DNA from: a virus
Lineage: Duplodnaviria > Caudoviricetes
DNA length: 52,530 nucleotides
Strand: one strand, 5' to 3'
Virus record (IMG/VR): IMGVR_UViG_3300032325_000423
Coordinates: 1-52,530 of that record
Shown here: positions 1 to 52,530 of the stretch, in pieces
Position numbering within the stretch: position 1 is the first letter of the stretch
Layout of the letters: each line of letters starts with the position of its first letter
The notes under the pieces: model-generated
Told to the model about the DNA's origin: nothing
Seen by the model: only the letters and a program-made list of their open reading frames with translations
The model's database searches: none
Translations under genes and position numbers: made by a program

Positions 1-167
1 GTTCCGATAATTCTACTCTTAAACTTAGCCGATTTCCCCGGTGTTTCAATTAGTGCCAACTCAACTCCCTCTAATCTTGTAGGGAGTCGATAGGAGCGGG
101 TTTCGACCGTTTTCTGACCATTAATTAAAAGGGTAGACCACGGGGCTTGAATATTTAAACCAGTCAC
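1..167 (-). CDS. ASCH/PUA-like domain protein (3' end runs off window)
   Basis: Manual translation from GTG at 167: VTGLNIQAPWSTLLINGQKTVETRSYR..., containing the ASCH GxKxxExR motif; absent from the ORF track because truncated. Confidence 0.75.
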   Translation of the reverse strand, partial: MTGLNIQAPWSTLLINGQKTVETRSYRLPTRLEGVELALIETPGKSAKFKSRIIG

Positions 168-170
168 AAA

Positions 171-404
171 CTACGCCTCAAAAAGTTCAAAATTCACACT
201 ATAAAGTTTACCCTCTTTATTCTTGTATAACAACTGAGGGTTGTCCTTATCAGTATACAGCCAGACGAACGTATTGTCAATAGGTGGGTTTTTCCAATCT
301 TTGGGACTTGAGGCTGTTCTAGTTAGTCTTATCTTTAGTGATCGTATTCCACCACCAGAAATTATATCAAAACTTCCATCAAATCCAACTTCAATTGGTT
401 TCAT
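171..404 (-). CDS. hypothetical protein
   Basis: ORF track; overlaps neighbour in tightly packed operon. Confidence 0.6.
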   Translation of the reverse strand: MKPIEVGFDGSFDIISGGGIRSLKIRLTRTASSPKDWKNPPIDNTFVWLYTDKDNPQLLYKNKEGKLYSVNFELFEA

Positions 405-948
405 TAGATTTTGACTCCCATGAAGATATTATACTCCAAGTATTATTTGGTAATAGTCTATAGTGGGTATATTCTATATTGGTAATTTTTCCTAATTTCA
501 CTCTTATGTGAGCTAATCTAAAGTCCTCATAGGTTTCTGGTTTTTCTAAGGAACCAGTTTCGTAACCACCATATTCAATCCATGTTTGAGTAAAATCTTT
601 AACGTCAAGATTTAGTCTGCCCCTCATGACTGGCATAAAATAACCTTTACGACCAATTGGTTGAACTACATCTCCATACATAACCCATTGATCACAAAAT
701 TCAAAATATTCTATTTCTATTCTTTTTATTGGAACAACTTCTGTACGTCCCCAAGGATGAATACTCTCTACAGTACCAACAATATTGTCGATGATAATTT
801 TCTGTCTATCTATTGGCTTGTTTGATTTTAACTTTTCTATATTCTTTTTATGAATAGGATTAAGAACAAAAATAGAGAATAATAGCCCTATAACTATTCC
901 TAATACTATTATTGTTGTTGGTCTAATATCAAAATTAGTTTCGTTCAT
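391..948 (-). CDS. hypothetical membrane-anchored protein
   Basis: 185 aa ORF with N-terminal hydrophobic segment. Confidence 0.7.
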   Translation of the reverse strand: MNETNFDIRPTTIIVLGIVIGLLFSIFVLNPIHKKNIEKLKSNKPIDRQKIIIDNIVGTVESIHPWGRTEVVPIKRIEIEYFEFCDQWVMYGDVVQPIGRKGYFMPVMRGRLNLDVKDFTQTWIEYGGYETGSLEKPETYEDFRLAHIRVKLGKITNIEYTHYRLLPNNTWSIISSWESKSNETN

Positions 949-1168
949 AAAGAATCCTTAATATTTGTCTTGCCATATGAGATATTCCAGCCTCTAATCC
1001 TTCTGAGTATGAGAGTTTTTTACTACCATCAAGCACCTTCATAAAGTCTATAGTATCAAGATAAGGCCCGAATGGTTCAGCAGCCTCTTCTTTACATAAA
1101 TCTTCTATCTTTTCTATTTTACCAATAAGATAGAGTAATTGTTTTTGAAAATCTTTAGTCTCTGTCAT
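935..1168 (-). CDS. hypothetical protein
   Basis: ORF track, overlapping operon packing. Confidence 0.65.
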   Translation of the reverse strand: MTETKDFQKQLLYLIGKIEKIEDLCKEEAAEPFGPYLDTIDFMKVLDGSKKLSYSEGLEAGISHMARQILRILYERN

Positions 1169-1346
1169 TTTCCTTGTAGTAAATTACTACCTTGGTTCCA
1201 TAATCAGTAGTTATTTTAATCTTATAAGGATCATAAGGAACTTTTAAGTGATGACACAAATCCTCACCAGCTCTTAATACTTCTTTTAGTGTTGGAGATT
1301 GTAGATAAATATCATTATTTTTTGATATATCAAATTCATTTGTCAT
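1155..1346 (-). CDS. hypothetical protein
   Basis: ORF track, coupled start/stop. Confidence 0.6.
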   Translation of the reverse strand: MTNEFDISKNNDIYLQSPTLKEVLRAGEDLCHHLKVPYDPYKIKITTDYGTKVVIYYKENDRD

Positions 1347-1525
1347 TTAATGTTCTCTAAATTCTGTTTCAATCCGCAGGCCAGCCCAGCAATAAATCCA
1401 GTCTCAAAATAATATTTCTCATTAGCATCCCCTTCATGATCACCATCATCCCAAATTTCTTTAGCTAAAGCTTTAGCTTTCTCATACTGTTGTTTAATTT
1501 TATCCAAAGTTTCATGGCTATTCAT
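1343..1525 (-). CDS. hypothetical protein
   Basis: ORF track, coupled start/stop. Confidence 0.6.
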   Translation of the reverse strand: MNSHETLDKIKQQYEKAKALAKEIWDDGDHEGDANEKYYFETGFIAGLACGLKQNLENIK

Positions 1526-1724
1526 GAGTCACCACAATTTTTACACCATCAAATTCATGACGATCACAAGAATCATACATTCCACATGAATATGGTTTAT
1601 TGATAACAACAAAATCAAAATTAAAATCCCCGTCAAGCCTGTATTGTCTTGTTAAATGATCAAAAAGAATATCTTGAACATCTTTAACACTTAGGGTAAT
1701 CTCTTTCTTATTTTGGATTTCCAT
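1518..1724 (-). CDS. hypothetical protein
   Basis: ORF track, coupled start/stop. Confidence 0.6.
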   Translation of the reverse strand: MEIQNKKEITLSVKDVQDILFDHLTRQYRLDGDFNFDFVVINKPYSCGMYDSCDRHEFDGVKIVVTHE

Positions 1725-1999
1725 TAGTTATCCTTTATTCTTTCAAGTAGATTACGAAGAGTGTATATAGCATCCAAGTCCAGTCTCTTAACTATTGACA
1801 GTTCAATTGCTTCAATTTCTTTATCTGTTAGAGTTATCTGACGATAAACAGGAAAAGACGAATATGCCATATGATTATCATCAGTATTTGAGAAATCTCT
1901 AGCTATCTGAAGTGCTTCGTCCTCAGATTCAACACAAGCCCACACCTGACCGTTTTTATCGGAAACGTGCCATGCTACAGGTTCATTTTCTTTAGTCAT
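1724..1999 (-). CDS. hypothetical protein
   Basis: ORF track; start moved to MTKEN (ATGA overlap with upstream stop). Confidence 0.6.
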   Translation of the reverse strand: MTKENEPVAWHVSDKNGQVWACVESEDEALQIARDFSNTDDNHMAYSSFPVYRQITLTDKEIEAIELSIVKRLDLDAIYTLRNLLERIKDN

Positions 2000-2241
2000 T
2001 TCTTTTCCTCGTACATAAATTTCCATTCTGCCAAGTCTACGTCAACACCAGTGGCATCTTTAATTTTGTTTGCCATTTCTAGTGCGTTAGATGTTATTCT
2101 CATTACTGCATCACGACCAGCTTGGGCGCATAATCCCATTTCCAACATACTAGCATCATTCATAATATGCTGGATGATGTCTTTCCACTGATGTTTGGTA
2201 AGGGATAGTGTTACAGTAACTACTTCATTGTTATCGTTCAT
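1996..2241 (-). CDS. hypothetical protein
   Basis: ORF track. Confidence 0.6.
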   Translation of the reverse strand: MNDNNEVVTVTLSLTKHQWKDIIQHIMNDASMLEMGLCAQAGRDAVMRITSNALEMANKIKDATGVDVDLAEWKFMYEEKK

Positions 2242-2264
2242 TTTTCTTTGTTCTTTCTAAGAGA

Positions 2265-2447
2265 TTATGGAGCTTGGTAACGATAAAGTGAGACAACAAT
2301 TCCCTGATGTTCACTACTCTTTCTAGCTAAGTAAGCCTCTGCCTCAATTCGTGAACTAAAACAAAATTCTGAATCGCATTTAGATTCATTTTTCCATTGA
2401 ATTGCAAATATCTCAGCTTCTTCATCCGTTAGAATTATGGGTTTCAT
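2265..2447 (-). CDS. hypothetical protein
   Basis: ORF track. Confidence 0.55.
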   Translation of the reverse strand: MKPIILTDEEAEIFAIQWKNESKCDSEFCFSSRIEAEAYLARKSSEHQGIVVSLYRYQAP

Positions 2448-2632
2448 AATAGGTCATGTTCTTTAAGGGTTTGATATAGATTTTTTACTTCTTTTTCATC
2501 CAGACGTAGTTCGCTGGGATCAGTATTATTATAGCTAAAAACCCTGACCAAGTAAGGTTTGTTCTTTAAAAGTTCATTGTAATGAACCTCAATAAGATCA
2601 TAATCAAGGATTAGAGTTCTTAGTAGTGTCAT
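2444..2632 (-). CDS. hypothetical protein
   Basis: ORF track. Confidence 0.6.
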   Translation of the reverse strand: MTLLRTLILDYDLIEVHYNELLKNKPYLVRVFSYNNTDPSELRLDEKEVKNLYQTLKEHDLL

Positions 2633-2804
2633 TGGTTATCTCAATCCACTTTGGATAATCACCGTCCCATACATTAATATAGCATTTTGAATCTTTAGAA
2701 AAACTCATAGCAGTAGCACCCCAATTATCGCTAATCTTGAATATGCAAGCTATACAATATCCTTCTTTAAGATGTTCGCAGTTTCCTTTGTATGACATAC
2801 TCAT
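2604..2804 (-). CDS. hypothetical protein
   Basis: ORF track. Confidence 0.5.
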   Translation of the reverse strand: MSMSYKGNCEHLKEGYCIACIFKISDNWGATAMSFSKDSKCYINVWDGDYPKWIEITNDTTKNSNP

Positions 2805-2807
2805 TAT

Positions 2808-3002
2808 TCATATATCCATATCTAATAGGTCAGGATTAATAAGGTCAATCATATAGTCTTTCGCCGCATCAAGCATAATTTCATCACCCACATCAATTAG
2901 AAGATCACTAAGATCAGATATAATTAGATCAACCAGATTATGAACTGTCGTAAAATCATTACGATCAAGATTTTTCAGTTCTTTTTTGATATTAACTTGC
3001 AT
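2808..3002 (-). CDS. hypothetical acidic protein
   Basis: ORF track; start at MQVNI after GGGGAG RBS. Confidence 0.55.
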   Translation of the reverse strand: MQVNIKKELKNLDRNDFTTVHNLVDLIISDLSDLLIDVGDEIMLDAAKDYMIDLINPDLLDMDI

Positions 3003-3582
3003 TAAAATAACTCCCCATATCCATTCCACCAATCATAAATTCGTATACAAGCCATATATCCTAGTATACCAAACAATACAAGTCCAGCCATTATTTATTC
3101 TCCACATACCATTTCTCAACAAATACTACACTATCCAAATATCTCGTCAACTTCATAATATCTGCACGCTCAGGATCGCCCATCCTATCGCTTTTCTCAA
3201 GATTTTCCAAAGCCATAAATAGAATATTGATTTGTTTAGTTGTCAAATCCAAATTTAATCTAGTCATTAGTTATTCTCCACAGTTGTCCAATAAGTATAA
3301 ACCCGATTAGCTTCTTGATTACTATTAAATGACCACAATATTCTAAATTGATGAAGACTAACTTCCCTCACAATATCTTTCCCATCAACACTTTCATTAC
3401 CTTGAGGTTCTCCCAAAAGGTCTGTCCAAGTTTTTTGAATTACCATTATTTATTCTCCAAAACTTCTTTCAAAAGGTTAACAGCAGTCTCAAGCCACAAA
3501 TCATAATCAGCCATATTAAAATCACTCACAGTATTATCATAATCCACAATAAAGTTCCTGATATTACTTTTTAGTTTATCGC

Positions 3583-3813
3583 TCATGGGTTATCCTCCAC
3601 AAATTGGTTAAGAAAATTGGCTAATCCCCGAATTTCATCTCTAGTTAACTTCATCTTAGTCCATTCCCAACTGATAACATTATTGATCGTAAAGTTAAAC
3701 AATTCCCCCTTTGGATCTTCCTGCTTCCAACATTCCATATCGAAATTGAAAACATCAGCCTTATAACTATCTTTGATTACAATACTACTCATTTGATATT
3801 TTTCCTCATCCAT
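3583..3813 (-). CDS. hypothetical protein
   Basis: ORF track. Confidence 0.6.
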   Translation of the reverse strand: MDEEKYQMSSIVIKDSYKADVFNFDMECWKQEDPKGELFNFTINNVISWEWTKMKLTRDEIRGLANFLNQFVEDNP

Positions 3814-4007
3814 TCTCTGTTTTCACGAATATAGCTAATGACATCACTAGCCGCATTATTGATACTATTATCATATTCAAAATGGGACATTAGAATACGT
3901 TTGACCGCATACTTTTCATTCAGAGTTAATTCTTTACAATCTTCATCTGGCCCATATTCATTCTCGATATAGTTAGCAACAAGCGACATATATTCATTGA
4001 TTTTCAT
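3789..4007 (-). CDS. hypothetical protein
   Basis: ORF track. Confidence 0.6.
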   Translation of the reverse strand: MKINEYMSLVANYIENEYGPDEDCKELTLNEKYAVKRILMSHFEYDNSINNAASDVISYIRENREWMRKNIK

Positions 4008-4189
4008 TTCTGTTCCAGAAAGTTATTGATTAAATTAGCCAGTTTCCCCAAGTCTTCCTTATTAATAGTCATAGTGTATCGTTCACCAGAATAATTGGTA
4101 GTTCTAATCATATAGCACTTATTGGAGACACTAGGATTATAAAGCATCTCTACAACATCGTCATATAAAGTAACAGATTTTGATTTCAT
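4004..4189 (-). CDS. hypothetical protein
   Basis: ORF track. Confidence 0.6.
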   Translation of the reverse strand: MKSKSVTLYDDVVEMLYNPSVSNKCYMIRTTNYSGERYTMTINKEDLGKLANLINNFLEQK

Positions 4190-4212
4190 TTTGATTTGAT
4201 TTTGATTTGGGT

Positions 4213-4398
4213 TTATCGCCCACTAAAAGCTATTTGATTAGACCCTTTGCGGGTATTAATCCCACTAATATGACGTAGCATAATGTGAGCATTATTGATT
4301 TCAAAACCGGGTTTATCCTGTTTTTGGTCAATATAATACTGAATCATAGAGGCTAAAAGGTCTAGTTCAGAATTGGTCAATTGAATCTGCTTATACAT
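4213..4398 (-). CDS. hypothetical protein
   Basis: ORF track; downstream of promoter at 4456-4484. Confidence 0.6.
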   Translation of the reverse strand: MYKQIQLTNSELDLLASMIQYYIDQKQDKPGFEINNAHIMLRHISGINTRKGSNQIAFSGR

Positions 4399-4455
4399 CT
4401 CAAAACCCTAAATTTCCCCTGTATTATTACTTTTATTACCACTATCCATATTAGC

Positions 4456-4530
4456 AGTATACAACAAGGAACCATCTCTGTCAAGTATCGACATAGGGGG
4501 CTTGACAACTTTATTCCTTTCCTGTACAAT
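4456..4530. promoter_or_regulatory. divergent sigma70-type promoter pair
   Basis: Minus: TTGACA(4484-4479)-N17-TATACT(4461-4456); plus: TTGACA(4502-4507)-N17-TACAAT(4525-4530). Confidence 0.6.
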
Positions 4531-5159
4531 TAGCCTATTACAGCAAATTCCACCACGGGATAAGATAATAAGTGAATATTAATACTTTTAGCCGTTAAAT
4601 AGACGCTATTAGCTAAACAAAGTCCTACTTGGGCTGAATCTGGGATTGCTGAATGGTATATTGTTGACTATGAATAAGGTTGGGAAGATAATTTAACAAT
4701 AAAAACCTTGTGGTAATCATAGAAACTATAGTAACCAGCCCCATAAAAGCTAGATTCCTAATGAAAGGGATATGAAAATCGTCATTTTTTAAAATTCTAC
4801 TCATTATAGTCCTCATAGAGATATTCTTGTAAATATAGAAAAAGTCCAGTCCATGCAATGATGCAGGAGACGATGATAGTGTGACTATATTTAATTAGTG
4901 GATCATTCTCAATCATTAAAATTCCTAACTATTTGATAAAAGATGGCAGAAAGGATGAGTAGTCCTATGATGAAGATGAATATTCTGGTTATGTCATCAT
5001 GAATGAAGGTGGGACAGATTGGCCGACTAACTATGGAAATTATTTGAGTCATCGTCATCTTTCCTTGACAGATAGGAGACGAACCATAAGCTTGTAATAT
5101 ATACTATTGACTCTACCAGAATCAGAGCCATCAGAATGAATCCTAAGTTACTGAATATT

Positions 5160-5348
5160 TCATTCATAACCAAACGCTCTCTTAAACATTCCGAAAAAAT
5201 AATCGGCTTTTGTTAGAGGCTTAATTTCAAATTCTGGAAGTTTCTTTTCTTGCACAACCTCATCGGGCTTTTTAACTTCACAGACTTTTTTCTTACAGGC
5301 TTTCTTTGGTACTGACTTCTTTTTAGGACTAGATTTCTTTTTTGCCAT
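5160..5348 (-). CDS. Lys-rich basic small protein (histone H1-like composition)
   Basis: MAKKKSSPKKKSVPKKACKKK... Confidence 0.6.
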   Translation of the reverse strand: MAKKKSSPKKKSVPKKACKKKVCEVKKPDEVVQEKKLPEFEIKPLTKADYFFGMFKRAFGYE

Positions 5349-5361
5349 GGTATTAAATCTC

Positions 5362-5406
5362 GCTGACTATATCCATAAATTCCAAAACCGGAACTTTAGG
5401 TGAGAC
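5362..5406. repeat. 45-bp repeat family B, copy 1
   Basis: GCTGACTA-N12-CCAAAACCG-N5-TTAGGTGAGAC. Confidence 0.75.
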
Positions 5407-5460
5407 ATATAAGTTATATCTCAACAGTATTATAAAGCGGCCAGACTAGACCATCAAGAT

Positions 5461-5706
5461 TCATTCGGTCTTAAACTCTAGCTTGGGGATTAGACTATCG
5501 CTATCAGTGGATATTTTCTTAATATCAATAACTATAAGAGTATCTGATATGTCCTGACTATCCTGTTGATATTTTGTTATGGCCTGCTGAATTCTATGAC
5601 AAATATAGTTACAGTCCATCTGAGATTCTATCTTGATAGTTGTTATCATGCTAAATTTGCCTGACTGTATCCATAAATTCCGACCCTGCTTTATTAGCTG
5701 ATACAA
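5461..5706 (-). CDS. hypothetical protein (start uncertain)
   Basis: ORF track; 5' part overlaps repeat B copy 2, so true start is probably MITTIK. Confidence 0.5.
   Translation of the reverse strand: MYQLIKQGRNLWIQSGKFSMITTIKIESQMDCNYICHRIQQAITKYQQDSQDISDTLIVIDIKKISTDSDSLIPKLEFKTE
5660..5704. repeat. 45-bp repeat family B, copy 2 (degenerate)
   Basis: CCTGACTG-tatccataaatt-CCGACCCTG-N5-TTAGCTGATAC; shares its 12-nt spacer with copy 1. Confidence 0.6.
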
Positions 5707-5720
5707 TTCATGTTATTAAA

Positions 5721-5792
5721 AGCAAGAGAAGAGACTCGAACTCTCAACATTCAGGTTGGAAACCTAACGCTCTACCATTGAGCTACTCTTGC
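5721..5792 (-). tRNA. tRNA-Gly(TCC)
   Basis: Cloverleaf GCAAGAG...CTCTTGC, anticodon loop TT-TCC-AA, GTTCGAGTC T-arm. Confidence 0.9.
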
Positions 5793-5801
5793 CTGAAGAT
5801 A

Positions 5802-6149
5802 TTATCTCCAAGACCTTACTCTATACCACATACCATTACGACCTTGTGCTGACGCATCTCCTGTTAGTCTCATATTGTTACTTGGAGTACAAGTGTTACA
5901 ATTGGGACTAGAACCATAACCTACTCCTTCAAAATTACCAATAACACTCCACACATGACCAGTAATGTTATTAGCTGCCATATGATTAGCCTCTGCCTGA
6001 CAACGATCTTGATCACTACTTGAACTATAACTACTGGTATAACTTTGAGTCACTGTTTTTGGCTGACTATAATAATACCTTGGGCCTGCGGCCGATGCGG
6101 TAAAAGTAGTCACAAAAACTAGTGCAATTGCAATCATAAAATTTTTCAT
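5802..6149 (-). CDS. secreted Cys-containing protein, truncated CAP/SCP-like
   Basis: Signal peptide MKNFMIAIALVFVTTFTASA after AGGAGG RBS; QAEANHMA..H..EGVG..C motif. Confidence 0.6.
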   Translation of the reverse strand: MKNFMIAIALVFVTTFTASAAGPRYYYSQPKTVTQSYTSSYSSSSDQDRCQAEANHMAANNITGHVWSVIGNFEGVGYGSSPNCNTCTPSNNMRLTGDASAQGRNGMWYRVRSWR

Positions 6150-6182
6150 AAATTCCTCCTTGAATAAAGTTAATCCTATTTT

Positions 6183-6241
6183 AAGAAAAGACCCCCGAAA
6201 GTGTGCATTGCTAAGAGGCATCGGGGGGTTTATCTTTTCTT
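6183..6241. terminator. stem-loop flanked by A/T tracts (possible bidirectional terminator)
   Basis: AAGAAAAGACCCCCGA...TCGGGGGGTTTATCTTTTCTT inverted repeat. Confidence 0.5.
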
Positions 6242-6298
6242 TATGATCTATAATCTAACAAATCTTTCTTTGATCCTTTGGATTATCAACCACGAATA

Positions 6299-6514
6299 TT
6301 AACGAACAACGCTGCGAACGCGAGCCACAGTCCTGCGGCCAACATTACGAGTAGCCTCAACTGTTCGACGTGTTACTTGCACGGGGACAGAAACTACTTC
6401 CCTAGTTACATTGACAACTCTGCTTCTTAGGGTACAACTACCATTAGAACATTCACCAGCAAAAGCTGACGAACCAACAAACATAAGAGCAAATACAAGT
6501 GCAAACTTCATCAT
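6299..6514 (-). CDS. secreted small Arg/Val-rich protein
   Basis: Signal peptide MMKFALVFALMFVGSSAFA then GECSNGSC; AGGAGA RBS. Confidence 0.65.
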   Translation of the reverse strand: MMKFALVFALMFVGSSAFAGECSNGSCTLRSRVVNVTREVVSVPVQVTRRTVEATRNVGRRTVARVRSVVR

Positions 6515-6634
6515 AAACTTTCTCCTGTTAAAGTAGTGTCGCGTCCATGCGACTGTCATTTATTCTATAGTAAGCCTGCGAGATATGTGGTCAAGTTGCA
6601 GACCTCTATATTTTTTAACTGACCCACCATTCCG

Positions 6635-6679
6635 GCTGACTACTACCAACAAAACCAAATCCGGGAGATTAGCCGAGAC
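6635..6679. repeat. 45-bp repeat family B, copy 3
   Basis: GCTGACTA-N12-CCAAATCCG-N5-TTAGCCGAGAC. Confidence 0.8.
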
Positions 6680-6836
6680 TAACCTCACCGGATTAAGTTA
6701 ATACCAAATTACTATTATTTACTATTTAATAGTTGGAGGAGAACAGTTGCATGAGTAATAATATAATGATACTAATGCTAACAATGTTACTATAACTCCA
6801 ACACTCCAATAAACTATGGTATAATTCATAAAGCAC

Positions 6837-7088
6837 CTATTGGTTAATTGTGAAAGTTTCTGTATCTGCTTTGTCAGTCTTACTGATCTTATTCTTTCGC
6901 ACAATTTTAGTAATGCGCCCATGACTATTATCATGAGAGGATTCTAAGAAACACTTATCCTCATGATTGTCATGAAATCCTTTGAAATGCCATTCATAAC
7001 TCTTTAGAATACTTTCTGGAGTAGTAGAGCTATCATAAATTTCACCCTCTACTTCAAAAGAAATTATCCTGTGGAAAGTTTTAAGCAC
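6837..7088 (-). CDS. hypothetical protein
   Basis: ORF track. Confidence 0.6.
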   Translation of the reverse strand: MLKTFHRIISFEVEGEIYDSSTTPESILKSYEWHFKGFHDNHEDKCFLESSHDNSHGRITKIVRKNKISKTDKADTETFTINQ

Positions 7089-7338
7089 GATGATACCCTT
7101 CTTCCTCTATTAAGGTAGTTGGCCCATCTGAACTATCCCAATTATCTACTAAGACATCTGGAGCTTCTTTTCGTATCTCAGATTCCAAAGCATAATTAGA
7201 TTCTCTGTCTTTTTCCTTGCTCAAATAATCTCTTAAATAATCTTTGATCTGCATGAAATCCAATTCACCCAAGATCTGATCAATATACTTTCTTTGAATC
7301 TCAACTCGATTATTCGTGTCTATAAATCTACTTTTCAT
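7081..7338 (-). CDS. hypothetical protein (paralog of 9085-9291)
   Basis: GAGGTGA RBS; NR..I...Y....L..(L/M)DF...N..LE..I....PD.L pattern shared with 9085-9291. Confidence 0.65.
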   Translation of the reverse strand: MKSRFIDTNNRVEIQRKYIDQILGELDFMQIKDYLRDYLSKEKDRESNYALESEIRKEAPDVLVDNWDSSDGPTTLIEEEGYHRA

Positions 7339-7515
7339 AAATCACCTCATGGTTAAAAGTTAAAAACAACTCTTTGCCCATGATTCCAAAAATCCCGCAT
7401 CATATTACTATAACGCTTGATTATTGGCTCCGTTGACTATTTCATTATACCATAGTGGTTTGAGAAGCCAAACATTATTTCTTAAGTATCTTTTTACAAG
7501 GGGCCTCTTAATTAG

Positions 7516-7560
7516 GCTGACTACGACAACACAGACCAAATCCGTATTATTAGGTGAGAC
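7516..7560. repeat. 45-bp repeat family B, copy 4
   Basis: GCTGACTA-N12-CCAAATCCG-N5-TTAGGTGAGAC. Confidence 0.8.
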
Positions 7561-8086
7561 ATTCACCAAATAGTAACGAAAAAACTAGAGCAAATTTCTT
7601 TGCCCTAGCTTTATCTTTGATTTATATCATCACAAAATTGTGACTAAGCTATTGTTAAGCTTTAAGGAGATTTGTATCAGCGCAATTACTTTTTATTATC
7701 TAGTTATTCTTGATCGTCACAACAGATATAATTGTGATTCTTATTGAAGTCAGCAGCTAGTCCAACAATGATTCCGCAACCAAGAAAAAAAGCAATAATA
7801 AATCACCTCGTTAGGAACACAAAACCCAAAAACACCACACTCAGTCTATTCTAAGTGAGCCACGACCCCCACGCAAGGTCATGGTTTAGAGTGTTTTAGA
7901 AAATCAATTAAGCTACTTTCGGTACTTGACGACTCCCAGAATCTAGATTAGTATTGTACAGCTCCGGGGATGTTATATCTTACTAGGTAATGTTATTTAC
8001 TAGGTAGTGCTGTATTAGATATCTCTTATACATCACAAACAGGTAGCCTTGACAGTCCATAAGCTCCTCCGTAGTATAACTCACAC

Positions 8087-8269
8087 TCACTCAGGTTCAG
8101 AAACAAAAGTATCCACAATCTCACTGTCTATGATTCTAACATAGTTATCGGAATAAGAAAAATTATAATCCATGTTGTTGATAGCGTCTGTTATGCTATC
8201 GTTTGACAAATCATGTCCTTTGAGATATAATTTGACTATCACGTTAACACTTCTCACTGATTCTGTCAT
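8087..8269 (-). CDS. hypothetical protein
   Basis: AGGAGG RBS, ORF track. Confidence 0.65.
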   Translation of the reverse strand: MTESVRSVNVIVKLYLKGHDLSNDSITDAINNMDYNFSYSDNYVRIIDSEIVDTFVSEPE

Positions 8270-8335
8270 ATCGTCCTCCTATGCCCTCATTGTACCATAC
8301 CTATCGGTCGCCACAACGCTTTGAGATTAAAGATT

Positions 8336-8737
8336 TTACATCACCAACCTACGACCACTAAGTGCTTTAATAGTCGCCTTGGTACCAGGAACCAGATCAT
8401 ACCTTGTCGATTCCTTTAGGCTCACCCAAACATAACTATCATGCTCCCAGTTAAGAGATACAACAGGATTACTCAGAGAGATATGAAAAATAATCTTACT
8501 ATATTCTGAGCAGTACCTAATAGTAAGAGAAAACAACTCTTTGTTATCAGGAATAATGATATTAGTTTCTTCGGCCAATTCTCTAGATGCACATTCAATT
8601 AAACTCTCATTATCTTCTAATCTTCCTCCAGGCAAACAATATCGGCCGGGCATCCACGGAGCAGTAGGGCCACGTTCTAAGATGAGTATTTTTTTATCTT
8701 GATTAATAACAGCAACAGTAGCAGATTTTTGACCCAT
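8336..8737 (-). CDS. NUDIX hydrolase
   Basis: Nudix box GGRLEDNESLIECASRELAEET. Confidence 0.9.
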   Translation of the reverse strand: MGQKSATVAVINQDKKILILERGPTAPWMPGRYCLPGGRLEDNESLIECASRELAEETNIIIPDNKELFSLTIRYCSEYSKIIFHISLSNPVVSLNWEHDSYVWVSLKESTRYDLVPGTKATIKALSGRRLVM

Positions 8738-9084
8738 TGCTTTAATCTTCCTTTAGTACCTCTTTGAGTTTTTTAGTAACATTCTCAAAGATTTTATTAA
8801 CCGGCCCCGTTAGAGTATAATCTTTCTTATAAGCAACAAGAGCATCCATTAGTTTCCATGCTTCTTGCTTACTAATTTCTATCTGCATATGCTTTCAGTC
8901 CTCCATCTATAACAACATATAAAATTACCAGAATCGCGAGAATAGGCATAGGTTCTCCAGTATTAAGAATACCACAAAAGAAAAGTAGTCCATAAGAATA
9001 GTATAGTTATATACCAGAAATTTCTTGGAGCTTGTAAGAGTCTCATAATACATCCCCCTTAAGGATATATTACAATACACCACC

Positions 9085-9291
9085 CTAGTTGTCCAGAAGG
9101 TCAGGGTAGTAGTCAAGTATTTGATCTTCCAACATTTTATTGGTCAACCCACTCTTACTATCCTTCAACATATCAAAAGCAAAACAGTACAAGGTACTAA
9201 AGTCCATATCGTCCAATAGTCTGTTGCAATAGATATCAGTTATTTTCTCTCGATTTTTATCAGAAACAATAATCTTTTCCTTCTGCATCAC
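9085..9291 (-). CDS. hypothetical protein (paralog of 7081-7338)
   Basis: ORF track; similarity by eye. Confidence 0.65.
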   Translation of the reverse strand: MMQKEKIIVSDKNREKITDIYCNRLLDDMDFSTLYCFAFDMLKDSKSGLTNKMLEDQILDYYPDLLDN

Positions 9292-9495
9292 AAAGGGCTC
9301 CCAGTTTGGCCTGACTATGTTATAAAACTACTAATTACAACCATTCTTCTAACCTGAGGAATCATTCTAATAATCCATCAGAGTATTACTATGGTTGTTA
9401 CACTGTCTAGTATACCACATCGTAGCATGGGTTGCAAGTGGTTGAAACATAAGAACTTAGGAGCAGTGGTTCATGTTATTATAGTCACTATTCTC

Positions 9496-9540
9496 GCTGA
9501 CTATCAGCAACGTCAGCAAATCCGCAGGATTAGGCAAGAC
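9496..9540. repeat. 45-bp repeat family B, copy 5
   Basis: GCTGACTA-N12-GCAAATCCG-N5-TTAGGCAAGAC. Confidence 0.8.
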
Positions 9541-9595
9541 AAATGCGTGATTGAAAAATATACAACACATTATTATAATTCTATTACTATAGAAA

Positions 9596-9675
9596 CCTAA
9601 ACCCTTGCCACTACACACCTTACGCCTACATACAGTATATCGTCATCCTAACCCACTGGCAACAGAGAACTTACG
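9596..9675. repeat. two extra degenerate 29-bp family-A sites at left border
   Basis: CCTAAACCCTT-N7-CACACCTTACG (9596-9624) and CCTAACCCACT-N7-GAGAACTTACG (9647-9675); a further lone site at 9433-9461. Confidence 0.6.
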
Positions 9676-9695
9676 AGTTTCTTTGACTAATTTGA

Positions 9696-9777
9696 CGTAA
9701 GTCGTTGGTATCAAATAACTTAGATTAAAATCGGCCGCCCCGGCTTGTCGTAAGTCCTTTGGCAGTAAGGGTTTACG
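9696..9777. repeat. 82-bp element A, copy 1
   Basis: CGTAAGTCGTT-N7-AATAACTTAGA, 24-bp linker, CGTAAGTCCTT-N7-AAGGGTTTACG. Confidence 0.9.
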
Positions 9778-9794
9778 TCAAGTCTCTTAGGGGT

Positions 9795-9830
9795 AAAAAA
9801 GAACCGCCACCCATTGCTGAGTGGCGGCTC
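9795..9830 (-). terminator. rho-independent terminator
   Basis: Minus strand GAGCCGCCACTCA-GCAA-TGGGTGGCGGTTC-TTTTTT downstream of DUF932 gene. Confidence 0.8.
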
Positions 9831-9854
9831 CCGTTCAACCCCCACGCCGAGGGA

Positions 9855-10805
9855 TTAGAGTGCCTGAGCGAACTGCATGGCCTTTTCCAAAGCCTTGGCG
9901 TTGTCGTTCGCGTTCAGTCCGAACCACAGGCTGTCGAGCCGATTATCTTCGGTGCGACCCTTGTTGTAATTCAGATACTCGTTGTAGCCGTTGTACGCGG
10001 CCCACCACGTTCCGCGAACACCCGTTGCACTCTGCTTCGGGCCTTCGACCAGAGTCAGAATCTCGTCCATGATGTTTCTGGTACGAGTCTTGATCTGATC
10101 ATCCGGTGTACCGTCGATGTCGAGCATCACCTTGACATAGCGACGAACGTCGGCCTGATTGAAGTTCTTCGACGCGAGGAACTTGAACTGTTCCGCAGTC
10201 GCCTCAAACTCCATATTAATGTTGTCCATAATGTCTCGCACGTTTTCCAGATTGGTCTTGCTGGAGCGTGTGTGACGAATACGAATCAACTTGGAACCAC
10301 TGCCCTTGCTATGAGCCATCGCCATAGTGTTGGCACACACAACGCGGATCGGCGTATAGCCAACCCGGATAGCGGTCGTGCCATCGTGCGAGTTGCTGAG
10401 AAGAATAAACTTCCCAACCTCGTCACCCTTCACGATCTCGCTATTGTCGCGGTTCAGTTGGGCCAGAACCCAAACCTTCTGACCGCTGTGGAGCGAACCG
10501 GCAGTATGCAACGCACACTCGCCAGCGTCCAGAAACGGCTGGAACCAATCGAACGCTTCGCTGTTTTGCAGCGGAGTGTATCGCGGGCCGACAACGCCCA
10601 GAATACTATCGTCGGTCTTGCGATAGGTCGCACGGGCCGGAACAGGCTGGCCGTCCACCGTGACCAGATCCTTCAAGCCAACTTCCCAATCCAGACCGGC
10701 AGCGGTCATCGCTTCCGAAACCGTGGGAGCTTCGTCAAGCTGGTTCCCAAGGCCGTGCCACGGGGTCGCACCAACAAACATCATCTGTTCAACTGCATGA
10801 GCCAT
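9855..10805 (-). CDS. DUF932 / TIGR03299-type phage/plasmid protein
   Basis: N-terminus MAHAVEQMMFVGATPWHGLG, LLSNSHDGT and TPIRVVCANT motifs; AAAGGGA RBS; start reassigned downstream of promoter. Confidence 0.88.
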   Translation of the reverse strand: MAHAVEQMMFVGATPWHGLGNQLDEAPTVSEAMTAAGLDWEVGLKDLVTVDGQPVPARATYRKTDDSILGVVGPRYTPLQNSEAFDWFQPFLDAGECALHTAGSLHSGQKVWVLAQLNRDNSEIVKGDEVGKFILLSNSHDGTTAIRVGYTPIRVVCANTMAMAHSKGSGSKLIRIRHTRSSKTNLENVRDIMDNINMEFEATAEQFKFLASKNFNQADVRRYVKVMLDIDGTPDDQIKTRTRNIMDEILTLVEGPKQSATGVRGTWWAAYNGYNEYLNYNKGRTEDNRLDSLWFGLNANDNAKALEKAMQFAQAL

Positions 10806-10849
10806 AATCATCCCTTTCGTGTTGCTGTTCAATCGTTCTTCGTTCACTG

Positions 10850-10878
10850 ATTCTACACTATATTATCGGCAGTGTCAA
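10850..10878 (-). promoter_or_regulatory. sigma70-type early promoter with CCGATA spacer motif
   Basis: TTGACA-ctgccgataatatagtg-TAGAAT. Confidence 0.8.
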
Positions 10879-10906
10879 GCGAAAACTTTGGAAAAATTCC
10901 GCAGCT

Positions 10907-10988
10907 CGTAAGTTGTTGCCACATAAGGACTTACGGCTCGCGGGGGCGCCCGGCTTTGCCCTAAGTCTTTGGCTGGTAAGGGTTTAGG
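10907..10988. repeat. 82-bp element A, copy 2
   Basis: CGTAAGTTGTT-N7-AAGGACTTACG, 24-bp GC linker, CCTAAGTCTTT-N7-AAGGGTTTAGG. Confidence 0.9.
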
Positions 10989-11467
10989 ATGATCGTCCCG
11001 AACTGCTTCTCGAAAAGTTTAGAATCTGTAGAAGCATTGAAAGCACACTCTTCACCAAGGTAGAAGTATGCTCCGATACACTTTGCTCTTGGAGTATCAT
11101 CAGAAATACTACCAATAATATGTTTAAGAGTATCTCCAGAACAAATCAAATCATCCACAATAACATATCGTGATGGAGAAACTCCCTCAAGAAAGAATTC
11201 GCTGTATCGTTTTTCAAATTTACGAACAACAATAATATTCTTATTTAGAATCTCTGCAATCTGTGGCACTACCATCAAACCACTAACACCACAACAAGCA
11301 ATACTATCAAAATCTTGTTCAATCTTACGCAGAGAACAGATAGCTTTGATAATCACACTATTTCTATACTTGTGATTTAATACTCTGCTAGTGTGAGCAG
11401 CCCCTTGAATGATCTTACCATCTGGGGTGCGTCGGAAATCATCAAGCTCTTGCTGGAAAGCGTTCAT
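10961..11467 (-). CDS. type I phosphoribosyltransferase-like protein
   Basis: PRPP-binding motif YVIVDDLICSGDT; stop lies inside repeat A2. Confidence 0.8.
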   Translation of the reverse strand: MNAFQQELDDFRRTPDGKIIQGAAHTSRVLNHKYRNSVIIKAICSLRKIEQDFDSIACCGVSGLMVVPQIAEILNKNIIVVRKFEKRYSEFFLEGVSPSRYVIVDDLICSGDTLKHIIGSISDDTPRAKCIGAYFYLGEECAFNASTDSKLFEKQFGTIILNPYQPKT

Positions 11468-11469
11468 AA

Positions 11470-11551
11470 AGTGTGTGGTTGGATTTGAACCAACGGCCCG
11501 TTACAAGAAAGGATAATATATTAGGGTCTAGTCCCACCTAGAAGCACACAC
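11470..11551 (-). ncRNA. tRNA-like RNA with aberrant anticodon arm
   Basis: Acceptor GTGTGTG/CACACAC, T-arm GTTGG-TTCAAAT-CCAAC, stem TCTAG/CTAGA, but 24-nt loop in place of anticodon loop. Confidence 0.6.
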
Positions 11552-11556
11552 AAGGA

Positions 11557-11730
11557 CTATTCGTTTTCTTCTTCAAGACTTGAATAGTAATTCTTACCAT
11601 AAGACGGAACCTCATCATCCTCTTCTGCATCTTGCATCCAAGGCTCTTCGTCCAGACCAAGATCCTCGGTATTTTCTACCAATTCATCATAGTCATAATC
11701 GTATCCGTCATAATGATCTTCATATCTCAT
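11557..11730 (-). CDS. small acidic protein
   Basis: Manual translation MRYEDHYDGYDYDYDELVENTEDLGLDEEPW...; GGGAG RBS, promoter at 11755-11782. Confidence 0.65.
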   Translation of the reverse strand: MRYEDHYDGYDYDYDELVENTEDLGLDEEPWMQDAEEDDEVPSYGKNYYSSLEEENE

Positions 11731-11778
11731 ATTTTTACTCCCTTTCTTACCTCTATTCTACACCAATCGGCCAAGTTG

Positions 11779-12192
11779 TCAAGACCCCAAAACTTTGTTT
11801 ATCTCAAAATCACAAGCCATACGAACATTGGCGGTCTGGTTATTTTTTGCCTTAGTTTTTCTTAGGTTTAACCTATTCTTATTTTTCATAAGAACGTCAG
11901 AACCTACTAAATATACCTTACCATCTTCTAGATCATATATCCCAAAATAATCAAACATTTCAGGTTGATAAGCAAAAGAATAATTAGGACCAGTCTTCTT
12001 TAAATGAAGATGGATGCAATTATCTGTTGGAGTTATAGCCTTTGCTTGTATTCTTAGAATCTTACCATCTTTTTCAGCTAGAATATCTATCTTAGATATA
12101 TCCCCTTCTTCCGTAAAGACAGAGTATCCTAACTTAGTTAACTCTAGACCAACCGCGAATTGGCCTATATTGCCTTTTCTTTTGCTGTGCAT
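11779..12192 (-). CDS. PD-(D/E)XK endonuclease (group I intron-associated/homing type)
   Basis: G.IGQ..V...L...GY.V....D...D.L......RIQAK motif. Confidence 0.8.
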   Translation of the reverse strand: MHSKRKGNIGQFAVGLELTKLGYSVFTEEGDISKIDILAEKDGKILRIQAKAITPTDNCIHLHLKKTGPNYSFAYQPEMFDYFGIYDLEDGKVYLVGSDVLMKNKNRLNLRKTKAKNNQTANVRMACDFEINKVLGS

Positions 12193-12244
12193 ATCGAACT
12201 CCTTGAGTAGTAGATTAGTAGTATACTACTCTATCATACACCAG

Positions 12245-12317
12245 TGCGCCCCCTGGGAATCGAACCCAGAACCCCAAAATTAAAAGTTTCGTGCTCTGCC
12301 AATTGAGCTAGAGGCGC
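12245..12317 (-). tRNA. tRNA-Lys(TTT)
   Basis: Cloverleaf, loop CT-TTT-AA. Confidence 0.9.
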
Positions 12318-12323
12318 ATCAAC

Positions 12324-12503
12324 CTATTCGGCGTTTACAGTAATTTCCTCATAAGAATAACTTTGAATATTCTCGGTTGTAAAATCATACAACTTATCAA
12401 ATACATCAGCCCAATCAAAATCCTCTTGCATGGATAGCTGAATGTCGGCCAGAGATTTACCATCCTCGGTCAGAATATCATAGATGCGCAGGTTCTTCAT
12501 CAT
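12324..12503 (-). CDS. hypothetical acidic protein
   Basis: ORF track; start MMKNL after AAGGA; promoter 12523-12551. Confidence 0.6.
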   Translation of the reverse strand: MMKNLRIYDILTEDGKSLADIQLSMQEDFDWADVFDKLYDFTTENIQSYSYEEITVNAE

Positions 12504-12573
12504 TTTCCTTTCTTGTTCCAACAGTCTACCATACCAATATCGTCCTGTCAAGAGCCAAAACTTGAAGATTTGT

Positions 12574-12618
12574 GCTGACTATCGCCAAGACTACCAAATC
12601 CGCAGGATTAGCAGAAAC
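12574..12618. repeat. 45-bp repeat family B, copy 6
   Basis: GCTGACTA-N12-CCAAATCCG-N5-TTAGCAGAAAC. Confidence 0.8.
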
Positions 12619-12621
12619 AAA

Positions 12622-12693
12622 TGACCCCACGGAGAATCGAACTCCGATCTCCACCGTGAAAGGGTGGCGTACTAGCCGTTATACAATGGGGCC
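12622..12693 (-). tRNA. tRNA-Glu(TTC)
   Basis: Cloverleaf, CCACC-CT-TTC-AC-GGTGG. Confidence 0.92.
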
Positions 12694-12696
12694 AAG

Positions 12697-12767
12697 CAAA
12701 GGAGGAGGGAATCGAACCCCCATCTACGGTTTTGGAGACCGTCATTCTACCGTTGAACTACTCCAAT
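12697..12767 (-). tRNA. tRNA-Trp(CCA), mismatched acceptor stem
   Basis: ACGGT-CT-CCA-AA-ACCGT; acceptor ATTGGAG/CTCCTTT has two U-U pairs. Confidence 0.75.
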
Positions 12768-12848
12768 GTCTCGCAACTCAAACATCAGCCTCCGATTAGC
12801 AATCATACACTCATTATCGGCAGTTGTCAAGAACAAACTTTAGAAAAT

Positions 12849-12930
12849 TCTAAGTCGTTATGCAGCAAGCACTTACGTCGAACGCGGCCCGCCGGATTTG
12901 TTCTAAGTCTTTATATACCAACAACTTAGT
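12849..12930. repeat. 82-bp element A, copy 3
   Basis: 29+24+29 architecture, inside tRNA cluster. Confidence 0.9.
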
Positions 12931-13011
12931 GGTAGATGCTGGATTCGAACCAGCGAAGGCAATGCCAGCAGATTTACAGTCTGCCCTCGTTGTCCACTTG
13001 AGTAATCTACC
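12930..13011 (-). tRNA. tRNA-Tyr(GTA)
   Basis: GCAGA-CT-GTA-AA-TCTGC, long variable arm. Confidence 0.92.
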
Positions 13012-13014
13012 GAG

Positions 13015-13101
13015 CGGAAGAAGTAGGATTCGAACCCACGGAAGTTTTTACGCTTCTTCTGATTAGTAATCAGATGCATTAGACCACTCTGCCATTCTTC
13101 C
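13015..13101 (-). tRNA. tRNA-Ser(ACT)
   Basis: GGAAGAA acceptor, G discriminator, long variable arm, TCTGA-TT-ACT-AA-TCAGA. Confidence 0.85.
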
Positions 13102-13105
13102 TAAG

Positions 13106-13177
13106 CTGTCCGACTAGGATTCGAACCTAGAACCAAGCGGTTAACAGCCGCCTACTCTACCGTTGAGCTATCGGACA
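13106..13177 (-). tRNA. tRNA-Asn(GTT)
   Basis: GGCGG-CT-GTT-AA-CCGCT. Confidence 0.92.
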
Positions 13178-13187
13178 ATATCTACAA

Positions 13188-13258
13188 TTCCGGGGCTAGG
13201 ATTCGAACCCAGACAAAGAGAACCAAAATCTCTGGTGCTACCGTTACACTACCCCGGA
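13188..13258 (-). tRNA. tRNA-Gln(TTG)
   Basis: AGAGA-TT-TTG-GT-TCTCT. Confidence 0.9.
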
Positions 13259-13259
13259 G

Positions 13260-13331
13260 AGCCGACGAAAGGATTTGAACCTTCAACCTATTGATTACAA
13301 ATCAATTGCACTACCGTTGTGCTACATCGGC
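13260..13331 (-). tRNA. tRNA-Thr(TGT)
   Basis: ATTGA-TT-TGT-AA-TCAAT. Confidence 0.92.
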
Positions 13332-13381
13332 AATCAAAGTATTATAGTCAATAGTCTCCGTTGTCGCAAGCCCTGCGATTT

Positions 13382-13741
13382 TCAGCGGATCGGGTTCGCT
13401 GACGCTTGGGGCGATTGTCCATAACGGTGTGACGATGTTCCTTGTGACCCGTAGGAACCTGCCACTGCGGTCGCACCTTGATTTTGATATGGTTGCGGCG
13501 TGGTCTCATATCGTCGTTGTTGTGGAGCGTAATCATGCCATTGTCCATTTTCGTGTAGGTAAAAAACTTTGTCAACATTAGGATCGTAAGCCATCAGACA
13601 GTATTGTACCGGATAAACCACCTTTGTCAAGGCCTGTTTCTGAGGCATGGGAGGGAATTTTATATCACCTTTTTGATAATCTTTGATTCCCGTATACGCC
13701 AGACCCAAAATCGTAATCACAATCCCAACCCACTGGATCAT
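13382..13741 (-). CDS. hypothetical membrane-anchored protein
   Basis: ORF track; start MIQWVGIV with TM helix. Confidence 0.6.
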   Translation of the reverse strand: MIQWVGIVITILGLAYTGIKDYQKGDIKFPPMPQKQALTKVVYPVQYCLMAYDPNVDKVFYLHENGQWHDYAPQQRRYETTPQPYQNQGATAVAGSYGSQGTSSHRYGQSPQASANPIR

Positions 13742-13831
13742 TCTCTCACCCCTTGTTGATTCTCGTCTCGTTCTCATATCTATATTATCGACCAATCCAG
13801 CGTAGAAACTTTAGAAGATTTTTGAATTTGC

Positions 13832-13913
13832 TCTAAAGTGTTGTGGGCTAAGGACTTACGTCAAAGCCGGGCGCCCCCGCTCGCCCTAAGTGCTTACGCA
13901 GTAAGGGTTTGCG
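13832..13913. repeat. 82-bp element A, copy 4
   Basis: 29+24+29 architecture. Confidence 0.9.
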
Positions 13914-13920
13914 GTTAGCC

Positions 13921-14151
13921 TCATTCCAAAGTCCATCCGGCATCTTTTAGAATATGGCTAGTGTGTAATACGCAAGTTAATCCATCAGCATTTGTATAGT
14001 CTTTATAACTACGCTCATCAAGATAGATATACTCATCTAGCGTATCATTTTCATTTGTTTCCCAGATAGCATCCATCGCAGCGTCCCTTGGACATTTGTT
14101 ACAAGAATAAATTAGTTCTAGAGTTCCAGATTTTACATAATATTTTGCCAT
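13921..14151 (-). CDS. hypothetical protein
   Basis: Start MAKYYVKSG after GGGGA RBS. Confidence 0.65.
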   Translation of the reverse strand: MAKYYVKSGTLELIYSCNKCPRDAAMDAIWETNENDTLDEYIYLDERSYKDYTNADGLTCVLHTSHILKDAGWTLE

Positions 14152-14155
14152 ATGA

Positions 14156-14725
14156 TTATCCCCTGTCTCTAAATTGTTTGCAGTGAGCACAATTACATTC
14201 TCCATATCCACCATCATAAGCATCGTAATCGTAATCAAACTTACCATAAATATCTTCATCCCAATCACTAAAACTCTCAACCCCAAGGTCGATCACAACC
14301 GGAACCCATGATCCTTTGCGTCGAACATAACCAAAATTACCTTTGTGAGAGTCATTATACTCTAAGCCATTTTCACCCAAATCATAAACTAGCTCAGAGA
14401 TAGTAGTCCCGTTCTTACATTCGCTCTGAAAACATTCACCATCACAATCTTCGTCATGGCACTCTGGCATAGTACGAGCCACTTCGGTCAAATAACCATG
14501 AGCAGTCAACTCACCATCATACCTACGAATCATACCAACATCCCCATATACCATAGGGGCCAAATCAAACTGTGCTAAATGAGACTGAACACGATGGGCA
14601 AACTTAGCCTCTTGCTCATTCTCAAACTCTTTAAAACCCACCCGCTTACGGTTAATCTTTTTGTCTTTGATAATATAGAAAGCATTTTTACTTCCTGCAT
14701 CATCATACAATCCAACGTAGCTCAT
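14156..14725 (-). CDS. protein-kinase-like fold protein
   Basis: Lys in VGFKEF, catalytic-loop-like YNDSHKGNFG, DFG-like VIDLG. Confidence 0.6.
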   Translation of the reverse strand: MSYVGLYDDAGSKNAFYIIKDKKINRKRVGFKEFENEQEAKFAHRVQSHLAQFDLAPMVYGDVGMIRRYDGELTAHGYLTEVARTMPECHDEDCDGECFQSECKNGTTISELVYDLGENGLEYNDSHKGNFGYVRRKGSWVPVVIDLGVESFSDWDEDIYGKFDYDYDAYDGGYGECNCAHCKQFRDRG

Positions 14726-14736
14726 TTTTATTCCTT

Positions 14737-15441
14737 TCAATGGGCTGGAAACAAGACATTAGCCAAACCACGAACACACAAGTCACATGATATACTATCT
14801 TTAGTGCCGGTGCAAGTGATTTCCGAACGACCACGACGGATTTCGGGACATACCACAAACTTTGTAGCATTGAGAACCACTAGCTTCGGCAGTGCTTGTC
14901 GCCATGCTTCGGCTTTTGCTTTGCTCTTAGGACGCTTCGGAGCAATCTTCATATCGCTGTCACACCATGCGAACAGCTTGAAACCCTGTGCCAGTGCTTC
15001 GCCCATATCGTTATCATCATGCACACTAGCGTACACATTCATATACTTTTCCAGACTCACAAGCCGAGAATCGTAGATATGAGTATAAAACCACATATCG
15101 GGCAACGTATCACCATCGGCAAGAATACTCTCACAAGCCCACGTTACATTAGCAACATAGTCTAGGTCAAGCTCACCATTGAGAAACCAGTCTCCACGCT
15201 CATGCCAACGGATAGACTTCTCACGACGCTTTGCTTCCAGAATCATAGCACGGATTTTATTCTTTTCCGTTATGACATTAGCAAAACCGGCAGTACGGGC
15301 ATTTTTATACTGATTTTCAGTAGCTTCGGCATAGCAGCCGTTTCCAAGGTAGTCGCAATCGGGCGGGCAAGTATCGCCAACTGGACGCGAAACCACAATG
15401 CAACCCTTACCCAACTTATCATTACCGTCAGCAGTTTTCAT
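14737..15441 (-). CDS. phage gp88-like Cys-rich protein
   Basis: TCPPDC..CYA, IRWHERGDW, WFYTH, CP...C..C pattern. Confidence 0.65.
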   Translation of the reverse strand: MKTADGNDKLGKGCIVVSRPVGDTCPPDCDYLGNGCYAEATENQYKNARTAGFANVITEKNKIRAMILEAKRREKSIRWHERGDWFLNGELDLDYVANVTWACESILADGDTLPDMWFYTHIYDSRLVSLEKYMNVYASVHDDNDMGEALAQGFKLFAWCDSDMKIAPKRPKSKAKAEAWRQALPKLVVLNATKFVVCPEIRRGRSEITCTGTKDSISCDLCVRGLANVLFPAH

Positions 15442-15462
15442 GTTCTTCTCCTGTGTCTACCG

Positions 15463-15491
15463 ATTCTACACTATAGTATCGGCATAGTCAA
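15463..15491 (-). promoter_or_regulatory. sigma70-type early promoter
   Basis: TTGACT-N17 (contains CCGATA)-TAGAAT. Confidence 0.75.
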
Positions 15492-15519
15492 GCGAAAAAC
15501 TTCAAAAAATTATTCTTGA

Positions 15520-15601
15520 TGCAAGTTGTTGTGGCATAAGGACTTACGACGACCCCGGCCCGCCGCATTTGCCCTAAGTCCTTTGTTTTCAAGCAGTTAC
15601 G
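15520..15601. repeat. 82-bp element A, copy 5
   Basis: 29+24+29 architecture. Confidence 0.9.
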
Positions 15602-15646
15602 GTGTATCTAAGGATAGAATCCGAAGTTTTATCCACTGGAGGCTAT

Positions 15647-16006
15647 ATGCAAACCTGTCCTAAATGTAATCAAACTAAAACAGCTAAACATTTTTACACT
15701 CGTCCAGCAAGAAATGGTAAAAAATTTTCCTACTGTAAAGATTGCAATAAGCAAAATGTCATCGATAGAAAACGACAGTTTAAACTGAAATGCCTAGAGT
15801 ATAAAGGTTCTCAATGTTCTAAATGCGGATATGATAAATGTCCGGCAGCACTAGAATTTCATCATATCAATCCATCCACTAAAGACTTTATTCCAAGTCA
15901 CTATAGTAATACTTCTTGGGATAAGAATAAAGATAAGGTAATGAAAGAGTTAGATAAATGTATTGTTCTTTGTGCGAATTGTCACAGAGAAGAACATTTC
16001 AAATAA
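15647..16006 (+). CDS. HNH endonuclease with N-terminal Zn finger
   Basis: CPKC..CKDC, CSKCGY..ALEFHH..KCIVLCANCHREEH; GGAGG RBS; only convincing plus-strand gene in the cassette region. Confidence 0.88.
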   Translation: MQTCPKCNQTKTAKHFYTRPARNGKKFSYCKDCNKQNVIDRKRQFKLKCLEYKGSQCSKCGYDKCPAALEFHHINPSTKDFIPSHYSNTSWDKNKDKVMKELDKCIVLCANCHREEHFK

Positions 16007-16080
16007 TACTCGCGGAGGGACTCGAACCCCCAACCTAACGGGTAGAAACCGTTGGCTCTATCCAATTGAGCTACGCGAGC
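16007..16080 (-). tRNA. tRNA-Arg(TCT)
   Basis: AACGG-TT-TCT-AC-CCGTT. Confidence 0.92.
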
Positions 16081-16170
16081 ATAGACTTATTATAGTCAGT
16101 CCTAGTCAATACTGCAAGCCCCAACGGCGTCCCGTGGAGGCTCGCAGCCATTATGACTCCTTACAGTCGA

Positions 16171-16428
16171 TCACGCAACCGCTTCGGCAGTTTCCTTTTC
16201 AACCTTACCATCATGGGCATCACCAGCCTGTTCGGCTGTCACACCCGTAACCCTCGCACGCCACACCTTATAGCCTTGCTCACTAAACGCCTTGACCTCA
16301 CCAGCCTTAACATTCGCATGAACATCGCCAGGAAGGCTACCGCTCAGGCACTCACGAATCGAATCAACCACCGAGTCACGATCAAGCTCATCAGCCACAA
16401 CGTCAACAGCAAAAGTAAACTTCTTCAT
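16171..16428 (-). CDS. hypothetical protein
   Basis: GGAGA RBS; promoter 16475-16503. Confidence 0.7.
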   Translation of the reverse strand: MKKFTFAVDVVADELDRDSVVDSIRECLSGSLPGDVHANVKAGEVKAFSEQGYKVWRARVTGVTAEQAGDAHDGKVEKETAEAVA

Positions 16429-16631
16429 CTTATCTTCTCCAAAATTGTTATAGTTTCCAAATCGTTCTAGTACCAGTATACGCTACTGTTACCCACTTGT
16501 CAAGTCCGTCGTGATGGTTTTTCTTGTTGGCATCGTCGCGGGGTCTTGACTTGTGATACTCTCATTCTACAGTATAGTATCGTCATTGTCAAGGGGGAAC
16601 TTGAGTGAGCCTCAAAGATTTTTGATTTTGT

Positions 16632-16713
16632 CCTAAGTTGTTTGCTGATAAGGACTTACGTCAAATTTTGCCGCCCCGCCTCGCCCTAAGTTCTTTAGGG
16701 ACAAGGCTTTAGG
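16632..16713. repeat. 82-bp element A, copy 6
   Basis: 29+24+29; upstream gene's stop codon directly abuts (16714). Confidence 0.9.
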
Positions 16714-17088
16714 TCATGAGAGAAAACCCTCACAACCCAAGGTGGTCAGATCACGAAGCAAAGCCTCTGCCGCTTCCGGCGTTTTCAGAGTCATGCTCTG
16801 TTTGGCCCCGGACTTGGCAGGAACGAACTTGTCGTAATGCCAGCCTCCAACCAGATAATCACTCCAATCCTTGGCCTCTTTGAGACCCCATCCGGTGTGC
16901 TGTCGAATAGCCTTGATTGCATGAATACGATTGTCCAGAGTCAAACCTCCAGTGATCGTTACCATACGACGCTGGTTCACACCCAGTGCCACCTCCAACG
17001 CACACACAATCTTTTCAAACATATCCAGATTGCAACCATTCGACACCATGTTCAAAGCTTCGCGAACGCTCATCTCAACCTTAATCAT
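16714..17088 (-). CDS. ribosomal protein bL12 (L7/L12) C-terminal domain-containing protein
   Basis: RIHAIKAIRQHTGWGLKEAKD and AEALLRDLTTLG match bL12 CTD pattern; GGAGG RBS. Confidence 0.75.
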   Translation of the reverse strand: MIKVEMSVREALNMVSNGCNLDMFEKIVCALEVALGVNQRRMVTITGGLTLDNRIHAIKAIRQHTGWGLKEAKDWSDYLVGGWHYDKFVPAKSGAKQSMTLKTPEAAEALLRDLTTLGCEGFLS

Positions 17089-17498
17089 TCTCTTTCCTCC
17101 AAAATGTAGACTTGTCGATCTTGTGTTATCAGCGTGGCATACTGGGAATCGTCCCAAGCAAATTCGCCACAATCACTTTCCCTACGCCACTGTGGGTCAC
17201 GAATGGGATTATAGTACAGCTTTTCAAGATTGTCAATACCAATCTCATTATTTATTTGAACCTCTTCACACTTTACCCACCCACTAACATCCTTCTTGCC
17301 AGCCTTATGAACCTTCTTAGCTTTTTTCAGGTTGTTGACCAGCTTACACCCAATCATCACCAACTGATAATGGCCCGGATTGTAGTAATATTCATCGACC
17401 TTTTTCCTTCCTTGCATCACCTTAATCTGCCAATGTCGAAAATGCTCACCCTTACCCAGATGAAATCGCACTTCAGCATGGAGTTTAACAGCTTTCAT
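17085..17498 (-). CDS. conserved phage hypothetical protein
   Basis: ORF track; VRFHLGKGEHFRHWQIK. Confidence 0.7.
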   Translation of the reverse strand: MKAVKLHAEVRFHLGKGEHFRHWQIKVMQGRKKVDEYYYNPGHYQLVMIGCKLVNNLKKAKKVHKAGKKDVSGWVKCEEVQINNEIGIDNLEKLYYNPIRDPQWRRESDCGEFAWDDSQYATLITQDRQVYILEERE

Positions 17499-17522
17499 TT
17501 TCTTTTCTCTTGCTTAAATGAT

Positions 17523-17681
17523 TTAGTCAGTATTTTCTTTTTTAAATAGTTCTACGATCACGCCCCTACCATAACAATCGTCAATAACTTCTTGCGCTTC
17601 TTCGCGTGTACGAAAAACCCATTGAGGATCAACCATATCTCCATCTTCTTTCCAGCAAACAGCATACAGTACCAGTTTCAT
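17523..17681 (-). CDS. hypothetical protein
   Basis: ORF track; start MKLVL coupled to upstream stop. Confidence 0.55.
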   Translation of the reverse strand: MKLVLYAVCWKEDGDMVDPQWVFRTREEAQEVIDDCYGRGVIVELFKKENTD

Positions 17682-17923
17682 TTTCCCCTCCCAATAACAA
17701 CGCATGACGTAGGCTCGTCGCCTTCCATATCCTTGTAGTATGAGGCGTGTCGCCCATTATACCAATAAAACTTTTCTTGTCCATCCCAATTATCGTCTAC
17801 AACAACAGCCCCATTCCTCTGAACTTCGATATTGTCGTACCCACCCTCGTAACCCGGCACCAGTACCAGCATATCCTGTGGTAGCTTGTTCAGTTCTTCG
17901 ATCAATTCAGCAACGGTCATCAT
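17678..17923 (-). CDS. hypothetical protein (MTVxELIExL-type phage family)
   Basis: ORF track; promoter 17945-17973. Confidence 0.7.
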   Translation of the reverse strand: MMTVAELIEELNKLPQDMLVLVPGYEGGYDNIEVQRNGAVVVDDNWDGQEKFYWYNGRHASYYKDMEGDEPTSCVVIGRGK

Positions 17924-18001
17924 ATTCCCTTTCGTGTTACCACTATCTTACACTACTATTATCGACAAGTCAAGAGGGAATCTTGAAAAAATATTGCTAA
18001 T

Positions 18002-18083
18002 CGTAAAGTCTTTAGCAGCAAGTACTTACGACGAAACCGGCCGGCCCGCCTTGAGCTAAGTTCTTTAGCAGCAAGGACTTATG
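18002..18083. repeat. 82-bp element A, copy 7
   Basis: 29+24+29; both N7 cores TAGCAGC; stop codon abuts (18084). Confidence 0.9.
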
Positions 18084-18338
18084 TCAACTAGGATAATCTT
18101 TTGGATAATGTTCTTTTGGCGGTGGTGGTTTTGGTTGTCCTTCATCCGGCATCCACCAAGGAGCGTCGAAATAATCTACATTACCGGGAGCTTCACCACA
18201 ATCAATATTGTGAATACAAAAAGGATCAGCATAGTTTATCCTATACTTTCCACGCCACACACCAATAGGCTCACCATAATAGATGATCTTTTGACCATTA
18301 ATAGGGCGGCGAGGTCCGTGGAAACTAATCCATTCCAT
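18084..18338 (-). CDS. hypothetical protein (DUF551-like)
   Basis: MEWIS...WWMP...PPP pattern. Confidence 0.6.
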   Translation of the reverse strand: MEWISFHGPRRPINGQKIIYYGEPIGVWRGKYRINYADPFCIHNIDCGEAPGNVDYFDAPWWMPDEGQPKPPPPKEHYPKDYPS

Positions 18339-18562
18339 TATTATCTCCCAAGCTATATCCTAGAATCCACTCAAGAACTTCCTGAGTATAGACGTATGAA
18401 TAACAATAATCATCATTATATTCATATTCTTTAATAATCAATATTTAGTTACCTCAATATGCCACCGATCATATTTCAGTTCAGCATTAACGCTCATGCC
18501 CAACTTAACCAGTTCAGCCACAATTTCGGCCAAACGCTCAATCTCATTAATATTTAAGTAAA

Positions 18563-18790
18563 TCATACCCAACCCTCCGGCATAGAAATTTCATTCAGTC
18601 CCATATGATACTTAACCTCAGACTTTTCAAACGGTTCCCACTGAAGTATACCATCATCATACTCACCATGAGTCCATTCACCCCATTCTTTATTGTCAAT
18701 ATCCCAACAGAGCATTATTGGTCTATTATATCCAACAGCAGCACACAGATAATATCCCGGAGTAATTGGCTCATTAGCATTCCACTTCAT
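18563..18790 (-). CDS. hypothetical protein
   Basis: ORF track. Confidence 0.6.
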   Translation of the reverse strand: MKWNANEPITPGYYLCAAVGYNRPIMLCWDIDNKEWGEWTHGEYDDGILQWEPFEKSEVKYHMGLNEISMPEGWV

Positions 18791-19015
18791 GCTCTATATC
18801 CTTCTTGTTATCTCTTCGTACTCATTAATCAAATCAGTCACCGTTATACCATACTTCTCTGCTAAAGTCAATGCGTCTTTTTTAGCAGGACTCCTGATCA
18901 TCATTGGGTTTTTAAGAACCCTAAGAACATAAACTATTGCTGCATTTCTGTCTGATTCTTCTTTATTCATCTCTTCTCCTTTGTATTGTATACCGGGTGT
19001 TAATGGATCGACTTA

Positions 19016-19088
19016 TCGGAGCGACGGGATTTGAACCCGCAACACCGCCACATATAGTGTGGAACTCTACCTATTGAGTTACGCCCGA
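19016..19088 (-). ncRNA. pseudo-tRNA / tRNA-like RNA
   Basis: D-arm ACTC/GAGT, T-arm GCGGG-TTCAAAT-CCCGT; irregular anticodon loop (CCACA-CTATA-TGTGG) and imperfect acceptor. Confidence 0.65.
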
Positions 19089-19089
19089 C

Positions 19090-19657
19090 GATAGTTTTAC
19101 AAATAATGTCCGGTATCACGCATTACTCAACCACAGACCGTCATTTGGTGGTTTCTATCCGACCCCTGTTTGTAACCAGCGTAACATTAACGATCCGTTA
19201 CTATAACCCACCAATACCCCGATATTCTTAGCCCTTGGAGCAAGGTTAAAACTGGTGGAAACCGCCCACGCTGCTTTGCCGCTTTCGGGTACCTAATATC
19301 AGGCGGCTAGTCAGAGGTGACGATTACTGGTTGTATTGTATCATGCGTTTGTGTAGCGTTGCAACGTCTAGGCTATTCGCCATACACAATAAAGAATTTC
19401 TCCACCGCATGATTGTATGAATCGTGGTGAGGACGCGATCCCCCATAGATTGGTACTACTATCCAACGTACAGCCCCGTTGGCAACACTACGCTGCATTG
19501 CAGCCGCTCAGTGTTTATCGTAATAGGCTATCCCAAATCTAGTCCAAGGCATGGACCCACGAGTTTTGTATTGTAAAACAGATAGGGTTGAGCCATACTC
19601 GACAGCCATTTAACCGTGGCTACTTTGATATCATTCTGCCAGCGGCCCTTATCTGCT
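19090..19657 (-). ncRNA. putative structured ncRNA or ncRNA array
   Basis: No ORF >=60 aa, own promoter at 19667-19695, many nested stems, TACAATACAA linkers. Confidence 0.55.
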
Positions 19658-19666
19658 TATGTGCTA

Positions 19667-19695
19667 AGTATACATCTATTATCGTCACTTGTCAA
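19667..19695 (-). promoter_or_regulatory. sigma70-type promoter driving ncRNA region
   Basis: TTGACA-agtgacgataatagatg-TATACT. Confidence 0.75.
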
Positions 19696-19734
19696 GAGGC
19701 TTCTGTAGGAATTCCAAAAATTTTTTAGCATTGA

Positions 19735-19816
19735 CGTAACCCTATGATACACAAGCACTTACGTTAAAGTCGGCCGGCCCGCCTTACCCTAAGTTCTTTA
19801 AGGATAAGGACTTACG
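19735..19816. repeat. 82-bp element A, copy 8
   Basis: 29+24+29 architecture. Confidence 0.9.
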
Positions 19817-19817
19817 A

Positions 19818-19997
19818 CTAGTAATCTTCGGCCTCAATAGGTTCATCAGCATAGTAGTTGGAGTTGGTCAACACTTCCGGCCTATATTTACTCAACTTTT
19901 TATCCAGACAATCCAAACAAACCCTACCCAGTGGAATGCCCCTAGCATCACTTTCCCACCAGCTTTTCTTGCCAGACCCACATGGACAAACTCTCAT
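19818..19997 (-). CDS. small Cys-rich (CPCGSGK) protein
   Basis: Manual translation MRVCPCGSGKKSWWESDARGIPLGRVCLDC...; AAGGAG RBS. Confidence 0.7.
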   Translation of the reverse strand: MRVCPCGSGKKSWWESDARGIPLGRVCLDCLDKKLSKYRPEVLTNSNYYADEPIEAEDY

Positions 19998-20006
19998 GAT
20001 ATCTCC

Positions 20007-20210
20007 TTAGTTATTACTAGCCCCAATAGACTCACGGAACTTACCAGCCCCATCTCTTTCGGCAATCTCAAGAGCCTTACAAAAGAACTCAAAGAAAATA
20101 TCCAGTTCTTGGTGCATAGACTTCTCATCAACAGTAGCAGCGGTCAGCAAACGAGTAGCAAAATCAGCCACACACTCACAAACAGCGTCTCGTTCGTCAC
20201 TCGTCAACAT
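20007..20210 (-). CDS. hypothetical protein
   Basis: ORF track. Confidence 0.65.
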   Translation of the reverse strand: MLTSDERDAVCECVADFATRLLTAATVDEKSMHQELDIFFEFFCKALEIAERDGAGKFRESIGASNN

Positions 20211-20272
20211 AATCCTTCCCTTTTCTGCCCAATATACTCTATTAAAGACTCTTTGTCAAGTCCCGACTACTG

Positions 20273-20317
20273 GCTGACTATACCCATCCAGCCCGACCCG
20301 CTAGGGTTAGGCAGGAC
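20273..20317. repeat. 45-bp repeat family B, copy 7
   Basis: GCTGACTA-N12-CCGACCCGC-N5-TTAGGCAGGAC. Confidence 0.65.
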
Positions 20318-20452
20318 AAACATTGGAGATTCGCTCAATGAGCAAATTCTTCCCATACAACTTTTCTGCCATAGCCAGGGCATGATAGGTGCTATATGCT
20401 TCCACATAGCCCACAATCTTATTGCCCTTCATCACCATATAGGTATCGGTAT

Positions 20453-20722
20453 TCATTCGTCATCCTCCTCTTGTGTTCCTGCGAACATGGTTTCCCACTC
20501 CTGAGCATCAATTCCCGTTTTGAGAATCTCACGATCATCTGCATTGAGATACGGGAAAGCAACTTGAATCAACTCTCCGTTGACCCAACGCTGGGCATCG
20601 TCAAGTCGAGTGACTATGGAAAAAGGGCGACCGCCAGTAGACAACCCACTGAATTCGATCATACCCTCATCACTAACCTTGCGAGTAACCTTATCCGTCA
20701 AAGCATATGGCGTAAACAGCAT
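20453..20722 (-). CDS. conserved phage hypothetical protein
   Basis: GELIQVAFPYLNADDREILKTG; AAGGAGA RBS; promoter 20747-20775. Confidence 0.75.
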   Translation of the reverse strand: MLFTPYALTDKVTRKVSDEGMIEFSGLSTGGRPFSIVTRLDDAQRWVNGELIQVAFPYLNADDREILKTGIDAQEWETMFAGTQEEDDE

Positions 20723-20804
20723 CTTTTTCTCCTTTTGATTCCCTGTATTCTACACTACTATTATCGGCTTGTCAAGAGGAAAAACTTGAGCAATAAAAGA
20801 TTGT

Positions 20805-20886
20805 CGTAAAGTGTTGGAACATAAAGACTTACGACGAAGCGGGCCGGCCGACCTCGCCCTAAGTCCTTTGGTGTCAAAGGGTTAGG
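20805..20886. repeat. 82-bp element A, copy 9
   Basis: 29+24+29 architecture. Confidence 0.9.
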
Positions 20887-20920
20887 GGTTGGTCAGTTCG
20901 TAGGCAGAGACTGCTAGTTT

Positions 20921-21325
20921 TTAGAACAGGTTAGCAAACCCGCTCTTGAACAAAGCACCGGCCAGCAACGGCTTTCGGCACTTGGTTACTCGCTCTGCAT
21001 AGAAATTACGCACCTTACCATCCGCAGTTCGACACGTTACCAGATTACTGGTACGGATGAACTCAGGATCATTAATACGATACCGACTCTTGCGATTGAG
21101 TCTCGCAATCTGGTCAACAGTCAACGTCTGCTTACCAATCACCTTAGCAAGAAAACGCTCATGCGTTCCGTGCAAAGGCTGCTCGTAAACAAAGTTGAAA
21201 ACCTGACCCTCTTGGGCATTCGCCAAGCTAGCCTTCGATCCACCATAGACCGAATAGAAGACAAAACCCACAACAGCAACGGCAGCAGCCGCAAAAATCG
21301 CACCAAACAGAATCACATCGTTCAT
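20921..21325 (-). CDS. membrane-anchored hypothetical protein
   Basis: N-terminal TM helix; promoter 21371-21399. Confidence 0.7.
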   Translation of the reverse strand: MNDVILFGAIFAAAAVAVVGFVFYSVYGGSKASLANAQEGQVFNFVYEQPLHGTHERFLAKVIGKQTLTVDQIARLNRKSRYRINDPEFIRTSNLVTCRTADGKVRNFYAERVTKCRKPLLAGALFKSGFANLF

Positions 21326-21395
21326 AGAAACCCTTTCAAATTGAAAATCGATCACAACGTCCATGACACAAGTCTACACTAATTATCGGCGTTTG

Positions 21396-21659
21396 TCAAG
21401 CAGAAACTTTAGAAAAATTTTCTTTCCAATACTCTACCATTTCAACCATGTTGATACCACTATCATTCCAAGAGACACCATCGGGCGTTTCATATCGCAC
21501 AGGATGAGTCTCAAAAATATCACGAAGCAAAAGCTTGAAATGGTCATAAGAGCCGCACTGATCGGCCAGACCATTCAACATTTCATCATTGCTAATCCAC
21601 AAGCAAACATTCCATGTCTGATAGTTTGCGTAACCGTTATAGCTTCCGTCAGGACTCAT
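21396..21659 (-). CDS. conserved phage hypothetical protein (YNGxxNYxTW family)
   Basis: YNGYANYQTWNVCLWISNDE. Confidence 0.75.
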   Translation of the reverse strand: MSPDGSYNGYANYQTWNVCLWISNDEMLNGLADQCGSYDHFKLLLRDIFETHPVRYETPDGVSWNDSGINMVEMVEYWKENFSKVSA

Positions 21660-21753
21660 GCTTCACTCTCTCTTTCTCGTATACGTCATTCTACCATATA
21701 TTATCGGCAAATGCAAGGGACAAACTTGAATCTTACGAGATTGTAAGGATTGA

Positions 21754-21835
21754 CGTAAAGTGTTGCAGTATAAGGACTTACAACGAACGAGGCCGCCCGC
21801 GTCGGCCCTAAGTGCTTGAACACAAAGGGGTTACG
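21754..21835. repeat. 82-bp element A, copy 10
   Basis: 29+24+29 architecture. Confidence 0.9.
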
Positions 21836-21850
21836 ACGAGAGATTATTTT

Positions 21851-22081
21851 TCACTCAAAATCAACAAAAATGATTTGAGCATAGCCACGGGGCTTAACGG
21901 TATATCCGTCACTATAGTCATAGGTGTCAGCCTTGACAGCAGTCATACCGGCCAGAGCCTTGGCCTTACGAACAACGCTGCGCTGAGAAGCATTCTTCTT
22001 AGGGATGAACTCATATCGTTTCACCCAACCATAGTTAGCTTCACCACCAAAAGTATCCGTATGGGTAACAACGCACTTCAT
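21851..22081 (-). CDS. conserved phage hypothetical protein
   Basis: TDTFGGEANYGWVKR. Confidence 0.7.
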   Translation of the reverse strand: MKCVVTHTDTFGGEANYGWVKRYEFIPKKNASQRSVVRKAKALAGMTAVKADTYDYSDGYTVKPRGYAQIIFVDFE

Positions 22082-22627
22082 TTAACAAGTTCCTTTGCTT
22101 TCATGGTTTCAAGATACAACTGTTCCAACATCTTCACACGACTCACTGCACGATCAGTCTCACGATTCATGAGTATAACAGCTTTCTCATGTGCTGTCAA
22201 CTCTTTCTTTTTGGTTTTCATTTCTTTTCTTCTTCTTTCTTCAACGGGCCACGATAGCCCCTGAACCTTCTCAGCTCACCATAGTAGTTACGACTAGCAG
22301 AACCATAACGAGTCTTTCGACGCTTGGTGGTTCGACATGGTTCAATTGGTTTGATATCTTCGTTTTCCATTTTTTATACTCCTAACCAAACAACTCATAT
22401 TCTTCATCGGTCAATGCTACCTCATCGGGACGATAGCAGTTATTGCCGTACAGATCACGATTCTTAGGGCGCTTTTCCCATTCATCCATGAATCGGTTAT
22501 ACTCTTCGAGACGCTTCTCTTCTTCGCTTTTCATCATTCACTCTCTTTCTCTACTCTATTATCGACAAGTATAGCATAGAAACTTTAGTTGTCAAGCAGA
22601 AAATTTTAGAAAAAGAAAAGATTTTTT

Positions 22628-22643
22628 TGGCACGTCATTTGCT
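22628..22643 (+). promoter_or_regulatory. sigma54 (-24/-12) consensus
   Basis: TGGCACG-TCAT-TTGCT. Confidence 0.7.
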
Positions 22644-22649
22644 ATTAGC

Positions 22650-22731
22650 CATAAGTGCTTACTACTAAAGGAGTTACGTCAAAAGCGGCCCGCCCCGTTT
22701 GCCCTAAGTGCTTACACACAAAGGGCTTAGG
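22650..22731. repeat. 82-bp element A, copy 11
   Basis: 29+24+29 architecture. Confidence 0.9.
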
Positions 22732-22739
22732 GCGAGTGC

Positions 22740-23138
22740 TTAGAATTTTCCTCCAAAATCTGGACTAATCCCGAGTTGCTGCTGAACATCCTCATCGTCC
22801 AGAACATCTTGGTCGATCATAAAATCCATATCATCAAAGAACATTTCGATTTCTGGCTGTCCATCATGGGCCATAATAGCAGCAAAATCATAGATCATAA
22901 AGTAAGCCGTAGCTTGCACCCATGATTCTACAAGTCCCGAATGTAACTCAATAGTATCTCTGTTGAGATAAACGTACTCTATTGCAGAACACTTGGTACT
23001 ATCATTCATTTCATCCCAGACAGGAATCTCTTGATTGTACTTATTCAGTTCTTCGTCCAAAACACCATCTTCACGCCATTGTACATAATTTTCATATGTA
23101 GCTTCGATCATGCCTGTTGCAATCTTTCGATACTGCAT
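22740..23138 (-). CDS. acidic hypothetical protein
   Basis: ORF track; AAGGA RBS. Confidence 0.7.
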   Translation of the reverse strand: MQYRKIATGMIEATYENYVQWREDGVLDEELNKYNQEIPVWDEMNDSTKCSAIEYVYLNRDTIELHSGLVESWVQATAYFMIYDFAAIMAHDGQPEIEMFFDDMDFMIDQDVLDDEDVQQQLGISPDFGGKF

Positions 23139-23154
23139 TATTTTTTCCTTTTAA

Positions 23155-23430
23155 TTAGTCGTCATACGGACCATCTTCATTATAGTCTACAAATCCGACA
23201 GCCTCATCGGCGTGGAAGTCTTCTATTCCATCGTCACCATAGTAGCCATAGTCCTCGTCGGTTCCCCATCCTGCGGAAGCCAACGCAGATTCAGCATCAC
23301 CATCCATACTATCATTAAACGAATCATCAGAATCATTCTCCAGGTCATCATCTCCAGACCAATAATCATTAGTACGATCATCAGCGTCGATACCATAAAA
23401 ATCTTCAAGATCGTCATATTCGTAGCTCAT
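23155..23430 (-). CDS. extremely acidic protein
   Basis: D/E-rich, SMDGDAESALASAGWGTDEDYG core; GAGGGA RBS. Confidence 0.7.
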   Translation of the reverse strand: MSYEYDDLEDFYGIDADDRTNDYWSGDDDLENDSDDSFNDSMDGDAESALASAGWGTDEDYGYYGDDGIEDFHADEAVGFVDYNEDGPYDD

Positions 23431-23496
23431 AGTCAATCCCTCACGATGGTGGTGATGTAAAACAGGCCAACGTATCCGACAACAAACGCAATCGCA

Positions 23497-23664
23497 CTAA
23501 GCATGATCATACTCCGGGGGAACGAAATCGTCAATATCAATCCCGACTACTTCGGCATAGTCGTAAAAATCGGTCTGGATGCTAGGATCGTCAATCGGCT
23601 CCACGATGTTCAGTTCGGCCATCTCAGCAAGAATCCGGTTCACTGCGTCAAAATCGTTCAGCAT
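23497..23664 (-). CDS. small acidic protein
   Basis: Start MLNDF after AAGGA. Confidence 0.6.
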   Translation of the reverse strand: MLNDFDAVNRILAEMAELNIVEPIDDPSIQTDFYDYAEVVGIDIDDFVPPEYDHA

Positions 23665-23701
23665 GATTCTGTTCCTTGTGGTTTCCGTTCGTGATGTTGC
23701 G

Positions 23702-23730
23702 ATTATACTCTTATTATCGGCTAGTGTCAA
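23702..23730 (-). promoter_or_regulatory. perfect sigma70 consensus promoter
   Basis: TTGACA-ctagccgataataagag-TATAAT. Confidence 0.85.
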
Positions 23731-23792
23731 GCAGAAACTTGGAAAATTCCAGAATATAATTTCGTGCCAAAGATGAAAAATCTTTTAGTTGA

Positions 23793-23874
23793 CGTAAAGT
23801 GTTGGCACATAAAGACTTACGCTTCGCGGGGGCGGCCGGGCTGGTCGTAAGTCCTTACTGGTGAAGGAGATACG
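23793..23874. repeat. 82-bp element A, copy 12
   Basis: 29+24+29 architecture. Confidence 0.9.
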
Positions 23875-24056
23875 TCAAGCCACACCCTAGAATGAAACAC
23901 ACCCCTAATAGAACATAATCACTGATTTTCATCATTTTCCTCCATATACATGATATTTGACATACTAGCATACAGAATAATACCAGCAATATACCCAAAA
24001 GCCACACTGATAAAATCAAACTGATACATCCCTGTATCTCCATTTTGTTTAAGTGA

Positions 24057-24290
24057 TCAATCCCCGTATCCTACCCAGAAATCATCACCCTTCTCACCCT
24101 TCATAAGAGTATAACCCCGGCTCCTCATGGCCTCATACTCATTTATCCTCTGCCAAACTTCTCCCACAATAGAGAGAAAGTAGACAAACCCCAAAACAAA
24201 AAGCATAAGACCCATCCAAGCCCACACCAGAATAAAATCACCCATGTTCAAGCCTCCGGTTGGGTAGAGATATTGATCAACTTCTCGCAC
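24057..24290 (-). CDS. small membrane protein (start uncertain)
   Basis: ORF track, TM segment. Confidence 0.55.
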   Translation of the reverse strand: MREVDQYLYPTGGLNMGDFILVWAWMGLMLFVLGFVYFLSIVGEVWQRINEYEAMRSRGYTLMKGEKGDDFWVGYGD

Positions 24291-24451
24291 TGCTCAAGAT
24301 AGCACGAACGATACTCAGTATGTCCGATCTTCACGACCATCATCATACCCTTGGGCTTCTCTAAAACCCTACGAACTTCACCACGATAATCCTCACCCTT
24401 ATAGGTGAACTCAACCCAATCATACCGCTCCGGCAACACAATATTGCTCAT
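24248..24451 (-). CDS. hypothetical protein
   Basis: Start MSNIV after GAGGA. Confidence 0.6.
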   Translation of the reverse strand: MSNIVLPERYDWVEFTYKGEDYRGEVRRVLEKPKGMMMVVKIGHTEYRSCYLEQCEKLINISTQPEA

Positions 24452-24587
24452 CTTTTCCTCTTGGTTACTGGTCATCTTCTCTATACCTATTATCGACATT
24501 CTACCCTGCAAAACTTTAATTGTCAACCTTACAAAACCCACAGGTTCCACCGACTAGTCTGACTAGGCCCCTCTCGGCCCAGTAGGG

Positions 24588-24821
24588 TTAGCTGAGACTA
24601 ACCGCAGTAGGGTTCGACCGATAATATTTTGCCCACAATTCATCCATCACGAACTGGACAATACGATCATGAGAACCACGGCAAACGTAGTATCCCATGT
24701 GGATGTCGAACAGAGCAAACGATCCATCCTCTTTCGGATGAAACGTGAACCCACACTTGTAGGCATAACCATTGATGCTACGCTTGACGGTCGAAACTTT
24801 TGGAGGCTTTCTCATTTTCAT
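24588..24821 (-). CDS. hypothetical protein
   Basis: Start MKMRK downstream of promoter. Confidence 0.65.
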   Translation of the reverse strand: MKMRKPPKVSTVKRSINGYAYKCGFTFHPKEDGSFALFDIHMGYYVCRGSHDRIVQFVMDELWAKYYRSNPTAVSLS

Positions 24822-24843
24822 TTTCTCTCTTTCTTGTTCTACC

Positions 24844-24872
24844 ATTATACATCTATTATCGTCAAATGTCAA
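24844..24872 (-). promoter_or_regulatory. perfect sigma70 consensus promoter
   Basis: TTGACA-tttgacgataatagatg-TATAAT. Confidence 0.85.
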
Positions 24873-24927
24873 TAGGGTAGTCCAGAAAAAATTTCCTTAC
24901 ATTTCCGTAAGGTTCGTAGAGAAAGTT

Positions 24928-24943
24928 TGGCACAAGATTTGCT
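24928..24943 (+). promoter_or_regulatory. sigma54 (-24/-12) consensus
   Basis: TGGCACA-AGAT-TTGCT. Confidence 0.65.
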
Positions 24944-24988
24944 AGTGATGCAAAGATACGCAGCAATGCCTACAGAATAATCATTGAA

Positions 24989-25070
24989 CGTAAGTCTTTA
25001 CCACATAAGCACTTACGACTCGCCGGGGCGGCCCGCCTCGCTCTAAGTCCTTTAGCAGCAAGGCTTTGCG
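24989..25070. repeat. 82-bp element A, copy 13
   Basis: 29+24+29 architecture. Confidence 0.9.
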
Positions 25071-25207
25071 TCAAGTTTTGCGTTTTCTGTATATTCGTTC
25101 AGCACCCACCCAAACGGGTAGGTAGAGCTTAGGATATAGCTGTACATATGAACTCTTCACCCATCGTTCAGTCTCTAGTGTAACGTCGTACACTAGTGTA
25201 GTGTCGT

Positions 25208-25588
25208 TCATTCCTCCCCCTTGAAGCTGAACGGACTGATTTCTTCACCGCAAGCAGCAATTGCGGCATACTGCTTGGTCAGTTCCTCGACACGCTCACG
25301 ACTTCCCGGCTTGCCAACCGGAACGATCATGGTATCCTCACCCCCCACATAGCGGGGATCAGCCTTTTCCTTACGAACCTTCCCCAGATTCTTCAGTGCG
25401 GTACGGTTGAACTTGAGAACCTTTTCACTCACAACGTAACGCTTATGGTCATCCACACCGTAGACGTAATCGACATCATCCACAACCTTATCATCAGGAA
25501 TTTCTACGATCATAGGAATCGCGATACCCTTGAAGATCATACGGGCTTGACGCTTGGCATTTTCGATGATGGGAAACTTGGTTTTCAT
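25208..25588 (-). CDS. hypothetical protein
   Basis: ORF track. Confidence 0.7.
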   Translation of the reverse strand: MKTKFPIIENAKRQARMIFKGIAIPMIVEIPDDKVVDDVDYVYGVDDHKRYVVSEKVLKFNRTALKNLGKVRKEKADPRYVGGEDTMIVPVGKPGSRERVEELTKQYAAIAACGEEISPFSFKGEE

Positions 25589-25655
25589 TGTCTTTTTCTC
25601 TCTTAGGTTCTATCGTTCTCTTGTGCGTGTATTCTATCAATAATTCTTTTGCCTA

Positions 25656-25865
25656 TCAACCCCCACTATGGGTGGGCCGACGAGTCCAAGGATGGCCGTA
25701 GGCATCCGCCGCGGTCGAAAGCTCATGGTCTGCACAGTCATGGAGATTGCCACCTTCGGTACGCACTACCCACACATTTCCCTCATCATAGTGGTAGGAA
25801 ACAATCTTTCCAACAATCTGTTTCTCGAATCCCTTGAGCATCACACTATCACCAATTTCGTACAT
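25656..25865 (-). CDS. small SH3/KOW-like hypothetical protein
   Basis: MYEIGDSVML...GKIV; promoter 25891-25919. Confidence 0.6.
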   Translation of the reverse strand: MYEIGDSVMLKGFEKQIVGKIVSYHYDEGNVWVVRTEGGNLHDCADHELSTAADAYGHPWTRRPTHSGG

Positions 25866-26209
25866 TCTTTTCTCTCTTTCTTGTTCTGCTATTCTACCAA
25901 ACTTTTTCGATGCTGTCAATTGCTTTTCTTTTTGCTCAGATAAGCATGGGACACGATCTGGTCAAACGTATACCACTCGCCTTCGCATCGGCCGGAAAGC
26001 TGAACCTTGATATTCTTTCCGACAATCTGCTGAACATTGCCGTATCCGTCAACCACTTGAACCACATCGCCAACCATAATCTTTTGCATCGTTTTCTCCC
26101 TTACTCTTATATCGACATTATACCATGCTCATCTTGAGTTTTCAAGAGAAATCTAGAAATTTTTGTGTCAAGAGATTTTGACAAAACTTTTCGTCGTTTT
26201 CTTTCTCAT

Positions 26210-26225
26210 TGGCACAGGGTTTGCT
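26210..26225 (+). promoter_or_regulatory. sigma54 (-24/-12) consensus
   Basis: TGGCACA-GGGT-TTGCT. Confidence 0.65.
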
Positions 26226-26232
26226 TGTTCGT

Positions 26233-26314
26233 CGTAAAGTCCTATCGTATAAGCACTTACGTCGAACGGGGCCCGCCCGCCTTGCCCTAAGTGCTTTAGG
26301 GTCAAGGACTTACG
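26233..26314. repeat. 82-bp element A, copy 14
   Basis: 29+24+29 architecture. Confidence 0.9.
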
Positions 26315-26315
26315 G

Positions 26316-26633
26316 TTAGTATACCAGATTCATATCGGCTACTACCACCCCGTCCTCGTACTCTTCCCCACTTTCGAGGTACCACTGCCCCTTGCGTTGA
26401 TACACGCGAACGGGCGAATACTGATTGATTCTATCCTTAGTGGTACTCGTATGCCAACCCCCACTATTGAGGGTAGCACTATTATCTGGATGAATCTTTA
26501 CCACATAGGTACTATGCAGCATGATCCCTACGCTACCATCAGAAAGAATTTCCGCATAGGTATTGTTACCTACCTTGCGAGTATTCTTATTAGTCTTACC
26601 ACGAACCATCTTCACTGCTTCATAGTGTGTCAT
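26316..26633 (-). CDS. conserved phage hypothetical protein
   Basis: LNSGGWHTSTTKDRIN motif. Confidence 0.75.
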   Translation of the reverse strand: MTHYEAVKMVRGKTNKNTRKVGNNTYAEILSDGSVGIMLHSTYVVKIHPDNSATLNSGGWHTSTTKDRINQYSPVRVYQRKGQWYLESGEEYEDGVVVADMNLVY

Positions 26634-26903
26634 GTTCAGCCTTTTTCGTAGAGAGCAATTGTGCAATAGAAGAAACCGGCATAGCCAATCAGAAAAGCAA
26701 TAGCGTTCAAAGCGTCAATCATTATTTCCTCAGTCGTGAAGGATGGATTGAATAGCGTTACCTACCTCATGGGCAGTATACGAAATAAAACCGGCAAAAG
26801 CAATCAGGGCAAACAGTTGAGCGTATTCGATAACAGTAATCATTTTCTTTCTCTCTTTCTCTTTCTCGAATTCTATCAAATTTTTTCTTGTTGTCAACCC
26901 CTC

Positions 26904-27128
26904 TTAGCGGGGGACAGTGATCATTCCGTTGAAGTGCGAAAAGGTCAGCTTGAGAAACCTATTCGGGTACTTCTCGTTGATGTACGCTTGTGCAGAACTT
27001 TTCCGATTATCGGTAGCACCAACGTACTGAACAACCGTACCATCTTGATCGGTTACTTTCCAAACCTTCTTCTGAACGATACGAGGAAGGCCACTGATGA
27101 AACTGTTGACTGAAACTACTTTTTCCAT
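26904..27128 (-). CDS. hypothetical protein
   Basis: Start MEKVV; promoter 27165-27193. Confidence 0.65.
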   Translation of the reverse strand: MEKVVSVNSFISGLPRIVQKKVWKVTDQDGTVVQYVGATDNRKSSAQAYINEKYPNRFLKLTFSHFNGMITVPR

Positions 27129-27257
27129 TTTCTCTTCTCTTTCTTTCTTACTTCTTATATCGACATTATACCCTGTCATACTTGAGATTGCAAGAGAAAT
27201 CTGCCAATTTTATTGTCAAGAAAATTTGACAAAACTTTTCAGTATTTTCTTTGGTAT

Positions 27258-27273
27258 TGGCACGGCTTTTGCT
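27258..27273 (+). promoter_or_regulatory. sigma54 (-24/-12) consensus
   Basis: TGGCACG-GCTT-TTGCT. Confidence 0.7.
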
Positions 27274-27280
27274 AATTCTT

Positions 27281-27362
27281 TGTAAGTCGTTATGGGCTAA
27301 GTACTTACGTCAAGCCTGGGCGCCCCGCCTTGCCCTAAGTGCTTATAGGACAAGGCTTTGCG
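27281..27362. repeat. 82-bp element A, copy 15
   Basis: 29+24+29 architecture. Confidence 0.9.
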
Positions 27363-27364
27363 TA

Positions 27365-27580
27365 TCAAGAGGCGTGAATGAACACTTGTTCACTTCTGAG
27401 TCGGTTATTAATGGTTACGATCCAGTTCTTTCCGCTACCATCTTCCCTCATGATGCCATTGATGATGCCCATATGAGCGTTGCCCTTTGGGTCGAGTACG
27501 CAGTGATACTTGCCAGTTCGCATAGCATCAAAAAGCTTATCAAGGTTGTTCGTCACGATTTTGTAGTTAGTCTTAAACAT
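27365..27580 (-). CDS. hypothetical protein
   Basis: GAGGA RBS; REDGSGKNW. Confidence 0.7.
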   Translation of the reverse strand: MFKTNYKIVTNNLDKLFDAMRTGKYHCVLDPKGNAHMGIINGIMREDGSGKNWIVTINNRLRSEQVFIHAS

Positions 27581-27645
27581 CTTTTCCTCTTAGGTTGATT
27601 CTATTCTATCGTTTTGCTCTTACGTTGTCAATACTGTACGAACTA

Positions 27646-27879
27646 TCAGTTGACCGCAAAATCATCGATAACGTATCCCATATCGTCAATCTCGATCCAA
27701 CCGCCATCGTCCATGAACCCAAGCTCATCATCGATTGCAATCTGGTTGTATCCGCTCGCACGGACATGGTCGAGAAGATCAGCAGCAAAAGCAACACGAC
27801 CAACCAAAGTAGAAAGGCTGGTGTTGTCAAGGAACTCTCTCAACTCAGCCACAGTGTTCAGAACAATCAGGTTTTCCAT
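27646..27879 (-). CDS. acidic hypothetical protein
   Basis: Start MENLIV after AAGGA. Confidence 0.65.
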   Translation of the reverse strand: MENLIVLNTVAELREFLDNTSLSTLVGRVAFAADLLDHVRASGYNQIAIDDELGFMDDGGWIEIDDMGYVIDDFAVN

Positions 27880-28010
27880 TTTCTTATCCTTTTCTTCTTT
27901 CGTTTTCTCTTGTGTTCTTATTATACAGTATTTATCGACCATTGCAAGAGAAATCTTTGGAATTTTTGAAATATAATTTCATGCCAAACACAATATTTTT
28001 TTATATGTGT

Positions 28011-28092
28011 CCTAAGTCTATATTTGGCAAGGAGTTACGTCAAGCCTGGGCCGCCCGCCTATCCCTAAGTCCTTATAGGACAATTACTTAGA
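28011..28092. repeat. 82-bp element A, copy 16
   Basis: 29+24+29 architecture. Confidence 0.9.
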
Positions 28093-28237
28093 GAATCGTA
28101 CCATCACCACGAATACGATACATGATACCGCCGATACTGTACAGGCTTATACCCTCACCCATGTGCTGTACAAACGTAGCAGAATAACCGTGTCGAGCAA
28201 CTAGGCGGCGAATGGTGTTTTGTACTTGAATGGTCAT
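28088..28237 (-). CDS. small hypothetical protein
   Basis: Manual translation MTIQVQNTIRRLVARHGYSATF...; GAGGGA RBS; stop inside repeat A16. Confidence 0.6.
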   Translation of the reverse strand: MTIQVQNTIRRLVARHGYSATFVQHMGEGISLYSIGGIMYRIRGDGTIL

Positions 28238-28300
28238 CGTATTCCCTCTTGTGTTGATTCTATTATAGCTTATCGTCTACGATGCTGTCAATAGATGAAT

Positions 28301-28549
28301 TTAAAATTCCCCATCGTCAAGGCCCGGAATATAATCGGCCTCATCGGCACAGGCTTCACACACCATGTCATAGTAGAGATCGTTTACGTTGTTCAGAATC
28401 TGATTCTCTGAACGAATCCACACACCGTCATGGATCATGTCTTTCGGCTCAATTTTGAACGATGCTCCTGCTTGAATCACTCGCACCCTATGCGAATCCT
28501 TGCCAAAAACCTGTCGAACAGCAGCCATCACCTTGTCGAGCGTAATCAT
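28301..28549 (-). CDS. hypothetical protein
   Basis: Start MITLDK after AAGGA. Confidence 0.65.
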   Translation of the reverse strand: MITLDKVMAAVRQVFGKDSHRVRVIQAGASFKIEPKDMIHDGVWIRSENQILNNVNDLYYDMVCEACADEADYIPGLDDGEF

Positions 28550-28673
28550 TTTCTTTTCCTTTGTCCTATCGTTCTCTTGTGCTTTTATTATACAGTATTT
28601 ATCGACACTTTCAAGAGAAATCTTTGGAATTTTTAAAATATAATCCCGTACCAAACCAAAAAAATCTTTTTGT

Positions 28674-28755
28674 CATAAGTCTTTGGCAGCAAACAACTTA
28701 GGAACAATTTTTGCGACATAATATGACGTAAGTTCTTACCCCACAACAACTTAGG
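28674..28755. repeat. 82-bp element A, copy 17 (AT-rich linker, right border)
   Basis: CATAAGTCTTT-N7-AACAACTTAGG, 24-bp linker, CGTAAGTTCTT-N7-AACAACTTAGG. Confidence 0.85.
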
Positions 28756-28849
28756 GGGTTTTTTCATTTGATATGGTACTATGGGGAATTTCTCAGAAAA
28801 TGCCGGGTGGTGTATACGCAGTACCAACCACCAAAACAAATTAGCCAGT

Positions 28850-29158
28850 TTAATATCCAAATAATCTACATTTTGGACCAGTAGGAACAGTATATACAGG
28901 ACTCATTGGAACATATGAAGGAACAAAGAGATGCTGATAAACAGGAACCACTGGAACGTACTGAACATATTGAGGATATACAAAAAACTGGCCCCCATAA
29001 TATACATTTGGCCGGTTTTCCCAATAATAGATAGGACCATAGTTGTAGATAGGATAATTAGAAGCAGGATATACAGTATTAGCAGGCCCCCAAGCTTGTT
29101 GAGCATAACCTTCTGCACAAAATAGTCCTAGACATAACACCATTAATAACGTTTTCAT
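28850..29158 (-). CDS. secreted Tyr/Pro/Val-rich protein
   Basis: Signal peptide; low-complexity YVPV repeats. Confidence 0.65.
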   Translation of the reverse strand: MKTLLMVLCLGLFCAEGYAQQAWGPANTVYPASNYPIYNYGPIYYWENRPNVYYGGQFFVYPQYVQYVPVVPVYQHLFVPSYVPMSPVYTVPTGPKCRLFGY

Positions 29159-29159
29159 A

Positions 29160-30095
29160 TTACTTTTCTCCTTTTTTAAGATTGATCCACCAGTTTATAG
29201 TATCGACAAGCCCATCATGAAACTTTACATTAGGCTCCCAGCCCAAGATATTTCTTGCTTTTGTAGTATCTAATAGTCTGCGAGGCTGTCCATTAGGCAT
29301 GGAACTATCCCAAACTATCTCTCCTTTAAAATTGCAAATCTCTTTAATCATTTCGGCCAATCCCCTTATTGTTATCTCTTTTGAAGATCCTAGGTTGACA
29401 TTATCAGCATCAGAACATTTATCTATAGCCAACACAATCGCCCTCGCTGCATCATCAACATGAAGAAACTCTCTAGTAGCACTACCATCTCCCCAACAAG
29501 ATACTTCTTTTAAATTACTGTCCACAGCATCCACGAACTTTTTAATTAAAGCCGGAATCACATGACTAGATTTTTCGTCAAAATTATCATTAGGACCATA
29601 TAAATTACAAGGTAATAGTACTATACTTTTAAAATTATATTGACTATAGTATGCTTTCAACATAACCCCCAGAGCCTTCTTAGCTACTCCATAAGGAGCA
29701 TTAGTCTCTTCTGGAAAACCCTCCCATATATCATCTTCTAGAAAAGGAACTCTACAATACTTAGGATAAGAACACACTGTCCCCACCTGCACAAACTTTT
29801 CTACATTATTTCTTCTACTATGCTCTATAACATTCATACCCATCATCATATTATCATAAAAATATTCTCCAGGGTATTTTCTATTAGCCCCTATCCCACC
29901 AACCACAGCAGCTAAATGTATTACAATATCCGGATTTACTTCTTGAAATAATACTTTGGTATCATAATTTTTAGTTAGATCATAATCCATGCTACGAGGA
30001 ATAAAGATATCCTTCTCTTCATACCCAGAACTTATTAGATAGTTTAAAACTCTACTACCTAAGAATCCGCTTCCTCCAGTTAATAATATTCTCAT
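29160..30095 (-). CDS. fcl: GDP-L-fucose synthase
   Basis: TGGSGFLG, HLAAVVGGIGAN, YGVAK, NLYGPNDNF, SHVIPALI, WGDGSATREFLHVDD. Confidence 0.95.
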   Translation of the reverse strand: MRILLTGGSGFLGSRVLNYLISSGYEEKDIFIPRSMDYDLTKNYDTKVLFQEVNPDIVIHLAAVVGGIGANRKYPGEYFYDNMMMGMNVIEHSRRNNVEKFVQVGTVCSYPKYCRVPFLEDDIWEGFPEETNAPYGVAKKALGVMLKAYYSQYNFKSIVLLPCNLYGPNDNFDEKSSHVIPALIKKFVDAVDSNLKEVSCWGDGSATREFLHVDDAARAIVLAIDKCSDADNVNLGSSKEITIRGLAEMIKEICNFKGEIVWDSSMPNGQPRRLLDTTKARNILGWEPNVKFHDGLVDTINWWINLKKGEK

Positions 30096-30099
30096 ATAT

Positions 30100-31911
30100 T
30101 TACTCCACAGTTACGCTTTTGGCTAAATTTCTAGGTTTGTCCACATCACATCCTTTAGATAGAGCAACATAATATGCTAGCAACTGCAAAGGAATTACAG
30201 ATAAGATAGGACTCAAGATATCTATAGAACTTTTCATATCTATATGATAACAAGATTCATTATTACTATTTGCCCCAACACTAATAACATTAGCGCCCCT
30301 AGACTTTATTTCTTGAATATTGCTGATCATTTTGCTACTCTGACTCTGATTATTTAAAAGAGCCACCACCACACTATCCTCATCTATTAAAGCTATCGGA
30401 CCATGTTTCATTTCTCCAGCAGCATATCCTTCAGCATGAATATAGGATATTTCTTTTAGTTTAAGAGCCCCCTCTAAAGCTATTGGATAACAAACTCCCC
30501 TTCCCAAATACAAGCAATTATTCTTAGAAGAGATATACTCTGCTATATTCTTAATATTGTCATGATCTTTATTTAAAAAACTATTCATATCACTAGGGAG
30601 ACTTAATAATTGATTTATTACATCTATTCTATTGTTATTTTTATAAGGCAAATTTTGTTCTATCCACAAAGCTAAAAGCAATATTGATATTACCTGATTC
30701 GTAAATGCTTTTGTACTAGCAACCCCAATTTCTCTACCAGCTCTGATATGTATACCACAATCTGTGAGTCTGGCAATAGAAGAATTAACAATATTTGTTA
30801 CTCCTACTATCATAGCCCCTTTATTTTTTGCTTCCTCTAATGCACTAATAGTATCCGCAGTTTCTCCCGACTGAGATATTCCTATAACAATGTCTCTATT
30901 TTTAATTGAGTTGTTATTTCTATATCTAAATTCACTAGCATGTTCCACACTAGTTTTAATACCACATAATTCTTCTATAAAATACTTACCCAGTATACCA
31001 GCATGATAACTAGAACCACACGCCACAATAGTAATATGATTAGCATTAGCAAAAACATTCTCATATCCTAGAAAACCACCCAGCTTTATCTTTCCTTCAG
31101 ATATTCTGCCCCTTAAGCACATATCTATGCAACTAGGCTGTTCATATATCTCTTTCAGCATAAAGTGGTCAAAACCTTCTTTATCTGTATAACCCTCTTC
31201 AAGTCCAACATCCTCTATCTTGTATGACAATTCTGACCAATCATGAAAATTCATAAACTTATCAATACCATTAGTCAGATCACATATGCTACTATCAGGA
31301 ACATATATAATCTTGTCACAATATTCAGATATGGCTAAACTATCACTTCCCAAGTACAAACCATCCTTATCATATCCTATAACCATAGGACTTCCTTTTC
31401 TGGCACATATCATTTGACCATTTTCCGCCAGTATCACTATAGCAAAAGCCCCATCAACCAAAGAGCAACTTTCTCTAACAGCCAGCAATAGATTTTGACT
31501 TTGTTCATATTTTTCGTATATTAAATAGAGCAAAACCTCACTATCTGTATCACCCTTGATCTTGTCTTTATATTTTAAATTTTCCTTTATACTCTTATAA
31601 TTCTCAATAATACCATTATGAACCAGACTCAAACTATTGTCCCAAAGAACCAAAGGATGACAATTTTCAAAACTAGGTTTTCCATGGGTGGCCCATCTGG
31701 TATGAGCAACTCCGCTCAACCCTGTTAGATTTGGTGATACAAAGTGTTCTAATTCGCTAACTTTGCCAACGCTCTTGATAGTTTGTAGGCCATCGCTGTT
31801 TAAGATAGTTAATCCTGCACTATCATATCCGCGATACTCTAATTTGTGTAATCCATTAAGCAAAAAAGGCAAGCAATTATGCCTGCCTTTATAAGCTACT
31901 ATTCCGCACAT
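30100..31911 (-). CDS. glmS: glutamine-fructose-6-phosphate aminotransferase
   Basis: MCGIV, LEYRGYDSAG, HTRWATHG, SQSGETADT, C-terminal PRNLAKSVTVE. Confidence 0.97.
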   Translation of the reverse strand: MCGIVAYKGRHNCLPFLLNGLHKLEYRGYDSAGLTILNSDGLQTIKSVGKVSELEHFVSPNLTGLSGVAHTRWATHGKPSFENCHPLVLWDNSLSLVHNGIIENYKSIKENLKYKDKIKGDTDSEVLLYLIYEKYEQSQNLLLAVRESCSLVDGAFAIVILAENGQMICARKGSPMVIGYDKDGLYLGSDSLAISEYCDKIIYVPDSSICDLTNGIDKFMNFHDWSELSYKIEDVGLEEGYTDKEGFDHFMLKEIYEQPSCIDMCLRGRISEGKIKLGGFLGYENVFANANHITIVACGSSYHAGILGKYFIEELCGIKTSVEHASEFRYRNNNSIKNRDIVIGISQSGETADTISALEEAKNKGAMIVGVTNIVNSSIARLTDCGIHIRAGREIGVASTKAFTNQVISILLLALWIEQNLPYKNNNRIDVINQLLSLPSDMNSFLNKDHDNIKNIAEYISSKNNCLYLGRGVCYPIALEGALKLKEISYIHAEGYAAGEMKHGPIALIDEDSVVVALLNNQSQSSKMISNIQEIKSRGANVISVGANSNNESCYHIDMKSSIDILSPILSVIPLQLLAYYVALSKGCDVDKPRNLAKSVTVE

Positions 31912-31929
31912 AGTAAGTTGATCCTATTT

Positions 31930-32160
31930 TCAAGCAACAGCTTCATTGTTCTTATTGTCCACAATTGGCTTAACCTTCTTGGGACGACCACGCTCCTTCT
32001 TGATTGTTAGCTTGCGGCGCTGTCTGCGGATCATAGCGGTAGTAATATTTTGACTAGTCATTTGACTAAGCTTTACAGCTAGTTGCTCGTCCGACAGCAA
32101 TCCGTGGTTGTTCTTGATAAAGTCTGTTTCCGAAATTGTCCACTTTTTGTAAGTTGCCAT
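31930..32160 (-). CDS. small HTH-like DNA-binding protein with AT-hook
   Basis: W...E..FI......SDEQLA..L pattern and RGRPKK. Confidence 0.6.
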   Translation of the reverse strand: MATYKKWTISETDFIKNNHGLLSDEQLAVKLSQMTSQNITTAMIRRQRRKLTIKKERGRPKKVKPIVDNKNNEAVA

Positions 32161-32240
32161 TTTTATCTCCTGAGATTGACTAGTATTGATACAAATCTAC
32201 TATATACTAGAAGTTGGTAATTTAAGTGCAAGGAGACATT

Positions 32241-32390
32241 ATGAATAATATTGACCTAATTAATTCAATTTTAGAAGTAAAGGCATCTGGATCCCTTGAT
32301 ATCGAACAAGACCTATTACTACCAGAAGGAAAGAGCATAGCAGAACTATTACATGACCAAGAAAAAAACGAATCAAAAAAAGAAAATTAA
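32241..32390 (+). CDS. small hypothetical protein
   Basis: AAGGAG RBS; MNNIDLINSILEVKAS... 49 aa (manual). Confidence 0.55.
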   Translation: MNNIDLINSILEVKASGSLDIEQDLLLPEGKSIAELLHDQEKNESKKEN

Positions 32391-33003
32391 TCCAGAATTA
32401 CCAAATGGTGTTTCAGAAGAAGATTTTTTAAGAGTATTAGATAATATAAGCAAAAGACTCGGACATAAATTCCGATTTGGTTATCACGACTTCGACGACA
32501 TGAAACAACAAGCGGCTATTTTTGCCATAGAGGGTTTAGAAAAATACGATAATAGTCGTCCACTAGAAAACTTTCTATGGACACACGTTAGAAATCGTCT
32601 ATTTAATTACAAACGAAATAATTACCAAAGACCAGATAAGCCATGTTTGACTTGTCCATTTTTTGATAAGCATTTTAAGTGTTCTTTAAATCAGTGCGAA
32701 AAATTTACAGACAAAAGTGAATGTGAATTATATGTTGCATGGTCCAACAGAAACGAAAGTAAGAAGAATATTATGCAACCTCATCAAATAGAAGATGAAT
32801 CTTCGCTTGGTTCTTATAATAGAAATTTTGTAGACTCTATTTCAGACAAAGAACTAATAGTTTTTCTAGATCAAAACATAGAAAGCGAATACAGAGAAGA
32901 TTATTTGAGACTCAAGCACGGAGAGAAGGTCACTAAGAACAAACTTCAAAAATTACAGAATCACGTTTTACAACTTATAGAACAATATAAGAATTCCAAA
33001 TGA
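32353..33003 (+). CDS. phage RNA polymerase sigma-factor-like protein
   Basis: Region-2-like DDMKQQAAIFAIEGLEKYD..RPLENFLWTHVRNRLFN, followed by Cys cluster. Confidence 0.7.
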   Translation: MTKKKTNQKKKINPELPNGVSEEDFLRVLDNISKRLGHKFRFGYHDFDDMKQQAAIFAIEGLEKYDNSRPLENFLWTHVRNRLFNYKRNNYQRPDKPCLTCPFFDKHFKCSLNQCEKFTDKSECELYVAWSNRNESKKNIMQPHQIEDESSLGSYNRNFVDSISDKELIVFLDQNIESEYREDYLRLKHGEKVTKNKLQKLQNHVLQLIEQYKNSK

Positions 33004-33818
33004 GTAACATACCAAAAAAACGCGGACAACTAAGTTTAGATGAAGAAAAGTTCATAAGAGACAATATAGATTCTATGTCTATTGGAAATATTGCGGATGC
33101 TATAAACAGAAATGTTGCACCAGTAGAAAGATACGTTAATGAAAACAAGCTACTCAATAGTACGTCTAAAGCAGACTATGATCTTTTAAAAAGGAAATTA
33201 CATAGCAAAACCTTTTGGCCAGAAATCATAAAGCAGTTCGATATAGAAACGGGCGAATTGAGTTACTTTGAAGATACGTGGATAGGACTAGTAAAACAAT
33301 TTAGAGAAGACGTACTACCAGCAGAAGAACTTCAAATCAAACAGTTTATCACGATAGATATTCTCATTAATAGAAGCATGAAAGATCGTAAAAGACATAT
33401 TGCAGAAACGGAAAAACTACAGAATATAGTAGATAAGGAATATGAAAAGCCAGAGGACCAAAGAGATATTCCCAAGCTAACGAGCATGGAAACACAATTA
33501 AGTTTCGCTCGTAACAGTATTGCTAATTATACTAATGAATATACAAAATTATTAAACGAGCAACAAAAGATTAGCAAAGATCTTAAAGCTACTCGTGAAC
33601 AAAGAATCAAAAGAATTGAAGACGGGAAAAGTAGTTGGACAGGATTAATACGAATGCTAGAAGACGAAGAATTAAGAGAACGCGAAGGAAGAGAGATGGA
33701 GATTTTATCCATGAGCGCTAATAAAGCAATGTCTCAGATGAAAGAGTATCACAAGTATCAGGACGGAGTTATAGACAGACCTTTTCTTACCCCAGAAAGT
33801 GTAGAAGACAATGAATAA
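33000..33818 (+). CDS. hypothetical HTH/coiled-coil protein (possible terminase small subunit)
   Basis: N-terminal HTH-like segment, coiled coil, position upstream of terL. Confidence 0.5.
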   Translation: MSNIPKKRGQLSLDEEKFIRDNIDSMSIGNIADAINRNVAPVERYVNENKLLNSTSKADYDLLKRKLHSKTFWPEIIKQFDIETGELSYFEDTWIGLVKQFREDVLPAEELQIKQFITIDILINRSMKDRKRHIAETEKLQNIVDKEYEKPEDQRDIPKLTSMETQLSFARNSIANYTNEYTKLLNEQQKISKDLKATREQRIKRIEDGKSSWTGLIRMLEDEELREREGREMEILSMSANKAMSQMKEYHKYQDGVIDRPFLTPESVEDNE

Positions 33819-34800
33819 AACTGCTATTATAACAGGAATAACTGGACAAGACGGTTCTTATCTGGCGGAGCTTCTCTTAAAAAAAGACTACAGAGTTATA
33901 GGATTATATAGACGTAGCAGTACAAATAGTTTCTCCAGAATTAATAGCGGGGTCTTGTCAGATACTAATTTAGTTTTGGAAGAGTTTGATTTGACTGATC
34001 CTAGTGATTGCTCTGCTATAATAGAAACATATCAGCCAGATGAGGTATATAATTTAGCGGCTCAAAGCCACGTTGCAACAAGCTTTAAGCAACCTACAAC
34101 AACAGTTGAAATAGATACCATAGGCGTTTTGAATTTATTAGAAGCTATAAGGGCACGTTGTCCGAAGAGTCGTTTTTATCAGGCTAGTACCAGTGAGATG
34201 TTTGGTTCCAATTATATAGAGGATACGGACCTAGGAAAATATCAAAACGAAGAAACGCCATTTGTTCCACAAAGTCCATATGCTATAGCAAAACTTGCAT
34301 CACACCATATGGTTAGAATCTATCGAGATGCATATAAATTATATGCTTGCTCTGGTATATTATTCAATCATGAAAGTCCAAGAAGAGGCGAAAATTTTGT
34401 TACTCGTAAAATTACTAAATACATTGGAGAACTAGTTAATCAACAAATAGATGGAAATAAACACAAACTAAGACTAGGTAATTTGGATGCTACTAGAGAC
34501 TGGGGACATGCGAGAGATTATGTATACGGGATGTATCTAATGTTACAACAAAATTCTCCAAAGGATTATGTATTAGCTACTGGAGAATCTCATACTGTCA
34601 GAGAGTTTTTAGAAATAGCATTTAAGCATGTTAACTTAAACTATCAAGATTATGTTGTTGTAGATCCAGAATTTTATAGACCTTGCGAGGTTCCTTATTT
34701 AAGAGGAGATGCTTCTTTAGCTAAAAAAGAATTGGGCTGGATTAATAGAGTTTCTTTTGAAGAATTAGTATCAGAAATGGTACAGCAAGATGTAAGGTAG
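33811..34800 (+). CDS. gmd: GDP-mannose 4,6-dehydratase
   Basis: ITGITGQDGSYLAE, NLAAQSHV, FYQASTSEMFG, SPYAIAK, FNHESPRRGENFVTRK. Confidence 0.97.
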   Translation: MNKTAIITGITGQDGSYLAELLLKKDYRVIGLYRRSSTNSFSRINSGVLSDTNLVLEEFDLTDPSDCSAIIETYQPDEVYNLAAQSHVATSFKQPTTTVEIDTIGVLNLLEAIRARCPKSRFYQASTSEMFGSNYIEDTDLGKYQNEETPFVPQSPYAIAKLASHHMVRIYRDAYKLYACSGILFNHESPRRGENFVTRKITKYIGELVNQQIDGNKHKLRLGNLDATRDWGHARDYVYGMYLMLQQNSPKDYVLATGESHTVREFLEIAFKHVNLNYQDYVVVDPEFYRPCEVPYLRGDASLAKKELGWINRVSFEELVSEMVQQDVR

Positions 34801-34805
34801 TAGCT

Positions 34806-35072
34806 ATGAAAAGAAATTTTAAAGATCCACAATACAAGGAATGGAGAAAGAAGGTGTACTCCAGAGACAAACATAAATGTCGTTGGCCTAATTGTGGAGT
34901 TAACAAGAAATTGAATGCTCATCATATAAAAACTTGGGCTGGGTTTCCAGGACTTAGATTTGAGGTCTCTAATGGAATAACACTATGTAAGCATCATCAT
35001 GACATGATAAAAGGCATGGAGGAAATATACGCAGCAGTATTACTCAAATTAGCGAGTAGCAATGATGAATAA
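34806..35072 (+). CDS. HNH endonuclease
   Basis: RDKHKC..C...AHHI....NGITLCKHHH. Confidence 0.85.
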   Translation: MKRNFKDPQYKEWRKKVYSRDKHKCRWPNCGVNKKLNAHHIKTWAGFPGLRFEVSNGITLCKHHHDMIKGMEEIYAAVLLKLASSNDE

Positions 35073-35550
35073 TAAATACAAATACGATAATTTTACAATA
35101 ATAGTAGATACTAGAGAACAACATCCCTGGATGTTTGAAAATTACACTATTGCTAATAGAAAATTAGACACAGGAGACTATAGTGTAGAAGGATTAGAGG
35201 ATATCTTGTGCATAGAGCGCAAACAAAGTATAGGCGAATTTGCTAATAACATCACAGAACCAAGATTTAAAGATGTTATAGAAAGAATGAGCAAATACAA
35301 ATATTCATTTCTTCTATTAGAATTTGATCTAGAAAATGTACTATCGTATCCTGTGGGATCAGACGTACCAAAGAGAATGTGGGATAAGATTAAAATTAGT
35401 CCAGCTTTTATACTTAAACATATTATTGAGTTACAAGTTTATCATAATATTAAAATTTTATTTTGCGGTAACTATTCTAATGCTAATTATATAGCAACAT
35501 CTATTATGAGAAAGATAGACTATATTGAACACAAACATAATCAAGAATAA
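35062..35550 (+). CDS. ERCC4-domain nuclease
   Basis: IIVDTREQ, LDTGDYS, IERK motifs. Confidence 0.88.
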   Translation: MMNNKYKYDNFTIIVDTREQHPWMFENYTIANRKLDTGDYSVEGLEDILCIERKQSIGEFANNITEPRFKDVIERMSKYKYSFLLLEFDLENVLSYPVGSDVPKRMWDKIKISPAFILKHIIELQVYHNIKILFCGNYSNANYIATSIMRKIDYIEHKHNQE

Positions 35551-37567
35551 TTTCGATGATGCTTGGCTAGGACTAGGAGATCTAAGTCAGCTAGTTTTAT
35601 CAGATAATCCAATGATTCACAGAAGTGAATCTAACATAGAAAATCCAGATCTACATCTAGCGAGACTTCTAAGAGATCCCAAGTATTTAGGAACAACCTG
35701 TAAATTCCTTCTTAATATAGAACTTCATCCTTTACAGATAGCAACACTTCAGGAAATGTGGATAAGATCTTTTCCGATGCTCATAGCTAGTCGAGGTTTC
35801 AGTAAGAGCTTCACACTAGCTTTGTATTCTATACTAAAGTGCTCCTTTATTCCTGGTACAAAAATTGTTATTGTAGGATCAGGCTTTCGTCAAAGTAAGC
35901 TAGTCTTTGAATACATGGAAACAATGTGGAGAAATAGTCCGATACTAAGAAGTATATTCAATAGTAATGACGACGGACCAAGAAGAGACGTTGACAGATG
36001 TACGATGAGGCTTGGAGATAGTTGGACAATAGCAATCCCTATGGGTGATGGTAGCAAGATTAGAGGTTTAAGAGCACATATTATTATTGCTGACGAATTT
36101 GCTTCAATTAGTCCAGACATATACGAAACGGTTGTATCTGGTTTCGCAGCAGTTAGTGCTAGTCCCATACAGAACGTTAAAGAACAAGCTAAAAGACAGG
36201 CTATGATTGATGCAGGAGTATGGAACGAAGAATTAGATACTCTTACTAAGAAAATGGGAAATCAAGCAATAATATCCGGAACCGCAGATTATGATTTTAA
36301 GCACTTTGCCGCTTATTGGAAAAGATATAAAACTATTATAGAGAGTAAGGGGGATCCTAATAAACTTAGAGATATCTTCAAAGAGGGAGTTCCAGAAAAT
36401 TTTAACTGGAAAGATTATAGTATCATTAGAATCCCTTACGAACTAATTCCCAAAGGATTCATGGACGACAAACAGGTTACCAGAGCTAGGGCGACTATCC
36501 ATAGCGGAATATATAATATGGAATATGCTGCTTGTTTTGTTAAGGATAGCGAAGGGTTCTTTCGCAGAACTCTCATCGAAAGCTGTGTAGCATCTGATAA
36601 AAATAATATCATTCTACCTAGTAGTCCCAAGCCTATAATTTATGACGCTAAGATAAGAGGAGATGAAAAACATAAATACATATACGGAGTAGACCCCGCG
36701 TCAGAACAAGATAATTTCAGTATTGTTATAATAGAGTTACATCCGGATCATAATAGAATCGTTTATACATGGACTACTAATCGTAGTAATTTTAAAGACA
36801 GACAAAAAACTGGTCTTACAGATGAATATGATTTTTACGGATTTTGTGCAAGAAAGATTCGTAATCTTATGAAATACTTTCCTTGTGAGAAAATCGGAAT
36901 GGATGCTCAGGGAGGAGGCATAGCCATTGAAGAAGCTTTACATGATCCGTCTAATACTAAAGAAGACGAAGTATTAATTTGGCCAAAGATAGACCTAGAA
37001 AAGAGTAAAGATACAGATAACCAACCAGGACTTCATATTCTAGAAATGATTCAGTTCGCAAAAGCAGAATGGACCAGTCAAGCTAATCACGGCCTTAGAA
37101 AAGACCTAGAAGATAAAATCTTATTATTTCCCAATTTTGATAATTTAACGCTAGGACTAGCAATGGAAGCAGAAGGTAAGTCGATTGTTGAAAGTGAGCT
37201 TAATCCTCTATATGATAGTTTATCAGAATGTATTTTGGAAATAGAAGAATTAAAGAGCGAATTGACCACTATTGTAATGACACAGACCAGTCAAGGACCA
37301 AATGCGCGAGATAGATGGGATACTCCAGAAGTTAAGTTGTCTGGAGGAAGAAAGGGCAGACTCAGGAAAGATAGATATAGCGCATTAGTAATAGCTAACA
37401 TGTTGGCAAGACAAATGTCTAGAATGTTAGACACTTCCGTTACATATGATGCTATTGGAGGAGACACAAGATCTATCAATCAAGACAATAAGGGACAAAT
37501 GTATAAAGGACCAGAATGGTTCACCTCTAGTGTTAATGATGATTTTTATAGGGGAATTTATAGATAA
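35525..37567 (+). CDS. terminase large subunit
   Basis: ASRGFSKS Walker A-like, IRGLRAHIIIADEF Walker B, GVDPA and KDRYSA nuclease motifs. Confidence 0.9.
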   Translation: MNTNIIKNNFDDAWLGLGDLSQLVLSDNPMIHRSESNIENPDLHLARLLRDPKYLGTTCKFLLNIELHPLQIATLQEMWIRSFPMLIASRGFSKSFTLALYSILKCSFIPGTKIVIVGSGFRQSKLVFEYMETMWRNSPILRSIFNSNDDGPRRDVDRCTMRLGDSWTIAIPMGDGSKIRGLRAHIIIADEFASISPDIYETVVSGFAAVSASPIQNVKEQAKRQAMIDAGVWNEELDTLTKKMGNQAIISGTADYDFKHFAAYWKRYKTIIESKGDPNKLRDIFKEGVPENFNWKDYSIIRIPYELIPKGFMDDKQVTRARATIHSGIYNMEYAACFVKDSEGFFRRTLIESCVASDKNNIILPSSPKPIIYDAKIRGDEKHKYIYGVDPASEQDNFSIVIIELHPDHNRIVYTWTTNRSNFKDRQKTGLTDEYDFYGFCARKIRNLMKYFPCEKIGMDAQGGGIAIEEALHDPSNTKEDEVLIWPKIDLEKSKDTDNQPGLHILEMIQFAKAEWTSQANHGLRKDLEDKILLFPNFDNLTLGLAMEAEGKSIVESELNPLYDSLSECILEIEELKSELTTIVMTQTSQGPNARDRWDTPEVKLSGGRKGRLRKDRYSALVIANMLARQMSRMLDTSVTYDAIGGDTRSINQDNKGQMYKGPEWFTSSVNDDFYRGIYR

Positions 37568-37629
37568 AAAGTGTATAAATAAAAGTATTCATATTGTAAT
37601 AGCATCACATTTAAAATAAAAATATAATT

Positions 37630-39831
37630 ATGGCCAAATCTAGAAAAAATCAAGATCAAGACCCAATTAAAAACGCAGCCCCTATATTAGCAGAAGAGGC
37701 CTATATTTTTTGGGGAGACAGCCCAGAGTCCATGAAGAACGCACAAGCAGAATCGGCCAAATCTTTAGATGAATTTACAGGCGTTCAGAGATCAGAAGCT
37801 AGTCGTAGATATGGTTTTAACTATAGCAATCTAGACACCAACATTTCAGGCAGACCAGGACTAACTCGTAGTGATTATGACTATTTCAGACCAGACGAAG
37901 CAGTACCAAAAAGAATAAAAATTATTCTTCGTAGAGCAGATGATATTTATCAGAGAGTAGGTTTGGTTAAAAATGTTATTGATCTTATGGGAGATTTTGC
38001 AGCTCAGGGAATTAGACTTGTTCATAAAAACAAAAGAATAGAACGATTCTATAGAAGATGGTTCCAAAAAGTAAACGGAAAAGATAGAAGTGAGAGATTT
38101 CTTAATAACTTATACAAGACCGGTAATATCGTTATAAATAGACAAACAGGAAAGTTAAGTTTAAAAGTAACAGATAAACTATATCAGTCGATGGGATCCG
38201 CTGATATGGACATCACAGATATAGATCAGTTCAAAGTTGAAAAAAGAGAAATTCCATGGAAATATACTTTTATTGATCCTGTATATGTTGAAGTAGCAGC
38301 TGGTCCACTAGCCTCATTTGTCACAGATAAAAGATACGAACTACAACTACCAGCATCTTTAAGAAAAATTATTAGCGCGCCTAAGTCAGAAGCAGAACGC
38401 ACCATCGTTGAAAGCCTACCAGCACAAATCCTAGAAGCCGCTAAAAACAAAAAAGCATATCCATTAGACCCAAATAAAACATTAGTATTTCACTACAAGA
38501 AAGATGACTGGCAAGCTTGGTCATATCCTATGATATATGCTATTATGGATGATATTACAGTTATAGAAAAACTAAAACTAGCAGACATGGCAGCTCTTGA
38601 CGGAGCTATCAGCAATATCAGAATATTTAAACTAGGAAGTCTAGAGCATAAAATAGCTCCTACTAGGGCAGCGGCAGCTAAACTTTCCAACATATTAGAA
38701 AGCAATGTCGGCGGCGGAACTATGGATATTGTTTGGGGTCCAGATATTGAACTTATAGAAAGTAACACGAATGTCCATCACTTTTTAGGAGAAGGTAAAT
38801 ATATTCCCCATCTTAACAGCGTATATGCTGGACTAGGCATTCCTCCTACTCTTACGGGAACATTTGGAGCAGCTGGAACCACTAATAACTTCATATCTCT
38901 AAAGACACTTACGCAAAGACTTCAATATGGCAGAGAAGTATTAGCTAGGTTCTGGGAAGAAGAAATAGCATTAGTTCAGAAGTCTATGGGCTTTAAGTAT
39001 CCAGCAAAAATAGAATTTGATAGAATGGATCTTAGTAGTGAGGATGCAGAAAAAGCACTACTAATACAACTAGCAGACAGAAATCTAATTAGTGATGAAC
39101 TACTTCAAACAAGATTTGGTTTTGATCCAGATATGGAAAAGAGTAGACTTAATAGAGAACACAGAGAAAGAAAGTCTGAAAGAATGGTTGGGAAATCTGG
39201 CCCATGGTTTGATCCTCAGTTTGAAAACTCTCTTAAAAAGATATCTTTGCAACTAGGTATCGCTACGCCCAGCCAAGTGGGATTGAATTTAGGAAAAAAG
39301 AAGAGCGGAGAAAAAACTGCCATAGAGATGAAACAACTTTCGTCACCAACGAAGTTGGCAAATGATTTGCAGCAATCTTTGCCAAAAGAATCCGGAGAAG
39401 GAAGACCCAAATTATCCAAGGACAAAACAAAACGAAAAGAAAAGACTTTTTCGCCACAGACAGGAGCGAACATAGCTCTATGGGCAGCATCAGCTCAAGA
39501 AGATATTAGCAATCATATCAATCCGATCTTTTTGAAGTTCGCCAAAAAAGATAATTTACGACAGCTTACTGCATCAGAATATACAGAATTAGAGACACTA
39601 AAAACCAAACTACTATTTAGCGTCAAGCCATATGATAGTATTAATGAGAATAGTCTTGAAAGTAATCTAGCATCTTTAAATAGTCCACAAATAAATAAAG
39701 CATTGGGAACATATAAAATATGGCTAAAAGAAATAGAATCTAAAATTGACTCACCAATATCTACAGAACAAATTAAGCAAGCTAAGTCATATTTCTATTC
39801 GCTGGTGTATTCATCCTCAGACACTCTCTAA
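37630..39831 (+). CDS. portal protein
   Basis: 733 aa following terL; size and synteny. Confidence 0.75.
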   Translation: MAKSRKNQDQDPIKNAAPILAEEAYIFWGDSPESMKNAQAESAKSLDEFTGVQRSEASRRYGFNYSNLDTNISGRPGLTRSDYDYFRPDEAVPKRIKIILRRADDIYQRVGLVKNVIDLMGDFAAQGIRLVHKNKRIERFYRRWFQKVNGKDRSERFLNNLYKTGNIVINRQTGKLSLKVTDKLYQSMGSADMDITDIDQFKVEKREIPWKYTFIDPVYVEVAAGPLASFVTDKRYELQLPASLRKIISAPKSEAERTIVESLPAQILEAAKNKKAYPLDPNKTLVFHYKKDDWQAWSYPMIYAIMDDITVIEKLKLADMAALDGAISNIRIFKLGSLEHKIAPTRAAAAKLSNILESNVGGGTMDIVWGPDIELIESNTNVHHFLGEGKYIPHLNSVYAGLGIPPTLTGTFGAAGTTNNFISLKTLTQRLQYGREVLARFWEEEIALVQKSMGFKYPAKIEFDRMDLSSEDAEKALLIQLADRNLISDELLQTRFGFDPDMEKSRLNREHRERKSERMVGKSGPWFDPQFENSLKKISLQLGIATPSQVGLNLGKKKSGEKTAIEMKQLSSPTKLANDLQQSLPKESGEGRPKLSKDKTKRKEKTFSPQTGANIALWAASAQEDISNHINPIFLKFAKKDNLRQLTASEYTELETLKTKLLFSVKPYDSINENSLESNLASLNSPQINKALGTYKIWLKEIESKIDSPISTEQIKQAKSYFYSLVYSSSDTL

Positions 39832-39846
39832 AATTGGAGATTATTT

Positions 39847-41403
39847 ATGCATATATATCAGGCAGAAAAAGACGACAATCTAGAGCATCAGCTTTCATCA
39901 CAGGCTTGCGTTACATACTCCTCTATAGCATTCCCATATATTAACACAAACGAACTCAAGCTAGACAGAACAAAACTCTCACAGTCTTTTGCATCACTAA
40001 ATGATAATGATCTATATTATGTACAGTCTATTTTAGTTAGTTCTAATTGGAATAAGAATGACGATATATTCGACAAGGGAGAGATATGGTTAGCTCGCAG
40101 AACTCCAGAAGACAAGCCAACAAATCTAGAGCATAACGAAAATTTAATTATCGGACATATCACATCTAACTGGCCAATTACTGAAGATGGAAATTTAATA
40201 CCAGATGATACAAGTATAGAGAACCTTCCAGAAAAATATCATATATTAACTGGTTCTGTAATTTATAGAGCGTATTCTTCAGAAGATCTTAGAAATAGAA
40301 CAGAAAAATTAATAGCAGAAATACAAAATGGTACTAAGTACGTTAGTATGGAATGTCTATTTAAGGGTTTTGACTATGGACTAATTAATAGCGATACTAA
40401 CGAATACAAAGTATTATCTAGAAATGAAGAAACAGCATACTTAACAAAATTTTTAAGAGCATACGGAGGCTCTGGTATGCATGGCAATTTTAAAATTGGT
40501 AGAGTTTTAAGGAATATAACTTTTTCTGGTAAAGGCTTCGTAGACAGACCAGCCAATCCTGAAAGTATTATATTCAATATAGACTTGTTTTCAGAAAAAA
40601 ATAGCGATTTTGTAAAAAGTGGTGTATCTAACAATCAGTCCAATATTATAATGGAGAATGAACCTATGTCTGCAAACACTCAAGCAGCTGAAAATACAAC
40701 AGAAAACACTGAAATTATGGTAGCTCAAGAAGTAGAGTTAGCTTCTGCACTTAAAACAAAGGAAGAAGAAATGAAAGAAATGAAAAAAATGAAAGAAGAG
40801 AGTGATAAGAGCAAGGCTGAATCTGATCTTGTTGTAGCCGAACTTAATAAGTCTTTAGAAGAGACAAAACAAGCACTAGTAGCTAGAGAAGAAGAAATCA
40901 ATACTCTTAGAACAGAGATTGAAAGTATTGAAGCTACTATGAAGAAAGATAAAGAAGATCAAGAAGAAGCACTAAAGAAAACAAAATCAGAACTAGAGTC
41001 TGCTAACGAGACATTAGCTGCATATAAGTCCCAAGAAGCCGAAATGATGAAGAAAGAAAAGAAGATGAAGAGGCAGGCCGGTCTTATTGAAAGTGGCGTT
41101 GATTCTGAGACAGCAGCCAGTATCGTTGACAGGTTTGAGTCTGTTGATGACGAGTCTTTTGAAGCTATGACAACACTATTTGCTGGCAAGATGCCACCTT
41201 GGTTAGAGAAAATCAAAAAGAAAGAAGACAAAAAGGCTGAGTCAACAGATAACACATCAGAAGAACTTCTAGAAGAAGTTGAGACTGAAGCTGATGTGAA
41301 TTTAGGCGTTGGTAACGATTCAGAAGAAGTTGATGCTACAGAAAATACACGAGCAGCTTTAGTTGATTATATTTCGAACAGATTAAGTAAAAGTCACAAA
41401 TAA
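39847..41403 (+). CDS. prohead protease/scaffold fusion
   Basis: N-terminal NxNDDxF..NLEH..VSMEC..F.GKG.V..PA protease-like domain; E/K coiled-coil C-terminus. Confidence 0.7.
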   Translation: MHIYQAEKDDNLEHQLSSQACVTYSSIAFPYINTNELKLDRTKLSQSFASLNDNDLYYVQSILVSSNWNKNDDIFDKGEIWLARRTPEDKPTNLEHNENLIIGHITSNWPITEDGNLIPDDTSIENLPEKYHILTGSVIYRAYSSEDLRNRTEKLIAEIQNGTKYVSMECLFKGFDYGLINSDTNEYKVLSRNEETAYLTKFLRAYGGSGMHGNFKIGRVLRNITFSGKGFVDRPANPESIIFNIDLFSEKNSDFVKSGVSNNQSNIIMENEPMSANTQAAENTTENTEIMVAQEVELASALKTKEEEMKEMKKMKEESDKSKAESDLVVAELNKSLEETKQALVAREEEINTLRTEIESIEATMKKDKEDQEEALKKTKSELESANETLAAYKSQEAEMMKKEKKMKRQAGLIESGVDSETAASIVDRFESVDDESFEAMTTLFAGKMPPWLEKIKKKEDKKAESTDNTSEELLEEVETEADVNLGVGNDSEEVDATENTRAALVDYISNRLSKSHK

Positions 41404-41415
41404 GGGAGAATTAAC

Positions 41416-41874
41416 ATGGCTCTAAAACCAGATCGCGTTGAAAGTTACACAGATGTATCCTATTTCATGGATACTGTTGGAGAAAGAGGTGGTGTTGTTG
41501 TTCACCTAACTTCGGGAGCAGGCGCTTCTATGGATGATGGCAACGCTGTTGTTAGCTATCCAACGGGCGTCGTTTCAGGCACCAAGCCAGCTGGTCTTCT
41601 ACTAAATGATGTTGTAAATCTTGATCTTACAAGACAACACATCAACTGGTACCGAGACGAAGTTCAGGTTGGTGGTAAGGTAACACTATTACGCCAAGGT
41701 CAAGTTGTAACAAATATGCTAGCTTCTGGCCAAACACCAGCTGCTGGTACAGATGCTTACTACGATAATGCTGGAAAACTAACAACAGTAAGTACAAATA
41801 GTACCAAGGTTGGTCGTTTCCTTGGCAGTAAAGATTCCGATGGTTATGTCAAAGTAGATATCAATATCACCTAA
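41416..41874 (+). CDS. capsid decoration/cement protein
   Basis: Position between scaffold and MCP; Gly-rich beta protein. Confidence 0.6.
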   Translation: MALKPDRVESYTDVSYFMDTVGERGGVVVHLTSGAGASMDDGNAVVSYPTGVVSGTKPAGLLLNDVVNLDLTRQHINWYRDEVQVGGKVTLLRQGQVVTNMLASGQTPAAGTDAYYDNAGKLTTVSTNSTKVGRFLGSKDSDGYVKVDINIT

Positions 41875-41888
41875 TAAGGGAGAAGAAA

Positions 41889-42899
41889 ATGTCAGCTAAA
41901 ACAGAAAGATTTCAACCCTCGCCTGAACTAACCGATCTTTTAGTTCGTTCCGGCTCGGCAAACAGAGAAGTAGCTCTACCAGCAAATCGTGAATTTGCTA
42001 AGGCTCTTGAGCTTCCATTGAGAAAAGGTCTTCTTAGTGGTGATATTCTAGACGGCATCTTCGAGCCAGTTCAACTTGCTCCAGGCGCTGCTCCAGAGTT
42101 CCCCCTAGACTTCCTATCTCCTGGAACTGAGAGAGACTTTGTAGCCTATACTATTCCTAATCACGGATATGTACCAGAGCGTCATGTCGAGAGTGATTAT
42201 GTCATGGTTCCAACCTATGACGTAGGATCCAGTATTGACTATCTACTAAAGTATGCTCGTGATGCTCGTTGGGACGTAGTTGGTCGTGCAATGGAAGTGC
42301 TCGAAGGCTCATTCGTTAAGAAGATGAATGATGACGGATGGCACACTCTATTGGCAGCTGGCGTTGATCGTAACATCGTTGTATTTGATAGCGATGCTGC
42401 CAACAACCAGTTCACCAAGCGTCTCGTCAGTCTCTTGAAGACCGTTATGCGTAGAAACGGTGGCGGTAATAGTGCTAGTAATAACCGTGGTGTTCTTACT
42501 GACCTTTATGTTTCCCCAGAAGCTATGGAAGATATCCGTAGTTGGGGCGTAGATCAAGTAGATGAAGTAACACGCAGAGAGATTTACACAGCTGCCGATG
42601 GCAGTCTAAATCGTATCTTCGGTGTTAACCTTCACGATCTTGATGAACTAGGTGTCGGTCAAGAATACCAGCTATTCTATAGTAATGTGCTCAGTGGCAC
42701 ACTACCATCTGGAGATAGCGAAGTTGTTGTTGGCCTAGACCTCAGCAAGAGAGACAGCTTCATTATGCCAGTTCGTGAGCAAGTTCAGATTTTCGAAGAC
42801 GAGACTCTACATCGTCAAAAGAGAGCTGGCTTCTACGGATGGGCAGAGATCGGCTATGCCGTTCTTGACAACCGCAGAGTTGTTCTAGGTTCTCTCTAA
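41889..42899 (+). CDS. major capsid protein (HK97 fold)
   Basis: 336 aa, strong RBS, followed by terminator; synteny. Confidence 0.8.
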   Translation: MSAKTERFQPSPELTDLLVRSGSANREVALPANREFAKALELPLRKGLLSGDILDGIFEPVQLAPGAAPEFPLDFLSPGTERDFVAYTIPNHGYVPERHVESDYVMVPTYDVGSSIDYLLKYARDARWDVVGRAMEVLEGSFVKKMNDDGWHTLLAAGVDRNIVVFDSDAANNQFTKRLVSLLKTVMRRNGGGNSASNNRGVLTDLYVSPEAMEDIRSWGVDQVDEVTRREIYTAADGSLNRIFGVNLHDLDELGVGQEYQLFYSNVLSGTLPSGDSEVVVGLDLSKRDSFIMPVREQVQIFEDETLHRQKRAGFYGWAEIGYAVLDNRRVVLGSL

Positions 42900-42936
42900 T
42901 TTTAGATTTTACAACTTGATTATTGCCTAAGAAGAT

Positions 42937-42969
42937 AGGGCTGGGATAATATCCTGGCCCTTCTTTTTT
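42937..42969 (+). terminator. rho-independent terminator
   Basis: AGGGCTGGGAT-AAT-ATCCTGGCCCT-TCTTTTTT. Confidence 0.8.
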
Positions 42970-42992
42970 CTAACTACCATCTTTTACCATAA

Positions 42993-43010
42993 GGTGTATT
43001 AAAGGCTAGA
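42993..43010 (+). promoter_or_regulatory. candidate late promoter GGTGTA-N8-TAGA
   Basis: Motif recurs at 46828, 15601, 39804 and 12242 (minus). Confidence 0.55.
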
Positions 43011-43037
43011 CAGACTATCCTTATAAAGGGTCAAAAA

Positions 43038-43553
43038 ATGAGCTGGAAACAAGAAATTCCAATTATTGTACGAACTCTTATCAACGACCTATCTGAAACA
43101 CCGGCATATTCAGACGAGCGTATTCTACAGGTTATAGCGGTAGCGGCTAAATATGTTCAATTTGACGTTGTGCTTGACCACACATACAGTGTAGACGTAG
43201 GAAATCCCAATATTACTCCTGATCCAACATCAGATCGGGACGAGATTTTTATTAGTTTGGTATCTCTCAAAGCAGCATGTATAGTGGATCAAAGTACCTT
43301 TAGAACTAAAGCCGCAATGGAAGGCATTAGAGCATCTCTTGGACCAGCCAGCTTAAGCGTTGCTGGACAAAGCGCAGCATGGAGAACTATTTTAGAGAAA
43401 GGACCATGCGCTCTGTATGATGAGCTAACCAGTCATTGGGATGTTAAGGACGCTAGCGCTGTTCGTGCTGTTCTTAGTCCTTTCGTTAGTAATAGGTTTG
43501 ATCCTAGAATGATTAGAGAAAGTAATTATAGAGACAGAGATTTTTATTCGTAA
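43038..43553 (+). CDS. putative head-tail adaptor
   Basis: Synteny after MCP; VRTLIND....YSD pattern. Confidence 0.6.
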   Translation: MSWKQEIPIIVRTLINDLSETPAYSDERILQVIAVAAKYVQFDVVLDHTYSVDVGNPNITPDPTSDRDEIFISLVSLKAACIVDQSTFRTKAAMEGIRASLGPASLSVAGQSAAWRTILEKGPCALYDELTSHWDVKDASAVRAVLSPFVSNRFDPRMIRESNYRDRDFYS

Positions 43554-43573
43554 TTTATTTATAGGGATATAAT

Positions 43574-44503
43574 ATGCCAGCTGCTATTCATAATTTTACT
43601 CTCGAACAAGGCTCCGCTTTTGAGATAGTGTTTGAGTTTCTTGACTCCAATACCCTTCCTATTGATCTTACAAACTGGTGTGCCCTACTCCAGTGGGTTG
43701 ACAGCAATGGAACTACCGCAGTATTTAATACAAATTATGATGGAGATAATTATAGAATGTTTGTGGATAGTTCGGGTAAGATAACACTACAAATACCGGC
43801 TAGAATTACAAATAACTATAATTTTACTACAGCAGTATATGATTTAGATCTACAAGAACCTAATGAGCAATATGTTAATAGTGGTCTTAAAACCTATAGA
43901 CTAAGTACAGGCACAGTTACTCTACTCAGGAGAAATACTCCTATTATTACAACAGATTGCGCTAGTATTAATTCTGATTTTGATTTGGATGCTTGTAGCG
44001 TAGGTTGTGACAATCTAGATCCATATGCAATAGTTTATAGTAGTTCACCAGTAGTTATTAATGATAATTCTATCAATACATCCTCTATTACCACATCAGA
44101 TACTAAAAGAATAGAGAATATAGACGTACTAATAAACGGACTACGACACCCGTCTCCACAAGATTTGATTTTTATCCTAGAGCCGCCAACCAGTGGACTT
44201 AACTCCGTTTTGCTATCTGCTAATAGTAAAATAACAAATTATAAACCAGGATTCAGTTTTGTTTTTTCTGACAGAGCCCCTGCCGGATCATCTCTCAATA
44301 ACGTAATAAATAATAAAAGCTGTAGAATCACAAACAAAAGTAACAGAGTGAGTATAGTAGGATTTACTACTAGTGCTAGTTTCTCGCATCTCTTAGGATC
44401 TCCCATTTCGGGACAATGGAAACTACATGTAATAGATAGCGATACTGGCGCATCAGGATCTATAGAAGGCTGGAAATTAATTATTACATATTTTGAGGTA
44501 TAA
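43574..44503 (+). CDS. virion protein with proprotein convertase P-like C-terminal domain
   Basis: LEQGSAF..YDLDL N-terminal domain; H..PQDL...L..P and GQWKLHVID...SGSIEGWKL. Confidence 0.7.
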   Translation: MPAAIHNFTLEQGSAFEIVFEFLDSNTLPIDLTNWCALLQWVDSNGTTAVFNTNYDGDNYRMFVDSSGKITLQIPARITNNYNFTTAVYDLDLQEPNEQYVNSGLKTYRLSTGTVTLLRRNTPIITTDCASINSDFDLDACSVGCDNLDPYAIVYSSSPVVINDNSINTSSITTSDTKRIENIDVLINGLRHPSPQDLIFILEPPTSGLNSVLLSANSKITNYKPGFSFVFSDRAPAGSSLNNVINNKSCRITNKSNRVSIVGFTTSASFSHLLGSPISGQWKLHVIDSDTGASGSIEGWKLIITYFEV

Positions 44504-44505
44504 TT

Positions 44506-44712
44506 ATGCCATATAATAACATCATAAATCTCTCATATGGATATGTTGTTGGGTACTTGCCCACGTTTGGTGTTTATGAAAATAACACAATTAATAGTAA
44601 TGTAAAGATAAAACAAGTACTAGAGTCGCAATCAGTATTTATGACTATCTCAGAAACGATTCAAATGAAAAACACTCAAGATGAAACCTTAAAAGTATTC
44701 ACATATGAATAA
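44506..44712 (+). CDS. hypothetical protein
   Basis: ORF track. Confidence 0.55.
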   Translation: MPYNNIINLSYGYVVGYLPTFGVYENNTINSNVKIKQVLESQSVFMTISETIQMKNTQDETLKVFTYE

Positions 44713-45238
44713 TCCTTTTGACAATATTATCAATACCGAACTTAAGCAAATATATAAATACGCTATAGATGAAGTGTTGTCTTCTCATGGGCTAACAGTA
44801 CCATGTGTTTTACATTTCGATAAACGATCAGCAGACACCTTCTGCAATAATTGTGTTATAGATCCGATATCTCAGGTGTCGTCCAACATATATAATGGAA
44901 TAGGTTCCAGTCCATTTCCAGATAATACTATTTGTCCAGTATGTGGTGGCTCTGGTATGACCACTGGAGAGAATACAGAAACCATATATCTTGGAGTTAT
45001 ATTCGATAATAAATACTTTATCCGACCTATTGGTAACTCTGTTATTAATTGGCCTAATAATGCAATACAGAGCATATGTCAACATACATTAGCTAATAAA
45101 ATTAGAGCAGCCTCTAAAATGACATTAGCAGGAACAGCATCTGAATACTCTGTTTCTGAATATATCAGACAATCAGATCCGCAGCCTATTGGTTTTGGTG
45201 ACACAAATTATGTAGTTACATTGTGGGCCACACAATGA
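44705..45238 (+). CDS. putative head closure/neck protein with Zn finger
   Basis: CNNC..CPVCGGSG; synteny. Confidence 0.55.
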   Translation: MNNPFDNIINTELKQIYKYAIDEVLSSHGLTVPCVLHFDKRSADTFCNNCVIDPISQVSSNIYNGIGSSPFPDNTICPVCGGSGMTTGENTETIYLGVIFDNKYFIRPIGNSVINWPNNAIQSICQHTLANKIRAASKMTLAGTASEYSVSEYIRQSDPQPIGFGDTNYVVTLWATQ

Positions 45239-45879
45239 AGATAGAATTAAAACTACTAGATAGCGATTCATCTTTAGCCAAGCAAATATTTGATGCTGTC
45301 AAAAATATACTAAACTCTGCTCTTAATAAATCAGAACAAGATATCAAAACTAGAGTGAAACAAATTATATCAGACTCCTTAAGAACAGAACCTGAATATC
45401 AGTCGTTGAAATCAGGCATATTGAAAGCAGAATTTGGTATTCAATTTCCAGAAACTGTAGATAAAATAGTAGAAAAATTATCGGATACTTTAGACATTCA
45501 ACAAATTCCTATAACTACCACGAACAGAGGAGTAAAAGGAGGATTTAGATTAGTTGCTATAAAATCTGACAATATTAGTGGACTAACAGCAGATTTAGAT
45601 GCTATTGTATCAGACGATATAAGAGGATATAAGCTTCCTTGGCTAGAATGGTTACTATTAAGAGGTGCTGACAATATTGTTAAAAATTACGAAGTATCAT
45701 TTGGACCATCTCCATATTCCAGGAGCGGCATGGCTATTATGAAATCATCTTCTGGCTCTTGGAGAGTTCCTCCGCAGTTCGCCGGTACCGCAAAAAGCAA
45801 TTGGACCACTAGAGCAATATCAAAAGTAGAAGACGATATAAAAAATACTATTATTCAAAGCATAGAAAATAACTTATGA
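45223..45879 (+). CDS. putative neck/tail completion protein
   Basis: Synteny. Confidence 0.5.
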   Translation: MGHTMKIELKLLDSDSSLAKQIFDAVKNILNSALNKSEQDIKTRVKQIISDSLRTEPEYQSLKSGILKAEFGIQFPETVDKIVEKLSDTLDIQQIPITTTNRGVKGGFRLVAIKSDNISGLTADLDAIVSDDIRGYKLPWLEWLLLRGADNIVKNYEVSFGPSPYSRSGMAIMKSSSGSWRVPPQFAGTAKSNWTTRAISKVEDDIKNTIIQSIENNL

Positions 45880-46814
45880 CAACGTTTAATCATGTTTATA
45901 ATATAGGAGATAAAGGCCCAGTATCAGTATTAGAAGACAACATAAAGATGTTTTTGGACTGGTCTTTTCTTAATATCGGCGGATTTGTAAATATTAAAAT
46001 TCCAACAGCAAACATCTCCTCGGGAAATCTATACCAACTGAGTCTATCTACCGAACCAGGATCAACAGCAAATACATCTTGGGAGTCTACAAGAAAAGAT
46101 TGGGTTTATGAGACCGGTATTGTGCATAATAATACTTCTCCTATTAATATTTCTGGAGTATATTTAAATAATACTTTTTTACCGTCCCCCACAGGATCTG
46201 GCTCATACGGATATAAGATTAACTATCCGTTGGGCAAGGTAGTATTCAACAACCCGGTATCTGTCAACAGTACGGTATCGCTCCAATACAGCTATAGATA
46301 TGTTCAAGTATATAAAGCCAATAATACTGTTTGGTGGAAAGAATTTCAAATGGAAACGTATAATGCCACAAATTCTAAAAATAGTCCAAATACAAAAATA
46401 TCACCAGACAATCGTATTCAATTACCATCAATAGTAGTAGAGCTTACAGACAGAACATATCTAAAACCCTACCAAATAGGGTCAACAGAAAATATAGTTT
46501 ATCAAGACGTATTATTACATATTTTTAGCGAAACCCCATCCTACAGGAATTCGCTTGTTGACATGCTGCTTTTGCAAAAGGAAAAAACTCTGCATCTTAT
46601 CAATATTCAGAAAGTTGTCAAAAATGGCGTTTTTAGCACAGATATAAACGGCCAACGAAATCCTAACTTCTTAAATTATAGCCAACTATCTGGAAATCCT
46701 AACTATTACACTAATAAATATCATATTAAAGATACAGTATTATCTGAAACTAATATCATAGCAGCAAATCTATATAGCGCCGTTATACGATGGACTTTGG
46801 AAATTTTTCCATAG
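45876..46814 (+). CDS. putative tail terminator protein
   Basis: Immediately upstream of major tail gene. Confidence 0.5.
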   Translation: MTTFNHVYNIGDKGPVSVLEDNIKMFLDWSFLNIGGFVNIKIPTANISSGNLYQLSLSTEPGSTANTSWESTRKDWVYETGIVHNNTSPINISGVYLNNTFLPSPTGSGSYGYKINYPLGKVVFNNPVSVNSTVSLQYSYRYVQVYKANNTVWWKEFQMETYNATNSKNSPNTKISPDNRIQLPSIVVELTDRTYLKPYQIGSTENIVYQDVLLHIFSETPSYRNSLVDMLLLQKEKTLHLINIQKVVKNGVFSTDINGQRNPNFLNYSQLSGNPNYYTNKYHIKDTVLSETNIIAANLYSAVIRWTLEIFP

Positions 46815-46827
46815 ATTTCAGAATACT

Positions 46828-46845
46828 GGTGTACTATAAGCTAGA
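46828..46845 (+). promoter_or_regulatory. candidate late promoter GGTGTA-N8-TAGA
   Basis: GGTGTA-ctataagc-TAGA upstream of major tail gene. Confidence 0.55.
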
Positions 46846-46915
46846 TTACTTTTTCGGTTTGAAAATTAAATGATATACATGTCCTACAAAAACACTCAAT
46901 TAATGGAGTCATCTC

Positions 46916-48013
46916 ATGCCAGCAAATAACAGAATTTACTATGCAAGTCAAGCAGTACAGCTTCTTCCCTGCAATAGCGATCTTACTACTCATTATACTG
47001 ATTGGGTGGTTCCACAAGGACTACAAAGCGTTGGCATGACAACCAATTTCAACCTAGAACAAGTCTTCCAGCTAGGTCAGCTAGAGCTTTATGACAATCT
47101 AGAAGGCGTTCCAGAAGTTGAAGTCACACTAAATAAAGTTGTTGACGGAACTCCCCCACTATACTTAATTTGCACAAACGGAAATGGTTCTTTTCCATTT
47201 GCCAATGGCAAAGAAATCGCTGAGATTGTTAACAATCGAGTTTCTTTCCGTCTTGGTATTTGGCCAGACAATGTAACAGCCGCTACTGGAGCACCAGCTC
47301 ACCAAGTAACTTGCAGTGGTATGTATCTATCACGTTTTAGTTATACTATTCCTGTTGATGGAAACGTTACAGAAGAAATCACACTCGTTGGCAACAGCAA
47401 GGTATGGAGTAGTGGTTCACAAATGAACGTCAATGAGTTTAATCCTTCCACAGGCAAGAGTCCAACAGCTCCTAACGTTATGAGACGTTATAGTTTTGAT
47501 GAAAACACAGTTCTACCAACAGGAACTGCTGGTATTCCAATTCCAAGCGGAAGAAATGTTAGCAGACCATATGTTCAGAATATTACAATTAGTGCTGACC
47601 TCGGCAGAGAGGCAATCAACGAACTTGGTTCTTTCTCTCCTTACTTCCGTTATGTTAACTTCCCACTCGAAGTAACATCTGAATTTGAGGTTACAGCTAG
47701 TGATGGAGATAAGGTTGATGCCGACGACTTCTCAACAGTGAGTGGTTGCGGTAAGAGCTTTACCAATCTTCAGAACAAAGAAATCAAGGTTATTCTTTGC
47801 GGTACTGGAGCTGGTACAAACAAACTCATGTTGGATCTAGGCAAGAAGAATAAGCTAACTAGTGTTAACTATACTGGTGGAGACACTGGTGGTGGAAATG
47901 CTACAATCACTTATAGCTTCCAGACTTTCAACAAGTTTGCTATGAGTGCTAGTGGTACTTTTGCTGGAACTAGTTGGATTGATAACACTGCTGATCAAGA
48001 GTTCTACAACTAG
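46916..48013 (+). CDS. major tail (tube) protein
   Basis: GLQSVGMTTNFNLEQVFQLGQLELY..PEVEVTL pattern; synteny. Confidence 0.7.
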   Translation: MPANNRIYYASQAVQLLPCNSDLTTHYTDWVVPQGLQSVGMTTNFNLEQVFQLGQLELYDNLEGVPEVEVTLNKVVDGTPPLYLICTNGNGSFPFANGKEIAEIVNNRVSFRLGIWPDNVTAATGAPAHQVTCSGMYLSRFSYTIPVDGNVTEEITLVGNSKVWSSGSQMNVNEFNPSTGKSPTAPNVMRRYSFDENTVLPTGTAGIPIPSGRNVSRPYVQNITISADLGREAINELGSFSPYFRYVNFPLEVTSEFEVTASDGDKVDADDFSTVSGCGKSFTNLQNKEIKVILCGTGAGTNKLMLDLGKKNKLTSVNYTGGDTGGGNATITYSFQTFNKFAMSASGTFAGTSWIDNTADQEFYN

Positions 48014-48085
48014 TCCGATTGAGTTAGATAGATATTATAGGTAGACATTAGGATTCGTGGTTTATAACCGGAGATAGGACAAATT

Positions 48086-48238
48086 ATGGAAGAATTATTT
48101 AATATCATAGGAAAGCTGTACGTAGATATATATAATACTCAAAAAATTATAGAGATACTACAAACACAGATCAAGGACAAGGATAAAGAAATATCCGAAT
48201 TAAAACAAAGGAAATATTCTAAGGATGATAACGGATGA
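48086..48238 (+). CDS. small coiled-coil protein
   Basis: Manual translation MEELFNIIGKLYVDIYNTQK... 50 aa. Confidence 0.55.
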   Translation: MEELFNIIGKLYVDIYNTQKIIEILQTQIKDKDKEISELKQRKYSKDDNG

Positions 48239-49274
48239 TATACGTATTGTTCTTTATCGCATCTTGTCCGGAACTCTATTTTTTGATGTAGACTCTGAGA
48301 CATATGAATTTAAAAGAATAACAAACAAAACCAAATATGAAGCAGAAATTATTTATCGAAGCATTATCAATGACGAAAAATATAACGAATGGATAAGATC
48401 AGATAATGCAGAAATAATTATGATGAGCTTAGGACTATGGACCAAAGATACAAATGATATGATTAAAAAATTAGAGAAAAGTATAGAAAATAGTAAAGTA
48501 GAATTATTTAGTAATTTTTTATATCCAGAGAAAATCAAGAAGATTAGAAAAAGTTTAGATTCTTACAGAGGACAGCTAGACAGATTACTTTCTTCCAAGC
48601 AGAATTTCATAGTATCTCATACTCTTGAAGGACATGCTGAAAATATTAAAAATGAACATATGGTGTGTCAGAATCTATTTAAGAATAACAATAGGATTTT
48701 TGACAGTCTAAGTACTATTAATACTAGTGGATCGTATATGTACTTTAATTCATTAGTATCTGAAATTAATAAACACTCAATATCCATGTCTCAGTATAGA
48801 CAAATAGCAAGAAGCGACGAATGGAGATCCTACTGGACCTGTAATAAGACTAATATATTTGAAGACTGTGCGGCAAATTGGACAGACGAACAAAGAAGCT
48901 TGGTTAATATTACAAAAATGTACGATAACATATACGAACACCCAGAATGTCCAAACGACAAGATCATGGAAGATGACGATGCTCTAGACGGCTGGACTAT
49001 TGTACAAAAACGAAAGAATGAAAAAAATAAGAATCAGCAGTCAATAGACTCTATTAATCCTAACCTTAAGAAGGCACAAGAAGTATTTTTAATGGCGCAG
49101 GACAAAGAAGAAGCAGATAATATTTTAGGACTTAATACTCCAGATGCTTTATACAGAATGAAACAAAAAATTGCAGCCATAGATTCGGCAGGAACCATAG
49201 ACGACATTAATTTGCCAGATGTTCAAAACGAACTTAGAAACCAAACTAATCAACAAATTAAAAATAGGAAATAA
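48225..49274 (+). CDS. hypothetical protein (tail-assembly region)
   Basis: ORF track. Confidence 0.65.
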   Translation: MITDDIRIVLYRILSGTLFFDVDSETYEFKRITNKTKYEAEIIYRSIINDEKYNEWIRSDNAEIIMMSLGLWTKDTNDMIKKLEKSIENSKVELFSNFLYPEKIKKIRKSLDSYRGQLDRLLSSKQNFIVSHTLEGHAENIKNEHMVCQNLFKNNNRIFDSLSTINTSGSYMYFNSLVSEINKHSISMSQYRQIARSDEWRSYWTCNKTNIFEDCAANWTDEQRSLVNITKMYDNIYEHPECPNDKIMEDDDALDGWTIVQKRKNEKNKNQQSIDSINPNLKKAQEVFLMAQDKEEADNILGLNTPDALYRMKQKIAAIDSAGTIDDINLPDVQNELRNQTNQQIKNRK

Positions 49275-49276
49275 TT

Positions 49277-49576
49277 ATGAACAATGATGATATGCTATAC
49301 AATATGGAAAAAAGACTCAAGACCACAATGATAGGGTCAATTGCTAAATTTGAAGAATTTTTTGGACATCTATGGGAAGAAGACAATCCTAACATAGATC
49401 ATTATGATAAATTATGGGAACAAGCTAGAACGTCAATATTAAATAATGGAAATAATCAAACTAGACTTGCGCTTAATGAGTTGGCAGATTATTTATATAG
49501 TAGACAAAATTCACCAACCTTAAAACAAAAGTATCACTATAAATTTAACTTTAGGAACCGAGGAGACAACGAATGA
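49277..49576 (+). CDS. hypothetical protein
   Basis: ORF track. Confidence 0.65.
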   Translation: MNNDDMLYNMEKRLKTTMIGSIAKFEEFFGHLWEEDNPNIDHYDKLWEQARTSILNNGNNQTRLALNELADYLYSRQNSPTLKQKYHYKFNFRNRGDNE

Positions 49577-50436
49577 AGACTAAGACTTTTACCGTAAAGA
49601 TTAACGATCAGGACAAGGAGATTCTTGCAAAAACCCCTTCTTTAAATGATCAGAGAGAAGCACAGAAGGTTTATAATCAAGCCTTTACAGACGCTATCAA
49701 GAGCAAGAGCGTGGTACGAGCAAAGCTCGATGATCTACTAAAAGATCAAGGACTATGGAGCGATGAAAAACAGGCCCAATTCAATCTTCTTCAAAAAGAA
49801 ATTCTTGAAGGAGAAAAGAGATTAGCAAAGGGAGGTTTCAGCGTTAACGAGGCCAAGGATCTTGCTATATCAATAAAGGCTAAACGAGATGAAATTAGAG
49901 ATCTCATTAGTGTTAGAACATCTTTAGATAATCATAGCGCAGAAGGTCAGGCTGATAATGCTAGATTTAATTATCTAGTATCAGTATGTGTGGTGTATAA
50001 TGATACCAAGGAGCCTGTTTTCAAGGACATGGAAGATTATTTGAACAGATCAACAGACGAGGTTTCGATATTGGGTGCTCAGAATTTGGCTAATATGTTA
50101 TATGGTTTAGATAATGATTATGAGAGTAATTTACCAGAAAATAAGTTTTTAAAGAAATATAAGTTCGTTGACGACCAATTGAGACTAGTTGACAAAAAAG
50201 GCAGGTTAATCGATGCAGACGGCAAGCTTATCGATTCGGATAACAGATTTATTGACGAAGAAGGAAATTTCGTAGATAAATTTGGTAATAGGGTAGATAA
50301 GAATGGAGATTATGTTGTTGAGCAAGAACCATTTTTGGACGAAAACGGAAAACCAATTATTTTAGATGAAGAAAAACATGAGCAACCAACCACTCCATCA
50401 CCAGAAGTTGTTAACGAAGAGGAAAAATCGTCGTAG
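49573..50436 (+). CDS. putative tail assembly chaperone
   Basis: Directly upstream of tape measure; GAGGAG RBS. Confidence 0.55.
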   Translation: MKTKTFTVKINDQDKEILAKTPSLNDQREAQKVYNQAFTDAIKSKSVVRAKLDDLLKDQGLWSDEKQAQFNLLQKEILEGEKRLAKGGFSVNEAKDLAISIKAKRDEIRDLISVRTSLDNHSAEGQADNARFNYLVSVCVVYNDTKEPVFKDMEDYLNRSTDEVSILGAQNLANMLYGLDNDYESNLPENKFLKKYKFVDDQLRLVDKKGRLIDADGKLIDSDNRFIDEEGNFVDKFGNRVDKNGDYVVEQEPFLDENGKPIILDEEKHEQPTTPSPEVVNEEEKSS

Positions 50437-50468
50437 TATTAACATACTAGATATTATATACAATTTTT

Positions 50469-50510
50469 TAATCCCTATTCTATATAGCAGTAGATTAGGG
50501 ATTATTTTTT
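50469..50510 (+). terminator. rho-independent terminator-like hairpin
   Basis: TAATCCCTA...TAGGGATTA flanked by T tracts. Confidence 0.65.
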
Positions 50511-50526
50511 AACAAGTAGGATTTAA

Positions 50527-52530
50527 ATGTCTACAGCTTTTAATTTAACAGCCCAGCTAAATCTAAGAGGTCCAACCAATGTTAGAAATATTGTATCTAG
50601 CATTAGAAGACAATTGGGTAGTATCACAGCGAATGTTGATCTTAGAATAGATCCTTCGGCCTCAAGAAATCTTACACAACTTAATACAGCATTAACTAAC
50701 TTTAATAGAACTCTCAGAACCACACAGACAAATGCTGCCACAACAGCAAATGCGCTCAGGGCATTATCTAATGCTATTAGTGGAATAAATGCTAATAATC
50801 TTCCTCAAAATATGACCAACATCGCTACTGCATCAAACAGAGCAGCACAAGCGACAGGCCGAGTTACCACTCAAGTTGGACAAGCAAGAAACCAAATGGA
50901 AGAATTTGGAAGACAATCAGCTATTGCTGTTCGTAGATTTGCAGCTTTTAGTATTTCTGCTGGTATTATTCTTGGATTTACTAATGCTGTTAGACAGGGA
51001 GCAAGCGCTTTTGTAGCGTTCGATAAAGAGTTGGTTAAATTACAACAGGTTACAGGAGAATCTGCAAGCGGTTTAGCGGGACTACAAAAAACTATTGCTG
51101 GTTTAGCTTCTGGTCTAGGAGTAAGTTCATCAGAATTGATTAGTGTTTCGTCCACATTAGCACAGGCAGGCTTGAGTGCCAGAGACACAGAGAGAGCACT
51201 AAAGGCTTTAGCACTAAGTTCTTTGGCTCCGTCTTTTGATGATATGAATAAGACTGTAGAGGGAAGTATTGCTCTTATGAGACAGTTCGGTATTGGTGCT
51301 GGAGAATTAGATCAAGCTTTAGGTTCTGTTAATGCTGTTGCTGCTAAGTTTGCTGTAGAAGCTAGCGATATTATTGCTGCTATTCAGCGTACCGGTGGTG
51401 TGTTCTCTTCTGCTAGCAAGGGAGTTAGCGAAGGCACACAAGCATTGAATGAATTTATTGCTGTATTTACTAGTATTCGTGCTACTACTCGTGAAAGTGC
51501 AGAAACTATTGCTACTGGTCTAAGAACAATTTTTACTCGCGTACAAAGAGGAGAAACGATTGAAGCTTTGAAGCAGTACGGAGTAAATCTTACCGATGTA
51601 GAAGGGAAATTCGTTGGAGCATATAAGGCTGTGGAGCTTTTATCTAGAGGTCTTCGTAGCATTGACCCGAGAGATCTAAGATTTTCACAAATAGTAGAAG
51701 AACTCGGTGGTTTTAGACAGATTGGAAAGGTTATTCCACTTATTCAACAGTTCGGAACCGCGCAGCAAGCACTCGCTGTTGCTCAAAGGGGTCAGGGGTC
51801 TCTAGCGGAAGATGCTGCCATAGCACAATTCTCATTAGCTAATCAGATAGCAAAAGTTAGAGAAGAATTCCTAACACTTATTCGAGATATCGGAGGAACA
51901 GACACGTTTAAGACGATAGCAAGTAGCGCTTTAGGTTTAGCTAGTGCTTTAATCAAGGTGGCAGATAGCCTTAAAGGAGTTTTGCCTGTTTTGGGTGTTG
52001 TGATGGCCATCAGAGGAGCATCTGCTTTATCTAGTTATACTAGAGGTTTTGCTGGAGGTATGAGTAGTGGACCAGGAAGAGGTCGCAGAGCAGCAAAAGG
52101 AGGATATATTCAATACGCAGAAGGAGGCAGTGTTCCTGTTGCTCTTATGCCAGGAGAAGCTGTAATATATCCGAAAGCAGCAAAAAAAATAGGAACCCAG
52201 ACTCTACGAAAGATGAACTATGCAGACAAGAGACAAAAAAGAGCCGAAGGCGGTGCGGTGGGTGTGGTTCCTGGCTCGGGAAATACTGATAGTTTTTATA
52301 CGTCTCTACCAGAAGGAAGTTTTGTTATAAGAAAAGCAGCTACTGAGTTTATGGGAGTTGGAGCTATTAATGACATAGCATCTGGTAGACAAAAGTTTGC
52401 CGACGGCGGAGATGTCCGCAATATTAAAACTCGCAAACAACTTCAGAAATATCTTTACGGCAAAAAGAGCACAACGCCAGACACTCTGGTCGGTAGCGAT
52501 GTTCGTATTACCGGTAGGCTACGCAGACAA
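50527..52530 (+). CDS. tape measure protein (TP901-type, runs off window)
   Basis: Open frame from ATG 50527 MSTAFNLTAQLNLRGP...; FDKELVKLQQVTG, AQAG, RESAETIATGLRTIFTR motifs. Confidence 0.88.
   Translation, partial: MSTAFNLTAQLNLRGPTNVRNIVSSIRRQLGSITANVDLRIDPSASRNLTQLNTALTNFNRTLRTTQTNAATTANALRALSNAISGINANNLPQNMTNIATASNRAAQATGRVTTQVGQARNQMEEFGRQSAIAVRRFAAFSISAGIILGFTNAVRQGASAFVAFDKELVKLQQVTGESASGLAGLQKTIAGLASGLGVSSSELISVSSTLAQAGLSARDTERALKALALSSLAPSFDDMNKTVEGSIALMRQFGIGAGELDQALGSVNAVAAKFAVEASDIIAAIQRTGGVFSSASKGVSEGTQALNEFIAVFTSIRATTRESAETIATGLRTIFTRVQRGETIEALKQYGVNLTDVEGKFVGAYKAVELLSRGLRSIDPRDLRFSQIVEELGGFRQIGKVIPLIQQFGTAQQALAVAQRGQGSLAEDAAIAQFSLANQIAKVREEFLTLIRDIGGTDTFKTIASSALGLASALIKVADSLKGVLPVLGVVMAIRGASALSSYTRGFAGGMSSGPGRGRRAAKGGYIQYAEGGSVPVALMPGEAVIYPKAAKKIGTQTLRKMNYADKRQKRAEGGAVGVVPGSGNTDSFYTSLPEGSFVIRKAATEFMGVGAINDIASGRQKFADGGDVRNIKTRKQLQKYLYGKKSTTPDTLVGSDVRITGRLRRQ

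Follow-up and report, generated by a model that had tools for sequence, protein, structure and literature searches.

A rigid twin-palindrome element in helical register with early phage promoters, most likely a docking site for a regulatory protein

An 82-bp element recurs 17 times in a 52.5-kb stretch of DNA (52,530 nucleotides; the window) from an uncultured phage of lake type, and it is shared by many relatives of this phage. Because it lies between the end of one gene and the next early promoter, in helical step with that promoter, its most likely role is to dock a putative regulatory protein, not to shuffle genes. We consider it probable that a putative regulatory protein, two-fold symmetric and specific for this sequence, docks on the element as duplex DNA and acts at the adjacent promoter. 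Its anatomy, conservation pattern, promoter register and restriction to one genome region are direct observations.

Each copy, all of which were printed, consists of 29 + 24 + 29 bp. The 17 start coordinates given in a preliminary description of this DNA are all right. A repeat search of the window recovered the copies as overlapping families D1-D3, and a position weight matrix (PWM) built from the 17 window copies found the same 17 at a score ≥15, all on the + strand, with no further match in the 52.5 kb. A degenerate pattern (columns 19-73) gave 25 matches, 17 on the + strand and 8 on the - strand at an offset of 9 bp, the latter because the element is itself symmetric; 100 dinucleotide shuffles gave 0.00 matches. 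Past the array lies one isolated palindromic site, with a score of 16.2 from a symmetrised single-site PWM against a best score of 3.2 in the shuffled window.

9432-9460, no strand: isolated single palindromic site, past the distal array end
9696-9777, + strand: copy 1, distal array end as transcribed; sigma70-like promoter 33 bp to the left
10907-10988, + strand: copy 2; the stop of ORF 10961-11467 falls within site B
12849-12930, + strand: copy 3, adjoining the 3' end of tRNA-Tyr (12929-13011, minus strand)
13832-13913, + strand: copy 4, from the printed copy and PWM
15520-15601, + strand: copy 5; recurrent homology breakpoint at 15583 (column 64), 33 HSP ends
16632-16713, + strand: copy 6; ORF 16714-17172 has its stop at the right edge
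18002-18083, + strand: copy 7; ORF 18084-18338 has its stop at the right edge
19735-19816, + strand: copy 8; ORF 19818-19997 has its stop at the right edge
20805-20886, + strand: copy 9, from the printed copy and PWM
21754-21835, + strand: copy 10, from the printed copy and PWM
22650-22731, + strand: copy 11; sigma54-like motif at 22628-22643 (+)
23793-23874, + strand: copy 12, from the printed copy and PWM
24989-25070, + strand: copy 13; sigma54-like motif at 24928-24943 (+)
26233-26314, + strand: copy 14; sigma54-like motif at 26210-26225 (+); within 210-bp duplicate D5
27281-27362, + strand: copy 15; sigma54-like motif at 27258-27273 (+); within 210-bp duplicate D5
28011-28092, + strand: copy 16, from the printed copy and PWM
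28674-28755, + strand: copy 17, transcriptionally first and degenerate, with A/T-rich sequence replacing the GC linker

The element is approximately two-fold symmetric about a GGCCGGCC core, which is flanked by two palindromes. These had been described as 11-7-11, but each palindrome actually extends over 15-7-15, 4 bp more per side (TTGA...TCAA). The GC linker, said to be usual, is missing from the degenerate last copy (28674). The constant length of 82 bp was confirmed by a MAFFT alignment, in which 147 copies (17 from the window and 130 from relatives) fill 82 columns without a gap. When arms were detected independently, 729 of 760 pairs had a left-to-right-arm distance of 22, giving a loop of 7 nt, and none had 21 or 23; across the linker, 506 pairs are spaced at 31, 8 at 30, 3 at 32 and 1 at 33. 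The 53-bp centre-to-centre spacing noted earlier was reproduced in 50 of 52 site pairs from terminase-anchored loci, which were chosen independently of the element, and in 522 of 536 pairs from pattern-selected loci. Across 17 groups of orthologous copies (86 sequences), identity is 0.86-0.91 in the arms and 0.86 in the GC core, and 0.58-0.68 in the loops.

The family comprises at least 549 copies in at least 119 IMG/VR stretches. In five related phage records of ~130-230 kb, the sites are limited to one block of 17-20 kb (5/5), which is GC-enriched and made up of small ORFan and tRNA units; a reversed control pattern gave 0 matches. This confinement supports a docking site with a restricted regulon. 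The full element pattern was otherwise found only in metagenome bins assigned to inconsistent phyla. The best terminase matches are to Bacillus siphoviruses, at ~25% identity, and a PHROGs scan of 20 array ORFs found none with an annotated function. The element has no Rfam match, and our literature searches turned up no account of it, in agreement with the earlier view that it belongs to no described family.

As transcribed, a gene stop is followed by the element, then by an A/T-rich spacer and a strong sigma70-like promoter, and the element fills the entire gap from a stop codon or tRNA 3' end to the A/T-rich region upstream of the next promoter. The constancy of this orientation and context also supports a docking site. 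Around 492 copies, TTGACA in reverse complement was counted 239 times 20-80 bp to the left and is almost absent from the other side, and 235 of the minus-strand open-frame stops counted pile up at columns 80-99. The promoters that follow elements in the window are listed below.

10850-10878, - strand: sigma70-like promoter TTGACA-17-TAGAAT, 28 bp from copy 2 (example)
9634-9662: element-following promoter
12802-12830: element-following promoter
15463-15491: element-following promoter
16564-16592: element-following promoter
17945-17973: element-following promoter
19667-19695: element-following promoter
20747-20775: element-following promoter
22568-22595: element-following promoter
23702-23730: element-following promoter
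24844-24872: element-following promoter
26117-26145: element-following promoter
27165-27193: element-following promoter
27920-27947: element-following promoter
28587-28614: element-following promoter

A clear leftward promoter accompanies 307 of the 492 copies, with distances to the -35 hexamer peaking at 18, 28-29, 39-40, 53-55 and 59-62 bp; distances in the window include 18, 28, 28, 28, 29, 39 and 39. Copies were collapsed to 134 spacer + promoter families, and the 115 with a distance ≤70 gave a best period of 10.6 bp (R 0.53, Rayleigh p ~7e-15). The statistic is broad (R 0.50-0.53 across 10 to 11 bp), and the clustering removes dependence only in part because copies share descent. The extra spacer sequences are mutually unrelated.

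In the 147 gap-free copies, 77.4% of cells are paired, whereas shuffling gives 78.0%, with at least the observed value in 485 of 500 shuffles; the covariation score is 0.114 versus 0.124 (497 of 500). Among 466 unique copies, all pairs with high mutual information are neighbouring columns, and Watson-Crick counts at variable stem positions are at or below the independence expectation. Neither the shuffling test nor the mutual information thus detected selection for base pairing. Together with fixed loop and linker lengths, drifting loops and a distance quantised at 10.6 bp, this lack of covariation argues for a protein site on duplex DNA, in line with the phased binding sites proposed in the preliminary description. 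Binding itself, the identity of the protein and the choice between activation and repression are matters that we infer. The two palindromes, five helical turns apart around the core, would dock a symmetric protein, which may be phage-encoded or a host factor, and the element would be held in register with the next strong sigma70-like promoter of an early unit. Given this register, the bound complex would most likely influence how the adjacent promoter initiates, with the element serving as an upstream site for activation, DNA architecture or silencing; the element may also insulate neighbouring units.

Several observations count against a docking site. No candidate protein was found in the five related records with models for HU/IHF, HTH_3, TetR_N, ParB_N, integrase and resolvase (0/5 for HU/IHF, HTH_3, TetR_N and ParB_N), and the window holds no HU/IHF gene. 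The array has ~35 strong minus-strand promoter-like sites versus 17 elements, leaving about half of the strong promoters without one; 185 of the 492 copies have no qualifying promoter within 160 bp; and some distances (33, 43-44, 87) are out of phase. The position directly 3' of genes and tRNAs and the GC hairpins that replace or flank one palindrome in some relatives would fit an RNA or terminator role, and on the + strand G.U-type combinations far exceed A.C at columns 59-77 and 60-76.

These last points could be accounted for if the palindromes were 3' UTR hairpins, those of tRNA units included, that terminate or attenuate transcription, protect 3' ends or signal processing. We regard this as quite unlikely, since pairing does not rise above what column composition predicts, the stems mostly fail to pair at positions 8-22, 9-21 and 12-18, and the promoter register is a property of duplex DNA. 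Canonical intrinsic terminators are indeed not in excess in the array (12 versus 13.4 expected), so something else may end transcripts, but neither hairpin is followed by a U-run on either strand, and the DUF932 gene is provided with a separate GC hairpin and T-run ahead of copy 1. The commonest site B variant makes G.U pairs on the + strand, but this strand is antisense to the genes. Invariant loop and linker lengths and the lack of an Rfam match also speak against hairpins. Co-opted host factor sites would be a sub-case of the docking reading that names the kind of binding protein: IHF-like bending arms, or a twin-palindrome enhancer for a host sigma-54 activator with sigma54-type motifs aimed at the element. 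The IHF likeness claimed earlier holds for AA-N4-TTR, which is present in all four arms, but not for the WATC part of the IHF consensus. The absence of a detected phage DNA-binding family would suit a host factor, and immediate-early promoters are limited to proteins already present. The sigma54-like motif TGGCAY-N5-TTGCW accompanies 54 of the 492 copies on the + strand (4 of 17 in the window), its commonest position being 23 bp ahead of column 1, and flagellar FlrC enhancers typically lie downstream of the start site (PMC6504787). However, the motif accompanies just ~11% of elements, is found in either orientation, also as palindromic pairs, and lies on the strand opposite to the genes; the phages yielded no activator gene, the only matches being weak ones of a generic AAA+ kind in 2 of 5 records; and the full element pattern outside the phages is confined to the taxonomically inconsistent bins. 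We therefore find a host factor of these kinds rather improbable.

Integron- or shufflon-like shuffling, as suggested in the preliminary description, finds no support in the relatives, which are collinear (order changed in 0 of 99 cassette-cluster pairs) and in which breakpoints are only ~twofold enriched in elements. Site-specific recombination sites (integron, shufflon or Xer-like 11-7-11 cores) at which a recombinase moves cassettes are very improbable, a reading already close to refuted. The 11-7-11 geometry resembles that of tyrosine-recombinase core sites, and the hot spot of HSP ends at column 64 of copy 5 adjoins the 7-bp core of site B. However, the 7-bp cores differ among copies and drift among orthologues, no inversion or reordering of cassettes was seen among the relatives compared, and fixed length with conserved sequence is the opposite of attC sites. 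The observation that the window lacks a recombinase holds and extends to the five related records (Phage_integrase and Resolvase 0/5, four records rated 100% complete). It is also unlikely, though less so, that the ~90-bp element and promoter serve mainly as a PeSL-like linker, a homology stretch for general recombination of self-contained cassettes between co-infecting relatives. The layout is similar (stop, palindromic/GC-rich module, A/T-rich tract, sigma70-like promoter, ORFan block), and between conserved neighbours individual cassettes may be there, missing or exchanged for others: clusters 8 and 0 are separated by cluster 3, by 11, or by 41 then 11, and cluster 3 is followed by 0 or 24. 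HSP ends fall within elements in 101 of 649 cases (15.6%, versus 8.1% of the sequence), but the other 548 lie outside and cassette order is constant. Column-specific conservation over 466 copies, with fast-drifting loops of fixed length, is unneeded in a mere homology patch; a helical promoter register serves no purpose in recombination; and copies within one genome are 60-74% alike, making them poor substrates for homologous exchange.

The nearest published analogue of the element is the PeSL (promoter-early stem-loop) cassettes of T4-type phages, whose GC stems were shown to terminate transcription (PMC2839356, PMC4122927). Like the element, PeSLs recur between genes as composite modules of ~100 bp, within a plastic block of small ORFans; in both, a palindromic/GC-rich module after the upstream stop leads through an A/T-rich tract to a strong sigma70-like promoter, and cassettes are gained, lost and replaced between relatives. 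Unlike the GC stems of PeSL, the palindromes here are A/T-anchored, without pairing selection and with fixed loop and linker lengths. The element also differs in its paired palindromes 53 bp apart, its core and its 10.6-bp promoter register; its phages, judged by their terminases, are not T4-type, and recombination at it is weakly supported. In Vibrio, FlrC acts at sigma-54 enhancers downstream of the start site (PMC6504787). Similarly, a minority of copies have a textbook -24/-12 motif directed into the element, which would put the twin dyads just downstream of the predicted start. However, ~89% of elements have no such motif, any transcripts it started would be antisense to the genes and no activator was found in the phages.

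The dispersed operators of phage P1 C1 and the KorB sites of plasmid RK2 form arrays for one global regulator, and such sites define the regulon of a single DNA-binding protein. The element resembles them as a single kind of putative protein site that is repeated close to many promoters of the same replicon; here, however, the models found no cognate regulator gene in the five related records, each site is a rigid pair built around a GC core, its distance upstream of the -35 hexamer is quantised, and all sites fall within one 17-20 kb block. The REP/BIME (REPIN) sequences of bacteria are extragenic palindrome pairs scattered genome-wide. They share with the element imperfect palindrome pairs with a short linker, a position after gene 3' ends and sequence conservation without covariation, whereas the element is confined to one block and is orthologous in order and position between phages, an arrangement that does not suggest recent transposition. 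Class I CRP sites and the Fis sites upstream of rrn P1 are effective only at distances differing by whole helical turns. The element likewise lies upstream of the -35 hexamer, in distance classes of 18, 28.5, 39.5 and ~60 bp. It differs in a sequence unlike the CRP, Fis or IHF consensus and in its larger build, a platform of ~90 bp with four half-sites, present in 15-17 copies per phage genome.

The 82-bp element, in which two palindromic sites (A and B) flank a 24-bp linker, is a genuine cis-element that is widely distributed and under strong constraint. The preliminary description had placed 17 copies between 9696 and 28755, 663-1942 bp apart from start to start. A position weight matrix (PWM) built from these copies gave exactly 17 matches in the window, at those positions, with that spacing and in a single orientation. 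A degenerate pattern covering columns 19-73 of the element matched the window 25 times, compared with 0.00 times in 100 shuffles; these matches are the 17 copies and 8 reverse-strand echoes, which appear at a 9-bp offset because the element is itself symmetric. In relatives, the median spacing between copies is 1070 bp (5th-95th percentile 603-2107, 453 intervals).

The palindromic nature of the sites was borne out, but not the 11-7-11 length first assigned to them. Column counts on 466 unique copies extend each site to 15-7-15, TTGA-CGTAAGTNCTT-N7-AAGNACTTACG-TCAA. Every arm is a small palindrome, TAAG-NN-CTTA, giving four such boxes per element, and conservation is highest in the inner arms (columns 19-29 and 54-64). 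The linker is centered on GGCCGGCC (columns 38-45). The two-fold symmetry of the whole element is nearly complete, with its axis at column 41.5, and its orientation is signalled by slight asymmetries of the outer arms and linker. Within an array, about 90% of copies were called in the same orientation. At least one copy was called in the opposite orientation in 32 of 120 sources, in part because of the near symmetry. The element contains stop codons in several frames, so longest-ORF strand calls around the copies are uninformative.

The genes in the first 32 kb of the window lie on the minus strand. Read in the sense of transcription, a gene stop or the 3' end of a tRNA is followed by the element, and an A/T-rich spacer then leads to a strong TTGACA-N17-TAnAAT promoter, which precedes the next gene. 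The right edge of the element coincides exactly with an ORF stop at 16714, 18084, 19818, 26316 and 27365, and the tRNA-Tyr end at 12929 falls inside copy 3. The array holds 70 promoter-like sites compared with 38.4 ± 5.9 in shuffles; nearly all are on the minus strand, where ~35 are strong. Intrinsic-terminator-like sites in the array show no excess (12 versus 13.4 ± 3.5 in shuffles). The 20 array ORFs compared with PHROGs are all ORFans or belong to families of no known function; Pfam matches among them are DUF932, PD-(D/E)XK nuclease, GP88/DUF7227 and Kyano_Gp96. The array and its surroundings carry the following additional features.

9800-9835, minus strand: GC hairpin (GCCGCCAC ... GTGGCGG) with a T-run after it, located past the DUF932 gene stop and ahead of copy 1
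22628-22643, 24928-24943, 26210-26225 and 27258-27273, plus strand: textbook sigma54-type motifs TGGCAC-N5-TTGCT, directed into the element and antisense to the genes
10850-10900, 12802-12848, 15463-15512 and 20747-20800, for example, minus strand: two-box signal AAAGTTT-N14/15-CGATAA, a second signal within the sigma70-like promoters
5354-5411, 5652-5705, 6627-6684, 7508-7565, 9488-9545, 12566-12623 and 20273-20322, plus strand: second repeat family of ~50 nt, GCTGACTA ... AAATCCG-N3-GGATTAGG ... GACA
19016-19087, minus strand: match to the Rfam tRNA model (36.8 bits, gathering score 29) with no ARAGORN call
32353-33003, plus strand: sigma-factor-like ORF (Sigma70_r2, 21.2 bits, under the cut-off of 24) heading the plus-strand structural block
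35062-35550, plus strand: ERCC4-type nuclease ORF directly ahead of the terminase

The hairpin and T-run at 9800-9835 indicate that, in at least this unit, a terminator-like signal exists in addition to the element. The conserved AAAGTTT/CGATAA boxes, which sit about the -35 hexamer and within the spacer, occur at 191 of 492 copies, compared with 6 on the control side. The sigma54-type motif lies beside 54 of the 492 copies across relatives, most commonly starting 23 bp before column 1, and reversed and palindromic paired versions were also seen. Most copies of the second repeat family lie downstream of the array; this family may represent a further type of promoter or else a small structured RNA. 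The match at 19016-19087 could represent a divergent tRNA gene, which would be the eleventh. A 210-bp direct repeat with 75% identity (26105-26314 and 27153-27362) spans a promoter region, the sigma54-type motif and the element, and from its sequence looks like a duplicated cassette boundary.

The element could act as a structure in the transcript or as a site on duplex DNA, and its pattern of variation argues for the latter. In 147 copies aligned without any gap, 77.4% of the hairpin cells are paired compared with 78.0% after shuffling, giving no sign of selection for pairing, and the covariation score (0.114) lies under the shuffled mean (0.124). Mutual information among 466 copies detected dependencies between neighboring columns only. 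Watson-Crick counts at the variable stem positions are equal to or under the expectation from independence, and those for a long hairpin pairing site A with site B are likewise no higher. No U-run follows the element palindromes. An Rfam E-value scan of 4000-32500 returned tRNAs and three weak unrelated matches, none of them at any element. Loop length is invariant and linker length nearly so, and identity among orthologous copies is 0.58-0.68 in the loops versus 0.86-0.91 in the arms. Judged from these alignments, such fixed spacing with free sequence is the need of a dimeric protein on duplex DNA, not of an RNA loop.

The position of the element relative to the promoter points in the same direction. 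Of 492 copies, 307 have a promoter no more than 160 bp away, and the gap between column 1 and the -35 hexamer is variable but quantised, peaking at 18, 28-29, 39-40, 53-55 and 59-62 bp, with minor out-of-phase classes at 33, 43-44 and 87. Copies were collapsed to 134 spacer-plus-promoter families before the period test. A period of 10.6 bp fits best (R 0.53, n=115, Rayleigh p about 7e-15), although the R peak is broad and the families are only partly independent. The added spacer segments share no sequence relationship; therefore the register does not stem from a duplicated unit. Upstream activator or architectural sites show this kind of helical register. The absence of covariation, the fixed spacing and the promoter register agree with the proposal of phased sites on duplex DNA, at which protein docking is predicted. 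The element bears every signature of a predicted protein site in helical register with RNA polymerase, and it probably acts on early promoters as a phased platform for protein docking.

The preliminary description had also raised the possibility that the elements shuffle the cassettes between them as in integrons or shufflons. In 120 sources, 453 cassettes lying between elements were cut out and clustered. Between conserved neighbors a cassette can be present, missing or swapped for another. No reordering was seen: none of 99 cluster pairs co-occurring in at least two arrays changes its order. Homology (HSP) ends fall inside elements in 101 of 649 cases compared with 8.1% of the sequence, a roughly twofold enrichment, with a breakpoint hot spot at column 64 of copy 5; ungapped junction identity profiles gave no crossover placement. 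Models of integrase (PF00589) and resolvase (PF00239) matched none of the five related records, which were searched here in place of the window. The collinear order and the lack of integrase and resolvase matches in these records lead us to reject site-specific shuffling. The variable cores, already held to argue against homology-dependent strand exchange between arbitrary copies, indeed provide no overlap common to partner sites, with a loop identity of 0.58-0.68 even among orthologues. With no recombinase in the five records, variable loops and a fixed order, the element was rejected as an attC site, a shufflon site or a tyrosine-recombinase core. A secondary role as a recombination linker, like that of the promoter-early stem-loop (PeSL) cassettes of T4-type phages, is possible. 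In work on phage 'cassette' regions, the boundary element and cassette turnover are commonly treated as one; here they come apart: by its sequence pattern the boundary element is selected as a putative binding site, and cassettes turn over around it in unchanged order.

The element belongs to a group of large phages. The window, 52.5 kb long in IMG/VR, is rated 36% complete. Its near DNA relatives among 50,697 deposited phage records amount to none, apart from one tRNA match, and its best terminase matches are Bacillus siphoviruses with ~25% identity. In IMG/VR the element pattern occurs in at least 119 stretches, and a PWM scan of 945,826 bases from matched stretches found at least 549 copies. 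Relatives with a 73-77% identical terminase are 186-233 kb long and rated 100% complete, one of them with terminal repeats. The 199,884-bp relative with terminal repeats has 15 copies at 57.7-74.3 kb adjoining the terminase and zero elsewhere, and a single-site scan found sites solely at 57.8-75.4 kb. The single-site pattern is restricted to one 17-20 kb block in all five related records, in which a reversed control pattern gave 0 matches. In the complete relative G005, GC content reaches its genome-wide maximum in the element block at 58-75 kb (41-44% versus ~34%), and the window array is also a GC-rich island (42-46% at 10000-28000 versus ~34% elsewhere). Terminase alone retrieved 80 loci, 17 of which have full elements. 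Full elements are absent from 18 terminase-retrieved loci with at least 7.5 kb of right flank, several of which keep single sites. The relative L228 has no full elements; there, C-run/G-run hairpins accompany one TAAGT palindrome and the GGCCGGCC run (870-985, 2150-2215 and 2856-2911), and other GC hairpins lie directly against the -35 hexamer or take the place of one palindrome.

What protein might dock was sought in the phages and in possible hosts. The preliminary description had called for a search for tyrosine recombinase or HU/IHF-like genes, and neither was found in the five related records; HTH_3, TetR_N and ParB_N models also matched none of them. No true sigma-54 activator was found in these records, two of which have weak AAA+ matches to PF00158. 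Pfam or PHROGs searches of the window ORFs gave no binding-protein candidate, the only regulator-like matches being the sub-threshold Sigma70_r2 (32353-33003) and a weak 'D5-like regulator' PHROG (33000-33818). The IHF consensus is WATCAANNNNTTR, and the suggested resemblance to it holds in part: AA-N4-TTR is present in columns 4-12 (A 100%, A 100%, T 88%, T 99%, R 91%), but the positions corresponding to ATC read C/G/T in the element, on which ground we rejected it as an IHF binding site. Scanning bacterial contigs with the full pattern gave 13 stretches. Every one lies in a metagenome bin, the bins bear the labels of differing phyla, and the stretches are most likely mis-binned phage contigs. 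The candidate site may be a host transcription-factor site at host promoters. It is quite improbable, in our estimate, that the twin palindromes form an enhancer-like platform coupling the early genes of this whole lake-phage clade to a host regulatory circuit through a docked motility-type regulator (a sigma-54 activator or flagellar sigma partner), on composite sigma70, sigma28-like and some sigma54-type promoters. If such coupling were true, early expression would vary with the physiological condition of the infected cell; we found no description of early-gene control of this type in phages.

Detailed knowledge of early-gene control is limited to a few model phages. The element described here is sharply delimited and highly conserved, and it exists in hundreds of naturally occurring versions; the phages whose early units it marks form a large, uncultured clade with genomes of ~200 kb. 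In pull-down or in vitro screens, the 37-bp site could serve directly as bait for a new regulator, and the natural spacing variants can be used to study activation or silencing at a distance.

As initially supposed, the element is not a described family: no Rfam match lies at the elements, and the literature searched contained no description of it. REP/BIME sequences are dispersed genome-wide, whereas the element sites occupy one block in each of the five related records. The likeness to a sigma-54 enhancer consists of the -24/-12 motif at 54 of 492 copies and the weak PF00158 AAA+ matches in two of five records. PeSL cassettes are the nearest published analogue (PMC2839356, PMC4122927). The element module likewise has a strong sigma70-like early promoter and an A/T-rich upstream tract. 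However, the GC terminator stem-loop that defines PeSL is lacking here, GC hairpins occurring in some relatives only, and PeSL carriers are T4-type myoviruses, whereas the phages here are not T4-type. Therefore, the element is classed here not as a member of the PeSL family but as working in a partly PeSL-like manner, and the layout of L228 comes closer to PeSL.

Follow-up and report, generated by a model that had tools for sequence, protein, structure and literature searches.

A promoter-led array of five uncatalogued structured RNA modules, one with an exchangeable tRNA-like domain, in uncultured freshwater giant phages

Results

Genomic setting and transcription unit

The window, by which the whole 52.5-kb stretch of DNA under analysis is meant, is a piece of an uncultured virus record with an estimated completeness of 36%. 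The minus strand of its positions 1-32 kb forms an early-type region that carries many small open reading frames, mostly without a Pfam family, and ten tRNA genes. Here, a sigma-70-type early promoter (TTGACA-17-TATACT; 19667..19695, minus strand) opens the array described below; it agrees with the consensus at 11 of 12 positions, is 100% identical upstream of the array in relatives, and had already been recognized in a sequence-only reading of this DNA. The same reading had found the following ~650 nt devoid of ORFs of 60 amino acids or more; the ORF-free length is ~700 nt, and none overlaps positions 19000-19700; the longest ORFs over the stretch reach 50 aa (19424..19576, plus strand) and 46 aa. 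No terminator-like site was found on the minus strand between the promoter and the next gene (18794..18970, minus strand), the first protein gene of the transcription unit, which encodes 58 aa without a Pfam family and comes after the array in most close relatives. Its AGGAG stands at 18980-18976 and its ATG at 18970; the last linker of the array runs directly into the AGGAG. The 30 nt of the array promoter recur with 90% identity at 24876-24846, before a small protein gene.

Upstream of the promoter, the cassette is bordered by a repeated intergenic element (19701..19817, minus strand) that lies outside the RNAs. Elements of this type are ~100 nt long, have palindromic arms, stand just 5' of strong early promoters, and match many other places in the relatives' loci in both orientations; a similar element with a promoter also occurs at 12928-12768 and at about 22740-22570 of the window. 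The gap between the tRNA-Trp and tRNA-Tyr genes (12768-12928) was considered as a further RNA module and rejected, being a copy of this element plus promoter. The tRNA cluster includes a tRNA-Ser at 13014-13101 with the anticodon ACT (ARAGORN), and the same cluster position in relatives carries ACT or GCT. A 152-aa ORF at 16717-17172 weakly matches the C-terminal domain of ribosomal protein L7/L12 over a short span (25 residues, E 9.9e-6); a glmS-type aminotransferase gene and two sugar-nucleotide epimerase/dehydratase genes occupy 29160-34800; and a DUF932 gene at 9855-10847 lies inside an island of 54% G+C amid surroundings of 33-46%, which suggests its recent acquisition.

Forty-three loci were collected through the neighbouring 59-aa and 75-aa proteins, and 18 of them contain parts of the RNA stretch; pattern scans with conserved cores turned up 38 viral stretches and one MAG contig for module A and 28 viral stretches for module B. 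Only parts of the contigs were fetched, and a module recorded without another therefore means that the other is not in the fetched part. A nucleotide search of a phage collection with the RNA stretch gave no match. The relatives are phage contigs of 200-244 kb, with terminal repeats in four of the five complete relatives that were searched for Ro60, and the DNA runs that contain parts of the RNA stretch are labelled freshwater or plain metagenome; the source clade is one of uncultured freshwater giant phages.

Structured modules A, B, C, and G

Comparison with the relatives shows a stretch composed of five independent predicted RNA modules (A, B, C, G, and F), and not of a run of dead tRNAs. 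Module A (19576..19660, minus strand; exact core in 38 viral stretches) is predicted to form a three-way-junction RNA of ~80 nt with a closing stem at 19655-19579 and a 17-nt loop, unchanged in all copies aligned, that contains the palindrome GAUAUC. Its core is nearly invariant in 27 aligned copies although their flanks diverge, and such a core yields no covariation signal. Backing for the proposed fold comes from two divergent copies with both helices rewritten: in locus L085, the conserved inner helix CCGCUGGC/GCCACGG has become GAUAGCC/GGCUAUC on both strands and the closing stem has likewise been replaced on both strands, and the copy in locus L070 carries a third version of the closing stem. 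Of the unit originally proposed at 19579-19655, the closing stem is present and kept by compensatory changes in relatives, whereas the suggested inner pairing AGCCA/TGGCT is lost in the commoner variant. Module A adjoins a canonical tRNA in 7 of 26 loci scanned, at a distance of 3-8 nt, standing before tRNA-Lys in five and after tRNA-Leu in two; in L070 its closing stem ends 3 nt 5' of tRNA-Lys, and in L068 a promoter and tRNA-Leu come first, with module A following after 8 nt. In a further locus, a 99-nt element that scores 35 bits as a tRNA, too long for a plain tRNA, lies ~5 nt after module A (L043:1782-1880). Local alignment of the five modules with the E. coli rrn operon was no better than with shuffled sequences, which speaks against rRNA mimicry; a resemblance of A to the L11-binding region of 23S rRNA found no support in this alignment.

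Module B (19418..19565, minus strand; ~145 nt) was aligned from 31 distinct copies and is predicted to fold into a cloverleaf-like four-way junction (P1, P2, P3, P7) of closing stem, two hairpins, and a long arm, which branches again (P4-P6) into a further three-way junction with a variable hairpin. Across these copies, 95.5% of the cells are paired and 22 of 48 pairs are compensatory, with both sides changed; none of 500 shuffles was as good, and slid controls pair at 37-46%. The closing stem of the unit first delimited at 19422-19562 and its inner helices CCAACG/CGTTGG, AACACT/AGTGTT, and GTCCA/TGGAC are all present, with compensatory changes in relatives. With the covariance model of B, each of four complete phage genomes yielded a single copy, as did the MAG, whose only hit lies on a 20.9-kb contig that resembles phage DNA; the 120 other genomes of that MAG's family that were searched gave none. 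In the more distant locus L090, B begins ~10 nt after a promoter of its own (TTGACA-17-TATATT); the helix-closed, ORF-poor ~130 nt directly after this stand-alone B (L090:4830-4960) match no module of the window.

Module C (19341..19413, minus strand) is a candidate Y-shaped RNA of ~73 nt, present in only 3 of 47 contigs compared. Its five aligned copies are 100% paired, with 9 of 21 pairs compensatory and none of 500 shuffles as good; the closing stem and the helix TTGTGTA/TACACAA, both already named for a unit at 19340-19413, are kept by compensatory changes. Module G (19172..19330, minus strand; ~155 nt) consists of a variable 5' part (19330-19273), the hairpin of which is changed on both sides in L034, and a core (19272-19172) that is conserved in 17 copies. 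In these, 96.7% of the core is paired, 5 of 18 pairs are compensatory, and none of 500 shuffles reached the covariation score; the changes include CCACCA/UGGUGG versus CCACUA/UAGUGG and four forms of a five-pair hairpin. Of the two helices that had been read from the sequence in this region, GCCGC/GCGGC is borne out by its replacement with ACTGC/GCAGT in one relative. The proposed pairing of TTGGTGG with a downstream CCACCAA is unsupported, since this CCACCAA sits in a hairpin that relatives replace; TTGGTGG pairs instead with an upstream CCACCAG, and this helix covaries. The G core of L004 and L034 has a linker and AGGAG immediately behind it. Covariation strongly supports the predicted folds of B, C, and part of G.

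Module F and its tRNA-like head

Module F (18993..19165, minus strand) is a composite candidate RNA of ~170 nt, defined by alignments of 11 and 12 copies. Its three parts are a 5' scaffold (19165-19088), a tRNA-like domain (19016..19087, minus strand), and a 3' tail (19015-18993); scaffold and tail do not vary among 12 copies, except for one hairpin of the scaffold that can be replaced. In the scaffold, two helices are predicted, GGGUCG/CGAUCC, which would close the whole unit, and GAUAG/CUAUC; a possible further pairing in the model joins the hairpin loop UACCGG with the last six bases of F, CCGGUA. These pairings never vary, give no covariation signal, and are predictions only.

The tRNA-like domain scores 36.8 bits against the Rfam tRNA model RF00005 (cut-off 29), as compared to 33.9-37.8 bits in relatives; ARAGORN made no call on 19016-19087. 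Its D arm and T arm are canonical, and the anticodon arm CCACA/UGUGG carries a 5-nt loop (CUAUA); 19016-19087 has no 7-nt anticodon loop with U33 and an anticodon on a five-pair stem. Across relatives, the head takes four forms, three of them without a normal anticodon loop: the 5-nt loop of the window, a GAGA tetraloop on a 7-pair stem, a minimal form with acceptor stem, one hairpin, and T arm, and, in L087, a lengthened stem with a loop of 7 nt. Covariation is seen in the acceptor and T stems; the G3:U70 alanine identity pair occurs in some head variants and is absent from the head in the window. The domain is not bounded by its acceptor ends in the manner of a free-standing tRNA gene; an invariant scaffold and tail flank it, and RNA contigs run across both of its ends. 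By crossing its 5' edge, these contigs provide no support for an RNase P cut there. The comparison of copies shows the tRNA look-alike as an integral, exchangeable domain of the predicted RNA F and not as a decayed tRNA gene. The earlier notion of a pseudo-tRNA at 19016-19088 that ends the chain was correct in its tRNA shape and broken anticodon, but not in treating it as a separate terminal RNA; it is an internal domain of the larger F, and this is the chief change to the earlier reading.

Linkers between the modules

The 10-mer UACAAUACAA occurs in three exact copies in the 52.5-kb window, all of them inside the array and on the minus strand: between A and B (19566..19575), between C and G (19331..19340), and after F, where it is joined with the ribosome-binding site of the next gene (18981..18990). 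A shorter linker with the TACAA-type motif, GUUACAAAC, marks the border between G and F (19166..19174, minus strand), and a partial linker, UACAAU at 19417-19412, overlaps the 5' edge of module C. With one mismatch allowed, the 10-mer occurs 11 times versus 6.2 expected, which is not significant (6 of 100 shuffles reach 11). The 5-mer TACAA, on the other hand, occurs 8 times in 730 nt versus 0.89 expected, a ~9-fold enrichment that none of 2000 shuffles reached; its density is 10.96 per kb in the array against 1.22 per kb window-wide on the same strand. All eight copies of the array stand at borders between folded units, in agreement with the original suggestion that linkers separate such units.

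Other roles for this motif fared poorly. A role of the linker as a general context of ribosome-binding sites was rejected: only three ACAA-SD-start matches were found on the minus strand, and two of these are this one site. As a phage promoter, with TACAAT resembling a -10 box, one site fits (TTGCAA-18-TGnTACAAT at 19364-19335); the other linkers have no -35 element, and the motif is absent elsewhere in the window. The linker is unlike the sequence preference of RNase E, which counts against processing at the linkers.

Mosaic arrangement, coding, and folding

Relatives match the stretch in pieces, with separate matches of differing identity for the promoter and for each unit, and units are missing, duplicated, or displaced. 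Of the 47 contigs compared, 21 have A and B side by side, 5 have A ahead of B with other DNA between them, and 9 have B 0.9-1.9 kb upstream of A; 2 of the 47 carry B in duplicate. Six fetched stretches contain B without A, and six A without B; the G core was found with or without F. All modules lie on one strand in every one of these contigs, and the exact module order of the window recurs in none of them. The gaps between modules in relatives contain further recurring segments that are not assigned to any module.

The variable columns of the alignments lack a 3-nt period (39, 39, and 37 columns in the three phases for module B), almost no internal gap in the module alignments has a length divisible by three, and ORFs are not retained from one copy to another. 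Codon-type conservation of short ORFs, named at the outset as a finding that would speak against structured RNAs, was not found among the copies, whereas covariation among homologs, proposed as the check, appears as compensatory pairs in B, C, the G core, the variants of A, and the tRNA-like stems. The proposed comparison of folding energies with shuffled sequences gave a divided result: B and C fall below -2 (z-scores of -2.11 and -2.82), and A reaches -1.17, but G (+0.09), F (-0.43), and the region as a whole (-0.24 and -0.42 in two runs) fold no better than shuffles. The support for structured RNAs comes from covariation, not from thermodynamic stability.

Matches to catalogued RNAs

In Rfam, only 19016-19087 matches, as tRNA; otherwise, the single hit to 18700-20000 at E up to 10 is a chance-level plastid hit. 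The opinion that the stretch cannot be assigned to tmRNA, RNase P, or another catalogued class holds, as Rfam matches nothing of the stretch beyond the tRNA-like part; specifically, no tmRNA was detected in the stretch by ARAGORN or the Rfam model, hammerhead, twister, twister-sister, pistol, hatchet, and HDV-like ribozymes do not match it at E up to 10, and skipping-rope (RF02924), DUF2693-FD (RF02926), and salivarius-1 (RF03030) are not among its matches at E up to 10.

Metatranscriptome contigs

The RNA data are assembled metatranscriptome contigs from relatives with a depth of 2-5, which cannot establish ends, strand, or level and may include carried-over DNA. Four runs from three studies yielded one contig each, of 160-164 nt, that covers F at 19132-18993 and runs on upstream for ~10-23 nt; in three of the four runs this extension matches the replaceable hairpin of a relative, and for the fourth only 10 further upstream letters are shown. 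Three of the F contigs end at 18993 or 18994, immediately ahead of the last linker, and in one of the three adapter remains are found at this point; the contigs begin ~10 nt inside F and not at its predicted first base. In one run, fragments of B end at 19424, near the 3' closing strand of B; in another, a fragment of G spans 19314-19177 with adapter remains at both ends, and 19177 is near the 3' closing strand of G. The contigs thus hint weakly at RNAs of module size with ends next to linkers, and processing at the linkers is hinted at only by such ends of low-depth contigs. The lack of contigs over other parts of the stretch is given no weight.

Discussion

A polycistronic array of small RNAs and its alternatives

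The stretch is probably a polycistronic operon whose five small structured RNA genes are unrelated and evolve independently, and its transcript would be cut at the linkers into stable RNAs. The comparison of copies shows that each module keeps a fold of its own and that the modules are separate genetic units. Of the two architectures offered by the sequence-only reading, the polycistronic small-RNA array agrees with the single promoter, the lack of a terminator-like site, the self-folding and covarying units, their independent shuffling, and RNA contigs of roughly unit size. In the proposed sequence of events, transcription from a host-type early promoter would pass through the modules and then a few small protein genes; the RNA would be cut within or beside the single-stranded, C/A-rich UACAA linkers, and the pieces would be trimmed back to the closing helix of each module to yield stable RNAs of ~75-170 nt. 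tRNAs and the stable RNAs of phages T4 and T5 are released from precursors, and they serve as the model for this processing. The short linkers may also supply the homology for module swaps between related phages. As a guess, host machinery could be a target of the RNAs, acting in trans at an early stage of infection, and the tRNA-shaped head of F could be a handle for an enzyme or particle that recognizes the tRNA elbow, or a shield against exonucleases. A more far-reaching version would view the array as the RNA counterpart of an anti-defence island, in which F as a chassis with swappable tRNA-shaped heads that offer no anticodon loop for cleavage or decoding, the cloverleaf-like B, and other modules would act as decoys or inhibitors of host tRNA-handling machinery or of tRNA-targeting defence nucleases, and the linkers would double as processing sites and recombination joints; it is speculative, and we consider it unlikely. 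The decoys or antitoxin mimics suggested by the sequence-only reading are likewise speculation.

The modules could instead remain on the mRNA of the downstream small genes as a structured 5' leader that acts in cis, by 5'-end protection or tuning of translation. This reading, to which we assign a modest share of the probability, draws on the uninterrupted path from the array to the 58-aa gene, with no terminator in between, on the position of this gene behind the array in most close relatives with the last linker running into its AGGAG, and on L004 and L034, where the G core stands directly before linker and AGGAG. However, in other relatives A is found inside tRNA operons, and B has a promoter of its own with no gene directly behind it; modules are gained and lost without a change in the downstream gene, and the RNA contigs of three studies stop before the linker and do not continue into the gene. 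That several ORFs of 30-50 aa overlap the stretch might recommend it as a set of small protein genes; the missing 3-nt periodicity, the frame-shifting indels, and the lack of ORF conservation among copies leave this with a negligible probability. The other architecture in the sequence-only reading was one large non-coding RNA; an ornate RNA of this sort, needing all of its domains and possibly forming a multimer, would suit a phage-borne stretch of ~670 nt near tRNA genes, as known for GOLLD and ROOL (PMC12286853), and the 6-nt palindrome in the invariant loop of A could mediate dimerization. Rfam yields neither GOLLD nor ROOL with E relaxed to 10, the modules are not predicted to pair with one another over long range, and the folding of the stretch as a whole does not surpass that of shuffles; the modules occur singly, in other orders, and kilobases apart across the 47 contigs. 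Since no two modules are obligate partners, a single large RNA is unsupported, and we regard it as very improbable.

The module borders invite two further explanations. If the modules were selfish insertions, that is, small mobile elements or remains of tRNA genes at a duplicated TACAA target, their inverted repeats could mimic closing stems; TACAA-type direct repeats flank every module, and doubled repeats are seen where a module of the window is absent in a relative, for example C in L013. Yet internal multi-branch helices are kept by compensatory changes and loops are conserved, which implies selection on a transcript and not on transposase ends; all copies share one orientation, B is single-copy in complete genomes, and a tRNA match is confined to F, so that this origin appears improbable. 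There is likewise a slim chance that an undescribed class of self-cleaving ribozymes is represented by one or several modules and makes the cuts at the linkers. The core of A is almost invariant, as in catalytic RNAs, RNA contigs end beside linkers, and Pistol occurs in the same early, tRNA-rich region of L005, L046, and L047 among the 26 loci scanned; against this, searches up to E 10 give no ribozyme family for the stretch, the position of a cut cannot be derived, and host RNases explain the same ends. The Pistol copies themselves (51-56 bits, cut-off 34.5; L005:7808-7870, L046:3618-3680, L047:5102-5164) lie ~180-200 nt upstream of tRNA-Arg(tct) in these three relatives, and none scores above threshold in the window.

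Comparison with known systems

The array of separately evolving small RNAs invites comparison with several known RNAs. YrlA, a bacterial Y RNA, has a tRNA-like domain with D and T arms and without a decoding loop, set in an end-paired scaffold (PMC4201824); module F resembles it in its ~100-170 nt and in a tRNA-like domain within a scaffold predicted to be closed by end pairing. YrlA is defined by a Ro60 partner gene and a GNCGAA motif (PMC4201824). Ro60/TROVE (PF05731) was found in none of five complete relative genomes, with control genomes responding and the window itself being a 36%-complete fragment; no GNCGAA motif was seen in the sequence of F, and the Rfam Y RNA model gives no match at E up to 10. 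GOLLD (RF01998) and ROOL (RF03087) are non-coding RNAs of phages and prophages with elaborate, covarying folds, often near tRNA islands (PMC12286853); they are single large RNAs of fixed architecture, whereas the stretch in the window comprises five modules that are separable in 47 contigs, do not share one co-linear architecture, and have no match to these families in Rfam. A survey of IMG/VR from 2023 arrived at 8,495 predicted structured RNA candidates with lengths of 29-151 nt (PMC10690425), and some of the modules may already be among these candidates without a name; a literature search of partial coverage found no description of these modules.

The closest parallels are the stable RNAs of T5 and T4. 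The T5 genome (AY543070) is annotated with RNAX, RNA1, RNA2, RNAI, RNAIII, RNAIV, RNA2H, and RNA3, "stable RNAs with unknown functions" of ~70-720 nt. They, too, are non-coding RNAs placed head to tail among tRNA genes and driven by early promoters, and some are annotated as tRNA-like; examples are the succession of promoter, RNAX (719 nt), and tRNA-Arg, and that of RNA1 (tRNA-like), RNAI, RNAIII, and tRNA-His. The array in the window may differ by its C/A-rich linkers and by embedding its tRNA-like part in a larger conserved scaffold, and no similarity in sequence or model was detected: searches with the B model were empty up to E 10, and the BLAST matches did not go beyond the level of T arms. 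T4 (AF158101) encodes the species 1 and species 2 RNAs (rnaC, 139 nt, and rnaD, 119 nt) directly after tRNA-Arg, a position that module A shares in some relatives, where it likewise follows a tRNA directly; again no similarity was found, and T4 has two RNAs as opposed to the shuffling set described here. Homology to the stable RNAs of T4 or T5 was rejected, as sequence and model comparisons revealed none.

The stable RNAs of T4 and T5 have been annotated for decades without a function, and this phage clade supplies many natural variants. At least five RNA families absent from Rfam are represented, several with clear covariation-supported folds, and one of them, F, combines a conserved scaffold with a tRNA-like head that is swapped between relatives; this natural variation amounts to a set of constructs for studies of processing, binding, and structure, and to material for new RNA family models. 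The array is non-coding, conserved, and led by an early promoter, and module A adjoins canonical tRNAs in 7 of 26 loci. By analogy, it is of the same kind as the stable RNAs in the tRNA operons of T4 and T5, and not a homologous family; the array of five uncatalogued structured small RNAs is real, its processing at the linkers is likely, and it joins a kind of phage RNA that is known but unexplained.
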